Shown: positions 1 to 64,000 of the stretch, piece by piece
How the letters are laid out: each line of letters opens with the position of its first letter
Position numbering within the stretch: position 1 is the stretch's first letter
Source of the DNA: Dehalococcoidia bacterium
GTDB taxonomy: Bacteria; Chloroflexota; Dehalococcoidia; SZUA-161; SpSt-899
DNA: 64,000 nt
Assembly (NCBI GenBank): GCA_041300025.1
Contig: JBGLNL010000001.1
Coordinates: 1,211,576-1,275,575 of the forward strand
Reading direction: 5' to 3'
Notes under the pieces: model-generated
Seen by the model: the letters and a program-made list of their open reading frames with translations, nothing else
What the model was told of the DNA's origin: nothing
The model's database searches: none
Made by a program: the position numbers and the translations under genes

Positions 1-1358
1 ATGCCTCAGGGGTGGCAAAGGCAATGGCCAGGGGAGCCCTCATGGGTGCCCGTGGTAATAGTGGGGTGATCCTTTCCCAGATACTCCGGGGGCTGGCTCA
101 GGGACTGGAAGGAAAGAAATCGTTTTCCTCGCTGGATATAGCCGATGCCCTTCTTCAGGCATCGATCATGGCCGATAAGGCGGTCAGCCAGCCAACCGAA
201 GGAACCATCCTCACCGTCATGCGCGAGGCAGCTTTAGCGGCAAAAGAAGCATCTTCTACTGAGAGTGATAACCTCGAGAGAATAATCGAAGCGGTGGTCA
301 GCGAAGCCCGGGCGTCTGTAGAGAGAACGCCGGATTTGCTGCCCGTGCTGCGAGAATCGGGGGTGGTGGATGCAGGTGGGCAGGGGCTTTACATAATTCT
401 GGAAGGTTTACTGGCTTACCTGCAGGGTAAAGAAATAGCAGAGGCAGGTACCCCATCTGCCGAGTTCGAGGTAAGTACCGCCATTCCCGAAGCGGGAAAA
501 GAGCATATGCGGTATGGATATTGCACCGAATTTCTCCTTCAGGGAACTGCGCTCGATCTGGAAGCGATGAGAGCCAGAATCAGTGAGCTGGGAGAACATG
601 TGCTGGTGGTTGGCGACGAGCGAACTGCGAGAGTACATGTGCACACATTCGATCCGGGGGCGGTTCTGTCTTACGGGGCTGCCCTGGGCACTCTGCATAA
701 GATCAAGATCGATAACATGGAAGAACAACATCGAGAATTTATCGTCAGTCATTCTGAAGAACTACCGCAACCTGAGGGGAATATCTCCACGGTCACGGTT
801 GCTTCCGGGGATGGCCTGATCGAAGTGTTCAAAAGCCTCGGGGCAACATACGTGGTTCCCGGCGGCGAGACCATGAATCCCAGTATTGAGGAACTGCTTA
901 AAGCGGTGGAAAAGGTTCCCGCTGATGAAGTGATCATCCTGCCCAACGATCCCAATATTATGCCTTCTGCTCAAAAAGTATGCGAAATATCGGAAAAGAA
1001 AGTGGCTGTCGTGCCAAGCAGGACCATAATGCAGGGAATCACTGCTTTGGTGGCTTTCAATTTTGAAGATAGTTTTGAAGCTAATTTAAAAACAATGACC
1101 CATGATATGGCGAACGTTCGCACCGGGCGTATTGCCACCGCCGTTCGCTCCATGCGATACAACGATCTGCAGGTAATCGAAGGCCAGATAATCGGCTTTG
1201 CGGATGATGAGCTTGCAGTAGCTGCAAATACCAGTTTTCTGGCTCCGATCTCGGAGCCATCTGCAAGCCGGATACCGGTGGCGGAACCATTCTCGATGAT
1301 GACCTTTTCGACTTCGGCATGTGTGAAGATTTTGCATCCCATCTGTACCAGTATCTGA
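1..1358 (+). CDS. DAK2-domain fusion protein YloV-like. The 5' end lies outside the window and the 3' end is disrupted. The last ~40 codons of the ORF are antisense of the neighbouring desaturase fragment. The real homology ends near 1240.
   Basis: N-terminal GARGNSGVILSQ Dak2/DhaL motif. A long ORF with coding-like composition. The C-terminal peptide FSMMTFSTSA is the reverse-frame reading of AEVEKVIIEN from the minus-strand desaturase. Confidence 0.55.
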   Translation, partial: ASGVAKAMARGALMGARGNSGVILSQILRGLAQGLEGKKSFSSLDIADALLQASIMADKAVSQPTEGTILTVMREAALAAKEASSTESDNLERIIEAVVSEARASVERTPDLLPVLRESGVVDAGGQGLYIILEGLLAYLQGKEIAEAGTPSAEFEVSTAIPEAGKEHMRYGYCTEFLLQGTALDLEAMRARISELGEHVLVVGDERTARVHVHTFDPGAVLSYGAALGTLHKIKIDNMEEQHREFIVSHSEELPQPEGNISTVTVASGDGLIEVFKSLGATYVVPGGETMNPSIEELLKAVEKVPADEVIILPNDPNIMPSAQKVCEISEKKVAVVPSRTIMQGITALVAFNFEDSFEANLKTMTHDMANVRTGRIATAVRSMRYNDLQVIEGQIIGFADDELAVAANTSFLAPISEPSASRIPVAEPFSMMTFSTSACVKILHPICTSI

Positions 1359-2119
1359 TGGGCGGCGTGGGCTATCTGATGAGTGCCGCCCTTGTTGAAT
1401 CCCAGCACCGGAAGCTGTGCTCCCAGAGCTACGGTCTCCATCCCCATTCCGGGATCATTAACATCGGTCGCTGCCGAGACGACGAACCGCGCATGGCAAT
1501 ATTGCAACTCTTCACTTTCCCACATCTCGCGTATCTGACGCAGCGGAGAGGATTTAAGCGTCAGCGAATCGGGAACCATGTCCGCTTCGAGAAGCTTGTT
1601 GAAAACGCCCATTTGCCGCTCTATAATTGCCGGGTCGAGGAAATGCTCCGGAGGATAGAAGAATTGATCGACCATTACTCGATACACTTCGTCACTGTGA
1701 AATGTGTTGTACAGCTTGAGCCAGTGTTCGGCGTCTCTTTGCGAAAAACGAGCGATCTCTTTGGCGGTGCGTTCCTGGGTTGGATCATGCTTGATGCTGT
1801 AAATGGCAAGGCAGGTATCGTTATCGGCAAAGGCAGCCCCATCGGAGCACAGATATTGTTCCCACTGGGCGCCGTAATCCCGGAATTCGGGAAAGTCTCG
1901 ATAGATGGGAGCATAGTACAATGGCATAATGATATTGGCATGGGTATTTCCCCGGAAGCCGGGAGCCGAAATTTCCTCGGTAGCCAGGCATCCGCCGATC
2001 TCGTGCCGCCTCTCAAATATACCCACGCTCATGCCGCCGTATTTGATTAAATGCATGGCAAGAAACAGGGCTTTGGTTCCTCCGCCGATAATTACCGCAT
2101 CAAAGGTTTTGTCAGGCAT
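971..2119 (-). pseudogene. FAD-dependent oxidoreductase of the CrtI/phytoene-desaturase-like family (COG1233), paralog copy 1. It is 3'-truncated: only the N-terminal ~298 codons are homologous.
   Basis: FDAVIIGGGTKALFLA Rossmann motif. About 85 percent amino-acid identity to the first 300 residues of the 2151..3884 gene. It then diverges into antisense of the yloV-like gene. Confidence 0.6.
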
Positions 2120-2150
2120 ATTTAATCCTCATTTCCGTGAGAGAAAAGTT

Positions 2151-3884
2151 TTATTCGACGGTTACCTTTAGCGAATCTTGAGTTCTTTTGATAACCTTCC
2201 TGACTTCAGCGACCAGAGATTCTGTTTCATCATTGCCCAATTTTTGCCAGGGACCTTCCAACCCCATATCCGCGGCAATCACTTTGTAGCAGTTGTACGC
2301 CTCCGCAGATCCGGCATTTCCACCCGGAGGCCAGGCGGAGCCGGTGGCATAGAATTTTTTCACTGGAGTGCGGTAATTGGCTAGTTCGGGAATGGGCCGG
2401 TTCTCCGCAAGCTGAAAAACAGAACGGTCGAGCGTTCCGGTGTTCCCGTGAGGCGCGAGATTCTTCATGCGCAGATTGTCGTACGGGCTGTTGCTGTCAA
2501 CACCTATCAGGTTGTCCGGGGTCATGTTAGGAGCATACTGTTGCCACACCGTCATCATGTCTTCGATATATCGTTTTTTAATTTCCAGCCACTCCGCTTC
2601 AGTGTGCGCGCTGGCGGGCGGTGCCTGCATCTCATTCTGGGCCACATGCATACCGGGTGGCGCAAAGGCCGGGTCAGCGAGGCTGTTACAACATACCACA
2701 GGGCTGAAATCTTCTAACGGCGGGAACCTGCCCAGATTCATCCATCGGCACTCGTTGGCGATATGCTCTGGCCCGGCATCCGCGCCCAGTCCCAGCCAGA
2801 ACGTCTCGTGGATATCAGGATTAAAGGCCTCTGCCTTGTACTTTGGCGCTTCATGGAGAGCAAAACTGCACCACATCAGACACGAAATGTGCCGGGCGGA
2901 AAGAAGCTCGATACGGCGCACGACTTTTCCGGTGAAGTGCTCCCGACCGATCATGTCGAAGACAATCTGCTGCGGGCTAAGCCCGGCAGATACCACCAGT
3001 TTCCGCGCACCAATCTGGGAACCATCGGTGAGGCGAATGCCGGCGGCCGTTCCGTTTTCGATGATGACTTTTTCAACTTCCGCATGAGTGAAGAAACTGC
3101 ATCCCAACCGGACCAGAATTTGATGCGCCGCATGGGCGACCTGATGGGTCCCGCCTTTGTTGAAACCCAGCACAGGAAGCTGGGACCCGATGGCAACCGC
3201 CTCCATGCCCATTCCCGGGTCATTTACATCTGTGGCTGATGTGACCACGAACCGGGCGTGGCAGTACTGTAATTCCCGGCTGTCCCACATCTCGCGAATT
3301 TGGCGGAGCGGCGATGACTTCAGTGTGAGCGAATCGGGGACAACGTCTGCCTCCACCAGTTTTCCGAAGACGCTCATCTGCCGTTCAATGATACCGGGGT
3401 CGAGGAACCGTTCGGGCGGATGGTAAAACTGATCGATCATGACTCGATAGAATTCATCACTATGGAATGCGTTATAGAACCTGATCCACTTTTCAGCGTC
3501 CTTTCCTGAGTATCGGGCGATCTCTCTGGCGGTGCGTTCCTGGGTTGGGTCATACTTGGCGCTGTAGATGGCAAGGCACGTATCGTTGTTGGCAAAGCAG
3601 GCGCCGTCGGAACAGAGGTACTGATCCCATTGCGCGCCATAATCCCAGAATTCAGGGAAGTCTCGATAGATGGGGGCATAGAACAATGGCATTATGATAT
3701 TGGCATGGGTGTTCCCCCGGAAGCCGGGAGCCGAAGTTTCCTCAGTGGACAGGCACCCGCCGATCTCGTGCCGCCTTTCAAATAGGCCCACGCTCATGCC
3801 GCCGTATTTGATTAAATACATGGCCAGAAACAGGGCCTTGTTCCCGCCCCCAATAATTACTGCATCAAATGTTTCGTCAGGCAT
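2151..3884 (-). CDS. FAD-dependent oxidoreductase, CrtI/phytoene-desaturase-like family, full length 577 aa
   Basis: N-terminal GxGxxG dinucleotide-binding motif (DAVIIGGGNKALFLA). Length and C-terminal region are typical of COG1233. Confidence 0.85.
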   Translation of the reverse strand: MPDETFDAVIIGGGNKALFLAMYLIKYGGMSVGLFERRHEIGGCLSTEETSAPGFRGNTHANIIMPLFYAPIYRDFPEFWDYGAQWDQYLCSDGACFANNDTCLAIYSAKYDPTQERTAREIARYSGKDAEKWIRFYNAFHSDEFYRVMIDQFYHPPERFLDPGIIERQMSVFGKLVEADVVPDSLTLKSSPLRQIREMWDSRELQYCHARFVVTSATDVNDPGMGMEAVAIGSQLPVLGFNKGGTHQVAHAAHQILVRLGCSFFTHAEVEKVIIENGTAAGIRLTDGSQIGARKLVVSAGLSPQQIVFDMIGREHFTGKVVRRIELLSARHISCLMWCSFALHEAPKYKAEAFNPDIHETFWLGLGADAGPEHIANECRWMNLGRFPPLEDFSPVVCCNSLADPAFAPPGMHVAQNEMQAPPASAHTEAEWLEIKKRYIEDMMTVWQQYAPNMTPDNLIGVDSNSPYDNLRMKNLAPHGNTGTLDRSVFQLAENRPIPELANYRTPVKKFYATGSAWPPGGNAGSAEAYNCYKVIAADMGLEGPWQKLGNDETESLVAEVRKVIKRTQDSLKVTVE

Positions 3885-3916
3885 GGAAGCCCCCTTATTC
3901 TGAGGAATTGTTTCTA

Positions 3917-4390
3917 TTAAATCTCAATGGTTTCGTACTGATTGAAACCGTATGCCTTGTAATCGAGATAAGAGATGATTTTGGGCGTTATCTTGTAAAA
4001 AGGTACCGGGCCCACCCTTTGAGCCCATTCCAGCATATCGGTGTATTCCAACATCCAGGGGAATTTCTCCAGAAAAAGCTGGCCTGCCCTGGCAATTTCA
4101 GCCTCGTCAGTTACAATCTCTGCCTTCCCGGACAGTTGAACGGCCTTGGTGTTGTTGAAGCGGTAGTAATCCTTGAATGAAGCCAGGCTTACATTGGGGT
4201 TCTTATCCACGTTGATCTTCTTCTGGCTCTGAGGATCCATGGCAAAATAGATAGTCAAACCGTCATTGACATAGCTGATGCCGCTGGCTTGTGGTGTGCC
4301 GTCTGCGCGCACAGTAGCCAGGGTGCCGCCGTAGTGCTTCTTCATAAACTGGATAATGATTTCCTTCAGCTCCTCTTTGCTTGTTTTCAT
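3917..4390 (-). CDS. pyridoxamine 5'-phosphate oxidase-like FMN-binding split-barrel protein
   Basis: 157-aa ORF. The GGTLATVRADGTPQASGISYV motif is typical of the PNPOx-like/NimA family. Confidence 0.55.
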   Translation of the reverse strand: MKTSKEELKEIIIQFMKKHYGGTLATVRADGTPQASGISYVNDGLTIYFAMDPQSQKKINVDKNPNVSLASFKDYYRFNNTKAVQLSGKAEIVTDEAEIARAGQLFLEKFPWMLEYTDMLEWAQRVGPVPFYKITPKIISYLDYKAYGFNQYETIEI

Positions 4391-4488
4391 GATCGCTCCT
4401 TTGGAAATTTTATTTCAATGGGGCTCTCTTGTTTCGAGTTACCCCTGTTGAGCCGGAAAAATAGTTTGGTATTAAAACTATATTTGAA

Positions 4489-4965
4489 CTACTTGTCCTC
4501 TTTCATTTTTGTATCAACAAAAGCTTCCAGTTTGGCCAGTATTTCGTTCACTATAACCCATTCACCAAAGCTGATCTCCCGAGCGTAATGCGAGACATAT
4601 TCTCTGGCATAGTTCTCGTAACCGCTGGCGGCTTTTTCCCCTTTATCAGTGAGGTTGAGCTTTGCCTTTCTTCCATCCTGATTTGACTTTGTCTTTGTGA
4701 GATAGCTTCTTTCCACCAGACGATTGACCACCGGAGAGATAGTCCCTTTAGTGAGCCCCAGTTGCTGAGAAAGCTCTGTTACAGTGGTACCCGGATAATT
4801 GCCTACCGTATGGATGATCTGGATATCCGCCAGTGGCAGGCGTTCTCCGGTGCCGAATTCGCTCGGAGTTTGGCTCATTCGGGCAATCTTATTAATAAGC
4901 CGCTGGAAGCGCGCTGCGGTGTGGAACCGCACGACCTCATTTTCTTCAGGCGATTGACCAAACAT
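4489..4965 (-). CDS. MarR-family transcriptional regulator
   Basis: Winged-helix region TVTELSQQLGLTKGTISPVVNRLVERSYL. Length ~150 aa. Confidence 0.75.
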   Translation of the reverse strand: MFGQSPEENEVVRFHTAARFQRLINKIARMSQTPSEFGTGERLPLADIQIIHTVGNYPGTTVTELSQQLGLTKGTISPVVNRLVERSYLTKTKSNQDGRKAKLNLTDKGEKAASGYENYAREYVSHYAREISFGEWVIVNEILAKLEAFVDTKMKEDK

Positions 4966-5176
4966 GATGGTGAAAATGATAAGGTAACCAAACTATTTTG
5001 TCAAGGGGGATAGAACCATGTTTGGGAGAAATATCTGTCTTAAGGTGTAATACCTTTATCGAATGTTGAATTGAGAGCACGTGTAAACCTCCCCTTTTAG
5101 TACCAGTCTAAATTAGAGGTTCTCAAGCCCATTACCCCGAGCGTTAGCTTCACTTTGTGAATATTCTTGCTTCCCC

Positions 5177-5205
5177 TTGAATTTGTTCCTGAAATGATGT
5201 ATGAT
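5177..5205 (+). promoter_or_regulatory. sigma70-type promoter for vapB (TTGAAT-17-TATGAT)
   Basis: -35 TTGAAT at 5177-5182. 17-nt spacer. -10 TATGAT at 5200-5205. About 35 nt upstream of the RBS and ATG at 5239. Confidence 0.5.
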
Positions 5206-5238
5206 CTTACCAGTAAGATATAATCTCAGGAGATTAAT

Positions 5239-5505
5239 ATGGCTACTAGCACTGCAACAACAAAAATGTCTTCTAAAGGTCAGATCGTTATCCCTGAAGA
5301 AGTACGAAAGAAACTCGGACTGAAAACAGGTGACAAGTTTTATGTAATGGGTGAAAATGATGTCGTTGTTCTCAAAACGATATCTTCTCCGTCCATGGAT
5401 CAGTTTACTAGCCTGATTAAACAAGCACGTAAACAATCCAGGAGTGCTGGAATAAAGCCATCTGATATTCAGAACGCCATAACCGACGTTCGGAAACGCA
5501 AGTGA
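5239..5505 (+). CDS. vapB: AbrB/SpoVT-domain antitoxin (VapB-like)
   Basis: SKGQIVIPEEVRKKLGLKTGDKF swapped-hairpin AbrB motif. 4-nt overlap with the downstream PIN gene. Confidence 0.7.
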   Translation: MATSTATTKMSSKGQIVIPEEVRKKLGLKTGDKFYVMGENDVVVLKTISSPSMDQFTSLIKQARKQSRSAGIKPSDIQNAITDVRKRK

Positions 5506-5906
5506 AAATCATACTTGATACCAATGTTGTTATTTCAGGGATATTCTTTACTGGACCGCCCTTTGAAATATTAAGTGCATGGCAACAAGGCAAAGTAAAG
5601 ATAGTAATGTCACCAGATATACTCGATGAATATTACCGGGTATCCGATGAACTCCAGGAAAGGTTTCCTGAGATTGATGCTGAACCATTGCTTACTTTAA
5701 TAGCCAGCAACTGTGAAATGATTGAGAATACATCTCTTCCCTTTCCTGTTTGTGAAGACCCAGACGATGATAAATTTATTGCATGTGCAGTTTCTGGTAA
5801 TGCACAATGCATTGTCAGTGGGGACAAGCATTTATTGACTGTGGGTACCTATGAGAATATATCAATAGTAAATCCCAGTACATTCCTAAAAAAGTATCTG
5901 AATTAA
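5502..5906 (+). CDS. vapC: PIN-domain toxin VapC
   Basis: MKIILDTNVVI N-terminus with conserved acidic residues. 134 aa. Coupled to the AbrB antitoxin. Confidence 0.8.
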   Translation: MKIILDTNVVISGIFFTGPPFEILSAWQQGKVKIVMSPDILDEYYRVSDELQERFPEIDAEPLLTLIASNCEMIENTSLPFPVCEDPDDDKFIACAVSGNAQCIVSGDKHLLTVGTYENISIVNPSTFLKKYLN

Positions 5907-5915
5907 GGGGACACC

Positions 5916-6125
5916 CTACTTAATTTTACGTTTGTTTCTTCGTTTCTTCCTTGGGCCTTTGGGACCAGTCTTTTGCTTTGTCAAATCCCGATTGAGTAGG
6001 GTACCACAACTTTCGATGAATTCCCTTGTTCCCAGCGGTCGACCGGTATGTTCATGTTTTTGAAAGATTTCGCCCTCCACGGGATCTTCCTTTAGAAATT
6101 CCCTCCAGTTATCGATAATATTACT
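5916..6125 (-). pseudogene. possible C-terminal remnant of a transposase or mobile-element protein; identity uncertain
   Basis: The ORF tail HTGRPLGTREFIESCGTLLNRDLTKQKTGPKGPRKKRRNKRKIK resembles the basic C-terminal tails of some transposase families. The upstream part of the ORF overlaps the luxR-like gene. Confidence 0.25.
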
Positions 6126-6141
6126 CAAAGGGCTATCTGCA

Positions 6142-6663
6142 ATGAATTCATCTTTCCTTTCCCCCAAGGACCGCAAGAGGGCAGAGGAATTGCTGCAGAG
6201 GCATCGGGAAAGGCTGGAAAATGTGATAAAAGAGCGCACTTCCAGCCTTGAGGAAGCGAACACCGCCCTGCGGGTCATGCTGAAAACAGGGGATCAGGTC
6301 AAGAATGAAGTTGAAAAAAATGTATTGTTCAATGTGAAAAGATTCGCCCTTCCCTATCTGGAGGAACTGAGAAAAAGTGAACTGAACAGCAGGCAGAGAT
6401 CGTACCTTGATCTGCTTCAGCAGAGTCTGGATAAGGTGACCGAGCCTTTCCTGCACGGGGTATCCACCCAGTTTCTTACCCTTACTCCCACCGAGGTAAT
6501 GGTAATGGACATTATAAAGGAAGGCAAAACCACCAAGGAAATCTCCGGATTGATGAACATGTCCATTCGCACGGTTGAAACTCATCGATATAACATCCGC
6601 AACAAACTCGGCTTGAAGGATCGAAGCGTCAATCTGCGGACTTACCTTTCCTCCATAGAGTGA
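6142..6663 (+). CDS. LuxR-family transcriptional regulator with coiled-coil N-terminus and C-terminal HTH
   Basis: C-terminal TPTEVMVMDIIKEGKTTKEISGLMNMSIRTVETHRYNIRNKLG matches the LuxR/GerE HTH. Confidence 0.7.
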   Translation: MNSSFLSPKDRKRAEELLQRHRERLENVIKERTSSLEEANTALRVMLKTGDQVKNEVEKNVLFNVKRFALPYLEELRKSELNSRQRSYLDLLQQSLDKVTEPFLHGVSTQFLTLTPTEVMVMDIIKEGKTTKEISGLMNMSIRTVETHRYNIRNKLGLKDRSVNLRTYLSSIE

Positions 6664-6820
6664 TACTTAGAACGCCTAAGTAATAACTAGCAATCAATCC
6701 AGTATTGCACCATCTCTATTTTCATGCTAGAATTACTTCGCATTCTCGAAATAAATTCCTGTTGCCCCCGACCATACGTAGCAGGATTACGAGGATGAAT
6801 TTGAGCGAAAGGAGGCATTT

Positions 6821-8554
6821 ATGGCCAAGGAAGAAACATTTGATGTAGTGATAATTGGCGCGGGCCATAATGGAACCACCACAGCAGCTTATCTGGCCAA
6901 AAGCGGGCTGAGTGTCCTGGTGCTGGAAGAGCGGCCGGAAGGAGGCGGGGCACAGGAAACCTGTGAACCCATCGCCGGAGTTCGCATCCAGCCACATGCC
7001 ATCGGGAATTATGGCGGTTCTGCGCCGGGATGGGAACAGCTGCAGTTGTGGCGATATGGATTCCGCATGGACTATAATCCTCGCGAGCCGGTGCAGTTCG
7101 ATATAGAACGCGGACCGATGGCCCGTCATGGAATCGTCAAGGTCTCTCAAGAGGATATGATGGGATGGGCCAAGATCGTCGGCCTTACCACCGATCCGCC
7201 ATTCTATCGGGACTTACTGAGGGCGACCTTCTGGACCCCGCCGCATCCAAGTTACGTCGAACTGGACGAAAACACCATTCCATACATGCAGGTATATCGG
7301 GATCACCTGCCGGAACTCTGGACCAAAGAGATGCTGGAATGGACCATGTTCGATATCATGGAGCAGTATATCAAGAGTGAGCCCTTCATGATCCACCAGG
7401 CCTATATTGCCAACGTTTCCGGTGCGTTTGCCCACTTCCCCGGCGTCGGTGTCCCGGCCATAGAATGTGTGGCCACCGTTATGCCGCCGGCTGTGGCAGA
7501 CCCGGTTGCGGCACGTGGTAACATGCATGGTTACTATCACGCAATATTCCGCTGTGCCGTTGGCAATGGCGCGATTATTAAAACCTGTTGCCCCGTTGAA
7601 GAGATCATTATTGAACACGGGCGGGCGGTTGGCGTTCGCCTCAGAGATGATGCCACCTGGGGACCAAAACGCGTCAATGCTCGCAAGGCAGTGATCAGCG
7701 CCTGTCATATCAAACCGACATTCCAGAAGCTGATCGGGCCCAAGAACATCGATTCCGGCCTGATGCAGAAAATCAATGACCTCAGCCTGAAGGGCGGCAG
7801 CCTTCACATGACACATTTCCTCACTAAAGAGGACCTTCGTTACAAGCCCCAGTTCAAGTGGCGGAAAGAGGAGCCCCACGAATTCACCGGCGCGTTCTAC
7901 TGCATGGAGAACAAGGAGATATACTGGAAGAACCTGGAATGCGTACTGGGCAGACAGGAAAATCTGGATATTCCTCCGGAAGAATGCATGTGGGGTATGG
8001 TGGCCCATACGAATTACGCCCCCACTCAACCCCAGTCCACACGCCCCGGCGCTTATGTCAACGGTCCGCTGTGGATCATGGTACCTACACCGGAATACAA
8101 CGTCGATGGTCTTGATGCCATGGACAAGACTGCGGCCGATAAGAAAAAATGGGAAGAATACGCCCGCGCCACGCTCTCCTGCATTGTGGAGAACCTGGAT
8201 GACGATAACCTTATTCAAATCTGGAGCGACACCCCCCGCGAGCAGGAATTCCGTAACACGGGCATGCTGGGTGGTTCCTGGTATGGCACCCGATGCGACC
8301 GCGACGAATGGTGGAATCAGAGGCCTTTGCCGGAGATGGCACGTTACCGCGTACCGGATATCGACGGCCTTTACCTGGCACACCAGTCAGCAGCCCACCC
8401 CGGCGGCCTGTGCCTGATGGCAGTCGCCTACAACCTGATGCACATTCTCATAGAGGATGGCGTTGTCGAGCCCGGCCCCTGGTGGTACGCATCACCATGG
8501 TACGTCCCTGAAGAAGGAAAAATTTCCGCCGTGCCCGGTCAGGGGAGAGTCTAA
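6821..8554 (+). CDS. FAD-dependent oxidoreductase, CrtI/phytoene-desaturase-like family
   Basis: [23 protein letters not shown] Rossmann motif. 577 aa. AGGAGG RBS. Confidence 0.85.
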
Positions 8555-8571
8555 AAGGAGGTATGAAAAAA

Positions 8572-10247
8572 TGATGGAATTTAAAGGACAAAAACATCCA
8601 CAAAGCTTCTTTGAAGAATTCCCTGCGGACAGCGAATGGGATGTCGTCATTATCGGGGCTGGCCCAAACGGTCTGATCGCAGCCGCTTATCTGGCCAAAG
8701 CCGGCCTGAAAGTCGCCCTGGTGGAACGCCGCTATGAGATCGGTGGGGGATTGGCTACCGAGGAAATCCTCTATCCCGGCTACTATTCCAGCATGCACGC
8801 CATCTACCACATGATGGTGGATTACATGCCGGTGCTTCGGGACTTCGATTTGGGAAAACATGGCCTCGTCTGGATCAAGCCGAATCTGCAATGCTCGATG
8901 GTTTTCGAGAATGGCGATTCGATCCTCCTGACCCGAATGATCGAGGATACCACCGATTCAATATCCAAGTACTCTTTCAAAGATGCCCAGACCTTCAGCA
9001 AAACAATGGGAAGATGGCGGAAGATCGTTAATGATATTATCGCTCCCATGACCTATATCCCGCCCATGCTGCCAATTGAAATCACTATGGCCCTTCAAAA
9101 AGAAGAAACCGGACGGGAATTGCTGGAACTCGTGGAGCAGAGTCCGCTGGACGTGGTGACCAACCTGTTCGAGAACGACCGCGTGCGCTCGCTTTTGCTG
9201 TATAACATTTGTACGTGGGGACTGGACCCCCGTGAAACCGGTGTGGGCTTGTTCGTGGCACTCTATCTTGACCGAATGATGAACAAGTCCTACTGCCAGG
9301 GCGGCTCGCACAAGATGGCCAATTCACTGGGACGCGAGATCGTCCGCGCCGGCGGCGTCATCCTCGATTCATCCGATGTTATCGATATTCACATGAAGGG
9401 CGGCAAGGTCGCCGGTGTCGAATTGTGGGAGGGCCGTACCCTTCATACCAAATGTGTTATTTCAACACTGGATCCAAGGACTACTTTCCTCGACCTCGTG
9501 GGTGCCGAGAACCTGCCGAGTGATCTGAAAGACTCCATCGAGGGCTGGCATTATGACAAGTGGAGCTTCAACACCCTGCATACCGTCTCCGAGGAAATGC
9601 CGCGATATCTGCCCAAAGACCCGTGGGCCAGCGAGAGCTTCATGACCATATTCGGATTTGAAGGCATGGATGCCATGCTGGAGCATTGGGATAACGTGGT
9701 AGCCGGCAAACTCGATCAAAAATGCCTGGGCGGTCACGCCACCTGCGAGAGCTTCTGGGATACCCATCTCGTTCGGGTTCCCCCTGAGAAAGCACACCGG
9801 CAGGTGTCCTTCTTCCAGCATCATGCCCCGTACAACCTCGAAAAAGGCGGCTGGGATAAAAGGGGACCGGAGATCGAGAATATGATCCTGAAAAAATGGG
9901 CCAAATATGCTCCTAACATGAAAAAGGAGAATATCGTCCAGACTAACCAGGAGACGCCAAAGGATATCGAGATCCGCTTCCCCAACATGCGCTACGGCTC
10001 GATTAAACACGGCGATTACCGACCGGTCCAGCTCGGTTGCTTCCGGCCGAATCAGGATTGCTCGAGCACCAAAACCCCTGTTGAAGGACTGTACGTCGGC
10101 GGCGCATCCGTTTATCCCGGTGGCTGTGTGCTCGGCGGCGGCGGCTATCAGGTAGCAAACAAGGTAATTGAAGACCTTGGCGGTAAAAAGTGGTGGAAAC
10201 CAACCAGAGAAATGGAGCGGTGTATTAAGACTTACCTCGGAGGGTAA
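8572..10247 (+). CDS. FAD-dependent oxidoreductase, CrtI/phytoene-desaturase-like family
   Basis: [23 protein letters not shown] motif. RBS AAAGGAGG followed by ATGATG at 8572. The ORF track's upstream extension overlaps the previous gene. Confidence 0.85.
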
Positions 10248-10271
10248 AAACTTTCACGCTGATACAAGAGA

Positions 10272-10318
10272 CTCCCCTCGTCTCCCTTCACAAAGGGTGA
10301 TTTGAGGGGGGTTTTTTG
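10272..10318 (+). terminator. rho-independent terminator
   Basis: CTCCCCTCG...GAGGGGGG hairpin followed by TTTTTTGTT. Confidence 0.6.
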
Positions 10319-10356
10319 TTATTATCTACTTATCGTTTAAAAATAAGGGGGCAAAG

Positions 10357-11277
10357 ATGGCAAACAAATATGATGTGATCGTAGTGGGGGGAGGCCCGGG
10401 CGGGCTGACAGCGGCAGCGCTGCTGGCTAAATGGGGCGTAAAGGTTTTACTTCTGGATAAGAACACTATTCCCGGCGGCAAGGCGATAACAGCCGAACGG
10501 GATGGATTCAAATATGAACTCGGGCCCAAGCTCCAGTGTCCCATGAGAGGCCCCGGATTCGAGCAGGCATACGATCTACTGGGGATCAGGCCCGAATTGA
10601 AGCCGATCTACCTCGATGCTAGCATCGGGGCGGATTGCGCTTACCGAAAAGCATCCTGGAATTATTACAAGAAAACCACCACCACAGTTGCAGGCTCTTC
10701 CGGTGATCAGGACCCTTCTGTCTTCTTCGATCTCTGGGGACTGGATGAAAAGGAGCGGGAACGCACCCTGGCCATCCTGACAGATGTGGCCCTGATGCCT
10801 CCAGATAAGCTGCTGGAACTCTCCGACTTAACCTTCGATGAATACCTCAATAAGCAGGGAAATGTTCCTTCCAGCCTCTACTGGTATCTGGCCATGCACG
10901 CCAATGCCTCGCTGGCGGAGCCCATTGATCTGGTTTCTGCCTATGAGCAGGCGACCATCCTGCAGCAGATTGCCATCGGCGGCGGCGGCGGATACTATGT
11001 CGGTGGATTCGGAAGGGTGTTGGGCGGTCTGGCTAAAGCCATAGAGGCCAATGGAGGGGAAATCAAGATGGGAACCCGCGTCGAAAAAATAATCGTGACG
11101 CCCGTAAATTTCCGATGGAGATATATTGAGCGTTCTGCTTATCTCATTGATAGCCTCACGGGGCAGATATCCCAGTTTTCCCTGTACTTCCTGCAGAACT
11201 CGGATGGTAACACCTATTTTCCCCTTATAATGGGAAAGTATTTCCTTAAGCGAGGTTTCCATAACTTCCTCCATTAA
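10357..11277 (+). pseudogene. FAD-dependent oxidoreductase, CrtI-like, 3'-truncated. Homology ends near 11095. The ORF tail is antisense of a nuoE-like fragment.
   Basis: YDVIVVGGGPGGLTAAALLAKWG motif. Only ~245 of the expected ~500 residues are homologous. Confidence 0.6.
11095..11262 (-). pseudogene. 5' fragment of a NuoE/HoxE-like thioredoxin-fold [2Fe-2S] subunit gene
   Basis: METSLKEILSHYKGKIGVTIRVLQEVQGKLGYLPREAINEISRTLNISPSEIYG matches the NuoE N-terminus. GGAGGA RBS. Homology is lost after ~60 aa. Confidence 0.35.
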
Positions 11278-11296
11278 GTCTGGATTGCTTCAAGAC

Positions 11297-11333
11297 GATA
11301 AAAAGGGGAGCTATTTGAAGATAGTAGCTCCCC
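11297..11333 (-). terminator. rho-independent terminator downstream of the methyltransferase gene
   Basis: GGGGAGCTA-loop-TAGCTCCCC perfect 9-bp stem followed by a T-run on the minus strand. Confidence 0.55.
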
Positions 11334-11509
11334 ATCTTATTAAATGCTTTCACCTGACTAATGATTTTGCTCATAACCACGCAAAACTAATTGATTGTAC
11401 CATAGAGCTAACCGACTGGGCAAGGCATCCCTCTTCCAGTGGTGCTCAGGGTAGGCAGTTCGTCTTGAGTGCAATTCGAATACGGAGTTACCGGGGTTGG
11501 GATTGGCGT

Positions 11510-12214
11510 CTATTCATGTCGTGTTTGTTTTTTGATCAGAGATTGCGTTAGCAACCCGTTTTCTATCATATTACGGGAGGCTATAAAAACAGCGTTCTTT
11601 GACTCGGATTGATGTTTATCGGGGGCGCTCCAGTCCGTGGGGAAATCCTCGTGGTTTGGCTGGGTCCTGGGAAGATAGACATATTCAAAAAGCTCCTTTA
11701 GCTTATTGAATACCCAAGGCCTTGTTGGCCTGCATCCAAGCCCGGAGTACGCTTGAGTGGGATCGCTTTTTGGCTCACTGACGATATTTTTCTCTTCGCT
11801 TTCCCCAAAGGAAACTTGTGTTTCGAGGAACAGAATCCCTGCCGTGTTCTGACTTATAAATTTCAGAGCCTTTTCGGGATTACCCAGATGATGCAGGGTT
11901 CCGTAACAGTGAACTACATCAAAGGGAGAATCATCGATGGGGGACGGATGTTCCAAATCCAGAAACTGAACATTGCAATCGGGATAACGATTTCTTAAGT
12001 ATTGGAGATTCTCTGACCTTGCTTCAGTGATGGTTATTTTGCATCCCCTCTCTATGTAGTAACGGGAATGATCCCCGATACCTGCACCGACCTCCAGAAC
12101 CGACATTCCTGCTACCGATATTCTCAGGCTCGCAAGGTGCTCCAGCCTTCGGGAATTAAGATACGAGTAGCGTTTTGAGTGGAAGTGACTGACAGGGGTA
12201 TTGGAACGAACCAT
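11510..12214 (-). CDS. class I SAM-dependent methyltransferase
   Basis: VLEVGAGIGDHSRYY motif I (glycine-rich loop). Confidence 0.8.
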   Translation of the reverse strand: MVRSNTPVSHFHSKRYSYLNSRRLEHLASLRISVAGMSVLEVGAGIGDHSRYYIERGCKITITEARSENLQYLRNRYPDCNVQFLDLEHPSPIDDSPFDVVHCYGTLHHLGNPEKALKFISQNTAGILFLETQVSFGESEEKNIVSEPKSDPTQAYSGLGCRPTRPWVFNKLKELFEYVYLPRTQPNHEDFPTDWSAPDKHQSESKNAVFIASRNMIENGLLTQSLIKKQTRHE

Positions 12215-12342
12215 CTCGTACCTCGTTCTTTCTACATATATCCTCTCATCGGGAAAGGTTCATAGCATCTTTCGGGACTCTTTTTTGCAGCTTCAAATAA
12301 CGAAGGGAGTCCTAATATGGGGGGCAGGATATTTTCATAAAT

Positions 12343-12684
12343 TCACTCAATAAATTCCGCAATGGCACTATACTTTAGCTTGAGTTCAAGAATAAGGCGG
12401 TCATAACGGCGCATTCGAGTTATTGCGCGGATAATCAGGTAAGCGCTAAAAAGGATTAAGGCAAGGCTAATTATCCCCAGCGGAACGAGAAAAGGTAAAA
12501 CGTCGAGGACATCATAGTATTCTGAAGTGGCTATCAGCACACTCATAACCGAAAGGGGCAAAGCTAAAACAGCGATACCTGTCCGCATCACAGCTAATGA
12601 TGTGCGTTTTTCGGCTAAAATAAGTTGCACTTCGCTGATGGCTATTGAATCAAGCTTGCTTGCATCTTCGGTCAAATCTGACAC
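12343..12684 (-). CDS. DUF202/YidH-family small membrane protein
   Basis: 113 aa. EKRTSLAVMRTGIAVLALPL with two TM helices. Confidence 0.55.
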   Translation of the reverse strand: MSDLTEDASKLDSIAISEVQLILAEKRTSLAVMRTGIAVLALPLSVMSVLIATSEYYDVLDVLPFLVPLGIISLALILFSAYLIIRAITRMRRYDRLILELKLKYSAIAEFIE

Positions 12685-12821
12685 CTTTTGGATAAGATAC
12701 CCTGTTTAAATGCTAACACATGGATGCGGGCTATTCCCTTGCCATCGACTCGCTTCGGCTCGAATTATACCAGACCGCAGGATACGCCGCAAAATTTTAT
12801 TGTTTCCAGTCCCCCTTATGG

Positions 12822-14093
12822 CTATTCATAGCGCAGGGCATCGATCGGATTAAGACGGGAAGCTCTTATGGCCGGATAGGTTCCGGCCACGATTCCAATA
12901 CCTACCGCCACGCCAAAGGAAAGAAAAATGTATTCGGCCTGAATGATCGGATCGATCGTCGATTGCGACATCATAGTTATCTGGGTCACTTCAAATCCCG
13001 TGAAGACAAATTCGGAAAGCAGGAAACCAACCCCGACTCCAATGATCCCGCCGATTACGCTAATGGTAGTTGCTTCAAGCAGAAACTGTATCAGAATGTG
13101 ATATCGCTTGGCTCCGACTGCCTTGCGGATACCGATCTCACGGGTGCGCTCGGTCACCGAGACCAGCATGATGTTCATGATGCCGATACCGGCGATAGCC
13201 AGCGCAAAGGCGGCAACATATGTCAGCAGGGTCTTTAAAGTGTCACTGGTGTTCGTCTGGCTGTCAATCAGTTCCTGCTGATTGTAAATGGTAAAATCGT
13301 CTGATTCACTCTCGCCGAGATCGTGGCGTTCCCGGAGAAAAGCGGTAATCTGCTCAATGGCAACATCGATTTTCTTTTCGCTCACAACCTGAGCGCCGAT
13401 ACCGCTGACCAGATAATCGCCACGGGTCGAACGATCAGGTTTGAGCCGAAACATTGTTGTGATGGGGATAAATGCAGCATTATCGGAGGTCGAAAATACC
13501 GATTCGCCATCGCTCTGGAGCGTGCCCACAACGGTAAACGATCGATTCCAGGCGCGTATACTTTCACCTACGGGGTCGCTGTTGCCAAAAAGGTCTTCAG
13601 TAATATTGCTGCCCAGCACGCATACCATGCTCCTGTTCTCAACATCGTATTCAGTGAAAAAATCACCGCTGTCCAGCGATTTATTCTGGCGGGCTTCGAG
13701 AAACGTTTCGGTAGTTCCCTGAACCTGTACGTTTGTATTCTCATTTGCGGCGATCAACTGGGTGCGGGAAGAGACGTCGGGAACTACATATGTGAGAGCG
13801 TCAAGTTCGGTCGATTCAGCCATAGCTACAGCGTCATTGTATGTGAGCGTTCTGGCGCTTCCCTCAGCCCCGGTTACCAATCCCATATAGCCGGCTCCCG
13901 GCACAACATAAAGCAGATTGGATCCCATTTTAGTGAAATCCGCTGTAACCGATTTTTCCGATCCTTCCCCAACGGCCATCATGGAAATGATCGAACCGAT
14001 CCCGATAGCCACGCCAAGGATAGTCAGAAAAGAGCGCAGCTTATGAGCGGCGATGCCGCGAAGCGCAACCGCAAAAGTCGCCAGATACTTCAT
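12822..14093 (-). CDS. ABC transporter permease, MacB/FtsX family
   Basis: N-terminal TM, MacB periplasmic core and C-terminal FtsX 3-TM bundle. 423 aa. 4-nt overlap with the upstream ATPase. Confidence 0.85.
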   Translation of the reverse strand: MKYLATFAVALRGIAAHKLRSFLTILGVAIGIGSIISMMAVGEGSEKSVTADFTKMGSNLLYVVPGAGYMGLVTGAEGSARTLTYNDAVAMAESTELDALTYVVPDVSSRTQLIAANENTNVQVQGTTETFLEARQNKSLDSGDFFTEYDVENRSMVCVLGSNITEDLFGNSDPVGESIRAWNRSFTVVGTLQSDGESVFSTSDNAAFIPITTMFRLKPDRSTRGDYLVSGIGAQVVSEKKIDVAIEQITAFLRERHDLGESESDDFTIYNQQELIDSQTNTSDTLKTLLTYVAAFALAIAGIGIMNIMLVSVTERTREIGIRKAVGAKRYHILIQFLLEATTISVIGGIIGVGVGFLLSEFVFTGFEVTQITMMSQSTIDPIIQAEYIFLSFGVAVGIGIVAGTYPAIRASRLNPIDALRYE

Positions 14094-14767
14094 GGACGCA
14101 GCACCTCTTCATCACTCACCAGCCCATCGCGGAGGCTGATGATGCGCCGGGCATATTCGGCGATTTCCCGTTCATGCGTGACCATCACAATCGTGATGCC
14201 ATCATTGCGATTAAGTTCGGTGAATATGGCCATGATTTCATGGCTTGCGCGAGTATCCAGATTGCCTGTGGGCTCATCGGCCAGAATGATGGCGGGACTG
14301 GTTACCAGTGCCCGGGCAATGCATACCCGCTGCTGCTGACCGCCGGAAAGCTCGTTGGGTTTGTGTCTGGCCCTGTCCGAGAGGCCGACCCGTTCCAGCG
14401 CTAAAAGAGCGCGCTTCCTTCGATTGTTTGACCCGCTGTAGATCAGAGGTAATTCCACGTTGGCAAGAGCGGTGGTACGTGCCAGCAGATTGTAATTCTG
14501 AAATACGAATCCGATTTTCCTATTTCTGATCTCAGCCAACTGATTATCATTCAGTTTGCCAATGTTGACCCCATCGAGTTCGTATGTCCCCGAAGACTGC
14601 TGATCCAGGCATCCAACTATATTCATCAAAGTCGATTTTCCCGAACCGGAAGGCCCCATGATGGCTATCATTTCTCCGGACTTGACCTCAATATTCACTC
14701 CGCGAAGAGCTTCCACTTCGATTTTGCCGATTTTATAGGTTTTGGTGATACCCTGCATCTTGATCAT
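14090..14767 (-). CDS. ABC transporter ATP-binding protein, MacB/LolD-like
   Basis: Walker A GPSGSGKST. Signature LSGGQQQRV. Walker B ILADEPTG. Confidence 0.9.
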   Translation of the reverse strand: MIKMQGITKTYKIGKIEVEALRGVNIEVKSGEMIAIMGPSGSGKSTLMNIVGCLDQQSSGTYELDGVNIGKLNDNQLAEIRNRKIGFVFQNYNLLARTTALANVELPLIYSGSNNRRKRALLALERVGLSDRARHKPNELSGGQQQRVCIARALVTSPAIILADEPTGNLDTRASHEIMAIFTELNRNDGITIVMVTHEREIAEYARRIISLRDGLVSDEEVLRP

Positions 14768-14777
14768 TTTTAGCTCT

Positions 14778-15994
14778 CTAATTGCCCATCATGCCCCCCA
14801 TGTTATCGAGACTGAAATTACGGGTATCTATTCCCATGTCCTCTGCCATCCGGATCAACGCATCAAGGCAGTCCCGGTTTTCGAGGAGCTTCTGCAGGCA
14901 TTCCTGCACGTCATCGGGGACTTCCCCGGTATCGTTATTGGCCCAGTACTCAATTTCATCCCAGTCAATCTCGCCGCCACTATAAGTGCTCGTATCGATC
15001 CCCAATTCATCCGCCATCCCCATCAGCTTTTCAAAGCAGGGCATGAGCTCCTGCATATTGGTGATGCATTCCATAATATCAACATCCGCACCGGGAGCCT
15101 CGATAGAACTCTCAGTTACTTCAATATCCACACTGGAAACAATTCGTTCCCCTTCTTTGAGCCCCGATGTTATCTCCGTTAATTTCCCGTCACTGACACC
15201 AGTCCATACCACGCGGACTTCCTCTTCGCCACTATCCGCTAGCACCGTAACCGTTTTGCTGCCGGTGGCCCGGTCTTTGTGTATGGCGGCATTGGGCACA
15301 AGAAGAACGTCACTGGCAAGTACCGCTTCGATATCCACCGTGACAGTCATCAAATCTTTCAGAGGGTATCCTTTCGAATCCTTAATCGATATTGTGAGAT
15401 CATAGGTAATCAGTCCGGACTGGTTCCTGCCCATGGGAGAAATTGCAGTCACCTCTCCCGGTAAAGCGATATCACGGAAAGCGTCTACATATATCTCTGC
15501 CTGCTGCCCGATCTTCATTTTGGCCACATCGATCTCATCCACGGCGGCAGCTATTTCGACTTTTCCGGTATCGACCATTTGCATGACAACCGTACTGGCC
15601 ATAATTTGATCGCCAGCATCGATGTTCACGGCGGCAACGATACCATCGAAGGGAGCTGTAAGAGCGGCATCGGCGAGTTGATCTTGAGCTTCTTCAAAGG
15701 CAAGGCGGGCCTTATCGAAAGCCATCCGCGGCAGCTCCAAATTCAAGCCATCCTGAACGTGAGCCAATTCGTCTCTGGCGCGGGCCAGATTTGCTCTGGC
15801 ACTGGCCGTGTCCGCCTCCTTTTGCAGAATTTGTGCAGAAGCGCTTTCAAGCGTTCTTTTGGCAATGCTCAAGTTAATTTCTGCGGTATCAACGGAGGCG
15901 TCAGCGTTTTCCTGAGCGATTTGCAGATTCATGGCAGCCGTTTTGATCGCCAGCAGCAACTCCTTTCCCTGAACCGATGGATTGTAACTGGTAG
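14778..15994 (-). pseudogene. HlyD/MacA-type periplasmic adaptor with an unusual ~120-aa acidic C-terminal extension. The N-terminal TM segment and first lipoyl half appear to be missing.
   Basis: Coiled-coil, LTAPFDGIV lipoyl half, beta-barrel and MP domains. The upstream part of the 845-aa ORF is antisense of the SBP gene. Confidence 0.55.
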
Positions 15995-16008
15995 TCAGAA
16001 TATCGATA

Positions 16009-17285
16009 TGGCCCGAAACCAGATAACTGCTGGCGATTTCAAATACTCCATTGAACGCGCCTGCGATCCTGAAACCGGCTCTCAGGTGGCGGGCAGTTAT
16101 CTCGATGACGTCGTCGGGGTAAATGACAAGCTGGCCGGGAAGACTGAGGAAATCAGCGGGGTAGAAGTTGTAGATGCCCATACTCTCCGGATCACCATCG
16201 ATGCCCCGAAGGCGCATTTCCTTTCCAAGCTGCTTTATCCCACAAGCTTCGTGCTGGACGAGGAAAACGTGGTTTCCGGCGAGGACTGGTGGCATAATCC
16301 CAACGGCACCGGCCCATTCAAAATCAACGCCTGGGAAAAAGACGAGCTCCTGATTCTGGAGCGAAACGAAAATTATGGTGAGGAATTGCCAAAAGTGCAA
16401 AGCGTCGTTTTCCGGCTGTGGAGCGGAGTGCCAATGAGCATGTACGAACAGGGAAAAATCGATATTACATGGGTACCCGGAGCAGACATAGAGCGGGTCC
16501 TTGATCCGGCCAATCCGCTCAACGATGAACTGGTCATCACCCCCGAACTCAGTTTGAGTTATATCGGATTCAACTCCTCCGAACCACCGTTCGATGATCC
16601 TAAAATCCGTCAGGCCTTCTGCCACGCCATAGACAAAAAGAAAATAATCGAGGTTCTGTTTAAAAATACGGTTCAGCAGGCCAAAGGTATACTGCCGCCA
16701 GCAATGCCCGGCTATAACGAGGAAGTCGAAGGGCTGGATTTCGACCCGGAGAAAGCGAAAGAACTGATCAGTCAATCCAGCTACGGGAGCATTGATAACC
16801 TTCCCTCGATAACTTACACCACATCGGGGCGAGGCTATGTTTCCGTGCTGACCGAAGCCCTGATTGACATGTGGAGGAAAAATCTGGGAGTAGAAGTGAC
16901 AATACGTCAAATCGATCCTGAGAGCTATCCATACATCATCAAACAGGAAAAGGATCAGTTGTTCGATATAGGCTGGCTGGCCGATTACCCCGATCCCCAC
17001 AACTTTCTGGACCTGCTGTTCCACGGCGAAAGCGGAGACAATATCGGCGGGTACAGCAACCCGGAGATCGATGCCAGGCTGGAAGCGGCCCGTGAGGAAG
17101 TGGATTCGGAGACTCGTCTGAAAATGTATCAGGAAATAGAGCAGATGCTGATCGAAGACGCTGCTTGCCTGCCGTTGTATTTCAGCGAGAGCTATAACCT
17201 GGTCAAACCCTACGTGAAAGGTTTTGTCGGAGTGCCAATGACCATGCCCTGGCTCAAATACATATCCCTTGAACCGCATGAGTAG
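16009..17285 (+). pseudogene. ABC transporter substrate-binding protein family 5 (peptide/nickel), lacking signal peptide and the first ~100 residues
   Basis: FKYSIERACDPETGS, NPNGTGPFKINAWEKDELLILERNENY and ADYPDPHNFL motifs. Upstream in-frame sequence is antisense of HlyD. Confidence 0.6.
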
Positions 17286-18477
17286 AAAAAGCATGAAAGG
17301 CGATTCAATGTCCAAATACCTTGTTATTTGCCTGTTTTTACTGGGATTGCTTCTGGCAGGCCTCGCTGCGGGATGCGATCAGGAAGAAGCAACCTGTACC
17401 CCGTCGGATACGCTTTCCGGTATCCAACTCCTCCCAAAACCGGCTCAGACCGCCGATCCCGGGACCGCCAGTTTCATAAACATAATTTCCACCAGAGTTG
17501 AAAACGATTTCCCCCAATCACTCAACTTCAGTATTGAAGCCGAAAGCACTCACCTCATAACAGAGCTTCAATTCATTTATACTGTCCCAAAAATCCTCCG
17601 CCCTTCGGTGACCGTCACTCAGTATCCCGATTTTGAGCCGGGAACTTACGTGGAAGCGGACTGGTCATGGGATGCCCGAAAGGCCAGCATCCCGCCGGGA
17701 GCAGAGATCGAATACAAATGGGTGATAGAAAACAGCGCCGAAGGCAGGATTGAGACCGAAACGGTTTCCCGGACATTCGATGATATTCGCCATGACTGGA
17801 GGGAACTGGAGGATGAGGATATTCATCTATTCTGGTATGAGGGTAAAGATTCCTTCGGGCAGGAATTGATGGAAGCGGCGCAGCAGGCGCTGGTAAAGCA
17901 TGCTGAAACTACCGATTCCGAGCTTGAAGAGCAAGTCCAGATTTACATCTATGGCAGCACTGAGGATTTGCATGATGCCGTGTTATACACCGATGAATGG
18001 ACAGGGGGCATGGCTTTCCCCGAATACGGAATAATTGCTATCGGTGTAGAGCCATATAACCTGGAATGGGGCAAAAGGGCAGTCACTCACGAGCTATCGC
18101 ACATGGTTATTTATCAGGTTACTTACAGCCCTCTGAGCGACGTTCCTGCCTGGCTCGATGAAGGCATAGCCATGTATTCGGAAGGCGAACTTACGGGCAA
18201 TTTCAAACAAAGGCTGGAGAAAGCCATCTCCGAAGATAATCTGTTCTCTATTCGCAGCATTAGCGGCAACTTTCCGGCAGCCACCGAGGAAGCGGAACTT
18301 GCTTATGCCCAGAGTTACAGTCTGGTGGAATTCCTTATCGAGAACTTTGGCAGTGCTAAAATGCAGCAGCTACTTCAGGCTTTCAGCGCCGGTACCAGCC
18401 TTGATGATGCTCTTCTGGAAGTATATGGATTCGATAGTAAACAACTTGAAACAGACTGGCGCAATACTGTCGATTAA
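17278..18477 (+). CDS. lipoprotein, peptidase MA-like zinc metalloprotease
   Basis: Lipobox LLAGLAAGC. HELSHMV HExxH motif with downstream WLDEGIAMYSEG. Confidence 0.6.
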   Translation: MSRKSMKGDSMSKYLVICLFLLGLLLAGLAAGCDQEEATCTPSDTLSGIQLLPKPAQTADPGTASFINIISTRVENDFPQSLNFSIEAESTHLITELQFIYTVPKILRPSVTVTQYPDFEPGTYVEADWSWDARKASIPPGAEIEYKWVIENSAEGRIETETVSRTFDDIRHDWRELEDEDIHLFWYEGKDSFGQELMEAAQQALVKHAETTDSELEEQVQIYIYGSTEDLHDAVLYTDEWTGGMAFPEYGIIAIGVEPYNLEWGKRAVTHELSHMVIYQVTYSPLSDVPAWLDEGIAMYSEGELTGNFKQRLEKAISEDNLFSIRSISGNFPAATEEAELAYAQSYSLVEFLIENFGSAKMQQLLQAFSAGTSLDDALLEVYGFDSKQLETDWRNTVD

Positions 18478-19277
18478 AGCACACTCTCCGCATCCTCTTT
18501 TTCCGGCTCAACTATCTCATCATCAAGAGGGAATTCACTCTCACTATCCATGGAATCATCCGTATCAATCCAATCATCTTCATCACCATCCTCTGATGAT
18601 TCCTCTTCGATCCCCCTTTTGACAATACTATTCTTAAGATATGGCCTTATTTCATCCCCTATCTTTGGGGGCGGGAAAGAGGGATATCCGATCTGGCTGG
18701 GATGTTGAAAGGTTTCCCTGATTATCACCTTGGCTTCCGCATGCCCCAGGTTGACAATAACTGCTTTATACTCATTGCCACCTTCTATTAATCGGGCGAT
18801 GCGCATCCCAATTTTAGGATCAACTTCTCCGAGATACTCTCCCAAGTCATTTACTACTTCCAGTTTTCCGTCATTCACCCGCAAATAAACCGGGTCTCCG
18901 GCCGCCATCTTCCCCAGCACATCTCTGGAAGCCAGCCTATGCATATTAATCCTTCTGGCTTTGCTTGCCTCCTCAATGTAAAACCGGGAATCGATACCAC
19001 GAACTTCATTCTGAACAGGCTTGTCACCTTTGAGGTGGGAAAGCCGATCCAGGTTCTTGCGCGCAATGCTGTTTTGATGATCAATCTTCAGCACCTGCTT
19101 ATATGTCTGCCGGGATTCCGGGATGCGCCCGATCGCGCTTAGAGCCTTGCCCAGGCGATTGAGAGCATCAATATCATTGGGGGAAACCTCCAGTATTTCC
19201 TTATTAACCAATACCGCTTCCTCCCAACGACCCAGCACTGCCAGGTTTACAGCTTCATCACTGCGATTATGTACCAT
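18474..19277 (-). CDS. TPR-repeat protein with acidic C-terminal tail
   Basis: N-terminal TPR-like helices (LGRWEEAVLVNKEILEVSPNDIDALNRLGKAL). A D/E-rich C-terminus. Confidence 0.55.
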   Translation of the reverse strand: MVHNRSDEAVNLAVLGRWEEAVLVNKEILEVSPNDIDALNRLGKALSAIGRIPESRQTYKQVLKIDHQNSIARKNLDRLSHLKGDKPVQNEVRGIDSRFYIEEASKARRINMHRLASRDVLGKMAAGDPVYLRVNDGKLEVVNDLGEYLGEVDPKIGMRIARLIEGGNEYKAVIVNLGHAEAKVIIRETFQHPSQIGYPSFPPPKIGDEIRPYLKNSIVKRGIEEESSEDGDEDDWIDTDDSMDSESEFPLDDEIVEPEKEDAESVL

Positions 19278-19521
19278 ATCATTTTCCTGTATAAGTTCCG
19301 AGGCTTCGAGCCATCGTGCATCATATCATGTTTTTTGGGGAAGCACAATAGGCAAAAACCCGTAAATTCACATATACTGGAAATCAGTATACTTACATTT
19401 ATGCCAAACGCTCAGGCAGGATAACAGATTGAGGGGCATTGCAGGAAAACAAGGTTGCCATTGGACTCCAACTGGTTTAGAATACTCTAGCGGTTAAGTA
19501 AGGATATATCAGTCTTTTTTT

Positions 19522-20343
19522 GTGATAGCCCGAGCGAACACTAAAATGCGTGCCGGTATCAATCTCCAAACCTCAAATCTTGCCAGCTATTTCAAGCCAC
19601 TCTATTATCCGTGGATGTATGTGTTTCTGATTATGATTGCCGAGTTTGTTACCTGCTATTTTCTTCATGCGGGCGTTCTGATCCATCTGTTTATACTGGG
19701 AGCTTTGCTGATCCACTCCGTGATGCTTGAAGATAAGCCGGTGTCAGGCCTGCTGACCGCCATGGCCATAGCTCCTTTAATCAGAATCCTGGGGCTTTCC
19801 ACGCCGCTGGTACATTTCAGTCAGATCACCTGGTTTGCCATTGTAAGCGTGCCCATGTTCATAGCGGGGATTACCATAGCTCGTATGCAAGGGTTATCAG
19901 CCAGACAAGTGGGGCTTTCTCTTCCCAAGAAAAAGTATTTCCCGCTTGAAGTAGCGGTAATTGTGCTAGCCTTCCCCATTGGATTCCTGGAGTATTACAT
20001 GCTGCGGCCCAGCGCACTTGCCAACCTCAATTTTCATGAAGCTACAGCGCCTGCGCTGATATTGATTATCAATACCGGATTTCTTGAGGAGATCATATTC
20101 AGAGGGTTATTACAATACCACGCCAACCGGATTGCCGGATTCCACGGGATTGTGCTTGTATCCGTCCTATTCGGGATATTGCACATCACCAACCTCGTTT
20201 TCTGGGATGCACTGCTGGCAGGAGCAGTAGGACTGCTGTTCGCCCTGATAGTCAGAAAAACCGGTTCAGTCTGGGGAATGAGTATAGTTCACGGGATGAT
20301 AAATGTGACCCTGTTTATAATCGCTCCCAACGTAATTGGCTGA
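19522..20343 (+). CDS. CPBP-family intramembrane glutamic endopeptidase (CAAX protease/Abi)
   Basis: EEIIFRGLL and FGILH motifs. Multiple TM helices. Confidence 0.75.
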   Translation: MIARANTKMRAGINLQTSNLASYFKPLYYPWMYVFLIMIAEFVTCYFLHAGVLIHLFILGALLIHSVMLEDKPVSGLLTAMAIAPLIRILGLSTPLVHFSQITWFAIVSVPMFIAGITIARMQGLSARQVGLSLPKKKYFPLEVAVIVLAFPIGFLEYYMLRPSALANLNFHEATAPALILIINTGFLEEIIFRGLLQYHANRIAGFHGIVLVSVLFGILHITNLVFWDALLAGAVGLLFALIVRKTGSVWGMSIVHGMINVTLFIIAPNVIG

Positions 20344-20360
20344 TAGCCGCTATATTGCCT

Positions 20361-20837
20361 TCAATCCAGTTTACCCGCCAGCCTGTCATAGGTGGCATCG
20401 AGCGCTTCAGAGATCGTCCGGGTATTGGACATGACCGGCATAAAGTTGGTATCCCCGTTCCATCGGGGCACAATATGCGTGTGAATATGCTCCTCAATGC
20501 CGGCTCCGGCCACCTTTCCCAGGTTAATCCCGATATTGAACCCCTCAGGATTCATTACTTCCTTCAACATTGTCACGCAACGGCTTACCAGTTGAATATG
20601 TTCCAGCAATTCCTCGTTTTCGAGCGCATCCAGTTTTGCCACATGCTTATAAGGGGCAACCATAAGGTGACCGGGATTGTAGGGATACTTATTCATCATC
20701 ACCACGTTTTTAACGGCACGATAGAGAATCAGATTTTCCCTGTCCTTATTCTGGTTTGGTTTTTCACAGAAAATGCACTTTTTGTCTTTCTCGCTGAGGA
20801 TATACTCGATCCGCCACGGGGCCCACAGATGCTCCAT
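20361..20837 (-). CDS. HIT-family hydrolase
   Basis: HIHTHIVPR histidine-triad motif. 158 aa. Confidence 0.85.
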   Translation of the reverse strand: MEHLWAPWRIEYILSEKDKKCIFCEKPNQNKDRENLILYRAVKNVVMMNKYPYNPGHLMVAPYKHVAKLDALENEELLEHIQLVSRCVTMLKEVMNPEGFNIGINLGKVAGAGIEEHIHTHIVPRWNGDTNFMPVMSNTRTISEALDATYDRLAGKLD

Positions 20838-21027
20838 TCTTCCAACTCCTTAATCAACTTCTGGAATCCGGTTTTCCGGGGGTCTCGATTCATCGAAGGC
20901 AACCGGCAATCCGCCATTGATTAATATCTGCATCATCAAAGATGTGCCAGAGCGTTCCAATCCAGAGACGATATAGTTGATTTTACTGTTCAGCATTTAT
21001 TATTCCCCCTGCCCACAATGAGCGGAT

Positions 21028-21267
21028 TTAATCGAGATATCCCAAGGCACGTAATCTTTTCTTGACTTCCTCTTCATCCTCCGGGCTGAAGGCAACTTCA
21101 TCCTCATCATCATCCTTGAGAACCTCTTCGAGTACGAAGGTTACGTACTCTTCCACCGATTTGAACTCTGTCCCTTTCACTCTCTGATCAATAGCATCAT
21201 AGAGTTGAGCAGGTATGGGAACGTTCTTTTTCTCTTCGCCCATTTGTTTCCTCCTTATGTTGTTCAT
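21028..21267 (-). CDS. small acidic protein, possibly CopG-like ribbon-helix-helix
   Basis: 79 aa. VPIPAQLYDAIDQRV motif. KKRLRALGYLD tail. Confidence 0.4.
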   Translation of the reverse strand: MNNIRRKQMGEEKKNVPIPAQLYDAIDQRVKGTEFKSVEEYVTFVLEEVLKDDDEDEVAFSPEDEEEVKKRLRALGYLD

Positions 21268-21411
21268 GGGGAAAGGTTATTTTCATAACCCGCGACTGTC
21301 ATCAAAACCGAAGTCCGGTAGTTTGTGAAACTATGAAATTGATCCGCTTTCCCCAGGGTTTTGGTATTTTGGTTCGCTGTTATCATAAATAGCCTCAAGC
21401 CGGTTGTCAAT

Positions 21412-21510
21412 TACCGCTTTTTCAGCCCCCTCGATCCCCTAATCATGGGGGAAGTTTAGATTGGGGGACACCCCCAGACCCCCGAAGTCACCACTTGTTC
21501 AAAAGGTTCC
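21412..21510 (-). repeat. GC-rich hairpin repeat element (GGGGGACACCCCC core), copy A
   Basis: TTGGGGGACACCCCCAGACCCCCGAAGTCACCACT shared with the copies at 38.9, 47.8, 57.0 and 59.4 kb. Confidence 0.7.
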
Positions 21511-22536
21511 TTAAATTATCAGCATGGCGTCCCCAAAACTGTAAAAGCGGTAATCATTCCGAATGGCTTCTTCGTATGCTGCCAGTATCCGTTCCCTCCC
21601 GGCAAAGGCGGCCACCAGCATTAGCAGGGTCGACCTCGGGAGATGGAAATTGGTAATAAGCGTATCCACAGCGCGGAACTCGTAGCCGGGCAGAATATAC
21701 AAATCATTCCAGCCAGTTACCGAACACACTTCCCCATCAGGTTGAATTGCCCGCTCCAGCGACCGCACCGCCGTAGTCCCGACGGCCACGATGCGCCGTT
21801 TCTCCTTTTTTGCCTGATTCAATTTCTGAGCTGTGCTGGCACTCACTTCAAAATATTCACGGTGAAGAGAATGTCCTGCGGGGTCCTCGGACTTGACCGG
21901 ACGGAAAGAGCCGAGCCCGACATGGAGGGTCACAAAAACCAGTTCGATTCCCATCGCAGCAATTCTATCCAGCAAAGCGGGAGTAAAATGCAATCCGGCG
22001 GTTGGAGCCGCCACGCTGCCTTTGGTTCTGGCATAGACCGTTTGATAGCGCTCGGGGTCATCAACCGGTTTGTGGATATATGGGGGCAGGGGCACCTCGC
22101 CGAGATCCTCCAGTAATTCTTCATTATGCAGATGTACCATCACTGTTCCGTTTTCATTTTTCGATTGTACCTCAACCGTGATGCTGCTCTGCTTTTCTTC
22201 GGATTCAATTTCCACCACCGTCCCCGGCCTGACGCGCTTCCCCGGCCTTGCCAGAGACTCCCAGATTGAATCGCCAACCCGGTTCAAAAGGAGAAATTCT
22301 ATCCTCGCTCCACCGCCAGCCTTGTGTCCCAGCAGTCTGGCGGGAATGACCCGGCTTTCGTTTAACACCAGCACATCACCTGATTTAAGATAATCGATGA
22401 TCTCAAAGAAACGGCGATGCTCTATCGAACCATCCGCCCGATTAAGAACCAGCAGGCGCGAATAATCCCGCGGTTCGACCGGGGTCTGAGCAATCATCTC
22501 TGAGGGAAGATAGTACTCGAAATCGGAAGTTTTCAT
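21511..22536 (-). CDS. queA: S-adenosylmethionine:tRNA ribosyltransferase-isomerase
   Basis: MKTSDFEYYLPSEMIAQTPVEPRDYSRLLVL N-terminus. 341 aa. Confidence 0.9.
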   Translation of the reverse strand: MKTSDFEYYLPSEMIAQTPVEPRDYSRLLVLNRADGSIEHRRFFEIIDYLKSGDVLVLNESRVIPARLLGHKAGGGARIEFLLLNRVGDSIWESLARPGKRVRPGTVVEIESEEKQSSITVEVQSKNENGTVMVHLHNEELLEDLGEVPLPPYIHKPVDDPERYQTVYARTKGSVAAPTAGLHFTPALLDRIAAMGIELVFVTLHVGLGSFRPVKSEDPAGHSLHREYFEVSASTAQKLNQAKKEKRRIVAVGTTAVRSLERAIQPDGEVCSVTGWNDLYILPGYEFRAVDTLITNFHLPRSTLLMLVAAFAGRERILAAYEEAIRNDYRFYSFGDAMLII

Positions 22537-23312
22537 GCTTTACCCATGTCCGCGGCAAAAAGCGCCGCTCCGATGGCCCCGATGAGTTGAGGGTCCACGG
22601 GAAATTCAACCAGCTTCGTTCCGAGGGCATTTTCCAGGGAACCTGTCACGCCGGAATTTTTGGCAATGCCACCGGTAAAACCGATATCATTCTTTGCACC
22701 CATATCCTGCAAAAGCGCCAGAATATAACGCGCCGTGTGGTTGCAAATCCCGGCGGCTATATCCGCTGTATTCCTTCCCTCCAGAATCATTCGACGTATC
22801 GTGATCTCGGTCAGGATGCAGCACTGATTTTTCAAAAGCACGGGATTTGAGGCCTGAAGCGCAAGCGGGCCGAGTTCCGAAACATCCACTCCGAGTGCTT
22901 CTGCCATTACCTCCAGCGATTTGCCTGTCCCGGCAGCACACGTCATGTTCATCCGGAAATCCTTCAACTCGCCTCTCTCTCCCACCCTGATAGCTTTACA
23001 ATCCTGCCCGCCCGCATCGATAATCGTCCTTATGGAAGGAACGAGCCACCAGGCACCCCGCCCATGACACGATATTTCGCTAATATTGGTATCTGCAAAG
23101 GGGATTATGCGCCGCCCGTATCCGGTGCTTACACAATAAGCAAGATCATCAAAGGAAAGTCCGAGCAGGGTGAGCAGGCGATCCATTACTTCAGTGGCAG
23201 AACGAACCGCATCGGGCCTTACCGGGATTATCTCGCCTCGCAGAATTTCCCCATCCCGCATAATCACTGCCTTGGCGGTCAGTGCTCCAACATCGCAACC
23301 GGCAACGATCAT
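22533..23312 (-). CDS. BadF/BadG/BcrA/BcrD-type ATPase (2-hydroxyacyl-CoA dehydratase activator, HgdC-like)
   Basis: Actin-fold ATPase. AGCDVGALTAKAVI N-terminus. 259 aa. Confidence 0.85.
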   Translation of the reverse strand: MIVAGCDVGALTAKAVIMRDGEILRGEIIPVRPDAVRSATEVMDRLLTLLGLSFDDLAYCVSTGYGRRIIPFADTNISEISCHGRGAWWLVPSIRTIIDAGGQDCKAIRVGERGELKDFRMNMTCAAGTGKSLEVMAEALGVDVSELGPLALQASNPVLLKNQCCILTEITIRRMILEGRNTADIAAGICNHTARYILALLQDMGAKNDIGFTGGIAKNSGVTGSLENALGTKLVEFPVDPQLIGAIGAALFAADMGKA

Positions 23313-24088
23313 CCTTTCTTTTCCCCTGCCAAAAGAGCAGCACCAAGGGCCGCGATCACCTGAGGATCAATTTCCCCAAGCCAGGCAAGTTTCATTTCCA
23401 GTTTCCTCTCCAGTTCCCTTACCACTACCGCGTTTTTGGCTACTCCTCCCACCATCGCCACTTCGCCGCTCAATCCGGCCCGGCGCGCCACTCCGGCTAT
23501 GCGGCTGGCTACGGCCATCAAAACACCGGCAAACAAATCAATCCTATCGTATCCTTCGTTGATATGAGATATCACATCGCTTTCGGCCAGCACCACGCAA
23601 AGGTTGGTCAGAGGCACAGGACGGGCGGAAATCAGAGAGTCCCTGTTCAATTCATCGATGGGAACCTCCAGAGCGCGTGACATAAGTTCTATGAATCTTC
23701 CCATACCGGCAGAGCAATCATCGGTGATGGCGGAGTTCCACAATTTTCCGTTGGAATCCATGGTGAAAGCATGCAGGGTATGAGAACCGACATCGATCAC
23801 CGTTCTCACTTCGGGATTTATGTATCTTATCGCCCGGATCAGGCATTCTTCCCCGGAAACATCACCAGCAGATCCGGGCACCGCCCTTGCCCCAAACCCT
23901 GTAGCCAGACAGCGATCAATCCGTTCACTGGATATTCCTGCCCTTTCGATGGCCCTGTCAATCACTTCTATCATGGCTTCTTTGGGATTACTGCGATAGG
24001 GCAGCACTTCAGCAGCCAGAATATCCCCGTCATCAAGGATGACCGCTTTTGCCGAGACCATTCCAAGATCACACCCCATAGAAATCAA
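23309..24088 (-). CDS. BadF/BadG/BcrA/BcrD-type ATPase, second copy
   Basis: Paralog of the preceding gene. MGCDLGMVSAKAVI N-terminus. 4-nt overlap. Confidence 0.85.
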   Translation of the reverse strand: MISMGCDLGMVSAKAVILDDGDILAAEVLPYRSNPKEAMIEVIDRAIERAGISSERIDRCLATGFGARAVPGSAGDVSGEECLIRAIRYINPEVRTVIDVGSHTLHAFTMDSNGKLWNSAITDDCSAGMGRFIELMSRALEVPIDELNRDSLISARPVPLTNLCVVLAESDVISHINEGYDRIDLFAGVLMAVASRIAGVARRAGLSGEVAMVGGVAKNAVVVRELERKLEMKLAWLGEIDPQVIAALGAALLAGEKKG

Positions 24089-24325
24089 GGCTTATCTCCC
24101 AATACAGCCCGGCCCAACTTCTGTTCTTTTTCGTTCATACCCGAAAGCATTATAAATCAACCGCTACGCTGCCGTCGAGTTAAATAAGCTTTGCGCCAAT
24201 TCACTTTCTTTGACAATGAAGGGCGATTTCACCTAAAATGAATTCGGCATAAACCTCTTCATTCCAGAGCCAGAGCAAAGGTTGAGGAATTACTGCCCAT
24301 CATCAACCACAACAGGAGAAAGCCT

Positions 24326-25468
24326 ATGCAAGCCATTAAAGAACTAACCAGAGAAATGAAAAACCGCGGAGCCGGACTGAAGGAACTCAAGAAACAGGGG
24401 AAAAAGATAATCGGTTATTTCCCGGGAGGTTATTTCCCGGAGGAACTTGTCCTTGCAGCCGATGCTGTGCCGGTAGCGCTTAACCGTGGCGGAGATCACG
24501 AACCGGTAGAGGTGGCCGGAGCCTACATGAGTCGATGGATTTACACCTTTGCCAGAGCCAATATCGGTTACCGGATTCTCGGAACCGAGCCGGTTTACAA
24601 TATCATAGATGAATATGTCATACCGGTGACGGATAACCACGTGAGGATCGTAGCGGACACATGGGACGTTTTCACCGAGATGACTACTTTCCGGTATGGC
24701 ATCCCCCACACCAAGCATGCATGGTCCGCCGATTATGTTGTCCATGGTTTCAATGCGCTCAAGGACAGGCTGGAGGAACTGACCGGGAACAAAATCACGG
24801 ATGAAAAGATAAAGACAGCAATTGATTTGTGTAACAGGGAACGGGACCTTCTTAAAGAAATCAGCCTGATGCGCCGGTCCAAACGTCCCCCCATCACCAC
24901 CAGAGATTTCGTTATGCTCAATCACGCTTCCCTCCTGCTGGACAAGAAATTTTTAATAACCAAACTGGAAGAGATAGCAACCAGCCTGAGAGAAACCGAA
25001 GGCCCCGAACTAAAAGGCCCCCGGCTAATGCTCATGGGAACCACCCTGGCATATGGAGACCACCGGATTCTCGATTTTATAAACGCCGCCGGAGGGAATG
25101 TAGTGATCGAGGAATTTGGCGAAGGAATCCGGCATTACTGGGAAAAGGTCAATCCTGAGAATGACCTGATGAAGGCTCTGGCCGATAGATATTTCACCCG
25201 GCGGGTGCCGCCGGCATGGTTCCGCCCCGGAACGGAACGAAAGGAATTCGCCGTTAAGCTGGCAAATGACTTCAAAGTAGATGGAGTAGTATGGTATCAG
25301 TTGATGGCCCGCGAAACTGATGATTTCGAATCCTACTGGTTCCCGAAGGTGCTTAAAGAAGGGGCAAATGTGCCTATGCTCAAACTGACCTCGGATTACG
25401 ATTCAGTCGAAAGAGGACAGTTCAATACCAAACTAGAGACCTTCGTCGATTCGATAACAACCGCCTAA
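24326..25468 (+). CDS. 2-hydroxyacyl-CoA dehydratase family subunit (HgdB/BcrB-like)
   Basis: KKIIGYFPGGYFPEELVLAADAVPV N-terminus is typical of the family. 380 aa. Divergent from the activator genes. Confidence 0.8.
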   Translation: MQAIKELTREMKNRGAGLKELKKQGKKIIGYFPGGYFPEELVLAADAVPVALNRGGDHEPVEVAGAYMSRWIYTFARANIGYRILGTEPVYNIIDEYVIPVTDNHVRIVADTWDVFTEMTTFRYGIPHTKHAWSADYVVHGFNALKDRLEELTGNKITDEKIKTAIDLCNRERDLLKEISLMRRSKRPPITTRDFVMLNHASLLLDKKFLITKLEEIATSLRETEGPELKGPRLMLMGTTLAYGDHRILDFINAAGGNVVIEEFGEGIRHYWEKVNPENDLMKALADRYFTRRVPPAWFRPGTERKEFAVKLANDFKVDGVVWYQLMARETDDFESYWFPKVLKEGANVPMLKLTSDYDSVERGQFNTKLETFVDSITTA

Positions 25469-25506
25469 GGGAAATTCATGAATTGCCCCTACTTAAGGAG
25501 ATAAAC

Positions 25507-25632
25507 ATGTATTACAAGGAACTGTTCAAGCTTTTCAATTACACTGATGCGGAAATAGAGAAGGATAAAGAGAGGATCGAGAAGGCCTTTAAGAAGGCAG
25601 ATATCGGGGCTGCAAACTCAAAGCTCTCTTGA
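25507..25632 (+). CDS. 41-aa ORF with strong RBS; possible N-terminal stub of a deleted gene
   Basis: AAGGAG-7nt-ATG. MYYKELFKLFNYTDAEIEKDKERIEKAFKK. Confidence 0.25.
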   Translation: MYYKELFKLFNYTDAEIEKDKERIEKAFKKADIGAANSKLS

Positions 25633-26307
25633 CAAGGCCAATATCCCTTCCGGATCGGAATCCATAGCGATAAATGTCTGAGATTCTGCAGGGAGGGGTT
25701 TGGCGAGGCTGGTGGTGATCTCCTCTATTTTTGTTATGGCATCATCGTATGCAGCGTCTGCGTCCATATCGACATAGGCGTTGGCGATGATATTCATTTT
25801 GTGCTTGACGTGGTCGAAGGCCAGCATGGTATCGGTGAAGAGAAAAATGCAATCCGGCAGGTCGAGTTCGTCGTGTTGTGGTTGAGGCAGTTCTTCGAAG
25901 AAATTGACAATATCGTATGCCATGTAGCCGACTGCCCCGCCGCAGAAGGGTGGAAGTCCGGGTAGGGTAACGGCTTGTCTGGCGCTGAGAATCTCCTGAA
26001 TCAGATGCAGCGGGTCATTATCTGAAAGGGTTATTTTGTGCTCTTCCGATCCGTCGTGGATTATGGCCTGTTTTCCTTTGCTTTCCAGAACCTGCGAGTG
26101 GCCGAGTCCCATGAACGTGTAGCGTCCCAGGTTTTCGCCCCTTTCCACGCTTTCCAGCAGGAAAGTCGGCGCTTCCTGTCCCAGCTTGAGGAACACCGAT
26201 ACCGGCGTATCGAGATCGGCGGCCAGTTCCCGGCAGACCGGGATCAGCACTCCTTTTTCAGCTTTCCTTTTAAATAAGTCTCTATCCGGGAAATATTTAC
26301 CTGCCAT
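25618..26307 (-). pseudogene. trpE: anthranilate synthase component I, N-terminal domain only (catalytic chorismate-binding domain missing)
   Basis: LIPVCRELAADLDTPVSVFLKL TrpE N-terminal signature. It stops after 229 aa. It is preceded by a Trp T-box leader. Confidence 0.7.
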
Positions 26308-26311
26308 TTTT

Positions 26312-26600
26312 CTCCTTCAAAGTCCACCGCAGAGATAATAAAAAACCCCCGTCCCAAAGGGGCGGAGGTTTATCCGCGGTGCCACCCTTTTTAACCGGAT
26401 ACGCTTACAGTACCGGTTATCTTCTTCAGGTACGGCCCTTTTAGCTGGCGATACCCCGGGCTCTGATAACGGTGCCCTTTCCGGCAAAGCCTACTTTCAT
26501 TAGCTGATTTCGGTTTGCGGCTCCCAGGTCCATTCCCATCTGAATCGTATGTACCGGGCTCTCACCTTCCCCGGCTCTCTGTGACTCGCCTTCAAGAGGT
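26312..26600 (-). ncRNA. T-box riboswitch leader (probable Trp specifier UGG) with intrinsic terminator
   Basis: Minus-strand AAAAAGGGTGGCACCGCGG matches the T-box consensus. It is followed by CCTCCGCCCC-TTT-GGGACGGGGG plus a T7 terminator. Upstream are an AGAGAG GA-motif and an AAUGGA specifier candidate. Confidence 0.6.
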
Positions 26601-26918
26601 ACTATTCCTGTTCACAGCCTTTTGGCGCTATTCAATTGTTAATTGCAGAAGTCAATATACAGATTCCCGATGGATTTGTCAAATGCCGCTGCCTTTCAAT
26701 GGGAAATGATCCTGAAGGAGAAATCGGTTTTCAGCGATGTATGAAGTGAATTGACAGGAGGTTACATTTTTGTTGGAGAGGATATCTGAGTTCGTTAATC
26801 TGTCTTTAATCTGAGTGAGGTATAGTGGAATTTTAAGATATACTGTATAGTGTTGTCTGGCATGGCAGAAAGAGATAATTTACATAATGCCACTTTGATT
26901 ATAGAAGGAGAGCCGGGT

Positions 26919-27590
26919 ATGGATATCATCAATGTCAAGGGAGTCCACAAAACTTATAATACTGGTAAAGTTAAGGTTCATGCACTGCGGGGTGTGAACC
27001 TTAACATCGGGAAGGGTGAGATGGTGGCAGTGATGGGGCCCAGCGGCTGCGGTAAAACCACCCTGCTCAATTGTCTTTCGGGGATTGACAACATAGATGA
27101 AGGCGAGATCGTTGTCAAAGGTAATCGAATTCCCCGGATGTCGGATAAGCAGAGGACCAAATTCCGGGCTGAAGAGATGGGATTTGTTTTTCAGGCTTTC
27201 AACCTTTTGCCGGTTCTCAGTGTGGTTGAAAATGTGGAGTTGCCTCTTTTGGTATCGGGTATTAAGCAGAACGTAGCCCGTAAACAGGCTGAGGATATTC
27301 TGGAACTTGTCAATCTTGGGGATCAAAGATCGAAAAAGCCCATGGAGCTTTCCGGCGGCCAGCAGCAGCGCGTGGCAGTGGCCCGGGCGCTGGTGAACAG
27401 CCCGGCGATTGTCTGGGGGGATGAACCCACCGGCAACCTCGATAGCGAAACCTCGATGGAGATCATGGAGGTCCTGCGTAATCTCAATAAACAGAAAGGG
27501 CAAACATTTGTTCTGGTAACCCACTCCGATGAGGTGGGCAGGGTAACCGACAGAATTATTCGCATGCGCGATGGGGTTATAGAAGGTTGA
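26919..27590 (+). CDS. ABC transporter ATP-binding protein
   Basis: Walker [25 protein letters not shown] signature. RBS AAGGAGAG upstream of the ATG at 26919. Confidence 0.9.
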
Positions 27591-27624
27591 GTGAGTAATC
27601 AATTAGCTTATGAGATGAAATAAA

Positions 27625-30321
27625 ATGGAAAGCCTGAAAACATTACTTATCCCATTTATGGTTATTTTTGCGATCAGTGGAGTGATTCTCGTTCTAAGCG
27701 CTCTTCGCAACAGGGTGCTCTTAAAGATGGCAGCGCGTAATGTACCCAGAAGACCTGCCAATACCCTTCTTACGGTCTTAGGTCTGATGCTTGCTGCCAT
27801 GATATTCTCCGCCTCTTTTGCCACCGGAGATACACTGACGCATTCTATCAGGAAACTGGCAGTGGATTACCTCGGTGAAACCGATATCATAGTCATGCGC
27901 GAAGGCGTTGAGTTCGGGGGAGCGTCCGGGCATGTCCTGGAAAGCAGCGATCGGCCCAGTTATTTTGATAAAGCCACATTTGATACGGTTGATAAAGCTC
28001 TTGCTGGCTTGAAGGATAACAATATTGTGGATGGTGTGGCGCCTGTCATCATTGAAACCGTCCCAGCCGTTGCCGGAAGTGGGTTAAATGAGCCTTCGGT
28101 TACGCTTTTGGGATTCGACAGCCGATATATGTCCGGTTTTGCGCCACTTAGGGATAAAAAAGGAACAGAGCTCTCTTTGAAAGCGTTGGAGGAGCTTGGC
28201 GAAGGTTACGTTTATATTAATACGGATTTAGCAGAAGCGCTGGAGGCTGATGTTGATGATGTCATCGATATCTTTTTTGGTACACAAAAGACTTCCCTTA
28301 CAATTGCAGATGTTTATGAAACTGGTGGAAGACCGTCAGCTTTCAGGCTTGATTCCGATGCAACTGCGGTCTTGCCGTTATCTCATATACAGTCCCTGCG
28401 TGGTTCCGACGATATTAACTATATCCTTGTCACCAATCAAGGTGGTGAGATTGAAGGGGCCAGCCATTCCGATGCTGTAATGGCGGTTTTAGAACCTTCT
28501 CTGGAGGGTACGGGACTCAAAGCCGAAGCAATTAAACAGGATTCACTGGATGAAGCTGACGAAGGCGGCGCCATGTTCTCTACGGTTTTCCTTGTTTTAG
28601 GCAGCTTTTCCATGATTGCTGGTATCTTACTGATTTTCCTTATTTTTGTAATGCTGGCTGCAGAACGCAAGCAAGAACTGGGAATAGCACGAGCTGTAGG
28701 AACCCAGCGGGGGCATATCATCCGTTTGTTTACATATGAAGGGGTGCTTTATGCGTTGATTGCTTCGGCTGTAGGGAGCGGGCTTGGGGTTGTGATCAGT
28801 TGGGGTGGGATGGCAGTTCTGGATTCTGCCTTCAAGGAAATGGGATTCAGAATAGTATTTGATTATACAGCGAGCGGGGTGGTTATATCATATTTGGCAG
28901 GGGTGATATTCACACTTGTTGTGGTGGTGATATCTGCATGGCGTGTAAGCCGTCTGAATATTATCTGTGCGATAAAAGATATTCCCGAACCTAAGGAAGA
29001 AGGCAAACGTGGTTTGAAAGGTATTGCTCTGATTATCCTGTCTCTACTTGCCGGATCCCTGATGACAATCATTGGTATTCAGGGAACCGATTGGGCGCCT
29101 TATTCCCTGGGAGTCTCGTTATTGATCATCGGTTTGTTGTTACTGGCGCGAAAGCGACCCATGTACTTGCCTGATCGTCCGGCATTTACCCTGGCTGGTG
29201 TTGGCCTGCTGATTTTCTGGCTTTCGCCGACCGAGTGGCATCCGAGAGGAGAGGAGATGGGAGCAGGGTTTGAGATGTTCATCCTGACCGGTGTGATGCT
29301 CGTTACAGCGGCTGTGTGGATAGTCATGTACAACTCTGACCTGCTATTGAAATGTATCATGTATATATTTGGGCGGCTGCGCGCCCTTACACCCATGATC
29401 AAGACTGCGGTTTCGTATCCCATGGCCAGCCGCTTCCGCACGGGAATGGCTATGGCTATGTTTGCCCTGATCATTTTTACGCTTATTTACATGTCTGCCA
29501 TGATAGCTTCCATTCGCGGTTTACTGGATGATACCGACCGGGTTACTGGCAGCTTTCATATCCGAGCGGATGTCAGCTATAACAATCCGATCGATGATAT
29601 CAATGCTGCTCTTAGTGATGCGGATGGCGTGAGTGCGGACGATTTTGATGCCATTGGTGCGTTCAGTATAATTCCGGTTACGGTACGTGATGCCAGCGGG
29701 TCAACGGAAGAACAAATGGTGGGGCAAGAGGAGGTTGCGGAAGAAGGATGGATTGAGTTGATTCTAATGGGGACAAATGAAGAGTATACCGAGAATGTGA
29801 CATATGGTTTTGAAATCACGAATGCGGCCTACCCTTCTAAAGAAGATGTATGGAAGGCATTAACGGAAAACCCGTCGCTTGCGGTTGTCAGCAGTTCACT
29901 GGTGCCGACCAAATATACCCAAATGGGTGGCGGCGAGTTTGATTTTGTGATTGGAGAGGGGGAGTTCGTTATTGAAGATGAATTTATCCCGGATGATATT
30001 TTTGTTGAAGTGCAGAATCCTTTCACGAAGCGTGTGGAGAAGCTTAAGGTCATTGGTGTTATTGACGTCATGTCCGGCCCTTATGCAGGATTGGTGACTA
30101 CTTCACAGGCCACAGTGGATGGTATCTGGGGTGCCCCGGTTGAACCAACTTCATATCGATTAAAAGTTACGTCTGACAATATCAAACATATTCCCGAGAT
30201 TGCCAAGGCCCTTGAGAAAAATTTCGCAGAAAATGGAATGAACACTGAAGTCATGGAAGAAGAAGTGAAGTCCTATATGGATATTCAGGAAATGTTACTT
30301 CGAATGAAAATCGGGGATTAG
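27625..30321 (+). CDS. large ABC transporter permease with two FtsX domains (YbbP-like)
   Basis: 898 aa. Two blocks of FtsX-like TM helices separated by large extracytoplasmic domains. Confidence 0.85.
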   Translation: MESLKTLLIPFMVIFAISGVILVLSALRNRVLLKMAARNVPRRPANTLLTVLGLMLAAMIFSASFATGDTLTHSIRKLAVDYLGETDIIVMREGVEFGGASGHVLESSDRPSYFDKATFDTVDKALAGLKDNNIVDGVAPVIIETVPAVAGSGLNEPSVTLLGFDSRYMSGFAPLRDKKGTELSLKALEELGEGYVYINTDLAEALEADVDDVIDIFFGTQKTSLTIADVYETGGRPSAFRLDSDATAVLPLSHIQSLRGSDDINYILVTNQGGEIEGASHSDAVMAVLEPSLEGTGLKAEAIKQDSLDEADEGGAMFSTVFLVLGSFSMIAGILLIFLIFVMLAAERKQELGIARAVGTQRGHIIRLFTYEGVLYALIASAVGSGLGVVISWGGMAVLDSAFKEMGFRIVFDYTASGVVISYLAGVIFTLVVVVISAWRVSRLNIICAIKDIPEPKEEGKRGLKGIALIILSLLAGSLMTIIGIQGTDWAPYSLGVSLLIIGLLLLARKRPMYLPDRPAFTLAGVGLLIFWLSPTEWHPRGEEMGAGFEMFILTGVMLVTAAVWIVMYNSDLLLKCIMYIFGRLRALTPMIKTAVSYPMASRFRTGMAMAMFALIIFTLIYMSAMIASIRGLLDDTDRVTGSFHIRADVSYNNPIDDINAALSDADGVSADDFDAIGAFSIIPVTVRDASGSTEEQMVGQEEVAEEGWIELILMGTNEEYTENVTYGFEITNAAYPSKEDVWKALTENPSLAVVSSSLVPTKYTQMGGGEFDFVIGEGEFVIEDEFIPDDIFVEVQNPFTKRVEKLKVIGVIDVMSGPYAGLVTTSQATVDGIWGAPVEPTSYRLKVTSDNIKHIPEIAKALEKNFAENGMNTEVMEEEVKSYMDIQEMLLRMKIGD

Positions 30322-30396
30322 TCGCCTTTTCCGTTGATGAACAAAAAGTGATATGCAAATTTAATGTAGATGATTTTAGCATTGGTTCAGGTATTT

Positions 30397-31698
30397 TTAT
30401 CCGGATAGTATCATATCCACCGAGGTGCTTGCACCGGCATACCGAACATTATCGTTGACCATGAACAAAAGTCCGCCTTGTTTCATGACGCGGGAACACT
30501 CTGCAATAACACAAGACATTTCATAGAAATAACCGCGCACCATTCGGGGGATACCGGTATTGTTCAGTTTGCCGATTTTCTTTTGATTATTGAGATGTTC
30601 CAAAATGGCTTGGAGCAGTTGCTGATTATCAGCAATTTTCAGAGCCTCATCCCACTTGGGATTCAATTCTAATAAATCTTTCTCACGGTTTTCAACAGTT
30701 GCGCTGAGCATTTCTTGCCTTAGTTCAACCATCGATTTCTCATCAAGCCCCAGCAAAGCTAATTCCAGAGCATATGTCCGGGTATAATCATAACGATTGC
30801 AATATGGCGGAGAAGTGAAAATAACATCGTAAACGGAATTTTGTAAGCGAGGCAATAGATTTAAACAGGAACCTCTGTAAAGACATATGGTTCCTTTAGT
30901 TTCTTTTTGGGGGAACAACTCCATGCGATTATCGATGTTATTAATATCAAGTAATATCTCGTTGATTTTGGAGCAAATTGCCTGCTTAAAACCTTGTATT
31001 ACTCCCTTGTTGAATGGTTTCGCTCCCTGCTTTCTACCGGAACGATAATCCCAACGAAGATATTGGCCGTCTTTCCGGGTATAACTGATGGACTCCAATA
31101 TACAAAGCAATGCAAAGCGCAAAACCATTCTTGCTCTTTCATTCTCCTGATTGCAGGCACCTAGATAACATTCGATTTCATCCAGTGTTTCGTGAGGATA
31201 AGCACCTTCCGTTATTCTCAATGTGTTGAGAGTTTCCCTCATATTCGAATTTTCCCAAGGATGGTTCGTAGCCCAGTTATGCAATACTTGCTGATCGTGT
31301 TTATTTAGTTCTTTCTCGATACATTGGCGGGTTGAAATAATTTCCTGGGCTATCGGGAGCAACTCTATACCATCAGCTTCCAAACCAGAATTACTAGCTG
31401 TAAAAATGGCAGTACCACTCCCTGCAAATGGGTCTAGAAGTTTTGCATGGTCAATTCCATAGGTATTGAGGAAGTACTCAACCAAAGAAGCTGAAAAGGC
31501 TTCTTTGTATTTGTACCATCGATACAGCGGGCGTGTTTTGTTGGCCTGAAAACTGACCATCTGCCGAGTGAGAGCCCCATTAATAACGAACTTGTCTTGG
31601 AAGTGATACGACAGTTCTTGGTCGAGATGGTTAATATTATCAAGGAATGAATTACCAACTTCAGCTGATTGAGATTTTTCTAAAGTTGTCTCGATCAT
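30397..31698 (-). CDS. DNA methyltransferase (N4-cytosine/N6-adenine amino-MTase family). Orphan, on an AT-rich islet.
   Basis: DPFAGSGT motif I and FTSPPY motif IV. Local AT-richness contrasts with the flanking DNA. Confidence 0.8.
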   Translation of the reverse strand: MIETTLEKSQSAEVGNSFLDNINHLDQELSYHFQDKFVINGALTRQMVSFQANKTRPLYRWYKYKEAFSASLVEYFLNTYGIDHAKLLDPFAGSGTAIFTASNSGLEADGIELLPIAQEIISTRQCIEKELNKHDQQVLHNWATNHPWENSNMRETLNTLRITEGAYPHETLDEIECYLGACNQENERARMVLRFALLCILESISYTRKDGQYLRWDYRSGRKQGAKPFNKGVIQGFKQAICSKINEILLDINNIDNRMELFPQKETKGTICLYRGSCLNLLPRLQNSVYDVIFTSPPYCNRYDYTRTYALELALLGLDEKSMVELRQEMLSATVENREKDLLELNPKWDEALKIADNQQLLQAILEHLNNQKKIGKLNNTGIPRMVRGYFYEMSCVIAECSRVMKQGGLLFMVNDNVRYAGASTSVDMILSG

Positions 31699-31990
31699 TT
31701 AAGAATTTCCAAATCGTCATTTTTGTTTGTAGATACTATAGCACAGCCCGAGGTAAAAAGCTGCCATTGTTAAATGCAATGAAGATGCCCAACAGATCAC
31801 AAGATAAGCGGAATCGAGGGGTAGCGCGAAGGTTCCCTTTTAGGGAGCCGAGCGCGACCGGTGGGGTCTTGGAGGCGATTACCACTCCATTAGGGTGTTC
31901 GCCCATCCGCACCTTAATTTACCCCGGTTAACGGCTACTATCTGGCTGGATCACCCGTTTTGGCTATATCTGCTATTTCAACCAGTTTCG

Positions 31991-33151
31991 TTAGACCAGC
32001 GCGCTTGTGCCCAGAGTCCGGCCGCCAATCATCAGCTTCTGAATTTCCGGGTTACCTTCCGGCTGGAACATGGCGCGAGCGTCCCTGAAGTATCGCTCCA
32101 CTTTAAACTCTTCAGCCAGTCCCCATGCACCGTGAATTTCCATGGCATTGGAAGCTGCTTTCAGGCCAACCTGATTGGCGTAATACTTGCTGCCGCAGGC
32201 TTCGACGGTTGCTTCCTTGCCCTCATCCAGGAGCGAAAAGGCTTTGTAGCAGAGCAGTCTGGCAGCCTCAGTCTCGATCACCGACTCTGCCACCAGTTCC
32301 TGAATCAACTGGAACTTGGCAATTTTCTTGCCGAACTGAACCCTTTCCCGGGCATATTTAATTGATGCTTCGATTGAAGCCTGAGCAATACCCACAGAGA
32401 AAGTGCCTACGGTGGCTCTGGTGAACGACAATTCGCCGGTGAGGGTGCCAAGCGCTCCGGTTCCGGCACCGGCAACGAGGTTTTCTTTTGGTACCTTACA
32501 ATCGGTGAAAGTCATTATAGCCGAAGGAGCGCAGCGCAACCCGATTTTGGGAATGGTGGTTGCTTCAAACGGGGAATCTCGCCTGTCAACCAGTAAGATG
32601 GCCAGGCCGTCAATGCCCCTGCTCCGGTCTTCAGAGGCGAACAGGATACATATTTCGGCGATGTCTCCGCCTGTTACCCATGCTTTCTGGCCATTGACTA
32701 CGTAATGATCGCCCTTCAGAACGGCAGTTGTTTCCACTCCCCGCAAGTCTGAACCTACATTGGGCTCGGTGAGGGCGAAACTTGACAGCAGGTCAAGTTT
32801 TTGAAGAGAGGGCAGGTATTTCTTTTTCTGTTCCTTGGTGGCCAGTTTACCCACAAGGTAACCGCCGCCCGCTCCCAGCGAAACAGCCAGACTGGGCCAT
32901 ACCCGGCTCAACTCTTCCTGCAAAATGCCATTTGAAATCAGGGGTATCTCAGTGCCGCCATCTTTCTTGGAGACGATGCCCAGGCAATAATCCCAGGGAA
33001 GCAATTTTTTAATCAGGTCTACGAGGATGTCTCTGGGATAAGGCGCGTATTTTTTCTCATACTCATCGACTAGCGGGGCGATCTCCTTATCCAGAAAAGC
33101 CCTTACATTCTTTTGAAGCATTACCTGTTCTTCAGTTAAACCAAAACTCAT
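31991..33151 (-). CDS. acyl-CoA dehydrogenase
   Basis: 386 aa. ACAD fold motifs and C-terminal GGRTLGTSALV. Confidence 0.9.
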   Translation of the reverse strand: MSFGLTEEQVMLQKNVRAFLDKEIAPLVDEYEKKYAPYPRDILVDLIKKLLPWDYCLGIVSKKDGGTEIPLISNGILQEELSRVWPSLAVSLGAGGGYLVGKLATKEQKKKYLPSLQKLDLLSSFALTEPNVGSDLRGVETTAVLKGDHYVVNGQKAWVTGGDIAEICILFASEDRSRGIDGLAILLVDRRDSPFEATTIPKIGLRCAPSAIMTFTDCKVPKENLVAGAGTGALGTLTGELSFTRATVGTFSVGIAQASIEASIKYARERVQFGKKIAKFQLIQELVAESVIETEAARLLCYKAFSLLDEGKEATVEACGSKYYANQVGLKAASNAMEIHGAWGLAEEFKVERYFRDARAMFQPEGNPEIQKLMIGGRTLGTSALV

Positions 33152-33193
33152 GATTTGACAGTCTCCTTTTAAAAATTCTGTTTTAAGATTAGC

Positions 33194-33240
33194 ATAAATA
33201 ACCCCAGCCCGACCAGTATCCCGGTCCCGGGCTGGGGTTT
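33194..33240 (-). terminator. rho-independent terminator after the dehydrogenase gene
   Basis: CCCCAGCCCG...CGGGCTGGGG stem followed by TTATTTAT on the minus strand. Confidence 0.55.
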
Positions 33241-33279
33241 TAGGTACATTTGTGATTACTCTATATTCCGGTTTGCTGT

Positions 33280-34122
33280 TTAAAACTCCGGTTTCATGGG
33301 TTTGCCGCCAAGTTTGGGTGGTGGCCCTTTGAGCATTTCACAGGTCAGTGCCGTGAAGGGACAGGGCTGCCTGAGTTCCTTGCCGATCTCCAGAACGTGG
33401 CTCATATCCTTGACCCCAACGTAATAGGTTGGTGGCGGCGGATCGGTCCACATGGATTTCAGCCATTGCCAGTTCTGGGCGGAGAAACTGTTTCCGGAAC
33501 CAATCTTAATGTGTTCGATCAGCATTTTCTCTTCGGCGCCGTTGGCGATCCCCCAGTTGATGGCTTCGGCAAGTACCCATGAGTTGATGGTGGCGCACAT
33601 GTTGTTGGCGAGTTTCACAATCTGTCCCATTCCGAGCGAGCCGCAATAAGTGATCGTGCCCATGGTCTCGATCAGGGCGCGGTACTTTTCAACTACGGCC
33701 TTATCACCGCCGACGCTGATACCAAGCTTTCCGGCCTCAGCCCCCATGCGGGCTCCGACTACCGGGGCATCCAGTACATCGAGCTTCTTGGATGAGCCTT
33801 CCTCCGCTACCCTCCGGCAGAACTGCGGGGCGAAGGTTCCCATCAGGATTATACCGCCGCCGTTCTTCATTCCTTCCATGAGACCGTTCTCACCGAAGAT
33901 GACTTTATCTGCCTGGTTATCGTTCTGGACCATAATGATCACGGCATCGGCGTTCTGCCCGACTTCCTTGGGATTAGCACATTCTATTGCTCCAAGGGCA
34001 ACCATTTCTTCGATCGGTTCCCTGCGGACGTGCCCGGTTACGTATGTTTCAAATCCCTTCTTGACCACGTTCCTGGCCATGGGAAGGCCGATATCTCCCA
34101 TTCCAATAAATCCGGCTTTCAT
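33280..34122 (-). CDS. NAD-binding 3-hydroxyisobutyrate dehydrogenase / 2-hydroxy-3-oxopropionate reductase family
   Basis: MKAGFIGMGDIGLPMARN Rossmann motif. 280 aa. Confidence 0.85.
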   Translation of the reverse strand: MKAGFIGMGDIGLPMARNVVKKGFETYVTGHVRREPIEEMVALGAIECANPKEVGQNADAVIIMVQNDNQADKVIFGENGLMEGMKNGGGIILMGTFAPQFCRRVAEEGSSKKLDVLDAPVVGARMGAEAGKLGISVGGDKAVVEKYRALIETMGTITYCGSLGMGQIVKLANNMCATINSWVLAEAINWGIANGAEEKMLIEHIKIGSGNSFSAQNWQWLKSMWTDPPPPTYYVGVKDMSHVLEIGKELRQPCPFTALTCEMLKGPPPKLGGKPMKPEF

Positions 34123-34202
34123 GATTTAAATTTCGCCTCCTTTGTGAATATTGCTCATGTTAATCTCGCCCTGATGGGAAATCCACGAATATCATGTTAA
34201 GG

Positions 34203-34355
34203 AATCCCTGATCAACCCCCTGTATCCCCCAATCTTGGGGGAAGTTTGTATTGGGGGACACCCCCAAAACCCCCGGCAGGAAGAATCCTGCACCTCTTTT
34301 CGGATAGCCTGCCACCGAAGTTGGGGGGCCACCCCCCATATCCCCGAAGTCCCCA
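34203..34355 (-). repeat. GC-rich hairpin repeat element, composite copy B
   Basis: TTGGGGGACACCCCCAAAACCCCCGGCAGGAAGAATCCTGCACCTCTTTTC is shared in reverse orientation with the 57.55-kb copy. Confidence 0.7.
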
Positions 34356-34357
34356 TT

Positions 34358-35110
34358 TTAGATAATGACTCCCTGTTCCTTCATGGCGGAAAGCTCGTCC
34401 CAGCTATAGCCGTAATCCATAAGGACTGTTTCCGTATCCTGCCCCAGTTCCGGGGCCAGCGTTCTGATGGTTCCCGGTGTCTCGCTGAAAGTGACCGGCG
34501 AGTGAATCATCTTGAACTTGTAATTGCTGGCTGGCTCCGTTACTTCCTCGAAGAAGCCGTTCTCGTATGCCTGCGGATCGTTTGCTACATCCAGCGGTGT
34601 TTGCACCCATCCCAGCACAATATCAAAATCCCTGGCGATTTGATCCCATTCGGTTGCTGTTTTAGTTGCCGCTATTTTATCCATTTCCGGGATCAGATAC
34701 ATGTTCTGGGCAATCCGTTTCTGATGGGAATTGAACCTTTCGTCTTTCTCCCATTCAGGTTTACCGATAGCCCTGCAGAAGCGATCCCAGAAGAGATCCG
34801 TCTGGGGCATGACGAACATGATCCATTTCTTATCCTTTGTTTTATAGACATTCCACATGAAGTTGGTGACTCTGGTTCTATCGGTTTTAGGGATGTTAAC
34901 ACCAACGTTTAGCGCCGCACCGATATCAAAGGCAGCTCCAAAAACGGCGAAATGGTAGAGGTTGACTTCAACTTTCTGGCCTATGCCCGTTTTCTCTCGA
35001 GCGTAAAGGGCGGCCGAAATGGCTCCGGCAATGCATGGCGCAACCTGGTTATCTCCCAGACCTGCTCTCTGCGGACGGGGATCTGCATCGGTTGAAATGC
35101 GATCCATCAT
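34358..35110 (-). pseudogene. family III CoA-transferase (CaiB/BaiF), lacking the N-terminal ~150 residues
   Basis: It starts at the conserved AALYAREKTGIGQKVEVNL segment. There is no GxRVLDL N-terminal region. Confidence 0.65.
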
Positions 35111-35479
35111 CCCGCTTCTGGCCCACCAGGCAGGGGATTGGATTCCAGATATTTTGCCATAAACTGTGCCAGCGGTTTGGCCAGCGACTTCAAGTTATTA
35201 TACTTCAAAGCGTGCGCTGCGTCACGTGCCAGTTTTTCATGCAGAAAAAGTGAGCGGATGCCGTTGATTTGCAAAGGATGAATACTGCATTTTTGGCAGG
35301 ATGCTCCTTCTTTAAGCGGAAGCCCGCAGGATTCACAGTAAGGCGGTTCCAGCCGGGGGAGTGCTTCCACACAGATAGAACAGATCAATTCCCCTTCAAT
35401 CCCGCATCCGATACATCTTTGGGGTAAAAGGAGATCAAGGGATACTTCCGAGATTCGGGCGAGTTTTGTTTGCAAGACC
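35107..35479 (-). pseudogene. ComF-type double-zinc-ribbon N-terminal domain; phosphoribosyltransferase domain missing
   Basis: CIGCG...CSICV...CESCG...CQKC. ATG lies 2 nt after the pyrD stop. It ends abruptly at the CoA-transferase fragment. Confidence 0.5.
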
Positions 35480-35482
35480 ATC

Positions 35483-36421
35483 TTAAATTCCAGCATTTGC
35501 AACGCCGATGATCTCTGTGAGGTTATTGATTCCCTCTTTTTCCATGAACTGCTCAATCCCTGTGATGATGTTGAGCATGGTTTGAGGATCAGCAAAGGTA
35601 GCTGTTCCCACCTGAACGGCGCTGGCACCGGCCATGATAAACTCAAAAGCGTCGCCGGCTGAAGCGATCCCACCGCATCCGATAACGGGCACTTTTACAA
35701 CTTGGGCAACTTTATAGACCAGATAAAGAGCGAGCGGTTTGATCGCCGGACCGGAAAGTCCTCCGGTAGTGTTGCCCAGCATCGGACGCCGATTGTTAAT
35801 ATCGATGGCCATGCCTTTGAACGTATTGGCAACTGTCAGGCAATCGGCTCCGGCATCAACTACAGCCCGGGCGATTGCGGAGATGTCCGTTACATTCGGG
35901 GTGAGCTTGACTATTACGGGCATGGAGGTCTGTTTTTTTACGGCCGAGGTCACTTCGGCTGCTGTTTTGGGACTGGTTCCAAATTCCATCCCGCCAACTG
36001 ATACGTTGGGACAACTCACATTAACTTCAATTCCAGCAATTCCTGCAATCCCATCCAGTTTGCCTGCTATTTGCGCATATTCCTCGATACTCTCGCCTGA
36101 AATGTTGACGATTACGGGAGTATCCCATTTTGCCCACATGGGCGCTTTATCTTTGATTACAGCTTCGACCCCGATGTTTTCCAGTCCAATCGAATTGAGC
36201 AGACCGTCAACCGTTTCTGCCAGCCTTGGCGATGAATTCCCTTCCCGTGGCCGCAGGGTTACCCCTTTGGAGACGATGGCGCCCAGCTTCTGAATATCGA
36301 TGATATCAGCGTACTCGGTTCCGTAGCCGAAGGTACCGGAGGCAGCTATTACCGGGTTAGGCAACAACAGCCCCCGCTTATTCTGCGGCGCGAGCCGGAC
36401 TGATAAATTCAAATTCCTCAT
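35483..36421 (-). CDS. pyrD: dihydroorotate dehydrogenase catalytic subunit (class 1B)
   Basis: GLLLPNPVIAASGTFGYG... 312 aa. Confidence 0.9.
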   Translation of the reverse strand: MRNLNLSVRLAPQNKRGLLLPNPVIAASGTFGYGTEYADIIDIQKLGAIVSKGVTLRPREGNSSPRLAETVDGLLNSIGLENIGVEAVIKDKAPMWAKWDTPVIVNISGESIEEYAQIAGKLDGIAGIAGIEVNVSCPNVSVGGMEFGTSPKTAAEVTSAVKKQTSMPVIVKLTPNVTDISAIARAVVDAGADCLTVANTFKGMAIDINNRRPMLGNTTGGLSGPAIKPLALYLVYKVAQVVKVPVIGCGGIASAGDAFEFIMAGASAVQVGTATFADPQTMLNIITGIEQFMEKEGINNLTEIIGVANAGI

Positions 36422-36422
36422 G

Positions 36423-36977
36423 CTATTGCGATTTTGATCTTTGTATCGCTCCGACCATCGCTTTGCCGGCAGCTCTGGCCTGACTCATGGCTTCAATATC
36501 ATTTCTGATTTCACCGGGCTCATCGGCATATCCGATGACCCCTCCGGCGAGCGTCATCCTCATCAGGGCAAAATAATCATTCAAAGAACTGTAGGCATTG
36601 CCGCAACCGGCACGATTAGCCACCACTGCGATGCCCCCGACCTTCCCCCTGAGTTTCCGGTGCAACATTAGCGCATAGGTTCGATCGATCAAAATCTTTA
36701 CCTGCCCGCTCACATTCCAGAAATAGACCGGAGTTCCGATGAATATGCCGTCGGCACTGATCAATTTGGGGTAAACATACTGCATATCATCGCTGATGAT
36801 GCACTCACCGCCTTCGAGGCAGAAAGCGCATCCCCGGCAGGGACTGATATCCATTTCAGCGATATTCAGAATTTCCGTTTCCGCCCCGGCCCCCTTTGCC
36901 CCTTCCATGGCTTCGTTTATTATGATTTCGGTATTGCTATTCTTCCGGGGGCTGCCAACGATTCCCAGAATTTTCAT
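36423..36977 (-). CDS. iron-sulfur flavoprotein / NADPH-dependent FMN reductase family
   Basis: ILGIVGSPRKNSNT flavodoxin-like N-terminus. Compact Cys cluster CRGCAFCLEGGEC. Confidence 0.75.
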   Translation of the reverse strand: MKILGIVGSPRKNSNTEIIINEAMEGAKGAGAETEILNIAEMDISPCRGCAFCLEGGECIISDDMQYVYPKLISADGIFIGTPVYFWNVSGQVKILIDRTYALMLHRKLRGKVGGIAVVANRAGCGNAYSSLNDYFALMRMTLAGGVIGYADEPGEIRNDIEAMSQARAAGKAMVGAIQRSKSQ

Positions 36978-37834
36978 GCTGATGTACCGTAAACCCTCTG
37001 CAATAGAAGGGCATCCTCTTCCAGATTGGGGCTTTCACAAATGACAATTCCCCTGGCATCATGATCCTTGAGCGCCTGCAGAAATTCCTGATATCGAAAA
37101 TCGGAATCCTCCAGATTCAGATGGTTTTTCTCGCCTTTATCGCCGTAATTAATCCCGGAGACATGGATATGCAGGCTGTTCAACCCCTCCCTTCCCAGCT
37201 TTTCTCCCACCTGATCCAGCACCTGTGAGAACTCATTATAACTGTTAAATTTGCCTGTCCGGGCGTGAAGATGAGCAAAATCGATGCAGGGCCCAACCCC
37301 TTCGATTTCAGAACTGAGCCTGAGGATTTCGTTCAGGGTTCCGAACTGGCTCGGTTTCCCCATGACTTCCGGCTTGATGGCGATATCAATCTTTTCCTTT
37401 TCCAGTTGTTCCATTACTTCCAAAAGGTGCCGTTTGACCGTATCGTAAACCTGCTCAGGGGGCATTTGCATGTAAAAGGCGGCATGAAAAGTGATGCTTT
37501 CTCCTCCAAAAGCATAAGCCGCCCGGGCGGTTTGCATTATTCTCTGCTTGCTGGCGGTTATTTTCTCTTCCTCTTTGGAGTTCAGGTTGATGTAATAAGG
37601 GCCGTGAGCCGTAAGACGGATGTTGCGTTTTCTGGCAACTTCCCCCACGTCGAGGGCATTTTGCTGAGTCATCCGAACGCCATGAACGAACTCCACCTCC
37701 ATGCATCCCAGATTGAGTTCGTGAATTCTTATGATACCGCCCTGGGTTGTCTTTATTGCGGAACTATGGGGAATTCCCGCAGTACCGAAGAGAAGCTTGG
37801 CTGGCCCCGTTGTCGATTGTTGTCCTCTGGGCAT
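36974..37834 (-). CDS. nfo: endonuclease IV-like TIM-barrel (AP endonuclease family 2)
   Basis: LTAHGPYYINLNS and HAAFYMQ motifs. Confidence 0.65.
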   Translation of the reverse strand: MPRGQQSTTGPAKLLFGTAGIPHSSAIKTTQGGIIRIHELNLGCMEVEFVHGVRMTQQNALDVGEVARKRNIRLTAHGPYYINLNSKEEEKITASKQRIMQTARAAYAFGGESITFHAAFYMQMPPEQVYDTVKRHLLEVMEQLEKEKIDIAIKPEVMGKPSQFGTLNEILRLSSEIEGVGPCIDFAHLHARTGKFNSYNEFSQVLDQVGEKLGREGLNSLHIHVSGINYGDKGEKNHLNLEDSDFRYQEFLQALKDHDARGIVICESPNLEEDALLLQRVYGTSA

Positions 37835-37840
37835 TAGCCT

Positions 37841-38857
37841 TTAACTGACCTTTCTGCCAACTGAGGCAGCTACTAAACTCAATTGGGCAGTGAGTTGCCT
37901 GAAATGCTCAAAAGTGAGCGATTGCGGCCCGTCTTTGAGAGCTTTATCGGGATTGGGATGTACTTCCACAATAATCCCGTCCGCTCCGGCAGCCACCGAA
38001 GCCAGGGCAAGAGGAGTTACCAGATACCACTTGCCGGTGGCGTGGCTGGGATCGGCAATGATAGGCAGATGACTGAGTTTCTTGATGACGGGGATGGCGC
38101 TCACATCCATCGTGTTGCGGGTATAGGTTTCGAACGTGCGTATACCGCGTTCGCATAGAATCACGTTCCGGTTCCCCTGGGAAATGATGTATTCTGCCGA
38201 GAGAAGCCATTCCTGTATTGTCGCCGACATTCCGCGCTTGAGCATCACGGGTTTCCTGATCTTTCCGACTTCATCGAGGAGCATAAAATTCTGCATGTTA
38301 CGGGTACCGACCTGAAGGATATCAGCATATCTGGCTACCAGCTCAACGTCATTCGGGCTCATTACTTCGGTGATGGTAGGCAATCCCGTTTCTTTCCCTG
38401 CCTGAGCAAGTAACTTGAGCCCTTCCTCTCCCAGTCCCCGAAAACTATATGGCGAAGTGCTGGGCTTGAAAGCCCCGCCTCGAAGTATATTGGCTCCGGA
38501 TTCCTTTACCGATCGGGCGGTGGACATCAGCTGTTCTTCTGATTCTATGGCACAGGGGCCTGCCATTACAGCCAGAGCATCGCCCCCGATGGTTACATTA
38601 CCTACGGTAATCCGTGTATTGGCAGGCTGGAATTCGCGGCTCGAAAGCTTGTAGGGTTTACTTATGGGGATAACCTCATCGACTCCGGGAAACCTTTCCA
38701 GCGCCTCCCTGAGTTCGGGATAGGTTTGTCCCACTACGCCGACAACCGTTCTATCCACACCTTCCGATACATGCCCGGCCATGCCCTCTTTCTTAAGATG
38801 GTCTAAAATCCCCTGTAAGTCTTCTTTGCTGGCAGTTTTGCTTAAAACCAGGAGCAT
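37841..38857 (-). CDS. aroF: 3-deoxy-7-phosphoheptulonate synthase (Thermotoga-type with N-terminal regulatory domain)
   Basis: 338 aa. C-terminal [12 protein letters not shown] is characteristic. Confidence 0.85.
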
Positions 38858-38897
38858 TTTTCTTCTCCTTTGAGAATCCTCTGATTAACTTCCTGTA

Positions 38898-38980
38898 TCA
38901 CTCCAAACCGTGGGGAAGGGGAAGATAGGGGGACACCCCCCCAGACCCCCGAAGTCACCACTCATTCACAATATTCCTTA
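38898..38980 (-). repeat. GC-rich hairpin repeat element, copy C
   Basis: GGGGGACACCCCCCCAGACCCCCGAAGTCACCACT. Confidence 0.7.
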
Positions 38981-39343
38981 ACTTGACTGACCGGAATTCC
39001 TTAGATTCTTAGCCCCTCTGATATATATGTGCTCGATCTCGTCAGCGGATTTCTCGGTGTTATATAGAATCAAAATCCGGATGCACTTCTGCAGGCTGCC
39101 GGGCACGTTCATTTCATGTCCGCACATAAGCGCTGTATTTGTCCACCCCATCTGGCGTGCCGCCAGAGCCGGAAATTCGGCATTAAGGTCTGCGGTAGTG
39201 GTGAAAAAAGCGCAAGCCGCTTCGTCCGCCTCAAGCTGATTAGCCTTAATCATTTTATCCAGAAGTTCACTGGTGCCTTGAAGGATCGATTCCCTGGTAT
39301 TTTCACTAACGGTGGTTGCTCCTCTAATTCCACGGCAGCGCAT
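38978..39343 (-). CDS. aroH: chorismate mutase, AroH class
   Basis: RGIRGATTVSENTRESIL... 121 aa. Confidence 0.8.
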   Translation of the reverse strand: MRCRGIRGATTVSENTRESILQGTSELLDKMIKANQLEADEAACAFFTTTADLNAEFPALAARQMGWTNTALMCGHEMNVPGSLQKCIRILILYNTEKSADEIEHIYIRGAKNLRNSGQSS

Positions 39344-39411
39344 AATTTTCTCTCCTTATGCTTAAACAAATGGTATCACTTACGAAGGAGCTTAGCAACC
39401 GGGCCTGATTT

Positions 39412-39714
39412 TCAGCGGAGCGGTATTCTGGTAGTTATCCCGGCCTCTTCCAGTTCAATGATTTCCTCTTTTGACATGCCCAGCAGTTCCTTGAAAACAT
39501 ACTCATTATGCTCGGCAAAACAGGGAGCCGGCGTGCGGATTTTCCCCGGTGTCCGGCTCAGTTTCCAAGGCATTCCGGGATGGTCGTAAGTGCCCGCTTC
39601 AGGATGGGCAACTGCCTCAAAGAATCTCCTTTGCATCAAATGAGGGTTACTGTTGATTTGCGCTGCATCGAGCACGGCCCCGGCTCGGATTCCAGCCATT
39701 TGAAGTATGCCCAT
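39412..39714 (-). pseudogene. C-terminal ~100-aa fragment of a family III CoA-transferase
   Basis: PGMPWKLSRTPGKIRTPAPCFAEHNEYVFKELLGMSKEEIIELEEAGI is the typical C-terminus. No N-terminal part lies upstream. Confidence 0.5.
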
Positions 39715-39815
39715 CGCTTCTTCAGGTTCATGGCGGGTTGTCCAATCTTCAATTAACTGGCGCAGTTTGAGCGGTTCCTCATTTCGATCCAGTGGATTGC
39801 CAATAGCGTTGCCGA

Positions 39816-41282
39816 ATGCTTCCCATTCTTCCTAATGAAAATCAGGGAGGAGTGAATTACATGATAGAGATCAAGTTTTTAAGGATGGGAATACTCGTAC
39901 TGTTGCTGGTAGCGTTGGTGACGGTTGTCCCCTTGGCATTGGCAGATGATTCCCCGGCAATGGGGGGAGCCAACTGGAATGCTGTGGGTACCGAATGGCA
40001 AATGGAGGGGAGTGCCGTTGTAGGCAGCAACGTCCAGAGCGAAGTATGGACCTATTGGATCAACGGGACTGATTCCAATAAAACGGTTGGTCCCGGCGAA
40101 CAGACAGTGGGCGGAAATTATTGTCCACCTAGTGGCGAATTTAGCTGCCCGGCATATGAGGAAACCGGGCAGTCAGTGTATGTCGGGCTCTCCTTAATGG
40201 ATAAAATGATGTACCGGACGGCTCATGGCACCAACGTGGAAACCTGGAGTCCTATGATCATTTACTTAGATCGGCAGACTCTGGAACCTCGCGAACGCTG
40301 GCAGAAATCCGGTGCAATACTGGGGGAAACCTGGAGCAAGGTCTGGAATATTAATGCTGCCGGCGTGCCGGCTGATCGGGACCTGAACGGTGGAGAGACA
40401 TGGCACTATAATGAAACCACTGATCCGGCCTCTGCTGGATGGGGGAATACCAGCGATTGGTTTGGGCAGGATGCGGGAAACCAGAATAATGAGCTCTATA
40501 ACGTGAGCGTATCTAATACACCGCAGGACATAACTGTGGCCGGGATGACCTTCTCCTGCTATGAAGTCGATAAACTCGGTCCGCGCGGGCACATTTATGA
40601 TTACTGGGATGTAGATGGAGCGCTGGCCGGCCCGGTCAAGACCATCGATGAATTGAGTTTTGATCAGACCAATACATTAACACTGAGGTACCACGACTGG
40701 CCGGGAGCACCGACGGTGACCATGTGCAATAATGCCGGAACCCCAAAGACCGATTGGACCGCTACGCCCGGTGACAATGTATATGTAACTGGTCATTGGG
40801 TTACCCTTAATCCCAGCCTGGGAGATGGGACGCCAAATCAGTATGATATCTGGATTGGCCAGGGAGCACCGAGCGAAGGTGATGTGCTGGGAACCGATTG
40901 GGGTACAGACACAGGTATGGATGCCAATGTGGCGCCGCAAGCGGGTGCCAATGTGCCGGGGACATTTTTCGTAAACCTTGGGCCGGCCCAGAATTTACCT
41001 GTCAACGGCCCCGGTCTTTATATTATTCTTGATGAAGGTGATGGGATTTATCATCTGGACAACCAGACGTTCGAATTGGAAGGTTATAACTTTGATGATA
41101 TCGATTCGCTAGCTAACTGCCCAGCCTGTTATGTTGAGGGCAACACGGCTTTTGACGATGGATTGAGCAATGCTTTCGAACTGTCCGGCGGGTTACTGGT
41201 GGAAACGCTGCCGGCAACCGGCGTCACGCCCAATAACGCTAGAACAACCCCGGTGCTTTCCATGCGGATATCACCAGTTTGA
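39816..41282 (+). CDS. secreted cell-surface protein, N-terminal part (signal peptide). It continues in 41243..44581 after an apparent frameshift.
   Basis: Signal peptide MIEIKFLRMGILVLLLVALVTVVPLALA. G/T/N/D/W-rich composition. Confidence 0.6.
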   Translation: MLPILPNENQGGVNYMIEIKFLRMGILVLLLVALVTVVPLALADDSPAMGGANWNAVGTEWQMEGSAVVGSNVQSEVWTYWINGTDSNKTVGPGEQTVGGNYCPPSGEFSCPAYEETGQSVYVGLSLMDKMMYRTAHGTNVETWSPMIIYLDRQTLEPRERWQKSGAILGETWSKVWNINAAGVPADRDLNGGETWHYNETTDPASAGWGNTSDWFGQDAGNQNNELYNVSVSNTPQDITVAGMTFSCYEVDKLGPRGHIYDYWDVDGALAGPVKTIDELSFDQTNTLTLRYHDWPGAPTVTMCNNAGTPKTDWTATPGDNVYVTGHWVTLNPSLGDGTPNQYDIWIGQGAPSEGDVLGTDWGTDTGMDANVAPQAGANVPGTFFVNLGPAQNLPVNGPGLYIILDEGDGIYHLDNQTFELEGYNFDDIDSLANCPACYVEGNTAFDDGLSNAFELSGGLLVETLPATGVTPNNARTTPVLSMRISPV

Positions 41283-44200
41283 ATCCGGGCCAGAGATACT
41301 ATTTCCGAGCCAGCGGGGACAATGGAGCCGCCTATGGACTGGAGCGTTTTCTTGACACCCCGGCGACAACGACTGTCTGGATTGATGCCCCATTAGGAGC
41401 TGAACAGGGCACTGACTTCACGGCTACGGTCAGGATAGATAATGTTACCAATTTCGATTCCAGTATTTATGATGTCAACTTTGATGGTTCAGTACTCCAA
41501 CTAAATAATGTCACCGGTGGCATGATCGGGGCAAATGGCATTCCTGTAGATACTTATACGAACTTAGGCCCCGGCGCTTACCGGATAGATCAAAATATTC
41601 CCGGGAACCCGGGTGTAACTGGCTCCGGCTATCTGGCTGAGCTGCATTTCAGTGTGCCGGGAGCGCTTTCAGGTAATACTAATATAAACCCGGCCAATGG
41701 CAATCTTTGGAACAACATGGGGGCGGTGATTCCGGCAGTGTGGAATGGCGATATTGTCACGATCAGCAGCCGATCGGTAACGATTGATGATTTCAAAGTC
41801 ACCCCCACACTGGAGGAATGGAAAGAGGCGGGGTGGAATATGCCCATGGCCAATAAGGTATCTAGATATGAAATTACTTTCACTTTAACTAACGAAGGGG
41901 AGCTTGAGGGGGGTGTCGATGAGATTCATATCACGTTCCCGAATGAAATGCAGTTACCAACAAGCATTGATCCCAGTAACGTATTGGTAAACGGTGTAAA
42001 CTGTGGAAATGATAATTTCGATGGAGATGCAGCGATTTCAAATAAGACCTTGAAAATCGTCGTTCCTCAAAATATACCTGATGGAGCGGTTTGTACCGTG
42101 ATAATCATGCAAAGCGCCGGCATTGCCAATCCAAAGCTTTCTCAGGAGCTCATACCTCCGGGGAATCAGAACGGTTATCCGGCTACTTATGACCCTGCGA
42201 TGAACCTTCATCTTGATCGTGCAACCGATGAGTTGTATCAACTCAAGGTTGCTACTACCTCCGATCCCATAAATGCCAGCCGTGAATTTCAGGTGTTCGA
42301 CTGGATGGAGATGGAAAAGAATCAAATGGGGATGATCGAATTTCCGTTTGGGGGGATGGTTATTGTTAATGGTGCCGGGTTCATGCCCGATGCCACCGTT
42401 ACCCTGAATGGTCTTTCAGGTGGTCCGCTGGCGGGTTCTGGCAAAGTGAGCAGCGATGGCACGGTCGCCATTTATGGATTTGCCAGTGGGGCTCCGCCGT
42501 TTGTTCCTCTCGAGGGTACCGATGGATCTGGCAGGGCATCTAACTGGGTCTGGCCCATGTACTCGCTGAACACCGATCAAATTGATGAAAATTCGAATAA
42601 GTATTCTGCTGAGGGTGTCTGGCATTTGCTGCCCAGTCTTTCGCTTTCTGCTAATTCCGGTCTGGCGGGCTCTCAGATAATTATTGAAGGTACCAACTGG
42701 ACGGGAACTCCCACTGCCGTCTATCCGCAGGATATTACCATCGGTGGGATGCCGCTCCCTGTTGAGGAAACTCCTGTGATGATGGATAAGGACCATGATT
42801 CCAGTTTTCTGCAGGCGTTTCAGGGCGTTGAGCTAAACACTGGGAAGGATGATTTCTCTGTGAAGGCTCAAATACCGAGAAATCTGAAAGGCGGGAAATA
42901 TGAGATTGTAGTTACTGGCGGTGATACCATGCGTTGCCTGCCGGCATTGGTGGCAGGCAATAATGGATGGGCGTGTGGTAATTCATTCGATTGTTTTAAT
43001 GATTCCATTAATAGAATTGCTGCCGGTTTGCCACCGCTTGGTATTTGCGCGGATGGAGGCACGGCCGTGGTAAGAGCTACGTTTACAGTACTTCCACGAA
43101 CTGTCAAGGTGGAACCCTCCAACGCGGCACCCGGTAGCACAGTCACCTTGAAGGGGGAAGGTTTTGTAGCTGGCGAACCTGATAATTTTAATGGCGGTGC
43201 TGGCTTTGCTCATAACCTTGGAGGTATTGCTGTATACAAATATGGTAACAGCATAAAAACAGAAACGATAACTACCAATATCGAGGTTGATGATCAGGGC
43301 GGGTTCACCGCTGTAGGCAAAATTCCTGCAGATGCCACTGAGGGGAATGGTGAGGTAATTGTCTTCTTCGATCCCACCGATACCTTCTATGATGGTGAGG
43401 GAGATCTGGACGAGGTATCCGCCAAAGCCGCTTTTGCACCGGCAAGCAGGGGACTCACGGTTATCCCCTCAAGCGGCCCACTGGGAACCACCATCACCGT
43501 CAGCGGCGGTAATTTCGGTTCTGCCGCCGGTGGCGTCATACCGAGACTGGAAGTTAATTATTTTGAAGATCCCGGCTTACCCACACTGGAACCCCTGAGC
43601 ACTGCAGGGCAGATGGTTCCTGAGACTTTTGAGGTTGACGCTGATGAGGGCTTCCGCTATGGTGATGATAACATGATCAGAGTTATTGCCCCTTGTGGCG
43701 GTATTGACTTGACGGCAGCCTGCACGTTTGATGTTACCCGCCCCACGTTGCAGCTTGATAAAACCCGGGGTCCGCGCGGCACGCTGGTGAAGGTCTCCGG
43801 TTCCGGGTGGCAGACATCAGGACTCAATTTTGTCACTATTGCGTACCGGGGTAATGGTGCTATCGATGATGCTACCGTGGCAGTAGTGGAACCCAATGGA
43901 AATGGTGATATCGCGGCCCAGTTCCGTATTCCGTCTTTTGATGATGCGGATATGGGTGGAGGCGAAGCTAATCTGATTTTCACCGCCACTGATGGGGAGA
44001 ATGACTCTCTACAGAGTATTTTTACGGTGACCGGTCCCCATATCAGTGTGAAACCGGAATCGGCAGCAGGTGGAGAGGTAATCACAGTGCATGGTGAGGG
44101 CTTCCTGCCGCAGTCACAGGTGCAGGAAATTTCTCTGGCCAATGCTCCTATTGTACCCATATATGAGCTTAAGCTGACCGATGCACAGGGCGCGTTCGAA

Positions 44201-44581
44201 ATCACGGGCACAGTTCCTGGCGTAATGCCGGGCGGTTATGCGATAAATGCCCGAGTTAATCAGAATGAAGGCGCTGAGATTACCTGCCCGTTTACTGTGG
44301 TGAGTGGAGGTGTCGGTGATGTTTCAGTTGAAGAGGGCTTTGCCTCCATCGGCAAGAACGCCGAAGGCGGCCAGTACCTGTTCACCAAGGTATGGACATT
44401 CGATTCAAAGACCAAAGAGTGGCTGGTATATGATATAGCAGAAGGCGCTCCTGATCAGTTTGATACCCTTGCGACTGGTCAGGGATACTGGGTGGAAGTC
44501 ACCGATGATTGCACCCTGACACATGGTGCTTATACGTATGACCTGATTAAAGGCTGGAACCTTATCGGCTGGCAGGGCTAG
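41243..44581 (+). CDS. surface protein, C-terminal part (Ig/cohesin-like beta-rich repeats). Frame open from 41243. 40-nt overlap with the part-1 frame.
   Basis: Same composition as part 1. No plausible independent start (first codon TTG). A C4 run at the overlap. Confidence 0.6.
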   Translation, partial: NNPGAFHADITSLNPGQRYYFRASGDNGAAYGLERFLDTPATTTVWIDAPLGAEQGTDFTATVRIDNVTNFDSSIYDVNFDGSVLQLNNVTGGMIGANGIPVDTYTNLGPGAYRIDQNIPGNPGVTGSGYLAELHFSVPGALSGNTNINPANGNLWNNMGAVIPAVWNGDIVTISSRSVTIDDFKVTPTLEEWKEAGWNMPMANKVSRYEITFTLTNEGELEGGVDEIHITFPNEMQLPTSIDPSNVLVNGVNCGNDNFDGDAAISNKTLKIVVPQNIPDGAVCTVIIMQSAGIANPKLSQELIPPGNQNGYPATYDPAMNLHLDRATDELYQLKVATTSDPINASREFQVFDWMEMEKNQMGMIEFPFGGMVIVNGAGFMPDATVTLNGLSGGPLAGSGKVSSDGTVAIYGFASGAPPFVPLEGTDGSGRASNWVWPMYSLNTDQIDENSNKYSAEGVWHLLPSLSLSANSGLAGSQIIIEGTNWTGTPTAVYPQDITIGGMPLPVEETPVMMDKDHDSSFLQAFQGVELNTGKDDFSVKAQIPRNLKGGKYEIVVTGGDTMRCLPALVAGNNGWACGNSFDCFNDSINRIAAGLPPLGICADGGTAVVRATFTVLPRTVKVEPSNAAPGSTVTLKGEGFVAGEPDNFNGGAGFAHNLGGIAVYKYGNSIKTETITTNIEVDDQGGFTAVGKIPADATEGNGEVIVFFDPTDTFYDGEGDLDEVSAKAAFAPASRGLTVIPSSGPLGTTITVSGGNFGSAAGGVIPRLEVNYFEDPGLPTLEPLSTAGQMVPETFEVDADEGFRYGDDNMIRVIAPCGGIDLTAACTFDVTRPTLQLDKTRGPRGTLVKVSGSGWQTSGLNFVTIAYRGNGAIDDATVAVVEPNGNGDIAAQFRIPSFDDADMGGGEANLIFTATDGENDSLQSIFTVTGPHISVKPESAAGGEVITVHGEGFLPQSQVQEISLANAPIVPIYELKLTDAQGAFEITGTVPGVMPGGYAINARVNQNEGAEITCPFTVVSGGVGDVSVEEGFASIGKNAEGGQYLFTKVWTFDSKTKEWLVYDIAEGAPDQFDTLATGQGYWVEVTDDCTLTHGAYTYDLIKGWNLIGWQG

Positions 44582-44619
44582 TTATGTAAGTAGTCCAGCA
44601 AATGGCTTAAAAAGGGAAA

Positions 44620-44657
44620 AAGGGGGGCACGGTGAAAAACCGTGCCCCCCTTTTTTG
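44620..44657 (+). terminator. rho-independent terminator
   Basis: GGGGGGCACGG-TGAAAAA-CCGTGCCCCCC followed by TTTTTTG. Confidence 0.8.
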
Positions 44658-44706
44658 CATCTCTGGATTCAAGATTATAGGATTTCAGCGCAAAAGTGAT
44701 CTGACA

Positions 44707-45744
44707 CTAATCTGGCCAGTAAAGTTTTTTGGCTTCTTTTTCCAGTTCGGCACGGAAGTTCGGGTGAGCCACGCCGATCAGTTCCATGGCCCGTTCTCGC
44801 TGGGTTTTCCCTTTTAGTTTTGCTATTCCGTATTCAGTGACGATAGTGTCAGACAGCGTTCGTGGTGTACTCACCACAGTTCCGGGCATGAGTTGCGGCA
44901 CAATTCGCGAAGTTTGCCCTCCCTTGGCTGTGGAAGAAACGGCTGTAATGGCTCGTCCGCCATTGGAGAGATAAGCACCGATGGCGAAGGCGGTTTGCCC
45001 GCCTGCCCCGCTCATCATTTTGGTGCCGATAGATTCAGCGGAAATCTGGCCTGTGAGGTCGACCGAGATGGCGCTGTTGATGGCTACCACATTATCGTTT
45101 TCTGAAATTATTTTGGGGTTCAAAACATAGCTGGAAGGATGGACCTCAAATACGGGGTTGTCATTGATGAAATCCATCTCTTCCTTTGAGCCTCCGCCAA
45201 CAGCCGTAGCAACCGCCTTTCCGATATTTATCTGCTTGCGCTTGCCGTTGATGACGCCGTTCATAACCAGCGTGCCAATACCACGCGGAGTATTTTCAGA
45301 GTGCCAGCCGAGGTCAACTTTGTTCTCGAGTACGCCGAGTTTAGCTACCCATTCCGCGGTACCGCCGACCCCGATCTCCAGGCAGTCCCCATCATTAACC
45401 AGTTCGCCGATATATCCGGCAATCGTCTTTTCCAGTTCGCCGGGGCCGGTTGTTTTGCGGCCCAGCAGATCGGTGCCTCCGGGGGTAATTCCTGAAGGCG
45501 TGTGTTCGACAAAATAGTCGATATCGGAAACATGAATTCGGTTTTCTCCGTATGTTCGAATAACGTTTTGATTGATCTCCGCCAGTACAACTCTGGCTTT
45601 TTCACAAAGGGCTTTCTTGTTCCAGCATGAGGCCCCGAAACTGCAGAATCCATGTTCATCCGGGGGCCCGATTTGGATCATATAGGCATCGATAGGCTTC
45701 ATCCAGGGAACGTCGGCTGAGGCGTAGAAGTGCCGACCTGCCAA
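44707..45744 (-). pseudogene. acetyl-CoA hydrolase/transferase-family CoA-transferase lacking the N-terminal ~100 residues
   Basis: It begins at the IDAYMIQIGPPDEHGFCSFG segment. There is no ATG until MKPID. The frame opens right at the end of the upstream gene. Confidence 0.65.
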
Positions 45745-46307
45745 AACACGTTACAGGCTGGATCACTACCGCTATTGATTTCCATAACGGACGAATTGCT
45801 TGCGGTCGTGAGCGCACTCCCTATCTTGAAAACGAAGACCGAGTTGGAGTCGCCCTGCATATCGAGAGTGAGTATCCCCGTCAACTGAGCCGACGTCGAA
45901 AAGCAGTAGACGCCCGGTGTGAGTGTCAATCCACCTAAATCCGAACCGGTCAAGTTGGTACCGCACGGTTGGATCGCTAGAGCATTATATGCGGTGACCA
46001 CATCATCCTGAGCGGTCATCGCAACCGCATCAGTCTGGTGTATATTTCCTATGACTGTTCCCGGTCCCTCATTATCCACCGTGCCAAAGAACCCCGTTAT
46101 TGAAGTACCCGCATAAAGACCCAAATCCCCGGTGACGACGGTCGGACCGGTATTGGTCACTGTCGATGCGCCCAGGACTGCGAAGTCATCGGCCGCTCCC
46201 AATGATGGTGCCACGGCTTGCGCCAGAGCCAGACCGGAGGTAGCAACAATGGCTACAATAATAACCGTTGTGAGTATCCATAATTGAGCTGTCTTTTTTA
46301 GTTTCAT
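45699..46307 (-). pseudogene. DUF3494 ice-binding-like secreted protein, C-terminally truncated after CNVFWQVG
   Basis: Signal peptide. ADDFAVLGASTVTNTGPTVVTGDLG, LTLTPGVYCF and CNVFWQVG motifs. The distal beta-helix repeats are missing. Confidence 0.6.
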
Positions 46308-46614
46308 TTCTTCTCCCTGTTATTTGGTAATTAAAGTATGTTACTTATATTGTTATTTTTATGTGAGTATATAAACATCCTCTTTGCTGAGTATATTACT
46401 ATGAAACAAGAGTATTTGTCAAGTCATCAGGGCTCCCGGATTTTGAGGTTCGCGCTGCCTGGCTTCCATCGCTGGCCCCCCCCTTTAATACATTTCCATA
46501 TACCGTTAATCGGCACTTTGGTGCGACTTTTGACTACCGTTCTACCCCCCACATCCCTGCTTGTCAACTCATATTTGTTACCACCCATTAGATTAGCCGA
46601 CCGACACTATTATG

Positions 46615-46676
46615 CCTGTCCCATCCCCGCCTGCGAGGTTTGTGGCACCGGGATACAAAGGAGCATGCTTATATTA
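46615..46676. promoter_or_regulatory. conserved ~60-nt intergenic motif, copy 1 (CCTGYCCCATCNCCNCCTGCGAGGTTTGTG...CATGCTTA)
   Basis: Near-identical to 50358-50418. Confidence 0.45.
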
Positions 46677-46740
46677 GTAAAGGGGAACGCTATCCGGCTC
46701 GTGGATATTGAGTGCTGGCAGATTATGTAGTGCGGATTAT

Positions 46741-47100
46741 GAAGAGCATGAGATAGGAGACAAGCTGGAAGAGCAGGAAAAACTCGAAAAAAAGGAGGAA
46801 CGGAATGGATGAATTAAAAAACAAAGAGCGGGAAGAGATTGACGAATTAACGATCAACGAGCATGCGATGGGAGACATGCTGGAGAGCAAGAGAAACTCG
46901 AAAGAACAAGGAGGAATGGAATGGACACAGCAGTAAAGAACAATGGGCATGAGACGGAAGACAAGCTGGAAGCGCAGGAGAAACTAGTAAAAAAAGGAGG
47001 AAAAGGAATGAACACAACAGTAAAGACCAATGAGCATGAGACGGAGATCAATGAGCATGAGATGGGAGACCAGATGGAAGTGCTGGAGAAACTCGATGAA
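46741..47100 (+). repeat. degenerate tandem repeat, period ~110 bp, ~3.5 copies, each with an SD+ATG
   Basis: Reiterated GAGCATGAGATGGGAGAC...AAGCTGGAAGNGCAGGAGAAACTCG...AAAGGAGGAANGGAATGGA units. Confidence 0.65.
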
Positions 47101-47466
47101 ATTATGGTCGAGGGTGAAACCAGCATTGATGACGACGTTGTAGCTGCTATCGCCGGGGTGGCGGCACAGGAAGTCGAGGGTGTTGCCAGCATGGGAACCG
47201 CCTCCATTCAACGTTCTATCTCGGAAGTCGTCGGCCGATCCGAGAAACGATCCAGAGGTGTAGAAGGCGAGCATGGCAAGAAAGAGGCGATCGTCGACCT
47301 CACACTGAAGGTGAATTACGGATTCAGTATTCCCGAGATAATTATTCAGGTTCGCAAAAATGTCGCTATGCGTCTTCTGGATCTATGTGGACTGATTGTT
47401 AAAGAAGTCAACATAACTATAGCCGGCATTGAATTCCCGGAGAAAGTATCCGACACATTGAAATAG
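46921..47466 (+). CDS. asp23: Asp23/Gls24-family alkaline shock protein with repeat-derived N-terminal extension
   Basis: DDVVAAIAGVAAQEVEGVASM Asp23 core. The true start may be an internal Met (47033 or 47063). Confidence 0.75.
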   Translation: MDTAVKNNGHETEDKLEAQEKLVKKGGKGMNTTVKTNEHETEINEHEMGDQMEVLEKLDEIMVEGETSIDDDVVAAIAGVAAQEVEGVASMGTASIQRSISEVVGRSEKRSRGVEGEHGKKEAIVDLTLKVNYGFSIPEIIIQVRKNVAMRLLDLCGLIVKEVNITIAGIEFPEKVSDTLK

Positions 47467-47798
47467 TTAATAATCTGAATCCGTGGAAGGGATAGGAGAG
47501 AGGGGATTTTATTTCTTAATCTTCTTTCTTTGCAAGTTGTTCTGAGGCATGCGCCCCACTCGAAGGCGTGAGAGCCTATTTAAAGGCATCTTCTCACCCA
47601 TGAGGTGAAGATTATATGTACTTTAAGACAAAGTCAGGGCGGGGGACGGATCAACTTGCCAGCCATTCAGGCTTGATCCCTGATGGTGGGCAATACTGGA
47701 CAAGAGTAATGTGCGAGAGCGATTAAAGGCGGTAGTGTTGCTCGAATATCCCTCCACGGATTTTAGGTGATAACCCGGAGATAAAATTCTATAACTAA

Positions 47799-47895
47799 GG
47801 AACCTTGTGAATAAGTGGTGACTTCGGGGGTCTGGGGGTGTTCCCCCAGCTTCCACCTTTCCCCAGGTTTGGGGTGATACAGGGAGTTGATCACA
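47799..47895 (+). repeat. GC-rich hairpin repeat element, copy D
   Basis: GGAACCTTGTGAATAAGTGGTGACTTCGGGGGTCTGGGGGTGTTCCCCCAG. Confidence 0.7.
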
Positions 47896-47933
47896 AGATT
47901 CCCAAAATAAGCACTGAAGTGTGGTAAATAAGT

Positions 47934-48506
47934 ATGAATATTTTTAATCGAGTAATAATTGTGGTTGCTGCCCTTGTTATACTGGCCGGATTAGTGATAA
48001 CAACACTCGTAGCGGCTAACGTGACTGATCCTGACGTTCTTTTCTCAGGTTGGTTCGAATCACAATTCAAAGATGTCGCTGATTTAAGCGGTGGCGCGGT
48101 AGCTGGTGTCATGGCAGCCAGCATCTTCATTGCATTTGGAATAATCTTCTTACTCATATTGGAGTTGATACCATTCCGCAGGCCGGTTCTATTTTTGCTC
48201 AGCTCGAGCGAAAATGGTATTGCCGTGATTGAAAAGGATAGTATCCGTGAATTGGCGGAGCATACGGCCATCTCGTTTCGAAATGTACGCGATGCAACGT
48301 GCAAAGTGGTGAAAAACGGAGAAAAACTGATGGTAATTTCTTGCCATGCATCATTGCCACTGGGCAGCATCATATCTGAGATAACGGCCGAACTCCAGTC
48401 GAAAATCAAGAATACGGTGGAGGAACACACCGGGCTGAAGGTCCGCCAGGTCGATGTTGAGAGTAAATATGAATCAGGGCAGGCCAAACACTTGGCTCTG
48501 CGTTAA
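47934..48506 (+). CDS. amaP: alkaline-shock membrane anchor protein AmaP-like
   Basis: N-terminal TM. Genomic linkage with the asp23 and DUF2273 genes. Confidence 0.55.
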   Translation: MNIFNRVIIVVAALVILAGLVITTLVAANVTDPDVLFSGWFESQFKDVADLSGGAVAGVMAASIFIAFGIIFLLILELIPFRRPVLFLLSSSENGIAVIEKDSIRELAEHTAISFRNVRDATCKVVKNGEKLMVISCHASLPLGSIISEITAELQSKIKNTVEEHTGLKVRQVDVESKYESGQAKHLALR

Positions 48507-48521
48507 GGGAAGGATTGAAAT

Positions 48522-48737
48522 ATGTGGAATCGACTTTTAAATCCAAAGTTACTGGGCGTTATTATAGGACTGATTATAGGGCTGGTGGTGATACTCGCCG
48601 GCGCACTCGATGCTTTTATCTTGACTCTTTTTATTGTAGCAGGATGGCTGATAGCGAAGTTCTGGATGGGTGAGTTTGATTTGATTGATGTATACGAGCG
48701 ATTTCTGCGAAGCAGGGGAAAAAGACAACAACAATAA
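48522..48737 (+). CDS. DUF2273-family small membrane protein
   Basis: 71 aa with two TM segments. Typical partner of the amaP and asp23 genes. Confidence 0.55.
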   Translation: MWNRLLNPKLLGVIIGLIIGLVVILAGALDAFILTLFIVAGWLIAKFWMGEFDLIDVYERFLRSRGKRQQQ

Positions 48738-48927
48738 GGTTGGGGTCAAGTCAGTTTATCAAAAGTGAGTTGTGTGAGATCTCATGGCATCAAACGAGTT
48801 GAGTGAGTTTGTGTTAAAGGTCATTACGCAGTGAATCACGACGTTTCAAAAGCGAGTAAGTCAACAATAGCATCGTTCAAATGCAATATGGGAACGAAGA
48901 GTGATTTTTAGAAAGGAGGTGATTAAA

Positions 48928-49062
48928 ATGCCGAAGGGAGATGGCAAAGGCCCCCCAGCTGGGGCAAAAGGACCTCGCGATGGTCAAGGCAAAGGTAAAG
49001 GCCAGGCATCGGGCAAGGGTGTCGGTGAGCGTAAGGGCGGTAAGAAAGGCGCCTGCAAGTAA
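48928..49062 (+). CDS. 44-aa Gly/Lys-rich small protein ending in GACK
   Basis: Strong RBS AAAGGAGG-7nt-ATG. The ORF-track 48941 frame lacks an RBS. Confidence 0.35.
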   Translation: MPKGDGKGPPAGAKGPRDGQGKGKGQASGKGVGERKGGKKGACK

Positions 49063-49132
49063 AGCAGCGGCCCCCCTGGAGGTTCCACAACCCGGCCCAG
49101 TCAAAATCGAAATTCTTAAAGGAGAGCTACCA

Positions 49133-49312
49133 TGAAATCGAGCATTAGAGATAAGACTGAAGGAAAGTTTCACAAAATGAAGGGGAAGGTCAAGGAGGCC
49201 GCCGGGAAAGTCAGTGGTAATCCTGAGTTGGAAGCTGAGGGTACCGATGAAAAGATAACCGGCACAGTGCAGGGAAAGATCGGTCAGGTCAAGAAAGTCC
49301 TGGGTAAGTAGC
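49133..49312 (+). CDS. csbD: CsbD-family stress protein
   Basis: KTEGKFHKMKGKVKEAAGKVSGNPELEAEG CsbD motif. Confidence 0.75.
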
Positions 49313-49455
49313 GAGCCCCGCGGGGCTTATCTGATACCAAACAGAAAGAGGTCGCTTATGAAAAACAGCAGCCTCTTTTTTTGCAATAGGTTCGCCACGG
49401 CAGAAGGCCAGCTTATGATCTATGACCAAACCAGGACCGATAGTATTTGGGACCC

Positions 49456-50211
49456 TCAGGCAACTAACGCCAGCTCAGATTGGGCTTCAGGGTCAGTGGT
49501 GATACCGTTGACAGGATTGCCCACGATACCTGCCTGGGCCGCGATAATAGACGCATGGGTGCGGCTGCGCGCCTGCATCTTGTCAATGACGTTCCGGACA
49601 TGCTTCTTGGTAGTATCCAGGGTGATACCCAGGCTTGCGGCGATTATCTTGTTCGAGTCCCCATTGCCCATGAGCCTTAGCACATCGACTTCCCTCTCGG
49701 TGAGGTGAGCAGCCTCAGCCGTGCGCTCGGCAAGCGTCTTCCGGCCATTCTGAATCAGATTCTCCACGGCAGTATGCAGCAATGCCGTCGTCATCTGGGT
49801 GCCACCCTCGACCACACGATGGATGCTTTGCACCAACGATTCCGGTGACATGTCCTTGAGGAAGATGTACCCCCCCGCACCCGCGTGTATGGCGTCAATG
49901 ACATAAGAATCGTTGATGTTCTCCGTCAGGACCATGACAGCTACCCCCGGGAATTCCTCCTTGATAAGCCTCGTCGCTTGCACGCCATCCATTTTGCCGT
50001 TCCGGGTCTCGGTCAACACTACTTTGATAGGACGTCCCCGGGTATGTGCTCGTTTAATATGCAGAAGAGCGTCATTCCCATCCTGAGCATCTCCAATCAC
50101 TTCAATCTTCTCGTCTTTAGCCAGGATAGCCCGCAGTCCCTCCTGGACAACCGGACTGAAACCAATCATCAGTACCCCCAGAATATCGGGTTTACGGTCT
50201 TTGACTTCCAT
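49456..50211 (-). CDS. LuxR/NarL-type response regulator with atypical receiver domain (no phospho-acceptor Asp)
   Basis: C-terminal LTEREVDVLRLMGNGDSNKIIAASLGITLDTTKKHVRNV HTH. The REC domain reads LMIGFS and VLTET where the DD pair and the acceptor D are expected. GGAGG RBS before MEVKDRK. Confidence 0.7.
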   Translation of the reverse strand: MEVKDRKPDILGVLMIGFSPVVQEGLRAILAKDEKIEVIGDAQDGNDALLHIKRAHTRGRPIKVVLTETRNGKMDGVQATRLIKEEFPGVAVMVLTENINDSYVIDAIHAGAGGYIFLKDMSPESLVQSIHRVVEGGTQMTTALLHTAVENLIQNGRKTLAERTAEAAHLTEREVDVLRLMGNGDSNKIIAASLGITLDTTKKHVRNVIDKMQARSRTHASIIAAQAGIVGNPVNGITTDPEAQSELALVA

Positions 50212-50341
50212 AGTTGACACACCTCCTCGGTACACTTTAGTGTACCACTCATTACCACTTAGGCGCACTTTAAGAATAGTATTGTACCCCCCCCTCCCCG
50301 CATTTGTCAAGTCTTATCGGGGGCCATCGGTTAGGCTAGAA

Positions 50342-50434
50342 GGCCTGCACTAACATACCTGTACCATCACCTCCTGCGAGGTTTGTGCCTTCCGGATAAA
50401 AGGCACATGCTTACATCAGATACAAATGCAGGCC
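50342..50434. promoter_or_regulatory. conserved ~60-nt intergenic motif, copy 2, bracketed by the 8-bp inverted repeat GGCCTGCA/TGCAGGCC
   Basis: CCTGTACCATCACCTCCTGCGAGGTTTGTGCCTTCCGGATAAAAGGCACATGCTTACAT. An internal GTGCCTT/AAGGCAC hairpin. Confidence 0.45.
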
Positions 50435-50443
50435 CGGCGGCAA

Positions 50444-50908
50444 TCAGGAAGAGGCAAACATATTCTGGGTGATCTTCAGGCTGGGGCTGTCGGCCCGGCT
50501 CCAGAATTCCTCGAATATGCGATCGTATCCGGTTGACTTGATCTTCCACTCACCATTGATTTTGGCATATTCGTCATGATAGAAGGCTGCCCCTCTCATG
50601 GACCAGTTCCCTTGCGTATCTATCAGGTAATCTTCCAGCGCCCATGTCCCTTTGGCGGTGGTGTTGCCGGTGATTTCAATTTCAGGATGATGTCCCTGAT
50701 GCATGCTCAATCGAGTGTATGGCAGGCCCTCTTTGAAGAACTCTATAATGGCATCCCTTCCGTTATAACTGTGCGCCCCGCCGGAAAAGCTGCTTCTGGC
50801 ATCCTCGGCGAAGCATTGCCCAAGTTCATCCCATTTTTTGGAATCGAGACAGCGAAAGTATTTGTATTTCAGCCGTCTGATAGCTTCAATTTCCTCGAGT
50901 TTGTTCAT
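50444..50908 (-). CDS. SnoaL-like / NTF2-like domain protein
   Basis: 154 aa, alpha+beta cone-type fold sequence. Confidence 0.6.
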   Translation of the reverse strand: MNKLEEIEAIRRLKYKYFRCLDSKKWDELGQCFAEDARSSFSGGAHSYNGRDAIIEFFKEGLPYTRLSMHQGHHPEIEITGNTTAKGTWALEDYLIDTQGNWSMRGAAFYHDEYAKINGEWKIKSTGYDRIFEEFWSRADSPSLKITQNMFASS

Positions 50909-51021
50909 AATAAATGTCTCCTCGTTTCAAGAATGCTTCGGGTGTGGTTTTCCCAAAAGATCAATTGTCATGTATTATATGAATCGGATGATTCAATGTC
51001 AATCGGCTTAAGGGGGATGAA

Positions 51022-51789
51022 ATGGATTCATTATTCTCGCTGGAAGGTAAAGTAGCCATTGTAACCGGGGCCAGCCGGTCTACCGGCGGCGGAATTGCTC
51101 TGGAGATGGCCCGGGCCGGAGCTGATGTAGCGCTGGCGGCGCGGACAGCCGAAGGGGTGGAAGCCTATGCCGGGAAAATCCGCGATCTGGGCCGGAAGGC
51201 CATCGCCGTGCCAACTGATGTCAAGAATACCGAACAAATCGAATCTATGGTAAAGCGTACGATCGATGAGTTCGGGCGGGTGGATATCCTGGTTAATGTG
51301 GTTGGCGCCTCTTTTCCGAGAGCCAGCCTTGAGATGAGTGAGCGTGCCTGGGATTCCATGATGAATACCAATCTGAAATCGACGTTTCTTTGCTCCAAGG
51401 CGGTGGCAAAGACCATGATCGATCATGGTGGCGGGGCCATCGTTAATATTGCTTCCGGAGAGGCGTTCCGGGCGCAGGTAAGCAATGCTGCCTATGCTGC
51501 CGCCAAGGCCGGAGTGGTCAATCTCACCATGAGCCTGGCGGTTGAGTGGGCTCCGTATAATATCCGGGTGAATGCCGTGGCCCCGGGTTTCATTGACAAT
51601 CCTGAGTTCGAGATGGGACTCGAAATGGTGCCTCAGATCAAGGCCATTTTCAAAAGGGTCCCCCTCAAGCGGGCCGGAACTCCCAGAGAATATGCCGGGG
51701 CGGTGATTTTCCTTGCTTCGGAAGCCGGAGGATATGCCACGGGGACGACGGTCATTGTCGATGGCGGACTCACCTGCTCGATGTGGTAA
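51022..51789 (+). CDS. SDR-family oxidoreductase
   Basis: GKVAIVTGASRSTGGGIA cofactor motif. YAAAK catalytic motif. Confidence 0.9.
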   Translation: MDSLFSLEGKVAIVTGASRSTGGGIALEMARAGADVALAARTAEGVEAYAGKIRDLGRKAIAVPTDVKNTEQIESMVKRTIDEFGRVDILVNVVGASFPRASLEMSERAWDSMMNTNLKSTFLCSKAVAKTMIDHGGGAIVNIASGEAFRAQVSNAAYAAAKAGVVNLTMSLAVEWAPYNIRVNAVAPGFIDNPEFEMGLEMVPQIKAIFKRVPLKRAGTPREYAGAVIFLASEAGGYATGTTVIVDGGLTCSMW

Positions 51790-53001
51790 ATGCGCAAGCG
51801 ACGCTCTAAACTGAAGGAGCAATTCGACGGCCCCCCGGAATACCTCGATTTGAAACTAGATGCGATGGGTTGGCTGGGTGACACCCTCGCCGATCACGAT
51901 GGTGAGCGGGTTTTTGTTTCCGGAGGCATCCCCGGCGAAGAGGTGCGGGTTGAGGTCGTGCGGCGCGATCGCGGCAGAATTGCCGCACGCGTTGTCGAAG
52001 TCAAAATCCCCTCTCCCTATCGAGTGAATCCCGTTTGCCCTTATTTCGGGGACTGCACCGGATGCCAGTGGCAGCATATCCTCTATGAGCATCAGCTTGA
52101 GATTAAACGCGGGATAGTTGGCGAGGCGCTGGAAATGATCGGCGATATGCCTGATGCGCCGGTTTTACCCGTGGTGCCTTCCCCCGAAGAATTTGGCTAC
52201 CGCAATCATGCCCGCTTCACCGCCAGGCGAGATGGCTCGCTTGGATTTGTGAATCGGGATACCCGGCGATTTTTACGCATCGATGAATGCCTGCTGATGC
52301 ACCCCGGCATCAACCGGATTTTGTCCGGATTGCAGGGCCACTGCGGCGAGACCACTCAGCTTTCTGTTCGATATGGCGTGAATACCGGCGAATGGCTTAT
52401 CCAGCCGGCTATGAAGTCTGAAGAAATACCGGTCAAGTCCGGCCAGAAGTATTATGAGGAAGCCCTGCTGGACCGGCGGTTCAGGGTGGCTTCCCCCTCT
52501 TTTTTTCAGGTCAATACCCGGCAGGCGGAAAAGATGGCCCAACTGGTGCAGGAGCGCCTGAGCTTAACCGGAGAGGAATTTCTGGTGGATGCTTACGCCG
52601 GTGTGGGGACCTTTGCGGTTTTGCTGGCTCCGTTTGCGGGGAAGGTTATTGCCATTGAAGAATCTTCGGCTGCAAATGCGGATGCCCGCATCAATCTTCA
52701 GGGTTTGCCCAACGTGGAACTGATGGAAGCTAAAACCGAGGCTGTGCTGGGTTCACTTGCGCAGACGCCCGATGCCCTTATTCTCGATCCGTCCCGTTCA
52801 GGATGCCATCCGGATGCGATTGCAGCACTTATCGCCCGGCCGCCGAGGCGTATTGTTTATGTTTCCTGCGATCCCCGGGCGCTGGCCCGCGACCTGAAGA
52901 TGCTCATCGAGGGGCCTTTCACCGTTGAAGAGATCCTGCCGGTTGATCTTTTTCCCCAGACTCACCATATTGAGTGTCTGGCCACGCTTTCCTGTGGTTG
53001 A
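51790..53001 (+). CDS. rlmD: 23S rRNA (uracil-5)-methyltransferase RumA/TrmA family with TRAM domain and Fe-S cluster
   Basis: CPYFGDCTGCQWQH cysteine cluster. SAM motif DAYAGVGTF. Start overlaps the SDR stop (TAAATG). Confidence 0.85.
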   Translation: MRKRRSKLKEQFDGPPEYLDLKLDAMGWLGDTLADHDGERVFVSGGIPGEEVRVEVVRRDRGRIAARVVEVKIPSPYRVNPVCPYFGDCTGCQWQHILYEHQLEIKRGIVGEALEMIGDMPDAPVLPVVPSPEEFGYRNHARFTARRDGSLGFVNRDTRRFLRIDECLLMHPGINRILSGLQGHCGETTQLSVRYGVNTGEWLIQPAMKSEEIPVKSGQKYYEEALLDRRFRVASPSFFQVNTRQAEKMAQLVQERLSLTGEEFLVDAYAGVGTFAVLLAPFAGKVIAIEESSAANADARINLQGLPNVELMEAKTEAVLGSLAQTPDALILDPSRSGCHPDAIAALIARPPRRIVYVSCDPRALARDLKMLIEGPFTVEEILPVDLFPQTHHIECLATLSCG

Positions 53002-53010
53002 GTAAATTTA

Positions 53011-53140
53011 TAGGGAACCTATTCAGCCCCCTTGTGTCCCCCAGCTTCAAATCCCCTCTCTTTCCCCCTTTGTGAAAGGGGACGAAAAGGGAGTTTGGGA
53101 ATACAAGGGGGTTGAAAAAGACTTATTGGACAGCCTGTTT
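53011..53140. repeat. GC-rich hairpin repeat element, variant copy E, with GGGGGTTGAAAAAGA...GACAGCCTG module
   Basis: GGAACCTATTCAGCCCCCTTGTGTCCCCCAG; TTTCCCCCTTTGTGAAAGGGGA. Confidence 0.6.
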
Positions 53141-53165
53141 CAATGCTTTCAAAAACGGCTACTTT

Positions 53166-54872
53166 CTACTGATCGGAGATGGAAGCGACGTTGCGCAGCA
53201 CCTCGTAGGGGGTGGTAACGCCCTGCTTTACTTTCAGCATGGCGTTATGCCACATAGGAACCATTCCGTCCTTTATTGCCTGAGCCCGTATTTCACTCGA
53301 ATTGGCATTATTGAGTATCAGCCGTCGCAAATCCTCAGTAACTGTCATGAGTTCATGCACGCCGGTACGGCCACGGTAGCCGGTGTTGGAACAGATGCTG
53401 CATCCTCTGCCGTAGAAAAACTCCTGACGCTTTTCCTTCATCTCCTGCTCGTATATCAGCCGTTCTGCCGGCGGGGCAGGCATTGACTTCTTGCAATGCG
53501 TACAGACTCGCCTTACCATCCGTTGCGCCACTACTCCTAAAAGAGAGGAGGCTATGAGGAATGATTCCACGCCCAGATCCATAAGCCGGTATATCACACC
53601 GACGGAATCGTTTGCGTGAATGGAAGAGAGCACAAGGTGCCCGGTAAGAGCGGCCTGAATAGCAATTCCGGCGGTTTCACCATCACGTATCTCACCAACC
53701 AGAATGACATCCGGGTCAAGCCGCATCAGTGCCCGCAATCCGCTGGCAAATGTCATACCGGCCTGATTATTAGTTTGAATCTGGCTTATATCATTAAAGT
53801 GATATTCTACCGGATCCTCAATTGTCATGATATTGCGCTCATACCGGTTGAGCTGCCCCAGTGCAGAATACAGAGTAGTAGTTTTACCGGATCCAGTGGG
53901 CCCGGAGAGCAGTATCATACCATACGGAGCATTTATAATCTTATTGAATCTCTCAAGGTCATGGGCCATAAATCCGAGTTCGGTCAGATTCAGCAATGCC
54001 ACTGATTTATCCAGCAACCGCAGCACCATTTTCTCACCGTGGACCGTATCTGTAGTGGCGGCGCGGATATCTATCTCTCTGCCCTCCCCGATATTTACGG
54101 AAAACTGCCCGTCCTGTGGCCTGCGCCGGTCGGCGATATTCATTCCTGCCATGATCTTCATTCTGGAAATCAGAGGCGGGTGAACATCCAGCGGCAGCGA
54201 CATCACATCATGCAGGATGCCGTCTATGCGATATCGAATGCGCAATCTATCTTCCTGTGGTTCAATATGTATATCGGATGCCTTGTCGTTGGCTGCCTGG
54301 GCCACGAGCATGTCTACGGTACGGGCGATGGGACTATCGGCAGCGAGATCCTGATTTGATTGCACCTTCATTTTTTTCGCCTCGGCCTCGAGGGCCATGG
54401 CGATATGTCCAACTTCCTTCTCTATAGCACCCTCACCCGTCTTGTAGTTTAGATTTATATAAGCTTTGATCTCGCCAGGATCGGCCTGCACCGGATTGAT
54501 GGGCATTCCCACCTTAGCTTTGATATCTTCAAGCAACTCTTCCTCGGTCGGGTCTGCCATAGCTAGCACCAGTTCATCATTAACTATCGCTATGGGCATG
54601 ATATTCGCTTCCCTGGCCTTCTCGGCTGAGATGAGATTCAATGCGCGCTGCTCCACTTTGTATTCGCCCAGTGAAACAAAGGATGTCTCCTGCTGCATAC
54701 TGGTAATGAGCCCCAGTTCATCCGCGGTTATCAAGCCTTCCTCAGAAAGGAGTTGCTCGATATTCTTATGGCTCTCCTCTCGCTTTGACAGAAGTTCCTC
54801 ATACTTCTCGGCAGTTACTATCTCAGCTTCCTGTAATAGCTTGCCAAGTTCTCTTTCACCAATTTTGGCCAT
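53166..54872 (-). CDS. pilB: GspE/PilB-family type II secretion / type IV pilus assembly ATPase
   Basis: T2SSE N-terminal domain. Walker A GPTGSGKTT. Tetracysteine motif CxxC...CxxC. 568 aa. Confidence 0.9.
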   Translation of the reverse strand: MAKIGERELGKLLQEAEIVTAEKYEELLSKREESHKNIEQLLSEEGLITADELGLITSMQQETSFVSLGEYKVEQRALNLISAEKAREANIMPIAIVNDELVLAMADPTEEELLEDIKAKVGMPINPVQADPGEIKAYINLNYKTGEGAIEKEVGHIAMALEAEAKKMKVQSNQDLAADSPIARTVDMLVAQAANDKASDIHIEPQEDRLRIRYRIDGILHDVMSLPLDVHPPLISRMKIMAGMNIADRRRPQDGQFSVNIGEGREIDIRAATTDTVHGEKMVLRLLDKSVALLNLTELGFMAHDLERFNKIINAPYGMILLSGPTGSGKTTTLYSALGQLNRYERNIMTIEDPVEYHFNDISQIQTNNQAGMTFASGLRALMRLDPDVILVGEIRDGETAGIAIQAALTGHLVLSSIHANDSVGVIYRLMDLGVESFLIASSLLGVVAQRMVRRVCTHCKKSMPAPPAERLIYEQEMKEKRQEFFYGRGCSICSNTGYRGRTGVHELMTVTEDLRRLILNNANSSEIRAQAIKDGMVPMWHNAMLKVKQGVTTPYEVLRNVASISDQ

Positions 54873-55138
54873 TGCGACTATCCTTCTATCTTTAATCCTT
54901 CAGGTTATTGGGGATATCCCATCGACCCGTTTGGAGCCACCTTTCCGATGATTCCTCTATTTCTTTTTACCCTTTTTCTTGCTCCCTGAATCTATAATCT
55001 CATCGAGGTCATCAGCTTTCGTCTTCTTCACGGGGGCTTTCGGCGCGCGAGGTATATTGCCCTGCATATCATCTATTTCGGAATCCATTAGAACATCAGG
55101 TATATTTAGTGGAAAAAGAACCTTCCATCGGTGGGGTC

Positions 55139-57022
55139 ATGGCTCAACTGGATAAGACCTTCCCCACGATGGATTGCGCTATCTGAATACTCGGCCCCAA
55201 AATGATGGATGCCGGTCGGCATCCCAGGATTAAACTGCTGACCTTGAGCGAGGTCGAAGAGGTCAACGGTTATGTTGGCAACTTCAAAGTAAAAGTGCGC
55301 AAAAAGGCAAGATACGTCAATGAGAAAGAATGCACTGCCTGTAACGATTGCGCTGAAGTTTGCCCGGTAACCTGTCCGGATGAATATCAGGCTGGACTCG
55401 GCACCAGAAAGGCTATTTATATCCCCTTCGCTCAGGCGGTGCCATCGGCTTATGTGATAAACCCGGAAAATTGTCTGGGAAGTAATCCGATTGCCTGCGG
55501 TAAATGTGCCGAAGCCTGCGAGAAAAAATGCATCGATTTCGATATGCAGGATGAGATAATCGAGCTCGATGTTGGAACCATCATCGTGGCTACCGGTATG
55601 GATGTGTATGATCCCACGGAGATGGATGAATACGGTTATACCCGGTTTGATAATGTGGTCACCAGCCTGGAATTTGAGCGTCTGATCTGTGCTGATGGCC
55701 CGGCGGAAGGCCACCTCGTGCGGCCCGGCGATCGCAAAACGCCCCGGCGCATCGGATTTATCCAGTGTGTCGGGTCTCGAATGGAGAATCGGGGGAATCC
55801 CTACTGCTCCAATATTTGCTGCATGAATACAGTGAAGGATAGCCTGCTCCTCAAGGAGCACTATCCCGATACCGAAATATTCGTGTTCTATATAGATATG
55901 CGGGCCTTCGGCAAGGGATTCGAAGCTATGCTGAAACGCAGCCACGAGGTTGGAGTGAATTATATCCGCGGCCTGCCCGGCAGTGTCATGGAAGACCCAA
56001 AAACCGGCAACCTGATCGTGGATGTGGAGAACACCACCGCCGGAAGGCTGGAGCAATATAATCTCGATCTGCTGATTCTCGCTGTAGGACTGGTGCCGCG
56101 CGCCGAAGGGGAGCATCTTCGCCAGATATTGAACCTTTCCAAGACAAGCGACGGATTCCTGATGGAAGCCCATCCCAAATTAAGGCCTGTCGATGCCCCT
56201 ACTCCGGGGGTTTTTCTCGCCGGGTGCGTGGAATCGCCCAAGGATGTTAAGGACAGCGTTACTCAGGCCAGTGCGGCCGCTTCCCGGGCTTCCGTTATTC
56301 TCAATTCCGATAAACTTACCGTAGAAGCCATCACCGCAGTGGTCGATAAGGAAAAATGCACCGCCTGCGGAGTCTGTGCCCGCGTGTGCCCTTACGGAGC
56401 CATCAAATTTGATAAGGAAGCAAAAGCCCCGGCGGAAGTGATCGAGGCCATGTGCGCCGGTTGCGGCGTCTGTGCCGCCGAGTGCCAGTTCGATGCTATC
56501 AGCATCCGTCATTTCAGTGATGAAGCCCTGATGGCGCAAACTGAATCCGCGGTGGCGGAAAGAGCCGACGAAAGAATAGTTGTCTTTGCCTGCAACTGGT
56601 GTTCCTATGCCGGTGGAGACGGGGCAGGCACATCACGCCTGCAATATCCGCCCAATTCCCGCATCATCCGGACCATGTGCAGCGGGCGAGTTGATGAGAA
56701 GTTCATTCTGCGGGCATTCGAACTGGGAGCAGCGATGGTGCTGGTTTCCGGCTGCCATTTTTCTGATTGCCACTACATCGATGCCAATCGGTGGGCCCAG
56801 CGCCGGGTGGATAAATTATGGAACAAGATGGAGAAGCTGGGAATACGTCCGGAGCGGTTGCAACTGGAATGGATCAGCGCGGCCGAAGGGCAGAAGTTTG
56901 CCAGTGTGATGCGCGAGATCGAAGGCATGCGCCGGAAAGTCACTGCTGAAGAGATTGAACATACGAAAAAAGTGCTCAAAGAGGATCGGGAGAAGAGGGC
57001 TAAAAAGGAAAAGAAAAAGTAG
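55139..57022 (+). CDS. hdrA: HdrA-like heterodisulfide reductase subunit fused to an MvhD domain. Probable selenoprotein (in-frame TGA at 55184). The N-terminal FAD-binding region is missing.
   Basis: The frame through the TGA reads [48 protein letters not shown], matching the HdrA consensus with Sec at the Cys position. A GGATGCC-GGTC-GGCATCC hairpin lies 21 nt after the TGA. The C-terminal [14 protein letters not shown] region is MvhD-like. The conventional ORF is 55202..57022. Confidence 0.6.
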
Positions 57023-57026
57023 CTGG

Positions 57027-57350
57027 GGAACCTCTGATTAAGTAGTGCAGGAAGCATCCTGCCGGGGGTCTGGGGGTATCCCCCAGTTTCGATCTCAGGC
57101 TGTCCGAAAATTTAGAAAAAGTGTCATTCTGAGGAATTTATGATGAAGAATCTCCGAGGCTCAGTTTTATAAAGAGATTCTTCATCCGCCCGAGGCGGAT
57201 TCAGAATGACATACCCGGGAGTTTTCAGACAACCTGAGACAAGAGGGCTGAAAAAGAGTTTCGGACAGACTGTCCGGTGAGCTTGGGAGATGGATTCCGG
57301 CTCGGAGGCCGGAATGACATATCATATTGAGTTGTCGGAGTAATAATATA
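57027..57350 (+). repeat. GC-rich hairpin repeat element, copy F, plus adjacent large inverted repeats
   Basis: GGAACCTCTGATTAAGTAGTGCAGGAAGCATCCTGCCGGGGGTCTGGGGGTATCCCCCAG. GTCATTCTGAGGAAT...ATTCCTCAGAATGAC and GAAGAATCTC...GAGATTCTTC inverted repeats. Confidence 0.65.
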
Positions 57351-57408
57351 GAGTCAGGAGTCAGAATACCCTTGACATTTCACTGATAACTGACAACCCG
57401 GAGAAAAC

Positions 57409-57543
57409 ATGCCAGAACAGGATAATTTCAAATGTCTTCGCTGCGGGTACGAGTATTCCCTCCCCAGGCCGGAGAAAAACAAGCTTGAGGAGCGGACATG
57501 TCCCAAGTGCCGCAGCAACAGCGTTCGAAAGATGGGGGAGTAA
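57409..57543 (+). CDS. 44-aa zinc-ribbon protein
   Basis: MPEQDNFKCLRCGYEY...CPKCRSNS: two CxxC pairs. Embedded between repeat elements. Confidence 0.4.
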   Translation: MPEQDNFKCLRCGYEYSLPRPEKNKLEERTCPKCRSNSVRKMGE

Positions 57544-57545
57544 TA

Positions 57546-57830
57546 CTTCAGGCTGTCTGAAAAGAGGTGCAGGATTCTTCCTGCCGGGGGTTTTGGGGGT
57601 GTCCCCCAATATAACCTTCCCCCATGATTGGGGGATTGAGGGGGTTGAAAAAGAGTTTTTAGACAGCCTGATTGAGGTGAGGGTGAATATCTCATTTGGT
57701 CGCTCTCATTCACTATGCTGGCAACCATGCTTCGCATTTCCCCCTCACTCTAACTCTCTCCCCCGAGGGGAGAGAGGACTTCATTTCCCCCTTTGGCAAA
57801 GGGGGAAATGATCAAAGGTTCCTTAACTAA
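57546..57830 (+). repeat. GC-rich hairpin repeat element, composite copy G, with additional perfect palindromes
   Basis: CAGGATTCTTCCTGCCGGGGGTTTTGGGGGTGTCCCCCAAT...GGGGGTTGAAAAAGAGTTTTTAGACAGCCTG. CTCTCTCCCCCGAGGGGAGAGAG. TTTCCCCCTTTGGCAAAGGGGGAAA. Confidence 0.7.
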
Positions 57831-57861
57831 TGGTTAGCCCCCAAATAACAATAAATATAAT

Positions 57862-57890
57862 TTGACAATCGATTCATTTGTGGGTATATT
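57862..57890 (+). promoter_or_regulatory. sigma70-type promoter for mazE (TTGACA-17-TATATT)
   Basis: -35 TTGACA and -10 TATATT, ~20 nt upstream of the GGAGA RBS and ATG at 57910. Confidence 0.55.
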
Positions 57891-57909
57891 GTAATTACAT
57901 GAACCACAA

Positions 57910-58176
57910 TTGGAGACGAAAATGACGACTTTAATCAGAATAGGAAATTCGCAGGGTGTCCGTATTCCAAAGGCGATAATCGAGCAAGCACGATTAGAAG
58001 ACAAGCAATTGGAATTTAAAATAATCGACGACGGACTGTTAATTCAACCGGTTAAGAAGACCAGAGAAGGCTGGAAAGAACAATTTGATAAAGCCCTTAA
58101 ATCCCAGGATTCAAGCGAAGCAGATCAGGAGTGGTTGGACGCCTCATTGGTAGATGAAGAGGACTGGGAATGGTAA
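57910..58176 (+). CDS. mazE: MazE/PemI-type antitoxin (AbrB-fold)
   Basis: MTTLIRIGNSQGVRIPKAII. Confidence 0.8.
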   Translation: METKMTTLIRIGNSQGVRIPKAIIEQARLEDKQLEFKIIDDGLLIQPVKKTREGWKEQFDKALKSQDSSEADQEWLDASLVDEEDWEW

Positions 58177-58499
58177 AAAAAAATGTTCATAGATTTGATA
58201 TTTGGCTGGTTCAACTTGATCCGACACAAGGTTCTGAAATTAAGAAAACAAGGCCTTGTGTTGTTATCTCCCCTGATGAAATGTCTGCACTGAAGACCGC
58301 GATTGTTGCTCCAATGACATCCAAAGGATTTAGCTATCCAACCAGAATTCAATATACATTTCAGGGTAAAAAAGGATTGATCCTGCTTGACCAAATGAGA
58401 ACCGTTGACAAATCCAGGTTAATTCAAAAACTTGGTGTAATTTCTCAAAGCGCGCAGATTAAGACTATCAATTGTTTACAAGAGCTTTTCGCGTATTAA
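58170..58499 (+). CDS. mazF: MazF/PemK-type endoribonuclease toxin
   Basis: IWLVQLDPTQGSEIKKTRPCVVISPDEM. 7-nt overlap with the antitoxin. Confidence 0.85.
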   Translation: MVKKNVHRFDIWLVQLDPTQGSEIKKTRPCVVISPDEMSALKTAIVAPMTSKGFSYPTRIQYTFQGKKGLILLDQMRTVDKSRLIQKLGVISQSAQIKTINCLQELFAY

Positions 58500-58589
58500 G
58501 GGGCTAACCACGGCATTAAGGCGACGGCAAAAAGCCGTTGCCCCTTATTCTGGCGTGTTATCTGTCCTGGAAAAACTGAATGAAACCCT

Positions 58590-59138
58590 ATGGCCAATAC
58601 AGCAACCGAAGATCCTAAGAACTCGATCAAACTGTATGATGCTGGCGGTGGATACCTGGTCACCCTTGTACTTGGAATTCCTGTTGCTGGTTCTATAGCA
58701 GATGGAATCTGGAATTATGTTGTTCTCACCTTAACCCTTCATCCGCTGAAAAAATACTTCAGGATAGAAGAGCCTATCGAAACAAGCGTAGATTCTCAAT
58801 TGTGGTTTTTACGCCGACGATCAGAAATAACTACAGGTGACAGAATCTTCTATAGTTTTATTATTACTATCGCTGGTATATTGATCGACGCCGTGTATTT
58901 CTTTATGGTTTGGAACCCATTCAGTGAGGGAGAAAATGGATCATGGTGGGAAGCTAGAGTTGACATGGGCTTTCAAATTGCACTTATACTGGTACCAATA
59001 ATCTTACTTGGATTATCTAACTACTACTTGGCATCACGATTTCTCGAACTCAATCACAGGCATTCTCTCATCGTTGCATCGAGCATGGCGTTTTTTACTG
59101 CTCCGTGGTTATTACTCTTGGTACCGAGTTTGTCTTGA
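58590..59138 (+). CDS. hypothetical membrane protein
   Basis: 182 aa with 4-5 predicted TM helices. AT-rich context. Confidence 0.45.
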   Translation: MANTATEDPKNSIKLYDAGGGYLVTLVLGIPVAGSIADGIWNYVVLTLTLHPLKKYFRIEEPIETSVDSQLWFLRRRSEITTGDRIFYSFIITIAGILIDAVYFFMVWNPFSEGENGSWWEARVDMGFQIALILVPIILLGLSNYYLASRFLELNHRHSLIVASSMAFFTAPWLLLLVPSLS

Positions 59139-59414
59139 ATAAGAAGTGTACAGATAACGAGCTAATCAACCTGAATCCTCGCCGCTGGCAGATGCGGTGA
59201 TCTGCACAAAATCCGCCTTTTCCCCTATTTGATCAAATTACGGTTGACTTTTATGTTCTATACGATATATACTAAACCGTAGAATTACTCTATGTAGAAT
59301 GTCAATACTTATTTATTTATAGTATTCAAGGATCATAAGGCCAAGCTAAGTTAATACATAGTAAATAAAAACTTAACAGCCATAATTTGGCCAAATAAAA
59401 GGTGAGATTTGGGA

Positions 59415-59512
59415 GCGACAGGCTGCGCAGCCTAGCTAAGGAACCTCTGAATAAGTGGTGACTTCGGGGTTTGGGGGGTACAGGGGGTTGATCAGAGTTT
59501 CCCTAATTAATC
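59415..59512 (+). repeat. GC-rich hairpin repeat element, copy H
   Basis: AGGCTGCGCAGCCT palindrome. GGAACCTCTGAATAAGTGGTGACTTCGGGGTTTGGGGGGTACAGGGGGTTGATCAG. Confidence 0.7.
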
Positions 59513-59601
59513 TGGAGGAGGTGGACACTATTTAAGCAAACAGATTTTTTAATTTATCAATACCCCAATCTGGCACATCACGAATAATAAAATGGAGGAA
59601 T

Positions 59602-59757
59602 ATGTTGTCTATGAAGAGATCCATGCAAATTATCCCCTTAATTGTCATAATTGTGGTACTAATAATTGGAGCCAGTGCACCCGTGGCAGGTGCCACAGAA
59701 CCATCGAAAGGCGTAGCTAAGGAAAATGCGATTACGGCAGCAAAGCTCTTCACTTGA
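59602..59757 (+). CDS. 51-aa ORF with signal-peptide-like N-terminus (candidate small secreted peptide)
   Basis: GGAGG RBS. MKRSMQIIPLIVIIVVLIIGASAPVAGA followed by TEPSKGVAKENAITAAKLFT. It overlaps the 3' end of the minus-strand ORF. Confidence 0.2.
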   Translation: MLSMKRSMQIIPLIVIIVVLIIGASAPVAGATEPSKGVAKENAITAAKLFT

Positions 59758-60204
59758 AAGGTCTTTTGTTCCCCCGCTCTGTAACAAAAGGGCCTCATTG
59801 ACCGCATCAGCGATGGTATATACACCATGAACCGCTACTCCCGCCGCTTCGTGATAGCCGAAAATCAGATAATCGGCAAGATCGCTTTGCCTGAGTGCCT
59901 GTTCCTGCGAGTAAAGCTCAGCAAGGTTCCTGCGGGTGAGCATATCCCCATCGCGGGCTTCAATAATAAAGCCAACCCATAAAACTTCCTGAGTAAAGGT
60001 GTCTTCAATGTGATCGGACAGTTTCACTACGTCATTGCCGGTGGGATTGTCGCTGGCAGTTTCTTCCGGGGCCATCATCATCATGGGGAAAAGCAGGGCA
60101 ACGGTTAACAGGAGAACTATAAGAATAACCCGGCCTGAACGCCTTTCAAGGGTGTTCCCCAGCCAGCCATAAAATCCTTTCCGTTCGCTACGCTCTTCAG
60201 CCAT
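59659..60204 (-). pseudogene. N-terminal fragment of an MMPL/RND-superfamily exporter (TM1 plus the start of the periplasmic domain)
   Basis: MAEERSERKGFYGWLGNTLERRSGRVILIVLLLTVALLFP.... Only ~140 aa are plausible. The tail looks like frame run-on. Confidence 0.4.
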
Positions 60205-60217
60205 TACCAAATCTCAT

Positions 60218-61105
60218 TTACAGGAAAAGTGCCCTTCCAATCTCTTCCAGCCTTTCGAGGCCTTTTATCTCATACGGGAAAAGGGGCAACTCGGTGTTTT
60301 TCATAAGCTTGCATCTTTCCCTGATTTGCTTTATATATCCCTGCTGCTGCCCGCTTTTTGTCCGCAGAAAATCGGAGTCTGCTGATTTTATAACATTATT
60401 GATGATAACATGGTTGAATTCAAATCCGTGCTGTGAAAATTCTGTGAAAATTCTGTCAAGTTGCTGGACCGCCAGCGCTTCGGGGATCGTCACCAGCGTG
60501 AAATCCACTTCTTCCTTGAGAAAGCGCATGTCTTCTGCCGAAAGCTCTGCCCATTCCTCCAGTATTTTCAGAATGGGGCGCTTGCTCAATTTACCCGGTT
60601 TGAGCCGCGAATAGATTTTCGGCGCCGTTTTCAGATGGTCGCGCAGCATCTGCGGCATGTTAAGCAGGTGGATCGTCTGGCCGAGGGGCGCGGTGTCCCA
60701 TACGATTCTGGCATAGGTTCCTTTGCTGACAAGTTCACGAATGTAATCGACCATGAACTCTTCCTGCAATCCCGGCAGGATCGAAGTGATGAAATCAACA
60801 AATTCGTCGTATTCGATAGATACCATCGAGGAAAAGACCTCATAAACCTCACGCCCGAATCTTTTATCCCACATTTCCTTGACTTCCCGGGTGCCGAGTT
60901 CTGCCAGATAAAGGTTATCCATAACCCTAACCGGTTTTTGCAGGCTGTGAACTTCGAAAATATCGGAGAGTGAAGGGGTGGGATCTGTGGAAATTATGAG
61001 AGTTTGGAAGCCTGAAACTGCATAATGCAGGGCAGTGGCCCCGGCGCAGGTGGTCTTTCCCACACCACCCTTGCCACCAAACATAATTACGTGTTTATCA
61101 GACAA
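60218..61105 (-). CDS. arsA: ArsA/Get3-family anion-transporting ATPase (single domain)
   Basis: FGGKGGVGKTTCAGATAL P-loop. Confidence 0.85.
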   Translation of the reverse strand: MSDKHVIMFGGKGGVGKTTCAGATALHYAVSGFQTLIISTDPTPSLSDIFEVHSLQKPVRVMDNLYLAELGTREVKEMWDKRFGREVYEVFSSMVSIEYDEFVDFITSILPGLQEEFMVDYIRELVSKGTYARIVWDTAPLGQTIHLLNMPQMLRDHLKTAPKIYSRLKPGKLSKRPILKILEEWAELSAEDMRFLKEEVDFTLVTIPEALAVQQLDRIFTEFSQHGFEFNHVIINNVIKSADSDFLRTKSGQQQGYIKQIRERCKLMKNTELPLFPYEIKGLERLEEIGRALFL

Positions 61106-61114
61106 TATTCTTCT

Positions 61115-62305
61115 CTATTCCTGCACCATCCAGTCGCAGTAGTAACATTTGAGGACCTTCTTCCTGCCTCCGCTTTTGTAGAACTTCGGGGTAGTATACT
61201 TCTCATTGTTGGTAACGCATTTTTTATTAAGGCACCTGATATCAGGGGCAACCTTTGCCAGCTTGACAGCCGCCACTGGTGGCACTTGATCTAACTTAGG
61301 TTCTTTTACCCCCAGTAATAAAGCGATCAGTGCCATTCTGACCGGAACCCCATACCCCGCCTGCCGGAAATAGGCCGCCCTTTTATCCTGATCAACTTCA
61401 TAGGCCAGCTCATCAACTCTGGGTAGCGGATGCATAATAACAGCGTCGCTTCTCGACTTTTCCAGCAGTTGCTTATTAATTCGATAACTTTCCGCGCCGG
61501 CTGCACTGCTCTCCGGGGTAGCAAACCGTTCCCGTTGAAGTCGGGTAAAATAGAGCACATCCAGGCTCTCCAGCAAAAAATTCATGAAGCCTTCCTGCTG
61601 GTTCATCCCGTCGCGGGGATGGCGTATAACCAGCGAGCCGCCTTCAGCAATATCATCCAGTGACCTGTACTCAGTCAGGTTTCCTTTGTAATTTTCGATC
61701 ATATCCCTCACATGATCCGGCAATTCGAAACCTTCCGGGGCAATACATGTTATCCGTGCCCCGAATCTGGCCAGAGCCACCGCCAGCGAATGCACCGTTC
61801 TGCCATGCCGCAAGTCCCCGCACAGGGCCACATTTTTGCCCTTGATACCCCCCGTTTCCTTGCGTATAGTATACAAATCGAGGAGAGTTTGAGTTGGATG
61901 CTCATGGGCCCCATCTCCCCCGCTGATAATGGGCACTGAGGAATGTTCCGCAGCCAGCCGGGTAGAACCATCGAGGGGATGGCGCATCACAATGACATCC
62001 GCATATCGTTCCAGCACCCTGATTGTATCGGCAATCGTTTCGCCTTTAGCCACAGAAGATGTTACCTGCGCCTCGGCATGACTGACCACGTTTCCTCCCA
62101 GCCTGTGCATGGCTGTCTCAAACGAACTGCGGGTACGGGTACTGGCTTCATAAAAAAGGGTATAAAGCTCTTTTCCCTCACAGAGAGTCAAATGCTTCCC
62201 CTTTCTAAGATCAGCATCCATCTCTTCAGCCACATCAAGCACGGCTGCTATCTCTTCGTTGGAGAAATCATTGATCGAAATCAAGTGTCGTCCGGTAAGC
62301 ATCAT
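61115..62305 (-). CDS. pyrB: aspartate carbamoyltransferase catalytic chain fused in frame to a PyrI-type zinc-binding domain
   Basis: STRTR and HPLP ATCase motifs. C-terminal CLNKKC...CYYC zinc domain. The PyrI allosteric domain is absent. Confidence 0.85.
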   Translation of the reverse strand: MMLTGRHLISINDFSNEEIAAVLDVAEEMDADLRKGKHLTLCEGKELYTLFYEASTRTRSSFETAMHRLGGNVVSHAEAQVTSSVAKGETIADTIRVLERYADVIVMRHPLDGSTRLAAEHSSVPIISGGDGAHEHPTQTLLDLYTIRKETGGIKGKNVALCGDLRHGRTVHSLAVALARFGARITCIAPEGFELPDHVRDMIENYKGNLTEYRSLDDIAEGGSLVIRHPRDGMNQQEGFMNFLLESLDVLYFTRLQRERFATPESSAAGAESYRINKQLLEKSRSDAVIMHPLPRVDELAYEVDQDKRAAYFRQAGYGVPVRMALIALLLGVKEPKLDQVPPVAAVKLAKVAPDIRCLNKKCVTNNEKYTTPKFYKSGGRKKVLKCYYCDWMVQE

Positions 62306-62334
62306 CTACCCATACCTCCTGCAAAAGAAATTTT

Positions 62335-62862
62335 TCAGTGAATTATAACCACCTCATCTCTGCCATCAACTTCGCTAAGTCGTACCTGCACCCGTTCATA
62401 TAACGAAGAGGGAATATTCTTCCCCACGAAATCGGCTTTGATGGGCATCTCGCGATGGCCGCGATCGATCAGTACCGCCAGTTGAATGGAAGCAGGACGC
62501 CCCCAGTCAATGAGGGCATCAATAGCTGCGCGAGCACTCCTTCCGGTAAAGAGCACATCGTCAACCAGAATCACTCTGCTATCCGCAATTCGGGGAGGTA
62601 TATCGCTGGGCTCAATGGTGAGGTTTCCGGGAAGTGATTTGAGATCATCGCGGTAGAGGGTAAAGTCGATGGCCCCAACCGGGATTTCTCTATTTGTGAT
62701 TTCAGCTATAACAGCAGCAATGCGCTGCGCCAGAGGGATCCCCCTTGTGCGAATTCCAATGGCCATCAGGTGTTCTTCGCCGTTTCGCTCCACTATCTCA
62801 TGAGCAAGACGAATAATCACTCGGCGGATGTCTTCTTCCGAGAGAACGACGCTCTCAGGCAT
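62335..62862 (-). CDS. pyrR: bifunctional pyrimidine operon regulator / uracil phosphoribosyltransferase PyrR
   Basis: [20 protein letters not shown] PRTase motif. GGGAGG RBS before the ATG at 62862. The ORF-track start is an upstream TTG. Confidence 0.85.
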
Positions 62863-63003
62863 AAAAAAACCTCCCGCTTTCTCCAAACAGGAGGAAATCC
62901 ATCATTCGCTCACTTGTCAGCGCCCTTATTACCAATCTACGATTACTCCTTACCGGTCTCTCAGGACTAGTTTAAAGGTTATCTTACCCCCCGATTATAT
63001 CAG
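62863..63003 (-). promoter_or_regulatory. pyr leader: PyrR-binding loop plus attenuator terminator that sequesters the RBS
   Basis: Minus strand UUUAAACUAGUCCUGAGAGACCGGUAAGGAG matches ARUCCNGNGAGGYU. CCTCC...GGAGG hairpin plus a T7 run ends immediately before the pyrR ATG. Confidence 0.6.
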
Positions 63004-63032
63004 CCTCCCCCTCATTTTCCAATCTCTCGATG
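63004..63032 (-). promoter_or_regulatory. sigma70 promoter of the pyr operon (TTGGAA-17-TATAAT)
   Basis: Minus-strand TTGGAAAATGAGGGGGAGGCTGATATAAT. Confidence 0.6.
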
Positions 63033-63124
63033 GGAAAGCCCTCCAATCCAAGGCAGTACATGAGACACAAAGTTCAGGCTGGGCAGCCGGAACAAGGGCA
63101 TCGGTGCCGGCACCAGCGAGTCGG

Positions 63125-63937
63125 TCAGGGGCGATCCATCCTTACAGGTATACCCTGATTGAACAGATAATTTTTTACCTGCCGAATGGAAAATGTACTA
63201 TAGTGAAACAGGCTGGCCGCCAGAACAGCATCCGCCTTGCCCTCGATAAGAACATCCGAGAAATGCTTAAAAGCACCGGCTCCCCCGCTGGCGATCACCG
63301 GCACGCTCACAGACTCAGAAACTGTGCGGGTCAATTCCAGATCGTAGCCATCCTGATGGCCATCACAATCCATACTTGTAAGGAGTATCTCTCCTGCCCC
63401 CAGCCGCACCGCTTCACACGCCCATGCGACAGCATCTATTCCCGCTGGTTTTCGCCCGCCATGCGTATAAACCTCCCATCGGGAATTGCGATTCAAAGCA
63501 AGAGGACCGTCGCCATCAATTTCAACCTTGCATTCAATCCTCCTGGCATCGATAGCCACCACTATGCACTGATTACCGAATTTAGCCGCTCCCGCGGCAA
63601 TGATATGCGGGGCAAGTACCGCCGCCGTGTTCAGCGAAACCTTATCCGCCCCGGCCTCCAATATCAGCCGCACATCCTCAACGCTGCGCAGTCCGCCTCC
63701 GACAGTTAACGGGATAAACACTTCATCCGAAACTTTTTCAACCAGGTCGATCATGATTTGCCGCGCATCGGATGATGCAGTTATATCAAGAAATACCAGC
63801 TCATCCGCCCCCTCCCCATCATAGAATGCCGCCAGTTCGACGGGATCCCCCGCATCCCGCAACTGAACGAAGCTAACGCCCTTAACCACCCTTCCTTCTG
63901 TGACATCAAGACAGGGTATAATCCGTTTGGTCAACAT
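63125..63937 (-). CDS. hisF: imidazole glycerol phosphate synthase cyclase subunit
   Basis: [13 protein letters not shown]-terminus. (beta/alpha)8 HisF motifs. The ORF-track start is 24 nt upstream. Confidence 0.9.
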
Positions 63938-64000
63938 GGCAGCTTTACCCCGCTCCCCCAAAAGACTTCATAAAATTGGCCAGTAAACAAAGTCCGATCC

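Follow-up and report, generated by a model that had tools for sequence, protein, structure and literature searches.

Why many genes within a short stretch of a Dehalococcoidia genome end abruptly where their neighbours begin is the question raised by the window, i.e. the whole 64,000-nt stretch of DNA analysed here. A preliminary description had counted at least 10 such junctions and attributed them to ongoing reductive genome decay, each junction representing a single deletion of the end of one gene, the spacer and the start of the next; a systematic assembly or construction artefact was named as fallback. The abrupt gene ends were confirmed at a rate far above chance: 13 sharp breakpoints, cutting at least 19 genes, were detected across the window.

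Breakpoints were placed by alignment (blastn or blastp) to near-identical relatives. Same-species sequences came from seven sibling MAGs (GCA_041299895, 041299945, 041299955, 041299985, 041300005, 041300015 and 041300065) and the Logan assemblies of SRR28346262, SRR28346264 and SRR28346265. Nine correspond to junctions already described, namely 1228/1229 (previously ~1240), 11100/11101 (11095-11262), ~16019/16020 (~16000), 25612/25613 (25618), 35131/35132 (35107), 39833/39834 (39714), 45728/45729 (45744), 55096/55097 (55097) and ~59748/59749 (~59790), while four had not been flagged (6166/6167, 20874/20875, ~30294/30295 and 50423/50424). The breaks are base-precise; two stretches, of 32 nt (25613-25644) and 14 nt (53065-53078), match neither neighbour. 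No N runs are present in the window, and the joins carry no N linker. The segments delimited by the breakpoints are designated A to N.

Genes cut at the breakpoints

Contigs from short-read metagenomes end at assembly-graph breaks, typical sites of which are regions of strain variation as well as paralogous genes, IS elements and dispersed repeats. Breaks 1229 and 11100 lie in CrtI-like paralogs, mutually ~80 % identical. At the first, a YloV/FakA-like gene (12..1228, + strand) is cut at its 3' end and lacks ~69 C-terminal profile positions (Pfam FakA-like_C aligned over 2-150 of 216, NCBIfam YloV profile over 59-461 of 530); it meets, as described before, a CrtI-like FAD oxidoreductase paralog (1229..2119, - strand) retaining 297 of 575 aa. 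At the second, the other CrtI-like gene (10357..11100, + strand) has lost its C-terminal half (248 of 495 aa kept), with blastp identity to its 495-aa relatives ending after aa 248, and stands next to a NuoE-like stub (11101..11262, - strand; 54 of 161 aa). In four of four relatives the match ends at 11101 and their own sequence runs into NuoE/NuoF.

Family III CoA-transferase paralogs are interrupted by breaks 35131 and 39833. The former gene (34358..35131, - strand) keeps the C-terminal 257 of 407 aa (Pfam CoA_transf_3, 152-366 of 366) and indeed adjoins a ComF gene reduced to its zinc ribbon, with 116 native aa versus 234-239 in its relatives and Pfam DZR_2 as the only domain; in four relatives the match ends at 35131 and is followed by up to 9 kb more native sequence. 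The latter (39412..39833, - strand), correctly recognized as a CaiB-type C-terminal stub, keeps 139 of 405 aa. Break 6166 lies in an IS200-type Y1 transposase (5916..6166, - strand) of which 82 of 227 aa are left, facing the C-terminal ~164 of 710 aa of a LuxR-family gene. No exact protein record was found for the 82-aa transposase tail, although the look-up had been expected to lead to the original contig. Break 50424, which is intergenic, lies at the border of a REP-like dispersed repeat in contig L001. Only these last two breakpoints, 6166 and 50424, are associated with a mobile element or repeat; the other joins are located in unique coding sequence, and the REP-like copies of the window sit inside segments.

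At 16019/16020 an HlyD/MacA adaptor (14778..16019, - strand) and an SBP5 solute-binding protein (16020..17285, + strand) stand head to head, both truncated at their 5' ends as reported. The adaptor lacks ~67 N-terminal positions, the MacA profile (68-363 of 371) being aligned from the first retained residue. The possibility that the adaptor is intact, with a TTG start codon and a good ribosome-binding site at 15959, was considered and rejected, given the alignment from position 68 and the lack of an N-terminal membrane anchor. At least 113 N-terminal positions are missing from the SBP5 protein (OppA profile alignment beginning at 114): five of five homologues align only from nt ~16020, and one of them has ~268 extra N-terminal residues. 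These homologues from JGI metagenomes share at most 67 % identity with the fragment and served only to place the start of homology.

At break 20874/20875, the left end of segment F, a sulfotransferase-like gene is reduced to 40 of its 187 aa. The right end of F holds the first part of the second subunit of an HGD-D dehydratase (25507..25612, + strand). This partner subunit had been reported as absent; it is indeed mostly missing, yet 35 of its 466 aa are present, and four relatives run on into the complete 466-aa gene. Behind the join and its 32 unassigned nt, TrpE (25645..26307, - strand) is reduced to its N-terminal 221 of 496 aa, whereas its T-box leader (26355..26624, - strand; Rfam T-box, 115.5 bits) is intact, in agreement with the first reading. 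At the other end of the same segment (~30294/30295), an FtsX-type permease is cut after aa 890 of 1020.

At 45728/45729 the two losses proposed earlier were both verified: an acetyl-CoA hydrolase/transferase (44707..45728, - strand) retains ~340 of 441 aa, its N-terminus being absent, and an ice-binding-like (DUF3494) protein (45729..46307, - strand) lacks its C-terminus (Pfam Ice_binding 1-163 of 208; NCBIfam IBP 67-227 of 275). The N-terminal stub of an MMPL-type transporter (59749..60204, - strand) likewise proved to be one, with 152 of 858 aa kept; aa 1-152 share 98 % identity with the 858-aa relative, which diverges from there on.

Break 55096/55097 separates the C-terminal 45 aa of a 1382-aa protein, whose gene is located upstream of a T2SS-E ATPase gene, from what had been taken for an HdrA without its FAD domain. 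The cut at 55097 stands, the nature of the gene does not: it is a selenocysteine (TGA) HdrA-MvhD fusion gene, cut ~168 residues into the protein. Its translation from 55097 aligns to HdrA 5ODC_A from residue 170, and the in-frame TGA at 55184-55186 aligns with Cys197 of that protein. The 606-aa HdrA ORF (HdrA2 profile 199-776 of 777) has equal length in the relatives because gene callers stop at the in-frame TGA; its interpretation as a normal short form was dropped in view of this codon and a conserved HdrA motif upstream of it.

Intact counterparts in same-species assemblies

Intact versions of the cut genes were found in relatives of the same species. At 12 of the 13 junctions, relatives of 98-99.8 % nucleotide identity have the gene in full length on one side at least. 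Beyond the joins they run for 0.7-9 kb into genes absent from the window, with the neighbouring window segment remaining unmatched; adjacent segments of the window are thus non-adjacent in independent same-species assemblies (12 of 13 joins compared on at least one side). Segment B, for example, is 99.8 % identical (blastn) to contig JBFYUM010000016.1 of GCA_041300065.1 (L016, 6342..1405), whose match begins at 1229 and which extends beyond both ends. Segment F is 98.6 % identical to contig L018 (680..5417) and segment L 99.4-99.7 % identical to five contigs, three of which run past 55096 into the 1382-aa gene. Against species-representative genomes, the T2SS-E protein found relatives in Dehalococcoidia MAGs at 83-87 % only. 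For four cut genes the lost half was sought, and it was absent from the rest of the window and from the protein clusters of these genes.

The interiors of the segments are well preserved. In 15 internal genes the length is identical to that in relatives, and mismatches are located mainly at third codon positions (for example 36/9/8, 23/3/1, 13/2/0 and 6/1/0 for positions 3/1/2), the surface-protein gene of segment J being the exception; differences are mostly transitions. Artificial mutation as the source of the 0.2-2 % differences is ruled out by this third-position and transition bias. The only lesion within a segment is a 118-bp deletion at 41241/41242, which splits a cohesin-like gene of 1612 aa, beginning 27 nt inside segment J, into 488 and 1100 aa (blastn to L025, 933..2340 and 2459..6944).

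The 10 truncated or chimeric ORFs for which exact look-up gave a match are all placed on one 1,771,430-bp NCBI contig, on which 20 of 20 checked intact window proteins are also located; matches to this contig include the 229-aa TrpE ORF and the window proteins of 1100 and 380 aa. Each truncated form occurs on a single contig, the intact versions on 2-7 contigs. The public protein collection contains ORFs that span junctions, identical in every residue, among them a 306-aa CrtI-like ORF with 58 read-through residues, the 229-aa TrpE ORF and a 173-aa LuxR ORF starting upstream of its join. A literature search on the sibling MAG and run accessions retrieved no paper.

Segment lengths and origin of the joins

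Segment A (1..1228) is the tail of a preceding piece and segment N (59749..64000) runs off the window. The 12 complete segments in between measure 4938 (B, 1229..6166), 4934 (C, 6167..11100), ~4919 (D, 11101..16019), ~4855 (E, 16020..20874), 4738 (F, 20875..25612), ~4682 (G, 25613..30294), ~4837 (H, 30295..35131), 4702 (I, 35132..39833), 5895 (J, 39834..45728), 4695 (K, 45729..50423, limits set by the matches of its neighbours to contigs L025 and L001), 4673 (L, 50424..55096) and ~4652 bp (M, 55097..59748). Their coefficient of variation is 0.069 (n=12); in 200,000 simulations with random breakpoints it never fell below 0.30. Length falls with position (Kendall tau -0.64, p=0.003; -0.85, p=5e-5 after removal of the sole outlier, J). 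The order is imperfect: H and especially J exceed their predecessors, and G is shorter than I. A strictly descending series therefore fails at G/H/I and J, exceptions which N-containing scaffolds or a two-part J also leave unexplained. Relatives diverge inside segments at 12797 and at 53064-53079, where in segment L their contigs end or diverge beside a hairpin or repeat; the length series is unaffected by these points, which suggests that it reflects the contigs of this particular assembly. Near-uniform and near-descending lengths are the pattern expected of length-ordered contigs concatenated without N spacers.

The observed breakpoints, intact genes in relatives, non-neighbouring flanks, size pattern and truncated forms unique to one record are best explained by a 1,771,430-bp Dehalococcoidia MAG record that consists of separately assembled short contigs joined head to tail without N spacer, a reading to which we assign a probability of about 80 %. 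The contigs were presumably concatenated on purpose or by a pipeline, and not joined through an error of the assembler. Contigs of here ~4.65-4.94 kb would have been listed roughly from longest to shortest and then butted together. Contigs end where the assembly graph breaks, and genes at their ends are therefore incomplete; butting would set two unrelated half-genes side by side, across which gene callers would read chimeric or shortened ORFs. Since no N linker marks the joins and the record looks contiguous, such read-through ORFs are the consequence. Partial genes at MAG contig ends and concatenated pseudomolecules resemble the window in their arbitrary cuts, in the tendency of breaks towards paralogs, IS elements and repeats, in the absence of the missing halves and in segments that, like the contigs in assembler files, are sorted by size. 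The window differs in that its length order is not strict and in lacking N linkers, which pseudomolecules usually have.

False joins made by an assembler, scaffolder or gap-closer, including long-read or amplification chimeras and gaps collapsed to zero, are an improbable origin. Joins without spacer, the imperfect size order, the short unassigned stretches at two joins and the deletion at 41241/41242, which resembles a collapsed scaffold gap, would all agree with it. Misassembly, however, normally occurs at shared repeats, whereas most joins are located in unique coding sequence with nothing shared between the two sides, and nothing in the working of an assembler would favour segments of nearly equal and decreasing size. 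Amplification or long-read chimeras likewise join unrelated loci at sharp points, but they are irregularly spaced, are usually lost in the consensus and do not form size-sorted blocks of 4.65-4.94 kb. That the mosaic was introduced in preparing the 64-kb window and is absent from the public record is highly improbable, as the junction-spanning ORFs exist in the public collection as products of the 1,771,430-bp contig.

Massive deletion and rearrangement in one Dehalococcoidia strain, leaving a truncated gene at each scar, is hardly tenable. The truncations do stand in the deposited sequence, one true frameshifting deletion (41241/41242) is present and one break lies inside an IS200 transposase. 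Real joins would, however, imply ~360 scars in 1.77 Mb and the cutting of about a third of the genes, including trpE, HdrA, the NuoE-like gene and transporters, even though every cut gene is intact in relatives diverged by only 0.2-2 %. Single deletions as originally proposed are contradicted by native flanks of up to 8.6-9 kb in relatives that do not contain the neighbouring segment. Decaying genomes, such as those of Mycobacterium leprae or recently host-restricted symbionts, have gene bodies interrupted by frameshifts and stop codons, are under relaxed selection and remain syntenic with relatives near their lesions. The window shares with them the density of incomplete genes; its lesions, in contrast, are confined to evenly spaced joins with non-syntenic flanks, no pseudogenization is seen in the segments, substitutions reflect purifying selection, and equal-sized, size-ordered blocks are beyond any deletion process. 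Joins that are physical through very recent chromosome fragmentation and re-ligation, or through heavy deletion, are scarcely credible, with hundreds of scars in an otherwise undecayed remainder.

That the short genes could be ordinary short forms of their families is refuted by the alignments for all but pyrB, since the other cases have full-length relatives 98-100 % identical over the shared part, with identity stopping at one codon. PyrB fused to the zinc domain of PyrI (61115..62305, - strand; 396 aa, intact in segment N) had been listed among the truncations, but represents a normal architecture (PF02729, PF00185 and PF02748 with ~100 % coverage) conserved in over 100 protein clusters of 375-427 aa, and shared down to ~50 % identity in several phyla.

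Meaning for the record and its users

The cut genes mark spacer-free joins of ~4.8-kb assembly pieces and hence a database artefact instead of genome decay; the artefact named as fallback fits the evidence best. The gene truncations at neighbour boundaries are no biological feature of this organism and hold no new biology. Their value is one of quality control: the record seems to consist of several hundred short contigs strung together without spacers, with inflated contiguity statistics and false gene neighbourhoods at each join, from which chimeric and truncated proteins enter databases (at least 10 ORFs of the window are already contained in a collection of 15 billion proteins). Spacer-free concatenated records can be recognized simply, by testing for a size series and by relatives running through the joins. 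Such a record could lead to wrong conclusions on synteny, on pseudogene content and on genome reduction.

Partial genes and the positions of the breaks

According to the ORF listing and scans with Pfam and NCBIfam profiles, the bacterial gene set of the window looks normal, yet many genes cover their family profile only in part. FakA/YloV is devoid of its C-terminal end and the ice-binding-like protein of its C-terminus, TrpE retains only the N-terminal domain, ComF only the double zinc ribbon, and most of the N-domain is missing from acetyl-CoA hydrolase. Two CrtI-like FAD oxidoreductases comprise only the N-terminal half (Amino_oxidase positions 7–260 and 2–229 of 443), two family III CoA-transferases keep profile positions 152–366 and 300–366 of 366, and the matches of the HlyD/MacA adaptor and the SBP5 binding protein begin at positions 68 (MacA) and 114 (OppA), respectively. 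The basic observation of the preliminary description, gene truncation at the boundaries to neighbouring genes, is therefore correct and is extended here by further junctions. Likewise borne out were the absence of the partner dehydratase subunit (35 of 466 aa are left of the second HGD-D subunit) and the intactness of the T-box leader upstream of trpE (26355–26624 (-); Rfam RF00230, 115.5 bits). The fusion of pyrB to the zinc domain of PyrI (61115–62305, 396 aa) had also been listed as a truncation; it is located inside a segment, i.e., a block between two junctions, and represents an architecture conserved in >100 protein clusters of Dehalococcoidia, other Chloroflexota, Deltaproteobacteria and Armatimonadota.

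Separate parts of the window show 98–99.8 % nucleotide identity with seven sibling MAGs (GCA_041299895, 041299945, 041299955, 041299985, 041300005, 041300015 and 041300065) and with Logan assemblies of SRR28346262, SRR28346264 and SRR28346265; the nearest species-representative genomes are Dehalococcoidia MAGs with 83–87 % protein identity. The blastn blocks against contigs of the close relatives stop at single reproducible positions, past which the relatives' contigs carry on: 1229–6166, 11101 onward (four contigs agree), 20875–25612 (with 25612 shared by four contigs), a block whose end at 35131 is common to four contigs, 39834–45728, and 50424–53064 together with 53079–55096 (three contigs agree at 55096). 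At base level, the junctions appear as a clean switch from matching to unrelated sequence. Other breaks were placed by protein alignment to near-identical full-length relatives: CrtI-like at 11100 (after aa 248 of 495), TrpE at 25644/25645 (after aa 221 of 496), a permease at ~30294 (after aa 890 of 1020), CoA-transferase at 39833 (last 139 of 405 aa kept) and MMPL at ~59748 (after aa 152 of 858); the SBP5 break (~16020) was placed by more distant homologues. In total, 13 junctions were detected, four of which (6166/6167, 20874/20875, ~30294/30295 and 50423/50424) had previously been missed. Short stretches at or near joins match neither flank (25613–25644, 32 nt; 53065–53078, 14 nt), the latter belonging to a hairpin (CCCCCTTTGTGAAAGGGG). 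A very long antisense "shadow" ORF (14778–17378 (-), 866 codons stop to stop) opposite the SBP5 gene (15465–17285 (+)) exists because the HlyD frame remains open across the join, and shows how joins create spurious long ORFs.

The HdrA-MvhD gene at 55097

The claim that HdrA is truncated at 55097 is right in substance, since the join takes away ~168 N-terminal residues, though the 606-aa ORF (55202–57022) has 606-aa counterparts in the relatives. The 35 codons upstream of this ORF stay in frame and, with TGA read as Cys or Sec, align with HdrA 5ODC_A from residue 170, the TGA standing opposite Cys197. This in-frame TGA (55184–55186 (+)) lies within the conserved HdrA motif DCAI-U-ILGPK, and a 7-bp hairpin (GGAUGCC GGUC GGCAUCC) begins 23 nt downstream. 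In all relatives the start is called after the TGA, where gene callers split HdrA-MvhD. Judged from these sequence features, the gene (55097–57022) probably encodes a selenocysteine-containing HdrA-MvhD fusion in a member of the Dehalococcoidia.

Deposited record and segment sizes

Exact-sequence look-up located all 20 intact window proteins with source checked on a single NCBI contig of 1,771,430 bp, as well as ten truncated or chimeric ORFs, including the 306-aa CrtI-like protein, 229-aa TrpE, 250-aa and 100-aa CoA-transferases, 202-aa ice-binding protein, 181-aa MMPL stub, 173-aa LuxR, 124-aa ComF and 331-aa acetyl-CoA hydrolase. Several of these read across a junction; the junctions therefore reside in the deposited record and do not stem from cutting of the window. 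No truncated form was seen outside the 1.77-Mb record, each being present on one contig only; for intact proteins, up to seven contigs were counted.

The lengths of the 12 complete segments are 4938, 4934, 4919, 4855, 4738, 4682, 4837, 4702, 5895, 4695, 4673 and 4652 bp. These lengths have a coefficient of variation of 0.069 (0.024 if the 5895-bp outlier is left out); the minimum in 200,000 simulations with an equal number of random breakpoints was 0.30. Length drops along the window (Kendall tau -0.64, p=0.003; without the outlier -0.85, p=5e-5). No deletion or rearrangement process leaves such equal-sized, size-ordered blocks, and exactly this pattern would result if contigs of a length-sorted FASTA file were joined end to end, which is the favoured reading (probability roughly 0.8). 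Within segments, relatives diverge at 12797/12798 and 53064–53079, both adjoining repeats or hairpins at which several relatives' contigs end. These divergences reflect strain rearrangement linked to repeats or, alternatively, contigs that are chimeric in one of the assemblies; the size series is uninterrupted there, which suggests that it reflects this assembly's own contigs.

Several joins fall into an IS200-type transposase, CrtI-like paralogs (~80 % mutual identity), CoA-transferase paralogs or the edge of a dispersed repeat. Such sequences commonly break short-read assemblies, and several closely related strains in the same samples would fragment assemblies as well. Five paralogous CrtI/amine-oxidase-like FAD-dependent oxidoreductase genes (495–596 aa) form two clusters (1229–3884, 6821–11100) with ~77–80 % nucleotide identity within a cluster; two of the five sit at contig breaks. 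The dispersed intergenic element (~100 nt, both strands, copies 80–93 % identical) contains short palindromes (CCCCCAATCxTGGGGG and GGGGGACACCCCC), resembles REP or MITE elements and matched no Rfam family at gathering threshold. Copies are located at 21393–21517, 34197–34311, 38903–38984, 47796–47902, 57046–57085, 57549–57677 and 59437–59507, and in relatives' contigs L001 (8486–8589, 11273–11480), L026 (531–634) and L005 (2661–2755); relatives' contigs often end beside such copies. Imperfect tandem repeats (46746–47102, period ~86–115 nt, 65–85 % identical) precede a pair of Asp23-family genes and extend into its start; an apparent ribosome-binding site and start codon are present in each unit.

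Alternative origins of the joins

Instead of plain concatenation, an error of the assembler or scaffolder is retained as an unlikely origin, because length order is not strict (segment G, 25613–30294, is shorter than I, 35132–39833; H, 30295–35131, is longer than G; J, 39834–45728, exceeds the series by ~1.2 kb), the joins in the window bear no N linker, and the 32-nt and 14-nt stretches are unmatched.

The preferred interpretation of the preliminary description, ongoing reductive genome decay, is rejected. A single deletion removing the end of one gene, the spacer and the start of the next fits no junction with both contexts judgeable; past the breakpoints, relatives run on into genes found nowhere in the window. 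The 9 kb beyond 35131 comprise the remainder of the CoA-transferase gene, two MtmB-like genes and genes for two short-chain dehydrogenases and two OYE-type reductases; 8.9 kb follow beyond 45728 (enoyl-CoA hydratase, MaoC, thiolase and others) and 6.6 kb beyond 11101 (NuoE, NuoF and formate-dehydrogenase-like genes), and 8.6 kb of other genes precede 50424. The missing halves of four cut genes were absent from the window, and their protein clusters held no further fragments from the same record. The segments themselves are healthy: the lengths of 15 internal genes are identical to those of the relatives' gene calls, and nucleotide differences concern mostly third codon positions, with transitions exceeding transversions. 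Their sole lesion, a 118-bp deletion at 41241/41242 (versus 2341–2458 of L025, a contig of GCA_041299985.1) with no obvious flanking direct repeat, frameshifts the gene for a 1612-aa cohesin-like surface protein into ORFs of 488 and 1100 aa; either a scaffold gap that was collapsed or a genuine difference between strains could account for it. With flanks that are not neighbours, healthy segments, truncated forms unique to one record and size-ordered blocks, real biology is very improbable. A preparation artefact is given a similarly small probability.

The construction or assembly artefact, previously considered only as a fallback, is thus supported by the size series, the relatives reading through the joins and the record-unique truncated forms. 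The truncation pattern is not a biological feature, and it matters only as a caution regarding the NCBI record and the chimeric proteins that stem from this record.

Follow-up and report, generated by a model that had tools for sequence, protein, structure and literature searches.

The closest described counterparts of the repeats analysed here are the Correia elements (CREE/NEMIS) of Neisseria, which are non-coding, have terminal inverted repeats (TIRs) and duplicate a TA target (summarised in part in PMC3733652). The repeats of our window (the whole 64,000-nucleotide stretch of Dehalococcoidia DNA under analysis) resemble them in being non-coding and about 100-155 bp long with TIRs and a TA duplication, in having many intergenic copies near or between genes, where they are likely to be co-transcribed, and in a fold whose long stem the inverted repeats close. 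They differ in showing no sequence similarity to Correia, in inverted repeats of 14-16 bp against 26 bp, in an interior made of a conserved G5/C5 core with three hairpins, which is also found with other tips and a different length of target-site duplication (TSD), and in their Chloroflexota host; promoter, IHF-site and RNase III functions are features on the Correia side of the comparison. RUP of Streptococcus pneumoniae and other IS630-mobilised MITEs are similar in length (about 107 bp), in TA targeting and duplication, in being non-autonomous and in their presumed mobilisation in trans. RUP has a parent with matching ends, IS630-Spn1, whereas no parent insertion sequence was found for the present family in the sequences examined, and part of the family makes 5-bp duplications. 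ERIC/IRU and BOX elements of enterobacteria and pneumococci are likewise structured, modular intergenic repeats of about 120 nt with stably folding transcripts and with copies that bear deletions and insertions, but they come from other phyla and have other sequences, and the present elements show their transposition directly, through TSDs and empty sites. Finally, REPs are palindromes of 20-40 bp that carry a GTAG or CGTC tag, lack TIRs and TSDs, and flank their own RAYT gene (PMC3733652). The REP/BIME sequences of E. coli and Pseudomonas share with our elements an extragenic position, hairpin formation, a mosaic build with modules in both orientations, an orientation bias and proposed roles in mRNA stability; in size, tag, lack of TIRs and TSDs and association with RAYT, however, our elements match REPs in none.

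The original prediction of a dispersed, modular repeat family with at least eight copies is borne out by motif counts, self-comparison and a covariance model. The motif GGGGGNNNCCCCC occurs six times against 0.19 expected, a number reached in none of 100 shuffles. Self-comparison of the window finds repeats at the eight predicted sites only, pairing 34212-34311 with 57549-57648 in inverted orientation (93% over 100 nt), 21458-21513 with 47796-47851 (91% over 56 nt, the c21.4 and c47.8 copies listed below) and 38903-38980 with 47796-47873 (78% identity); the copies align well past the G5/C5 runs. The covariance model, built mostly from foreign copies and searched against the entire window with filters disabled, detected a core of about 90 nt at six of the eight sites (E 3e-21 to 4.5e-5) and no credible copy in the window's 1-21 kb. 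The two remaining sites, at 53.0 and 59.4 kb, are deleted or decayed derivatives, with fragment-level matches (E 0.37 and 0.52) and with the termini of the family still present in both. We therefore regard it as confirmed that the eight sites are copies or fragments of one family, and eight or more is a fair count. Every copy lies between long ORFs, the proposed consensus modules are found as written, and the copies occupy both strands as predicted (minus at 21-39 kb, plus at 47-59 kb); the CAGGAAGAATCCTGCACCTCTTTTC block shared by two of them runs in opposite directions at 34278-34302 and 57556-57580.

A full-length consensus and its TIRs were derived from 13 copies in five other MAGs. Intact elements measure 105-126 bp, with tight ranges of 105-110 bp for those with TIR1 tips and 118-126 bp for those with TIR3 tips, and their short TIRs enclose the roughly 90-nt core. 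This runs from 5'-(CUGAAA)AAGAGGUG, hairpin P2 and CGGGGGUYU, through hairpin P3 (GGGGG-UGU-CCCCC) and an A/U-rich linker of 9-14 nt, to hairpin P4 (UCCCCC-AAGAYU-GGGGGA) and WNAGGGGGUUGA-3'. The window holds these copies and parts:

21393..21515, minus strand: c21.4, left tip TIR1 (TTTAAGGAACCTTTTGA), P2 missing from the core, right arm TIR2-like and degenerate; model match 21421-21499, minus strand, 58.6 bits, E 2.4e-13
34198..34311, minus strand: c34.2a, with TIR2 left tip CAGGCTATCCGAAAA, full core (P2, P3, P4) and TIR1 right tip TCAGGGATTCCTTA; model match 34211-34301, minus strand, 89.1 bits, E 3.2e-21
34312..34365, minus strand: c34.2b, a partial unit, the decayed TIR1-type 5' half with P3-like hairpin end GGGGGGTGGCCCCCC
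38871..38982, minus strand: c38.9, a decayed element with TIR1 at both ends; model match 38884-38966, minus strand, 26.5 bits, E 4.5e-5
47796..47906, plus strand: c47.8, TIR1 at both ends, 111 nt, with an Asp23-family gene on either side; model match 47810-47891, plus strand, 48.8 bits, E 7.9e-11
53012..53137, plus strand: c53.0, a degenerate variant with TIR1-like left tip TAGGGAACCT and TIR2-like right tip GGACAGCCTG
57022..57095, plus strand: 5' half of c57.0, with TIR1 left tip, P2 GCAGGAAGCATCCTGC, J1 and P3; model match 57037-57140, plus strand, 42.8 bits, 3' part interrupted
57096..57236, plus strand: nested element with TIR2 tips CAGGCTGTCCGAAAA and TTTTCAGACAACCTG and an unrelated interior
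57237..57272, plus strand: 3' remnant of c57.0, J3-like GAGGGCTGAAAAAGAG then TIR2-like right tip TTTCGGACAGACTG, P4 lost
57290..57325, plus strand: hairpin ATTCCGGC-TCGGAG-GCCGGAAT then GACAT, a member of a second repeat type
57548..57671, plus strand: c57.5, intact, TIR2 at both ends, 124 nt, full core; model match 57559-57649, plus strand, 85.6 bits, E 2.7e-20
57740..57826, plus strand: two more hairpins, CTCTCTCCCCCGAGGGGAGAGAG and ATTTCCCCCTTTGGCAAAGGGGGAAAT, then orphan TIR1 right tip TGATCAAAGGTTCCTTAA
59436..59505, plus strand: c59.4, TIR1 at both ends, 70 nt, shortened by an internal deletion that joins the P3 G run to that of J3

Chimerism, nesting and decay are all seen among the window copies. 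With its TIR2 left tip and TIR1 right tip, c34.2a is a chimera of two subfamilies. Its TIR2 tip is abutted directly by c34.2b, 11 nt past P3 (partial model match 34321-34346, E 0.16), and the nested element at 57096..57236, whose interior is a long hairpin (GTCATTCTGAGG...TTCAGAATGAC), is likewise placed 11 nt past P3 of c57.0. The 57.0-57.8 kb region, correctly predicted to contain repeats but read as two elements, is instead a cluster of several nested and partial ones, in which the orphan TIR1 right tip and the TIR1 left tip at 57024 bracket 802 nt; the second repeat type found there (a hairpin then G(C/A)AATGACR) often adjoins cores in foreign loci. Within the cluster, c57.5 folds into a closing stem and three hairpins (-63 kcal/mol, z -5.9). 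The interior of c53.0 holds a P3 remnant, an extra hairpin CTTTCCCCCTTTGTGAAAGGGGAC and a J3 segment, and a second copy of this variant is present in the same species (L154 6888-6993, L156 3801-3903; 89-93% identical). The deleted form of c59.4 also occurs in PPR_0277 (L012) and L159, and contigs of other assemblies terminate inside c21.4 at 21425 and 21472.

Analysing the integration sites gave direct evidence of mobility, with empty orthologous sites in relatives at three positions. The spacer between the chorismate mutase (38978-39343, minus) and DAHP synthase (37841-38857, minus) genes that flank c38.9 is 120 nt in the window and 14-17 nt in L024 and L025-L028, whose DAHP synthase is 92% identical; there the empty site ..CAAGTTAGAGGAGAAG.. 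compares with ..CAAGT TA AGGAAT...GGATTCT CA AAGGAGAAG.. in the window. The target was the TA of the TAG stop, and the TAA of c38.9 forms the chorismate mutase stop codon. At this one fully resolved site the right-hand TA reads CA, which we assume to be a mutated TA. L149 and L150 read ...ATAATTTAAGAACAACC at the left junction at the queA stop (queA, 21511-22536, minus), with the element absent; in the window the TA(A) of c21.4 supplies the stop codon of queA. Between the HdrA-like gene (55202-57022) and the zinc-ribbon gene lie 10 nt in L160 and 387 nt in the window. The window subfamily (tips TAAGGAAsCTCTGA) inserts at TA, with TA on both flanks and twice in a stop codon; TA stands at both ends in 13 of 13 TIR1 copies, a count that is not an independent test because the search pattern contained the terminal TA. 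Copies of a second subfamily (tips GAGACYGCTGAAA) duplicate 5 bp of an A/T-rich target: among 21 copies of the TIR3 type, 24% have a perfect 5-bp TSD against 0.7% in the control, and 62% match at four or more of the five bases against 5.5%, with no signal at other TSD lengths. A third tip type reads GAGGTCGTTTA, and the TIR2-tipped window copies have no recognisable TSD. Together with copies in many other genomes, these TIRs, duplications and empty sites agree with the suggestion that the intergenic hairpin repeats are of MITE type.

The element is widespread in uncultured Dehalococcoidia and was not, as it might have been, peculiar to the window. Family members occupy 15 loci in five MAGs (at least five Dehalococcoidia/Chloroflexi MAGs in all), at least 120 contigs in a metagenome scan and one phage contig, and the covariance model gave 166 matches at E<=1e-5 in 100 loci among the metagenome matches listed. 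All three carrier contigs that could be named are Dehalococcoidia or Chloroflexota, the flanking genes are ordinary housekeeping genes of which none recurs beside elements, and short-read contigs of the same species terminate inside elements. Across lineages the core is almost unchanged while element ends and insertion mode vary, the reverse of usual MITEs, whose termini are more conserved than the interior. The element forms a four-way fold (z -4 to -6), and no Rfam family, nor any repeat in the literature searched, matches it. A strong closing inverted repeat (gapless score >=9) is found in 18 of 150 foreign copies, and the energy of the flank duplex is only modestly better than in a mismatched control (P=6e-4); with so strong an end pairing in a minority, many copies may be remnants that no longer move, or other routes may spread the core.

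Could the elements instead be REP/BIME-like, mobilised as single-stranded DNA by a RAYT-type (IS200-like, HUH Y1) transposase? They are hairpin-rich, mosaic, extragenic and strand-biased, the simpler second repeat (a hairpin then GCAATGACR) co-occurs with cores, and a 177-aa protein of the related Dehalococcoidia contig L160 matches the NCBIfam 'REP-associated tyrosine transposase' (E 4.6e-17, 62 bits) and Pfam Y1_Tnp (27 bits), with HIH and YY motifs. We nevertheless consider this very unlikely. HUH Y1 transposition yields neither TIRs nor TSDs of fixed length, and intact elements have both (TA or 5 bp); the unit is 105-126 bp, with no GTAG- or CGTC-tagged palindrome of 20-40 bp. Moreover, the L160 protein scores under the NCBIfam cut-off of 80 bits and its gene lies within a trp operon, with no flanking repeats and no element copy at the locus, and a scan of 28 window ORFs detected no RAYT/IS200-like gene. 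It is more improbable still that the repeats caused, or were left behind by, the rearrangements and deletions behind the truncated window genes; the original prediction had suggested them as possible breakpoint markers. Recombination through the shared core is seen in the TIR1/TIR2 chimeras, and several truncated genes do lie within 1 kb of a copy, but all mapped discontinuities against same-species contigs (20842, 25612, 35127, 39833, 55094, 59747) fall 190-840 nt from the nearest repeat, cut genes mid-ORF and have no repeat at the join. Relatives and six same-species MAGs keep the gene order that is broken in the window, and the block sizes fall steadily (4771, 4707, 4654 nt), the pattern that end-to-end joining of size-sorted contigs should leave; the discontinuities fit concatenated MAG contigs.

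A further account holds that the core is mainly a structured RNA useful to the host, as a 3'-end protector, processing site or intergenic insulator, and that the inverted-repeat tips are a mere vehicle. P2 keeps its stem while its sequence is free, through compensatory changes (9 of 10 pairs in alignment A2, 8 of 8 in the model-fitted A3; score 0.294 against 0.111 shuffled and at most 0.118 slid), with 37 G-U against 13 A-C pairs on the G-rich strand, and P3, P4 and the G5 joiners hardly vary between lineages with differing tips and TSDs. All eight window copies have the same sense as the upstream gene, with the core's G-rich strand in sense, and most start in the stop codon or within 10 nt past it (c57.0 at the TAG of the HdrA-like gene, c57.5 4 nt past the 44-aa zinc-ribbon gene, 57410-57543, and c53.0 10 nt past a tRNA methyltransferase gene); two themselves provide the stop codon. 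Elsewhere, by crude ORF calls, co-directional spacers hold 38 sense and 12 antisense copies (P=3e-4). In antisense, P2 is followed by CACCUCUUUUUC and could terminate transcription, which would explain selection against antisense copies within operons. Against this account, close relatives have the same spacers without elements, so the flanking genes can do without them; c38.9, c53.0 and c59.4 are visibly decaying; about a quarter of copies are antisense, many between divergent genes (crude ORF calls); and the invariant stems lack covariation support, DNA-level recognition explaining them equally well. Nor is the suggested role as intrinsic terminators supported: no T run follows the hairpins in sense, and terminator-like sites are not enriched (21 against 15.8 +/- 4.0). 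A mainly host-serving RNA therefore seems a doubtful reading, although a possible mRNA-level role in stabilisation or processing would fit the sense-strand bias. This account and a MITE-like one overlap and are not mutually exclusive.

Thus, we conclude that the sites are probably copies, chimeras and remnants of a 105-126 bp, non-autonomous, MITE-like family populating uncultured Dehalococcoidia (Chloroflexota). The sequences examined, which are contigs and loci of carriers, yielded neither an autonomous element nor a transposase whose ends match. Insertion would be effected by transposases supplied in trans, putatively an IS630/Tc1-mariner-type enzyme for the TA-inserting window subfamily and a different one for the 5-bp-duplicating subfamily. 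Recombination between copies through the shared core gives the TIR1/TIR2 chimeras, elements nest in one another 11 nt past P3, and copies undergo deletions between G runs, which together account for the mosaic originally noticed. Because the core is far more conserved than the tips, we infer that it is kept by selection on the element, which may require it either to propagate or to be harmless or useful within transcripts.

The repeats form a genuine family, whose core of about 90 nt, carrying three hairpins (P2, P3 and P4), lies inside terminal inverted repeats (TIRs). Comparison of the window with itself returned dispersed repeats in both orientations, confined to the eight places listed in the original prediction, with pairwise identities of 78-94% over 50-100 nt (93% for 34212-34311 against 57549-57648), and GGGGGNNNCCCCC occurred six times where shuffled sequences gave an expectation of 0.19. 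The consensus modules of that prediction, and the CAGGAAGAATCCTGCACCTCTTTTC block it described as shared, can be read directly in the window sequence. A covariance model whose training copies came mostly from other organisms, applied without filters to the entire window, recovered six window copies with E values of 3e-21 to 4.5e-5, which bears out the reality of the family, and found nothing credible in the first 21 kb. The window has six cores and several fragments in a span of 43 kb; the copy at 53.0 kb is a degenerate variant, that at 59.4 kb is internally deleted, and 57.0-57.8 kb holds a cluster of nested and partial elements.

Copies from other metagenome-assembled genomes (MAGs) gave a full-length consensus of about 106 bp, TA-AGGAAsCTCTGAATAAGTGGTGACTTCGGGGGTCTGGGGGTGTCCCCCAGATATAAAAGTCCCCCAAGACTGGGGGATACAGGGGGTTGATCAGAGGTTCCyT-A, bounded by inverted repeats of 14-16 bp that we call TIR1. 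Intact copies measure 105-126 bp, under the criterion of about 300 bp for small elements, and contain no conserved open reading frame, the ATG of the 57.5-kb copy not being kept in other copies. The tip pairs were as follows.

Tip pairs of the element types
TIR1: TAAGGAAsCTCTGA/TCAGAGGTTCCyTA
TIR2: CAGGCTGTCTGAAAA/TTTTTAGACAGCCTG
TIR3: GAGACYGCTGAAA/TTTCAGCRGTCTC, on elements of 118-126 bp

Within the window, TIR2 is a second tip besides TIR1, borne on the same core, and all four combinations of the two are present.

Tip combinations of the window copies
47.8 kb, 38.9 kb and 59.4 kb (the last internally deleted): TIR1 at both ends
57.55 kb: TIR2 at both ends
21.4 kb and 53.0 kb: TIR1, then TIR2
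34.2 kb: TIR2, then TIR1

A matched pair of tips is missing from those window copies that are chimeric or decayed. In two places, 34.31 and 57.10 kb, the P3 hairpin of a TIR1-type 5' half is followed after 11 nt by the start of a TIR2 tip, and at 57096-57236 the hairpin between the TIR2 tips is an unrelated one. The modular architecture that had been noticed from the sequence is explained by exchange between copies through their common core, by nesting, and by deletion between G runs. A stretch of 802 nt, 57024-57825, opens with a TIR1 left tip (57024) and closes with an orphan right tip of TIR1 type (57812-57825), and between them lie the element cluster and the gene for a 44-aa zinc-ribbon protein (57410-57543); this bracket may be a coincidence or a stuffed composite element, and no other tip pair 0.7-3 kb apart was found.

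Another way to view the family is through the places that it has entered. We located three orthologous empty sites, that is, spacers in relatives that are free of the element.

Empty sites and their filled counterparts
(a) Chorismate mutase/DAHP synthase spacer: 14-17 nt in relatives (DAHP synthase 92% identical), reading ..CAAGTTAGAGGAGAAG..; in the window ..CAAGT-TA-[element]-CA-AAGGAGAAG..; junctions CAAGT-TA-GAGG when empty and CAAGT-TA-[element]-CA-AAGG when filled
(b) queA stop codon: ..ATAATTTAAGAACAACC.. in relatives, ..ATAATTTAAGGAACCTTTTG.. in the window
(c) HdrA-like/44-aa zinc-ribbon spacer: 10 nt in L160, a contig of related Dehalococcoidia, and a 387-nt element mosaic in the window

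At site (a) the element has entered the TA of a TAG stop codon and provides a new TAA stop; the second TA, now CA, is assumed to have mutated. All 13 intact TIR1 copies have TA at both ends, at YTAA-like targets, a count that is not an independent test since the search pattern itself contained TA. Copies of the TIR3 type are flanked by A/T-rich direct repeats of 5 bp, perfect in 5 of 21 copies (24%) against 0.7% of mismatched controls and matching at four or more of the five bases in 62% against 5.5%; among these 21 copies no other length gave a signal of target-site duplication (TSD). For the type tipped by GAGGTCGTTTA, possible duplications of 6-9 bp were seen in two or three copies, but these gave no signal in the statistics. 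Target-site duplication, raised as a check in the original prediction, is thus indicated by the pattern-limited TA flanks of TIR1 and the 5-bp repeats of TIR3, and the evidence comes from these two types rather than from TIR2 or TIR4.

The interior is best described from A2, an alignment of 138 non-redundant copies, in which the conserved unit runs as follows.

Parts of the conserved unit, in order
Part 1: purine-rich AAGAGGTG segment
Part 2: hairpin P2, lineage-dependent, as GCAGGA..TCCTGC, GCAGAGGGGC..GCCCCTTTGC, GTCCTTCC..GGAAGGAC, GCCCCGAT..ATCGGGGC or TCCAGAGGG..CCCTCTGG
Part 3: CGGGGGTYT
Part 4: hairpin P3, GGGGG-TGT-CCCCC
Part 5: A/T-rich linker
Part 6: hairpin P4, TCCCCC-AAGAYT-GGGGGA
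Part 7: WNAGGGGGTTGA

P2, which has shrunk to GTGGTGACTTC in the TIR1 subfamily, shows compensatory change, with both sides varying in 9 of 10 pairs on A2 and in 8 of 8 on the model-fitted alignment A3. On A3, 90.9% of its cells are paired against 80.5% in shuffles, and its covariation score is 0.294 against 0.111 when shuffled and at most 0.118 when the partners are slid. The pair immediately outside P3 alternates between U-A (55) and C-G (46). The G5/C5 stems are near-invariant across copies and, because they almost never vary, they are constrained as sequence and uninformative on structure. Intact elements fold into a closing stem and three hairpins (z -4 to -6), whereas the chimeric window copies do not. 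A closing stem universal to the family was rejected: a strong gapless inverted repeat is present in just 18 of 150 foreign copies and flank duplex energies are only slightly better than those of mismatched controls, so that the stem does not belong to the conserved core. Tips lacking a core ('empty shells'), sought as a test of the core invading pre-existing palindromes, were not found, and element lengths are tight.

The copies are placed with a marked strand preference. In all eight window copies the G-rich strand of the core is sense to the immediately upstream gene, and six or seven of them start 0-10 nt past its stop codon. By crude ORF calls, foreign copies in co-directional spacers are sense in 38 cases and antisense in 12 (P=3e-4), the upstream neighbour is on the same strand in 80 cases and on the other in 40, and copies also lie between divergent (19) and convergent (10) genes. 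The idea that the hairpins act as terminators did not hold: on the sense strand P3 and P4 are followed by AAUAUAAC, AUUGAGGGGG, with no T run, and the window's 21 terminator-like sites are no excess over the 15.8 +/- 4.0 expected by chance. Such matches within elements fall on the antisense strand only. There P2 is followed by CACCTCTTTTTC, which might be mildly terminating and could account for the smaller number of antisense copies in operons. A promoter reading of the conserved 3' TTGA was also dropped, the copies inspected by eye having no consistent -10 box at the right spacing; promoter-like sites in the window are not in excess (19 against 16.6 +/- 3.9).

The family extends well beyond the window, so that the possibility of an element unique to this stretch falls away. 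A 24-nt element pattern matched 15 loci in five Dehalococcoidia/Chloroflexi MAGs (Saanich Inlet, BLK bins and others), a looser core pattern matched at least 120 metagenome contigs and one phage contig, and among the matches listed the covariance model counted 166 copies at E<=1e-5 in 100 loci. Carrier contigs with taxonomy were Dehalococcoidia or Chloroflexota in all three checked. The family is multicopy elsewhere too, with nine loci in one MAG and up to six copies in 13 kb at a single locus. The window's QueA, DAHP synthase and HdrA-like proteins have identical counterparts on contigs of the Dehalococcoidia MAGs GCA_0412998xx to GCA_0413000xx. Short-read contigs of the same species stop inside elements (at 21425, 21472, 38908 and 38962), as expected from the effect of a high-copy repeat on assembly. 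The phage contig (IMGVR_UViG_3300009127_000063), whose genes include a terminase-like protein, an SPP1-type portal, a capsid and an SU10 adaptor, has TIR3-type copies at 1-100 and 2470-2620, flanking the terminase region; carriage by phage is a possible route between lineages.

The best reading of these results is that the family is MITE-like: its members are small and non-coding, occur in many copies, have TIRs and TSDs, and are missing from orthologous sites in relatives. The original prediction had offered 'REP or MITE', and it is the second half that stands. Were this a REP/RAYT system, one would look for the GTAG or CGTC tag, and neither is in the conserved columns of the 138 cores; the unit is 105-126 bp rather than an imperfect palindrome of 20-40 bp; and it has fixed-length TSDs and TIRs, neither of which is given by HUH single-strand transposition. 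On these grounds the REP/RAYT explanation fails. No RAYT or other transposase was found among the 28 window ORFs scanned. L160 does encode, at 9820-10353 (-), a 177-aa homologue of RAYT-like Y1 transposases with HIH and YY motifs (NCBIfam REP_Tyr_transpos 62 bits, cut-off 80; Pfam Y1_Tnp 27 bits; no match among solved structures). Its neighbours in the trp operon are trpB on one side and trpF on the other, no repeats adjoin it, and it looks like a domesticated or operon-embedded gene. A purely host-function RNA would be compatible with both the covariation and the strand bias, but copies decay and relatives have empty sites, which weakens this reading. By mode of working the MITE-like family resembles Correia/RUP-type MITEs, and in its mosaicism BIMEs, although by sequence it is a member of neither. 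In behaviour the TA subfamily resembles elements mobilised by IS630/Tc1-mariner transposases, and we infer a different enzyme for the subfamily with 5-bp TSDs. No transposase was present among 10 representatives of the largest protein clusters adjoining foreign copies. All-against-all clustering of 721 carrier-locus ORFs revealed no recurrent neighbour gene, the largest cluster spanning 10 loci (representative a PAS sensor kinase) and the representatives of the next nine being ordinary enzymes.

It had further been proposed that the repeats mark rearrangement breakpoints beside truncated genes. This is not supported, as the joins that cut genes and break gene orders conserved in relatives are 190-840 nt away from the nearest repeat. 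Collinearity of the window with contigs of the same species (98-99% identity) is limited to the blocks 20842-25612, 35127-39833 and 55094-59747, whose sizes fall steadily (4771 > 4707 > 4654 nt), and the genes cut at block edges are a sulfotransferase, HGD-D, DZR_2/PRT, a CoA-transferase, an Hdr-like operon and an ORF. The window has the appearance of contigs sorted by size and strung together without spacers, and thus the truncated genes are probably contig ends. The 2.3-Mb 'scaffold' PPR_0277 was dropped as a synteny reference, since it too consists of short contigs joined together. A T-box leader (RF00230, 115.5 bits) at 26355-26624 (-) lies upstream of an N-terminal fragment of anthranilate synthase component I (25618-26307, -), which also stops a few bases from a block edge.

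That leader was the only Rfam 15 match in the window at the gathering threshold, with none for the core, and at E<=10 on 57000-57900 nothing overlapped the core beyond noise. A sub-threshold match to whalefall-1 (E 0.022) was set aside, since it fell on a neighbouring simple hairpin, the module CTCTCTCCCCCGAGGGGAGAGAG. Several other features were noted in these surroundings.

Other features of the window
57124-57216 and 57290-57325: second, simpler repeat, a hairpin with outer stem ATTGC...GCAAT (ATTCC...GGAAT in the window), then GACR, often GAGATTGCTTCGC..CTCGCAATGACA; frequent in carrier contigs (L035 5136, L049 10080 (-), L082 1488, for example), often directly upstream of the core
53062-53085, 57754-57776 and 57783-57809: short hairpin modules; the module TTTCCCCCTTT-loop-AAAGGGGGAAA also occurs downstream of foreign cores
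57910-58499: MazE/MazF toxin-antitoxin pair immediately downstream of the element cluster; the same-species contig L159 has it at the corresponding position, and L160 lacks it
46744-47101: four copies of a 49-nt unit spaced 86-115 nt, and two 75-nt copies 80% identical to each other; these repeats bear no relation to the G5/C5 family, and they lie just upstream of, and overlap, the start of an Asp23-family gene (46921-47466)
46561-46658 and 50304-50401: 98-nt direct repeat (71% identity) beginning TTGTCAA, perhaps a regulatory region common to two genes; one copy is within ORF 46338-46730, and the other runs across the beginning of a gene for a LuxR-type response regulator
1230-1529/2995-3294 (76%, 300 nt) and 6842-6928/8640-8726 (70%, 87 nt): diverged direct repeats within neighbouring long ORFs, most likely tandem paralogous genes

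The core is far better conserved than the tips, and the tips with which it recurs yield different duplications; this suggests that the interior is under selection, whether for propagating the element or for how it behaves in transcripts. The literature searched contained no report of the core sequence, of a Dehalococcoidia MITE or of intergenic hairpin repeats of this kind, and two REP surveys mention Chloroflexi only in passing. One speculative reading, which we judge rather improbable, is that the class Dehalococcoidia possesses in this core a structured module of nucleic acid with a function, working as transcript RNA or as single-stranded or cruciform DNA, which may switch between hairpins and a G-quadruplex built from its four G5 tracts. 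The core would then be under purifying selection of its own, would have acquired tips for at least two different transposition systems, and would travel as cargo on MITE shells and phages. If so, it would represent a new class of mobile element, regulatory or structural, and not an IS derivative in decay.

Anoxic sediments and the deep and oxygen-poor ocean harbour abundant Dehalococcoidia, a group that is almost entirely uncultured and is represented mainly by fragmented MAGs. A dense repeat family has a cost for short-read assembly, with contigs ending inside copies, and it can mislead the annotation of gene ends, the stop codon of two window genes coming from an element; its insertions are equally a marker for strain-level polymorphism. 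With the covariance model and an alignment of about 150 copies, the elements could be counted across Chloroflexota and the family proposed as an entry for RNA or repeat databases. A near-invariant interior, compensated in one stem, combined with tips and TSD lengths that vary, is the reverse of the usual MITE pattern, and this points to constraint on the interior, for instance as a binding platform for a host factor or transposase or through a function at the transcript level. The significance of the family is that a conserved structured core is common to different transposition shells and is spread broadly through a major uncultured class.

Follow-up and report, generated by a model that had tools for sequence, protein, structure and literature searches.

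The two similar intergenic sequences of ~60 nt that a first-pass annotation picked out in this window (the whole stretch of DNA that was analysed, 64,000 nt) are probably the best-conserved, distal part of a ~240-bp non-coding promoter/operator DNA module situated before the genes of one response-regulator family. The module acts as double-stranded DNA rather than as a folded RNA or coding sequence, and it is linked exclusively, and at a fixed distance, to that one gene family, in intact or decayed copies. The annotation had recognized the similarity but missed that the working strand is the minus strand and that both copies belong to a shared 240-nt module; the gene context that it gave was confirmed by Pfam. 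The two modules and their neighbours are:

46455-46698, minus strand: copy 1, complete module before a truncated regulator gene (profile model positions 7-240)
46615-46676, minus strand: distal section of copy 1, the part noticed originally
50197-50433, minus strand: copy 2, complete ~240-nt upstream module of an intact response-regulator gene (profile model positions 18-239)
50343-50422, minus strand: distal section of copy 2, read from the sequence and containing the part noticed originally, 50358-50418
45699-46307, minus strand: Ice_binding/DUF3494 gene (Pfam)
46921-47466, plus strand: Asp23 gene (Pfam), within a plus-strand cluster that starts at 46806 and comprises small repeated ORFs, Asp23, Asp23-like and CsbD-like genes
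49456-50211, minus strand: Response_reg+GerE regulator gene, 251 aa (Pfam)
50444-50908, minus strand: SnoaL_4 gene (Pfam)

Alignment of 46615-46676 with 50358-50418 gave 50 identities over 62 and 61 positions, respectively, with a single 1-nt gap and in the same orientation, in line with the ~50 of 60 identical positions first reported. That this exceeds chance was also correct, since 50 or more matches in 60 have a binomial probability of 3.6e-21 and ~1.5e-11 such pairs are expected in the window. The exact 15-mer CCTGCGAGGTTTGTG occurs in the window at two sites alone, the two copies. A repeat search extended the two-copy similarity to 98 nt at 71% identity (family D4), and a profile of the whole family matched two stretches of the window, 46455-46698 at E=1e-53 and 50197-50433 at E=1e-49, each on the minus strand, with no third match. 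Similarity between the copies thus spans ~240 nt rather than ~60 nt. The possibility that they belong to a dispersed repeat family was not borne out, as the repeat search separated the element from the window's G/C-rich repeat family. A REP or MITE-like repeat was likewise rejected, as there are two window copies only and all others stand before the regulator gene or a remnant of it.

The association with the regulator gene was recovered from two directions. Among 51 genome loci found via the regulator protein, the profile built from the two copies matches upstream, on the strand of the regulator, in most (~30 hits), and the same high-information blocks recur in this protein-only set. A metagenome scan by DNA pattern that ignored the gene returned 90 stretches, and in nearly all of those with enough downstream DNA the regulator starts ~215 nt past the start of the motif, the examined exceptions being mostly decayed or truncated regulator genes. 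Overall, the module precedes an atypical NarL/LuxR-type response-regulator gene in at least ~130 loci from Dehalococcoidia genomes and from metagenomes of groundwater, peat, sediment and other sources. No further copy away from this gene family was found in the 64-kb window or in ~750 kb of related loci. Of the original proposal of an operator or promoter, the cis-acting DNA part is supported, as the element is conserved upstream of one regulator family with near-fixed spacing and commonly has stress-type genes as divergent neighbours, while a regulon-wide promoter or operator is not.

Read on the minus strand, the module has four parts. The first comprises the distal boxes, AG(T/C)ATG, 17-18 nt, CCACAAnCCTC, 17 nt and CAGGTATGTTAGTGC, which are the motif noticed originally; the second consists of CTAATCTAA and GGTAAC; the third is a sigma-70-type promoter with TTGACA, a spacer ending in a G run and TAnAAT; and the fourth, a leader of ~60 nt, contains two ACTAAAGT boxes along with the ribosome-binding site and the ATG. 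Box spacing is almost constant across the family (TATG-18-CACAAnCC-41-TAATC-23-TTGACA). The distal boxes are some of the most informative columns in the profile, and they are so in the protein-only set too; their locations in copy 2 are:

50406-50411, minus strand: AGCATG
50378-50387, minus strand: CACAAACCTC
50347-50361, minus strand: CAGGTATGTTAGTGC

The AGTATG box carries the same private T-to-C change in each of the window copies. Columns with a pairwise identity of at least 0.9 make up 19% of the distal motif and 32% of the stretch between CTAATC and the -35 box, as compared to 1.5% of the four-fold synonymous sites of the adjacent gene, so that the near-invariant fraction is 13 to 20 times that of synonymous sites. 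The boxes are under purifying selection. The four-fold sites are themselves 61-63% identical, indicating that the family is not deeply diverged and that the non-coding similarity partly reflects shared ancestry. It could be argued from this modest divergence, from the several and often decayed family copies per genome and from the private change common to both window copies that the element is a functionless by-product, left when the regulator gene was recently duplicated or converted together with its flank. We consider this improbable, because blocks without variation are separated, at fixed spacing, by columns that vary freely, the excess of near-invariant columns is as large as just described, and copy 1 is unchanged in relatives in which the adjacent DNA has changed. 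The conservation profile showed no helical periodicity.

A long, sharply bounded and highly conserved element could also be a structured RNA running through the motif on either strand, as a 5' leader, a riboswitch-like element or a small RNA, and the annotation had offered a small RNA or leader as an option. A 7-bp hairpin can indeed form, in copy 2 alone, and, in many loci, a TATAGT ~15 nt upstream of the motif could be the -10 box of a long leader; however, no conserved -35 box precedes it. In an alignment of the copy 2 module with 77 homologues (78 sequences in all), only 59% of the hairpin cells pair, with one pair forming in 2 of the 78 sequences, so the hairpin exists but is not conserved, and the named helices do not covary beyond shuffles. 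RNAalifold found no consensus structure on either strand of the 78 sequences (-0.06 and -0.13 kcal/mol, 3-4 pairs), the mean folding z-score is only -0.8, and Rfam yielded no match at the gathering score in the window and, with E relaxed to 10, nothing beyond noise in either intergenic region. A structured RNA is accordingly very unlikely. Coding potential is absent as well, with no ORF in the module and stop codons in all six frames. The 8-bp inverted repeat that had been described as bracketing copy 2 is real, with GGCCTGCA at 50342-50349 (shifted by one base from where the description implied) and TGCAGGCC at 50427-50434. In the closest relatives, however, other sequence takes the place of the DNA holding the right arm, so the repeat falls outside the element.

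The proximal half of the module, outside the 60 nt noticed originally, carries a predicted promoter and leader boxes:

50281-50310, minus strand: predicted promoter of the regulator gene in copy 2, 11/12 consensus matches (TTGACA 50305-50310; 18-nt spacer; G8 run 50287-50294; TACAAT 50281-50286)
46539-46567, minus strand: promoter-like part of copy 1, aligned with the family promoter (TTGACA 46562-46567; 17-nt spacer; G6 46545-46550; TAGAAC 46539-46544)
~50255-50268, minus strand: weaker first ACTAAAGT-type box (GCGCCTAAGTGG)
50229-50246, minus strand: perfect 18-bp palindrome GGTACACTAAAGTGTACC in the predicted leader (box 5), PWM score 19.8 bits

Across the family, both promoter hexamers are conserved and stand 17-20 nt apart, and the proximal TTGACA/TAnAAT pair combines the near-consensus hexamers and conserved distance to the gene typical of sigma-70 promoters. 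Only the palindrome and a direct repeat, ACTAAAGTG, 23 nt apart, exceed the shuffle null for internal repeats, and the NarL/LiaR-type operator form of two ~7-bp half-sites around a 2-bp centre was found in leader box 5 alone (GGTACACTAAAGTGTACC).

The 251-aa regulator has GF where the acidic DD pair would be and Glu at the position of the phospho-acceptor Asp. It has more than 1200 homologues, with ~80% identity among the best 120 listed; its closest solved homologues are VraR, NarL and DevR (VraR/LiaR-type), and its recognition helix is similar to theirs (it was aligned to VraR, 5hev). Neither a kinase partner gene nor a conserved downstream partner of the regulator gene was found in the loci, and the protein is an orphan, phosphorylation-independent-looking NarL/LuxR-type response regulator. 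Nothing on the regulation of this gene family was found in the literature searched. The site of LiaR and CesR is TCAGHCTnnAGDCTGA (PMC4447274). Autoregulated promoters of NarL/LuxR-family response regulators of the LiaR/VraR/CesR type, e.g. those of vraSR and liaIH, resemble the module in the 7-2-7 inverted repeat with its CTnnAG core (GTACACTAAAGTGTAC) and in that the module adjoins the regulator's own sigma-70-type promoter. They differ in that the palindromes here come after the -10 box, within the leader, instead of upstream of the -35 box, that the distal motif has no LiaR-like dyad, and that this regulator lacks both the phospho-acceptor Asp and a kinase partner gene. Given this likeness, the leader palindromes may be operators for the regulator itself, which is probably autoregulated, with copy 2 controlling the intact regulator gene.

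Within the distal section, neither dyads nor repeats reach significance, and its likeness to the ACTAAAGT boxes does not exceed the shuffle null; nothing found links it specifically to the regulator protein. At ~-70 to -145 from the predicted start site, this section could serve as a common control region for two back-to-back promoters, making the promoter/operator region possibly bidirectional. On the opposite strand its two strongest boxes read TTGTGG-N17-CAT(A/G)CT and could represent a weak, activator-dependent promoter for the usual divergent stress-type gene:

46640-46669, plus strand: candidate opposite-strand promoter in the copy 1 distal section, proposed from the near-fixed 17-nt box spacing (TTGTGG 46640-46645; 18 nt; CATGCT 46664-46669)
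50383-50388 and 50406-50411, plus strand: equivalent in copy 2 (TTGTGC; 17 nt; CATGCT)

These hexamers, near-fixed at 17 nt apart, match the consensus at 3/6 (TTGTGG) and 4/6 (CATACT) positions, and the pair passes an 8/12 threshold in only ~12 of 98 loci, TTGTGR-N17-CATACT being the sole recurrent sigma-70-like candidate on that strand. The copy 1 candidate faces the plus-strand cluster beginning at 46806, while at copy 2 the upstream gene is co-directional, so that an opposite-strand promoter there would yield an antisense transcript only. Divergent promoter regions common to a regulator gene and its target are well known from LysR-type pairs. As in those, the upstream neighbour is divergent (73 of 87 loci), the room outside the module is too small for a separate promoter, and ~72 nt are conserved between the two candidate -35 boxes of the module. 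In contrast to them, the regulator is of another family, the neighbour gene differs between loci but the module does not, and the opposite-strand promoter of the module is a prediction.

The divergent neighbours are usually stress-type genes, with DUF1508, PRC-barrel, YtxH, DUF3096 and Ice_binding among the families represented. The Asp23, CsbD and YtxH families are SigB-dependent in Firmicutes, and the SigB consensus is GTTTAA-N12-15-GGGTAT. The annotation's alternative-sigma option, a SigB-like promoter on the opposite strand driving general-stress genes, would fit neighbours that include Asp23, CsbD and YtxH as well as DUF1508 and PRC-barrel, and the opposite-strand GGTTTGTGGCACCGGGATACAGGGTAC, GnTTGT-N14-GGGTAC, has the geometry of this consensus. 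The conservation argues otherwise: the single variable column falls on the second base of the supposed -35 box, GGGTAC shows only moderate conservation, and CATACT, the box conserved best of all, would be located downstream of the -10. The pattern is also absent upstream of other stress genes in the window, and we regard this option as unlikely.

Copy 1 had been placed between the DUF3494 gene and the asp23 cluster. It belongs to a truncated regulator paralogue rather than to the DUF3494 gene as such, cut after 15 codons, as shown by the coding remnant and family homology:

46419-46469, minus strand: regulator coding remnant MEARQREPQNPGALMT followed by a stop, family homology ending after CTGATGA
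46393-46422, minus strand: separate sigma-70-like promoter directly upstream of the ice-binding-like gene (TTGACA-18-TAATAT, 10/12 matches), outside the family module

The remnant is identical in two relatives (L143 and L144), and copy 1, positioned between the Asp23-CsbD cluster and the ice-binding-like gene, has no substitutions over ~400 nt relative to two close relatives, as against 5 in the next ~75 nt. Decayed and intact copies agree equally well with the consensus in the upstream blocks (0.92 in both), whereas in the decayed ones the -10 box, leader boxes and ribosome-binding site have deteriorated (0.64-0.75 vs 0.90-0.95 in intact copies), a comparison biased by the fact that remnants were found through the distal motif. 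Copy 1 would presumably have been retained because the Asp23-CsbD and ice-binding-like genes still use it.

The regulator family is present in several copies per genome in Dehalococcoidia, many of them decayed. Multiple and truncated copies, variable neighbours, some of them HTH_17/excisionase-like, with a serine recombinase near one copy, and a rearrangement breakpoint relative to close relatives at the distal edge of copy 2 (~50422) could mark the motif as the end or recombination site of a mobile cassette carrying the regulator gene. There is little to recommend this, however: distance and orientation to the start codon are constant with a consensus promoter in between, conserved terminal inverted repeats are absent (the 8-bp repeat is window-specific), viral contigs gave no matches, and neither a conserved partner downstream nor a second end was found. 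A more speculative extension of the promoter/operator reading, of low probability, is that the module is a portable bidirectional control cassette travelling with the orphan pseudo-receiver gene and wiring the far-side gene into a Dehalococcoidia-specific general-stress-type circuit. This would explain the survival of the module where the regulator gene is truncated. The far-side genes concerned are Asp23/CsbD, DUF1508, PRC-barrel, YtxH and ice-binding-like.

The kind of element is ordinary, a promoter with flanking predicted protein-binding sites, of which this is a new example, and its value lies in annotation and in guiding experiments rather than in a new mechanism. As most Dehalococcoidia are uncultured, the module offers a precisely bounded, testable regulatory region with mapped boxes, their spacing and a candidate regulator and, provided that this regulator binds the module, a way into a lineage-specific stress circuit. 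The family also exemplifies a receiver domain that lacks the phosphorylation site and is yet kept in several copies per genome.

A homopolymer between the -35 and -10 boxes is characteristic of phase-variable promoters in Neisseria, Bordetella and Haemophilus. The module resembles these in that a run of up to 11 G residues directly adjoins the -10 box and the spacer varies from 17 to 20 nt with the length of the run, but differs in that run lengths are equal within eleven pairs of near-identical metagenome copies. Three one-base run differences separate the window from close relatives, which homopolymer sequencing errors could explain. The G run might add heritable tuning of expression; it is a feature of the proximal promoter, not of the distal motif.

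Alignment bears out the two similar stretches at 46615-46676 and 50358-50418 that were reported in the first-pass annotation, with 50 identical positions over 62 and 61 nt and a single one-base gap. If positions match with probability 0.25, 50 or more identities in 60 would arise by chance with a probability of 3.6e-21 (~1e-11 expected pairs in 64 kb), and a 15-mer core of the motif occurs exactly twice in the window. Pfam identifies the flanking genes as they had been named:

45699-46307, minus strand, Ice_binding/DUF3494 gene
46921-47466, plus strand, Asp23 gene
49456-50211, minus strand, Response_reg+GerE gene (the regulator, 251 aa)
50444-50908, minus strand, SnoaL_4 gene

Minus-strand genes lie downstream of both copies, and on that strand their similarity spans ~240 nt, a module of which the initially noticed stretch (the distal motif) is the best-conserved part. 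A profile of the whole module matches the window exactly twice, at 46455-46698 (copy 1, E=1e-53) and 50197-50433 (copy 2, E=1e-49). On the minus strand the 60-nt motif is followed by a CTAATCTAAT/GGTGGTAAC block, a sigma-70-type promoter, a leader, a ribosome-binding site and an ATG; the leader carries ACTAAAGT-type boxes between promoter and ribosome-binding site, and the named boxes of the module are AGCATG, CACAAACCTC, CAGGTATGTTAGTGC, CTAATCTAA and an 18-bp palindrome. The copy 2 promoter, TTGACA-18-TACAAT, has 11/12 consensus matches; the predicted transcription start lies ~7 nt beyond the -10 box, for copy 2 near 50274, and puts the distal motif between about -84 and -144. The finding is much wider than the two copies: across the lineage, this precisely structured module forms the control region of an orphan atypical response-regulator gene. 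Our literature searches found no paper describing either the element or the regulator family.

Homologues of the regulator number more than 1200, and the best 120 listed are ~78-86% identical, bar four that are near-identical. A protein-based genome scan located 51 loci, nearly all in Dehalococcoidia or Chloroflexota MAGs and often two to three per MAG. The profile built from the two copies gave ~30 matches, covering most of these loci, on the strand of the gene and ~130 nt upstream of its start codon. Metagenome contigs were also scanned with a DNA pattern drawn from the motif only; among the 90 stretches returned, nearly all with enough downstream DNA have a regulator gene beginning ~215 nt past the motif start, and the exceptions examined mostly have a regulator gene that is frameshifted, truncated or replaced (a remnant, comparable to copy 1). 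The whole-module profile had no match in viral contigs, on which ground a phage or mobile origin was rejected. Judged from sequence, the motif is private to this regulator gene family and neither a regulon-wide site nor a dispersed-repeat member, since it is found with the regulator gene or its remnants, at two sites in the window, and not in viral contigs. Membership of a dispersed repeat had been raised earlier, but the motif is distinct from the window's dispersed G/C-rich repeats. That unrelated family, exemplified by GGGGGACACCCCCAGACCCCCGAAGTCACCAC, is present in both orientations, with one copy inside the Asp23-CsbD cluster:

21393-21517, G/C-rich repeat
34197-34379, G/C-rich repeat
38903-38984, G/C-rich repeat
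47796-47873, G/C-rich repeat
57020-57677, G/C-rich repeat
59433-59506, G/C-rich repeat

Just upstream of the Asp23 gene, 46744-47101 (plus strand) holds four copies of a 49-nt unit, together with 75-nt units 87 nt apart; the repetition yields a succession of short reading frames that resemble one another and each have a ribosome-binding site of their own.

A small RNA or leader, one of the functions proposed from the sequence, is refuted by an alignment of 78 distinct copies of the 241-nt region and by Rfam. RNAalifold gives -0.06 kcal/mol and 3 pairs on the gene strand and -0.13 kcal/mol and 4 pairs on the opposite strand, and sub-regions behave alike. By explicit helix counting, the 7-bp hairpin noted earlier is paired in 59% of cells, with one of its pairs formed in 2 of the 78 sequences; a second candidate helix is paired in 62% of cells, and no covariation measure of the counted helices lies convincingly above shuffles. 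Rfam returned no match to the module at gathering score or at E up to 10; elsewhere in the window it identifies a T-box leader at 26355-26624 (minus strand, RF00230, 115.5 bits). A small ORF was rejected, as stop codons occur in all six frames of nearly all sequences, and tiny peptides of 4-5 codons noticed by eye are unconserved. Conserved blocks at near-fixed spacing (TATG-18-CACAAnCC-41-TAATC-23-TTGACA), with neither pairing nor an open frame, support the cis-acting DNA reading and argue for a DNA element that would be read by proteins. By the features examined, the module belongs to no RNA family, dispersed repeat family or SigB-type promoter class.

Information content peaks at AGTATG, GCCACAAnCCTC, CAGGTATGTTAGTGCC, CTAATCTAA, GGTAAC and TTGACA, and the peaks are identical in a subset of 23 sequences found through the protein alone, which removes search-pattern bias. 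With four-fold synonymous sites of the adjacent gene as a neutral proxy (mean pairwise identity 0.61), columns of at least 0.9 identity make up 1.5% of synonymous sites versus 19% of the distal motif and 32% of the section from CTAATC to the -35 box. The family is not deeply diverged, and part of the similarity is therefore shared ancestry; despite this, invariant columns alternating with free ones show constraint. Helical periodicity of conservation is not significant.

Downstream of the promoter, PWM self-comparison detects two internal repeats that exceed the column-shuffle null: ACTAAAGTG, present twice 23 nt apart, and the palindrome TGGTACACT/AGTGTACCA, which in the copy 2 leader takes the form of a perfect 18-bp palindrome, GGTACACTAAAGTGTACC, at 50229-50246. 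The nearest solved relatives of the regulator are VraR (E=5e-24), NarL and DevR, and its recognition helix TTKKHVRNV resembles TVKTHVSNI of VraR. In its receiver domain GF replaces the acidic DD pair and Glu the phospho-acceptor Asp, and it reaches none of the NCBIfam equivalog cut-offs. LiaR/CesR-type regulators bind TCAGHCTnnAGDCTGA (PMC4447274), and the module palindrome shares with this site a 7-2-7 layout and a CTnnAG core, from which we infer that the leader boxes may be operators of the regulator itself. Their position past the -10 box would suggest negative autoregulation. The module would work in the manner of a promoter/operator region belonging to an autoregulated NarL-family regulator, and possibly also of an intergenic region shared by a divergent regulator and its target. 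Downstream there is no kinase or other conserved gene that could be an operon partner. The regulator has two to three or more copies per MAG, with many pseudogenised copies in metagenomes. The earlier proposal of a regulon promoter is not supported in that form, as scans show no wider set of sites: the ACTAAAGT box PWM finds no site across 150 nt beyond the module and, elsewhere in 750 kb, 0.07 sites per kb; allowing two mismatches, GCACTAAAGTG shows no enrichment in the window (16 observed versus 11.5 expected).

PWM self-comparison against a null found no significant dyad or repeat in the distal motif and no likeness to the leader boxes. The consensus contains five ACTAA, but an array of such half-sites was rejected because all distal pairs fall below the shuffle null. 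On the opposite strand, the two strongest distal boxes read TTGTGG-N17-CATACT, which is sigma-70 geometry with 3/6 and 4/6 hexamer matches; TTGTGR-N17-CATACT is the sole recurrent promoter-like site on that strand, and its PWM finds no other site in the window. The upstream neighbour of the module is divergent in 73 of 87 loci, its start codon usually only ~20-120 nt beyond the module. These neighbours vary and mostly encode small stress-type proteins (DUF1508, PRC-barrel, YtxH, DUF3096, Ice_binding); the Asp23-CsbD cluster takes this place in the window and its relatives. Our preferred reading, held tentatively, is that the distal section may be a shared control region of two back-to-back promoters, serving the regulator and the divergent neighbour; confidence is low because the hexamers are weak and the gene upstream of copy 2 in the window is co-directional.

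The ATG of copy 1 opens a frame of only 16 codons (MEARQREPQNPGALMT*), the first 15 of which are homologous to the regulator N-terminus. Homology stops after CTGATGA, which makes copy 1 the region upstream of a truncated regulator paralogue; a second promoter, TTGACA-18-TAATAT, and the ice-binding-like gene follow. That gene encodes 202 aa versus 509 aa in close relatives, and the acetyl-CoA hydrolase/transferase ORF that comes after it has an N-terminal domain with only a partial match to the Pfam model; the region 44707-46307 (minus strand) resembles a rearranged patch made up of gene fragments. Two close relatives, GCA_041299985.1 and GCA_041299955.1, have a regulator 98-99% identical and both copies at the same places, and share the truncated 16-codon frame. 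Across copy 1 and toward the Asp23 cluster there are 0 substitutions over ~400 nt, with 5 in the next ~75 nt; by this comparison copy 1 is maintained, not decaying. Scored against the consensus, the distal and proximal upstream blocks of nine remnants equal those of intact copies (0.92 in each set), whereas the -10 box (0.74 versus 0.91), leader boxes (0.75 versus 0.90) and ribosome-binding site (0.64 versus 0.95) are eroded, a comparison biased by the remnants having been located via the distal motif. This pattern fits an upstream part that would function independently of the regulator gene behind it. Beyond ~50423 the window and relatives are wholly different, with the co-directional SnoaL gene in the former and a divergent VWA gene in the latter; the breakpoint lies at 50423-50445 in the window and 9765-9790 in L143, the locus of one relative, and identity sets in precisely where the distal edge of the module lies. 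The 8-bp inverted repeat said to bracket copy 2 does exist, but its right arm lies in window-specific DNA, making it incidental and not part of the element.

A G run of 2-11 G directly precedes the -10 box in each module, within a spacer of 17-20 nt, and in copy 1 an additional run adjoins the ribosome-binding site. The runs at 50287-50294, 46545-46550 and 46479-46486 were compared with those of the two near-identical relatives (L143 and L144): one-base changes in them are the sole differences in copy 1, and the copy 2 run also differs by one base. Near-identical metagenome copies give no support for G-run phase variation, and the one-base differences could be strand slippage tuning the promoter or homopolymer sequencing error. 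Two occurrences of ATAATGGTA lie 34 nt from each other, one at the -10 box and one in the leader (consensus positions 154-162 and 188-196; window ~50244-50285), with a similarity of 7.8, just below the shuffle-null maximum of 8.5; the pair may be an old tandem duplication of a promoter-proximal unit or a second -10-like site.

What the first reader, a model, noticed from the sequence alone, without database searches (positions are those of the whole stretch)
55088..57022. HdrA-MvhD fusion with in-frame UGA and SECIS-like hairpin: probable selenocysteine; N-terminal FAD domain missing
The ORF called from 55202 continues upstream in the same frame through a single TGA (55184-55186). The extended frame reads [29 protein letters not shown]-[TGA][18 protein letters not shown]. 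This matches the HdrA consensus [27 protein letters not shown], with the TGA exactly at the second Cys of the DCxxC site. Sec-containing HdrA is known in some methanogens and in sulfate reducers and syntrophs. A perfect hairpin GGATGCC-GGUC-GGCAUCC begins 21 nt downstream of the UGA. Its GGUC apical loop resembles the E. coli fdhF SECIS. Upstream of QVYLVEK the frame loses HdrA homology and there is no GxGxxG. The gene is therefore 5'-truncated, unless an unusual architecture applies.
Basis: partly seen in the sequence, partly recalled or inferred. Interest (0 to 1): 0.7.

Follow-up and report, generated by a model that had tools for sequence, protein, structure and literature searches.

The report
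Selenocysteine HdrA gene cut by contig join
This is the back two-thirds of an ordinary selenocysteine-containing heterodisulfide-reductase (HdrA-MvhD) gene with a textbook bacterial SECIS hairpin, and its "missing" front end is almost certainly an artefact of unrelated assembly pieces having been joined in the deposited genome record.

Summary
Frame +1 reads [33 protein letters not shown](55184-55186)[10 protein letters not shown]... and runs to TAG at 57022. A 7-bp hairpin with a GGUC loop lies at 55207-55224.

The selenocysteine reading is strongly supported:
- In 180 related loci the codon is TGA in 131 cases and TGT/TGC in 49.
- It aligns with Cys197 of the solved HdrA (5ODC), which is Sec197 in Methanococcus maripaludis.
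- All 50 distinct Sec-type sequences in the first (metagenome) set keep the hairpin, with C-G to U-A compensation. None of the 24 Cys-type sequences in that set does.
- The element meets all four criteria of the published bacterial SECIS model.

The 5' truncation is real in the sequence but not biological. Homology to six sibling MAGs (99%) starts abruptly at 55094. To the left lies the 3' tail of an unrelated minus-strand gene. At least six such junctions lie in 25 kb, about 4.7 kb apart, and each cuts genes. The deposited 1.77-Mb record also holds mvhD, hdrCB and a 129-residue hdrA N-terminal fragment elsewhere.

This is a known selenoprotein family and an ordinary gene, in a mosaic record. 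Interest is low.

The parts
55094..55183 (+). hdrA codons 168-198 ([30 protein letters not shown]). This is the remnant upstream of the Sec codon and has no start codon of its own.
   Evidence: identical in frame to L001 5893-5982. Homology to all relatives starts at 55094.
55184..55186 (+). In-frame UGA read as selenocysteine (residue 199 of the full 810-residue protein).
   Evidence: TGA in 60 of 85 and 71 of 95 homologous loci, TGT/TGC in the rest; aligns to Cys197 of 5ODC_A. Sec197 in M. maripaludis.
55207..55224 (+). Bacterial SECIS hairpin: 7-bp stem GGAUGCC/GGCAUCC with apical loop GGUC (55214-55217), 27 nt between UGA and loop.
   Evidence: It is kept in 50 of 50 distinct Sec-type sequences (99.1% of cells paired; U-A 26, C-G 20, U-G 4 at one pair) and in 0 of 24 Cys-type sequences. 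Energy -12.3 kcal/mol. Same loop as fdhF.
55187..57022 (+). Remainder of hdrA-mvhD to the TAG stop. It contains the rest of the thioredoxin-reductase-like FAD domain, the inserted ferredoxin domain, the C-terminal 2x[4Fe-4S] ferredoxin domain (about 56336-56503) and the fused MvhD/FlpD domain (about 56576-56923). Gene callers report only 55202-57022 (606 aa).
55093..55096 (.). Junction between two unrelated pieces of the record, with an ambiguous 3-nt overlap CAT at 55094-55096.
   Evidence: The left piece matches L010, L011 and L012 up to 55096. The right piece matches L001/L095, L093 and L094 from 55094. Both continue differently in every sibling contig.
54957..55096 (-). Last 46 codons and stop of a coiled-coil E/A/K/R-repeat protein of at least 1382 aa. 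It is cut at the same junction and is called as a 43-aa ORF at 54957-55088.
53166..54872 (-). PilB/GspE-type secretion ATPase (MshEN + T2SSE), the intact left neighbour. It is not part of the hdr locus in any relative.

Best explanation
Window 55094-57022 is codons 168-810 of an 810-codon gene for a selenocysteine-containing HdrA-MvhD fusion (the 'HdrA2' type) from a Dehalococcoidia bacterium. HdrA is the flavin/iron-sulfur subunit of a heterodisulfide-reductase-like electron-bifurcating complex.

In the intact gene, seen in sibling genomes downstream of mvhD and a fused hdrCB, UGA at codon 199 is decoded as selenocysteine. The mRNA hairpin GGAUGCC-GGUC-GGCAUCC, 21 nt downstream, serves as the SECIS element. 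By analogy with fdhF it recruits SelB carrying Sec-tRNA(Sec) to the ribosome paused at the UGA (inferred). The Sec replaces the second Cys of the DCxxC pair next to the FAD.

The missing 5' part is not a property of the organism's gene. The deposited 1.77-Mb sequence from which the window comes is a mosaic of pieces about 4.7 kb long joined without spacers, most likely size-sorted contigs that were concatenated. One such joint falls at 55093-55096. The other half of the operon lies elsewhere in the same record.
For: **Identity.**
- The N-terminus of L001 plus the window ORF aligns end to end with solved HdrA 5ODC_A (E 2.5e-244). Residues 660-777 align with MvhD 5odc_D.
- Pfam finds FlpD and Fer4 domains.
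- The nearest named genomes are Dehalococcoidia MAGs at 91%, 88% and 82%.

**Selenocysteine.**
- The codon is TGA in 60 of 85 loci and Cys in the rest. In a second set it is TGA in 71 of 95 across several phyla.
- The closest database homologues are all called at 603-609 aa, preceded by a 198-aa ORF that ends at this TGA. The next tier, at about 70%, is 807-822 aa with Cys.
- The frame is conserved across the 15 nt between the TGA and the ATG (ILGPK versus VLGPK).
- TGA is an ordinary stop in 10 of 38 window ORFs, so there is no genome-wide reassignment.

**SECIS.**
- 42 of 50 distinct Sec-type sequences have a perfect 7-bp stem and the rest have 6 bp with or without a wobble. The loop is GGUC in 49 of 50. 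One pair switches U-A/C-G/U-G with no mispairs.
- The Cys-type genes encode the same peptide MD[AV]GRHP with free synonymous sites, and none of 24 forms the stem.
- All four bSECIS model criteria quoted in PMC13188914 are met: loop 4 nt, stem 7 bp, G in loop positions 1-2, spacing 27 nt, and -12.3 kcal/mol.

**Artefact.**
- Junctions against sibling MAGs (98.1-99.7% identical) lie at 35126/7, 39833/4, 45726/7, 50423-6, 55093-6 and 59747/8. Piece lengths are 4707, 5893, 4698, 4670 and 4652.
- Further truncated domains occur near 1230, 11.1-11.3 kb and 25.6-25.8 kb.
- The chimeric ORFs created by the junctions exist in the protein collection only as singletons on one NCBI contig of 1,771,430 bp.
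- That same contig also carries mvhD, hdrCB, the 275-aa upstream neighbour, and a 150-aa ORF equal to HdrA residues 1-129 followed by junk.
- Sibling MAG GCA_041300065.1 has both loci intact (L012, L094). More distant relatives L102-L104 have mvhD-hdrCB-hdrA contiguous.
Against: - No selA, selB, selD or tRNA-Sec is in the window or in any fetched locus, so the decoding machinery of this genome is unverified.
- Rfam has no model that hits the hairpin.
- The single-sequence MFE of a 62-nt context prefers another fold.
- For the artefact reading, I could not see the record, its assembly method or its reads.
- One piece (5893 nt) breaks the otherwise decreasing size series.
- The joint shows 3 nt of microhomology, which is also what illegitimate recombination would leave.
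Confidence: 0.88

Rival explanations
1. The junction at 55094 is a real rearrangement or deletion in this strain. hdrA and the coiled-coil gene are then recent pseudogenes and the strain has lost a functional Hdr module at this locus.
For: The joint is in the deposited record and was not introduced by window preparation. It has a 3-nt microhomology, typical of illegitimate recombination. The window differs by about 1% from all siblings, so it is a distinct strain.
Against: - At least six such joints lie in 25 kb, about 4.7 kb apart, and each truncates genes such as trpE, CoA-transferases, an MMPL-like transporter and an ice-binding-like protein. The comparison genomes are 98.1-99.7% identical and agree with each other.
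- The other hdr operon genes and an hdrA N-terminal fragment are elsewhere in the same record. The N-terminal fragment ends 116 nt before the C-terminal fragment starts, and the lost stretch is exactly the conserved GxGxxG region. That is the pattern of an assembly break.
- No public contig contains the joint.
Confidence: 0.07
2. The TGA is a genuine stop. The organism makes a split HdrA (198-aa N-terminal protein plus 606-aa C-terminal protein from ATG 55202), or in this window a stand-alone 606-aa protein.
For: Gene callers annotate it this way in every database entry. An ATG lies 15 nt after the TGA.
Against: - The stop falls exactly on a conserved redox Cys that is Sec in M. maripaludis.
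- It alternates only with TGT/TGC.
- The five codons between the TGA and the ATG are conserved in frame.
- A hairpin meeting all SECIS criteria is conserved with compensation only when the codon is TGA.
- A split at this point would cut through the FAD domain.
Confidence: 0.03
3. The hairpin is coincidental, or serves another role such as a minus-strand terminator or mRNA stability element.
For: The terminator scan lists it on the minus strand, followed by ATCATTTTGG.
Against: It lies inside a coding region. No minus-strand gene ends there. It is invariant in 50 Sec-type genes from several phyla and degenerate in Cys-type genes that encode the same peptide.
Confidence: 0.02

Closest known systems
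HdrA of Methanococcus maripaludis (Sec197) and Methanothermococcus thermolithotrophicus (PDB 5ODC, Cys197)
   Same: End-to-end homology over residues 7-654 (E 2.5e-244). The same DCxxC/U motif next to FAD, with the window's UGA at the exact Sec197/Cys197 position. The same N-terminal, thioredoxin-reductase-like, inserted and C-terminal ferredoxin domains.
   Different: The gene here is bacterial (Dehalococcoidia). It is fused to MvhD at the C-terminus. The SECIS lies inside the coding region just after the UGA (bacterial type), whereas archaea place it in the 3' UTR. The physiological partners and substrate are unknown.
Bacterial Sec-containing HdrA family (Zhang et al. 2006, PMC1794560: Syntrophobacter, Syntrophus, Moorella, Carboxydothermus and others)
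   Same: An established selenoprotein family with Sec/Cys interconversion. It is often clustered with MvhD/FrhD and GlpC/HdrCB-like genes.
   Different: Those descriptions centre on Deltaproteobacteria and Firmicutes. Here the family is in Chloroflexota, and also in Zixibacteria, Marinimicrobia, Fidelibacterota and WOR-3. It carries an almost invariant SECIS sequence and is systematically mis-called as two ORFs (198 + about 606 aa).
HdrA2 of Methanosarcina (HdrA-MvhD fusion; the NCBI product name 'CoB-CoM heterodisulfide reductase HdrA2' is given to the Cys-type homologues)
   Same: Same domain order: HdrA followed by a fused MvhD domain.
   Different: The Methanosarcina protein is a Cys form as far as I recall (own knowledge, not tested here). 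The window's lineage uses Sec.
E. coli fdhF SECIS
   Same: A stem-loop in the coding region just downstream of the UGA with the identical apical loop GGUC. Both fit the bSECIS consensus.
   Different: Spacing from UGA to loop is 27 nt here and 18 nt in fdhF. The stem is a plain 7-bp helix without the bulged U of fdhF. SelB binding has not been tested.

Membership tests
HdrA (heterodisulfide reductase subunit A, flavin-based electron-bifurcating flavoprotein) | Full-length sequence homology to experimentally solved HdrA | tested here: met
   E 2.5e-244 to 5ODC_A over residues 7-654 of the reconstructed protein. The window itself supplies residues 168-810.
HdrA (heterodisulfide reductase subunit A, flavin-based electron-bifurcating flavoprotein) | FAD-binding Rossmann GxGxxG and N-terminal Cys-rich [4Fe-4S] domain | tested here: not met
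   Absent from all three frames upstream of 55094 in the window. Present in sibling L001 (VIGGGVAGIQ; CNCG...CSPRLHE...EHCSW), and residues 1-129 are present elsewhere in the same record (P0150). The failure is attributed to the record joint, not to the gene.
HdrA (heterodisulfide reductase subunit A, flavin-based electron-bifurcating flavoprotein) | DCxxC/U redox pair next to FAD, plus inserted and C-terminal ferredoxin domains | tested here: met
   MDCAI-U at 55169-55186. Fer4 dicluster hits. Aligned Cys motifs.
Bacterial selenoprotein gene | In-frame UGA at a position occupied by Cys in homologues, with the frame conserved on both sides | tested here: met
   131 TGA versus 49 TGT/TGC in 180 loci. 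Flanks are conserved.
Bacterial selenoprotein gene | bSECIS: 3-9 nt loop, 4-16 bp stem, G in the first two loop positions, 16-37 nt from UGA to loop, MFE <= -7.5 kcal/mol (criteria quoted in PMC13188914) | tested here: met
   Loop GGUC (4 nt), stem 7 bp, spacing 27 nt, -12.3 kcal/mol.
Bacterial selenoprotein gene | Genome encodes SelA, SelB, SelD and tRNA-Sec | not testable with these tools
   None in the 64-kb window (ARAGORN; tblastn with E. coli SelA/B/D; NCBIfam on 10 large ORFs).
Bacterial selenoprotein gene | Selenium actually incorporated (75Se labelling or mass spectrometry) | not testable with these tools
   Experimental.
MvhD/FlpD ([2Fe-2S] electron-transfer subunit) | PF02662 domain with conserved Cys ligands | tested here: met
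   E 9.6e-46 over profile positions 1-116 of 123. E 1.2e-39 to 5odc_D.

The most novel reading that the evidence does not exclude
The joints are real. In that case this Dehalococcoidia strain would carry a massively scrambled genome in which hdrA was split, and the 606-aa ORF might be expressed from ATG 55202 as an N-terminally truncated, Sec-less and FAD-motif-less HdrA-MvhD iron-sulfur protein. A milder novel point that is supported is that an almost nucleotide-invariant SECIS (GGAUGYC-GGUC-GRCAUCC) is shared by Sec-HdrA genes of at least six phyla, which suggests horizontal spread of the Sec form together with its SECIS.
Probability: 0.05. Interest if true: 0.4.

Novelty: new member of a known kind. 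Interest (0 to 1): 0.15.

Why it matters
**Biology.** The finding adds little. HdrA is a long-established selenoprotein family, the Sec position is the known one, and the SECIS is canonical.

**Annotation.** In the Chloroflexota and allied MAGs sampled here, the Sec-type hdrA-mvhD loci whose gene calls I inspected were all annotated as two ORFs (198 aa + about 606 aa), because the UGA is read as a stop. At least 131 public loci fetched here carry the TGA at this codon. Metabolic reconstructions that count 'HdrA' by length or domain will therefore mis-score them.

**Data quality.** The 1.77-Mb record behind this window appears to be a spacer-free concatenation of pieces about 4.7 kb long. Any 'truncated', 'fused' or 'unusual architecture' gene call from it, in this window and probably in others, should be treated as suspect.

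Tried and rejected
- **Rfam.** The gathering threshold on the whole window gave only a T-box. An E-value search on 55100-55320 gave only chance hits. Rfam has no usable model for this bacterial SECIS.
- **Single-sequence fold.** The MFE fold of 55184-55245 does not pick the hairpin, so I relied on comparative data instead.
- **Junction search.** The exact 53-mer spanning the joint was not found in genome contigs or metagenome contigs.
- **Looking up the window's own genes.** The 606-aa product is 'not on record' and the source record is hidden. The 157-aa ORF at 39116-39589 gave nothing.
- **Local inversion or simple deletion.** I tested whether the missing hdr upstream region, or the remainder of the coiled-coil gene, lies elsewhere in the window. 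Neither does. The 10 kb upstream of hdrA in the sibling holds no pilB or coiled-coil gene.
- **Benchmark scrambling.** I considered that the window had been scrambled by whoever prepared it. This is rejected because the chimeric ORFs are in the public protein collection on the 1,771,430-bp NCBI contig.
- **The 53079 boundary.** I considered it a joint. This is rejected because sibling contig L183 bridges it, and the difference is a variable REP-like repeat.
- **Genome-wide UGA reassignment.** Rejected.
- **Sel machinery.** tblastn for SelA/B/D found nothing in the window or in about 190 fetched loci.

Full report
**1. The observation**

Reading 54875-57025 in frame 1 gives ...[54 protein letters not shown]... 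and then an uninterrupted frame to TAG at 57020-57022. The only in-frame stop is TGA at 55184-55186, and the mechanical ORF is 55202-57022, 606 aa. GGATGCC-GGTC-GGCATCC lies at 55207-55224. None of the three forward frames upstream of 55094 contains GxGxxG or anything HdrA-like. Pfam finds Fer4 domains and a C-terminal FlpD/MvhD domain with E 9.6e-46.

**2. What the gene is**

A search of 5.8 billion proteins returns two tiers.
- The closest relatives (78-100% identity) are all 603-609 aa.
- The next tier (about 70%) is 807-822 aa and is named HdrA2 in Dehalococcoidia and Chloroflexota MAGs.

Genomic context explains the split. In each of the three closest relatives whose contigs I looked up (P0001, P0002 and P0010; loci L001-L009), a 198-aa ORF with FAD-family hits ends 15 nt before the ~606-aa ORF. 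It is preceded by a fused hdrCB (Fer4 + CCG) and an mvhD.

In L001 (GCA_041299945.1, 99.1% identical to the window) the upstream ORF reads MNKDGLRIGVFVCNCG...[64 protein letters not shown]. This is an 810-codon gene with UGA at codon 199.

The reconstructed protein aligns end to end with the solved HdrA of M. thermolithotrophicus (5ODC_A, E 2.5e-244). Residues 660-777 align with MvhD (5odc_D). In that gap-free block, query residue 199 falls on Cys197 of 5ODC_A. The 2026 cryo-EM study of M. maripaludis Hdr-Vhu-Fwd describes Sec197 of HdrA paired with a Cys between cluster A3 and FAD (PMC13518236). HdrA is an established bacterial and archaeal selenoprotein family (PMC1794560).

**3. Evidence that the UGA encodes selenocysteine**

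*Codon alternation.* I located the DKTFPTxDCxx motif in all fetched loci.
- Window, lookup and metagenome set: TGA 60, TGT 18, TGC 7.
- Species-representative genome set: TGA 71, TGT 16, TGC 8. This set spans Chloroflexota, Zixibacteria, Marinimicrobia, Fidelibacterota, Zhuqueibacterota and WOR-3.
- No other codon occurs, and the frame and residues on both sides are conserved (ILGPK after Sec, mostly VLGPK after Cys).

*Hairpin conservation.* Among the 50 distinct Sec-type sequences:
- 42 have a perfect 7-bp stem, 5 have six pairs plus a wobble, and 3 have six pairs.
- The loop is GGUC in 49 of 50.
- On alignment A1, 99.1% of cells pair. This drops to 22-57% when the partner is slid by 1-3 columns.
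- Pair 29/36 is U-A in 26 sequences, C-G in 20, U-G in 4, and never mispaired.

*The Cys-type control.* The 24 Cys-type sequences encode the same peptide MD[A/V]GRHP but use free synonymous codons. None forms the 7-bp stem and their loops vary. This is the natural control for coding constraint.

*Fit to the SECIS model.* The hairpin folds at -12.3 kcal/mol. It has 27 nt between the UGA and the loop. It meets all four criteria of the consensus bSECIS model quoted in PMC13188914. Its loop is identical to that of E. coli fdhF, read directly from MG1655.

*No global recoding.* TGA ends 10 of 38 long ORFs in the window.

*What is not shown.* No tRNA-Sec and no SelA, SelB or SelD lie in these 64 kb, and the rest of the genome cannot be inspected. 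SelB binding and selenium incorporation are inferred.

**4. Why the 5' end is missing**

*The junction itself.* BLASTN shows that the window matches L001/L095, L093 and L094 (three sibling MAGs, 99.0-99.3%) only from 55094 onward. All three siblings continue upstream with the hdrA 5' part, hdrCB and mvhD. Left of the break, 53079-55096 matches L010, L011 and L012 (99.55-99.70%). Those contigs continue rightward with more than 4 kb of a coiled-coil E/A/K/R-repeat protein of at least 1382 aa. The 43-aa minus-strand ORF at 54957-55088 is that protein's C-terminal tail. Two genes are therefore cut at one point, with only 'CAT' shared. Sibling GCA_041300065.1 has both loci intact on separate contigs (L012, L094). 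Relatives at 91%, 88% and 82% protein identity also have mvhD-hdrCB-hdrA contiguous.

*It is not an isolated event.* Sharp homology ends against mutually consistent sibling contigs occur at six places.

| Junction | Genes affected |
|---|---|
| 35126/7 | A CoA_transf_3 gene keeps only profile positions 152-366 of 366 |
| 39833/4 | A minus-strand gene of at least 394 aa (in sibling L190) is cut, keeping only its C-terminal ~140 codons in the window |
| 45726/7 | An ice-binding-like protein is 202 aa instead of 509; a CoA-transferase is 331 aa instead of 441 |
| 50423-6 | Intergenic |
| 55093-6 | hdrA and the coiled-coil gene |
| 59747/8 | An MMPL-like N-terminus then junk |

Domain truncations also mark three further sites:
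- about 1230 (YloV and a CrtO-like paralogue)
- about 11.1-11.3 kb (an amine-oxidase-family protein keeps only profile positions 2-229 of 443)
- about 25.6-25.8 kb (TrpE keeps only its N-terminal domain behind its T-box)

The verified pieces measure 4707, 5893, 4698, 4670 and 4652 nt. Four of the five lie within 1.2% of each other and they decrease from left to right. That is what size-sorted contigs joined end to end would give, with one unexplained outlier.

*The joints are in the deposited record.* The chimeric ORFs they create (202, 181, 43 and 331 aa) are present in the public protein collection. Each is a singleton on one NCBI contig of 1,771,430 bp. That same contig also carries:
- mvhD (P0155)
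- hdrCB (P0156)
- the 275-aa upstream neighbour (P0166)
- a 150-aa ORF (P0150) equal to HdrA residues 1-129 followed by unrelated sequence

The gene is therefore split between two pieces of one record. About 116 nt, covering residues 130-167 and the conserved GxGxxG stretch, are missing between them. That is the signature of an assembly break at a conserved segment shared by paralogues. It is not the signature of a reciprocal rearrangement.

*Probabilities.* A genome 98.1-99.7% identical to six siblings cannot plausibly carry a gene-destroying rearrangement every ~4.7 kb. I put about 0.9 on a record or assembly artefact and about 0.07 on a real rearrangement.

**5. Mechanism**

*Shown.* The gene is an HdrA-MvhD fusion of the known family. 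The UGA sits at the known Sec/Cys197 site. A SECIS-type hairpin is under selection only in the UGA forms.

*Inferred from established knowledge of bacterial Sec decoding (fdhF paradigm).* SelB carrying GTP and Sec-tRNA(Sec) binds the GGUC loop and upper stem while the ribosome has the UGA in the A site. The result is an approximately 88-kDa selenoprotein. The Sec forms a selenylsulfide/selenol pair with Cys196 (DC-A-I-U) next to the bifurcating FAD.

*Unknown.* The complex is presumably MvhD-HdrCB-HdrA(MvhD), but its physiological donor and acceptor are not known. Neighbouring genes differ between relatives.

**6. Comparison and novelty**

Same as known: the family, the Sec position, the SECIS type and loop, and the operon partners. 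Different or new: the lineage (Dehalococcoidia), the fusion with MvhD in a Sec form, the near-invariant SECIS across phyla, and the mis-annotation as two ORFs in every Sec-type locus whose gene calls I inspected. This is a new member of a known kind. The truncation, which was the part of the finding that looked unusual, is explained away.

**7. Verdict**

Interest is low (0.15). The useful by-products are an annotation warning for Sec-hdrA and a quality warning for the source record.

Noticed in passing
window 35126/7, 39833/4, 45726/7, 50423-6, 55093-6, 59747/8; also about 1230, 11.1-11.3 kb and 25.6-25.8 kb: The window is a mosaic of unrelated pieces about 4.65-4.9 kb long (one of 5.9 kb) joined without spacers, and most joints cut genes. 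The resulting chimeric ORFs are singletons on one NCBI contig of 1,771,430 bp. This looks like size-sorted contigs concatenated into one record.
   Followed up: yes
window 21393-21517, 34197-34311, 38869-38984, 47792-47909, 57549-57677, 59433-59509 (also L012 2661-2755, L095 3785-3897 and 12349-12476): A family of intergenic REP/MITE-like repeats about 100-130 nt long and 80-93% identical, containing GGGGGAACACAAGGGGGCTGA-type motifs. Sibling short-read contigs tend to end at them, and copy number differs between strains (for example downstream of pilB at 53002-53090).
   Followed up: partly
window 26355-26624 (-) and 25618-26307 (-): A T-box leader (115.5 bits) lies directly upstream of a trpE fragment that has only the anthranilate synthase N-terminal domain. 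The chorismate-binding domain is cut off by a joint.
   Followed up: partly
window 39816-44581 (+), around 41243-41282: The 488-aa and 1100-aa ORFs (signal peptide; Cohesin and TIG domains) look like one large surface protein interrupted by a frameshift: ...VETLPATGVTPNNA / NNPGAFHADITSLNPGQRYYF. This could be a sequencing error or a real frameshift.
   Followed up: no
window 1232-2122 (-) versus 2151-3884 (-), and 8457-10247 (+), 10357-11277 (+): Several paralogous FAD-dependent CrtO/phytoene-desaturase-like genes. One is an N-terminal fragment 79% identical in DNA to its neighbour, and another is C-terminally truncated.
   Followed up: partly
window 57910-58176 and 58170-58499 (+): A MazE/PemK-type toxin-antitoxin pair lies downstream of hdrA. 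It is also present in sibling L001.
   Followed up: no
window 46744-47096: Imperfect tandem repeats (about 70-86% identical) in the DNA just upstream of, and across the first ~60 codons of, the first Asp23-family gene (46921-47466).
   Followed up: no
L131, L135, L146, L148, L157, L160, L163, L164, L167, L168, L172, L177, L179: Many non-Chloroflexota genomes carry two Sec-type hdrA paralogues about 5-7 kb apart, each with the same UGA and the same SECIS hairpin.
   Followed up: no
L010 2-4150 (continuation of window 54957-55096, minus strand): A very large protein (at least 1382 aa) made almost entirely of E/A/K/R-rich coiled-coil repeats (about 45-residue units, '...REAE..AK..EA.R.AQEI...') sits immediately upstream of pilB in the siblings. 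Function unknown.
   Followed up: no
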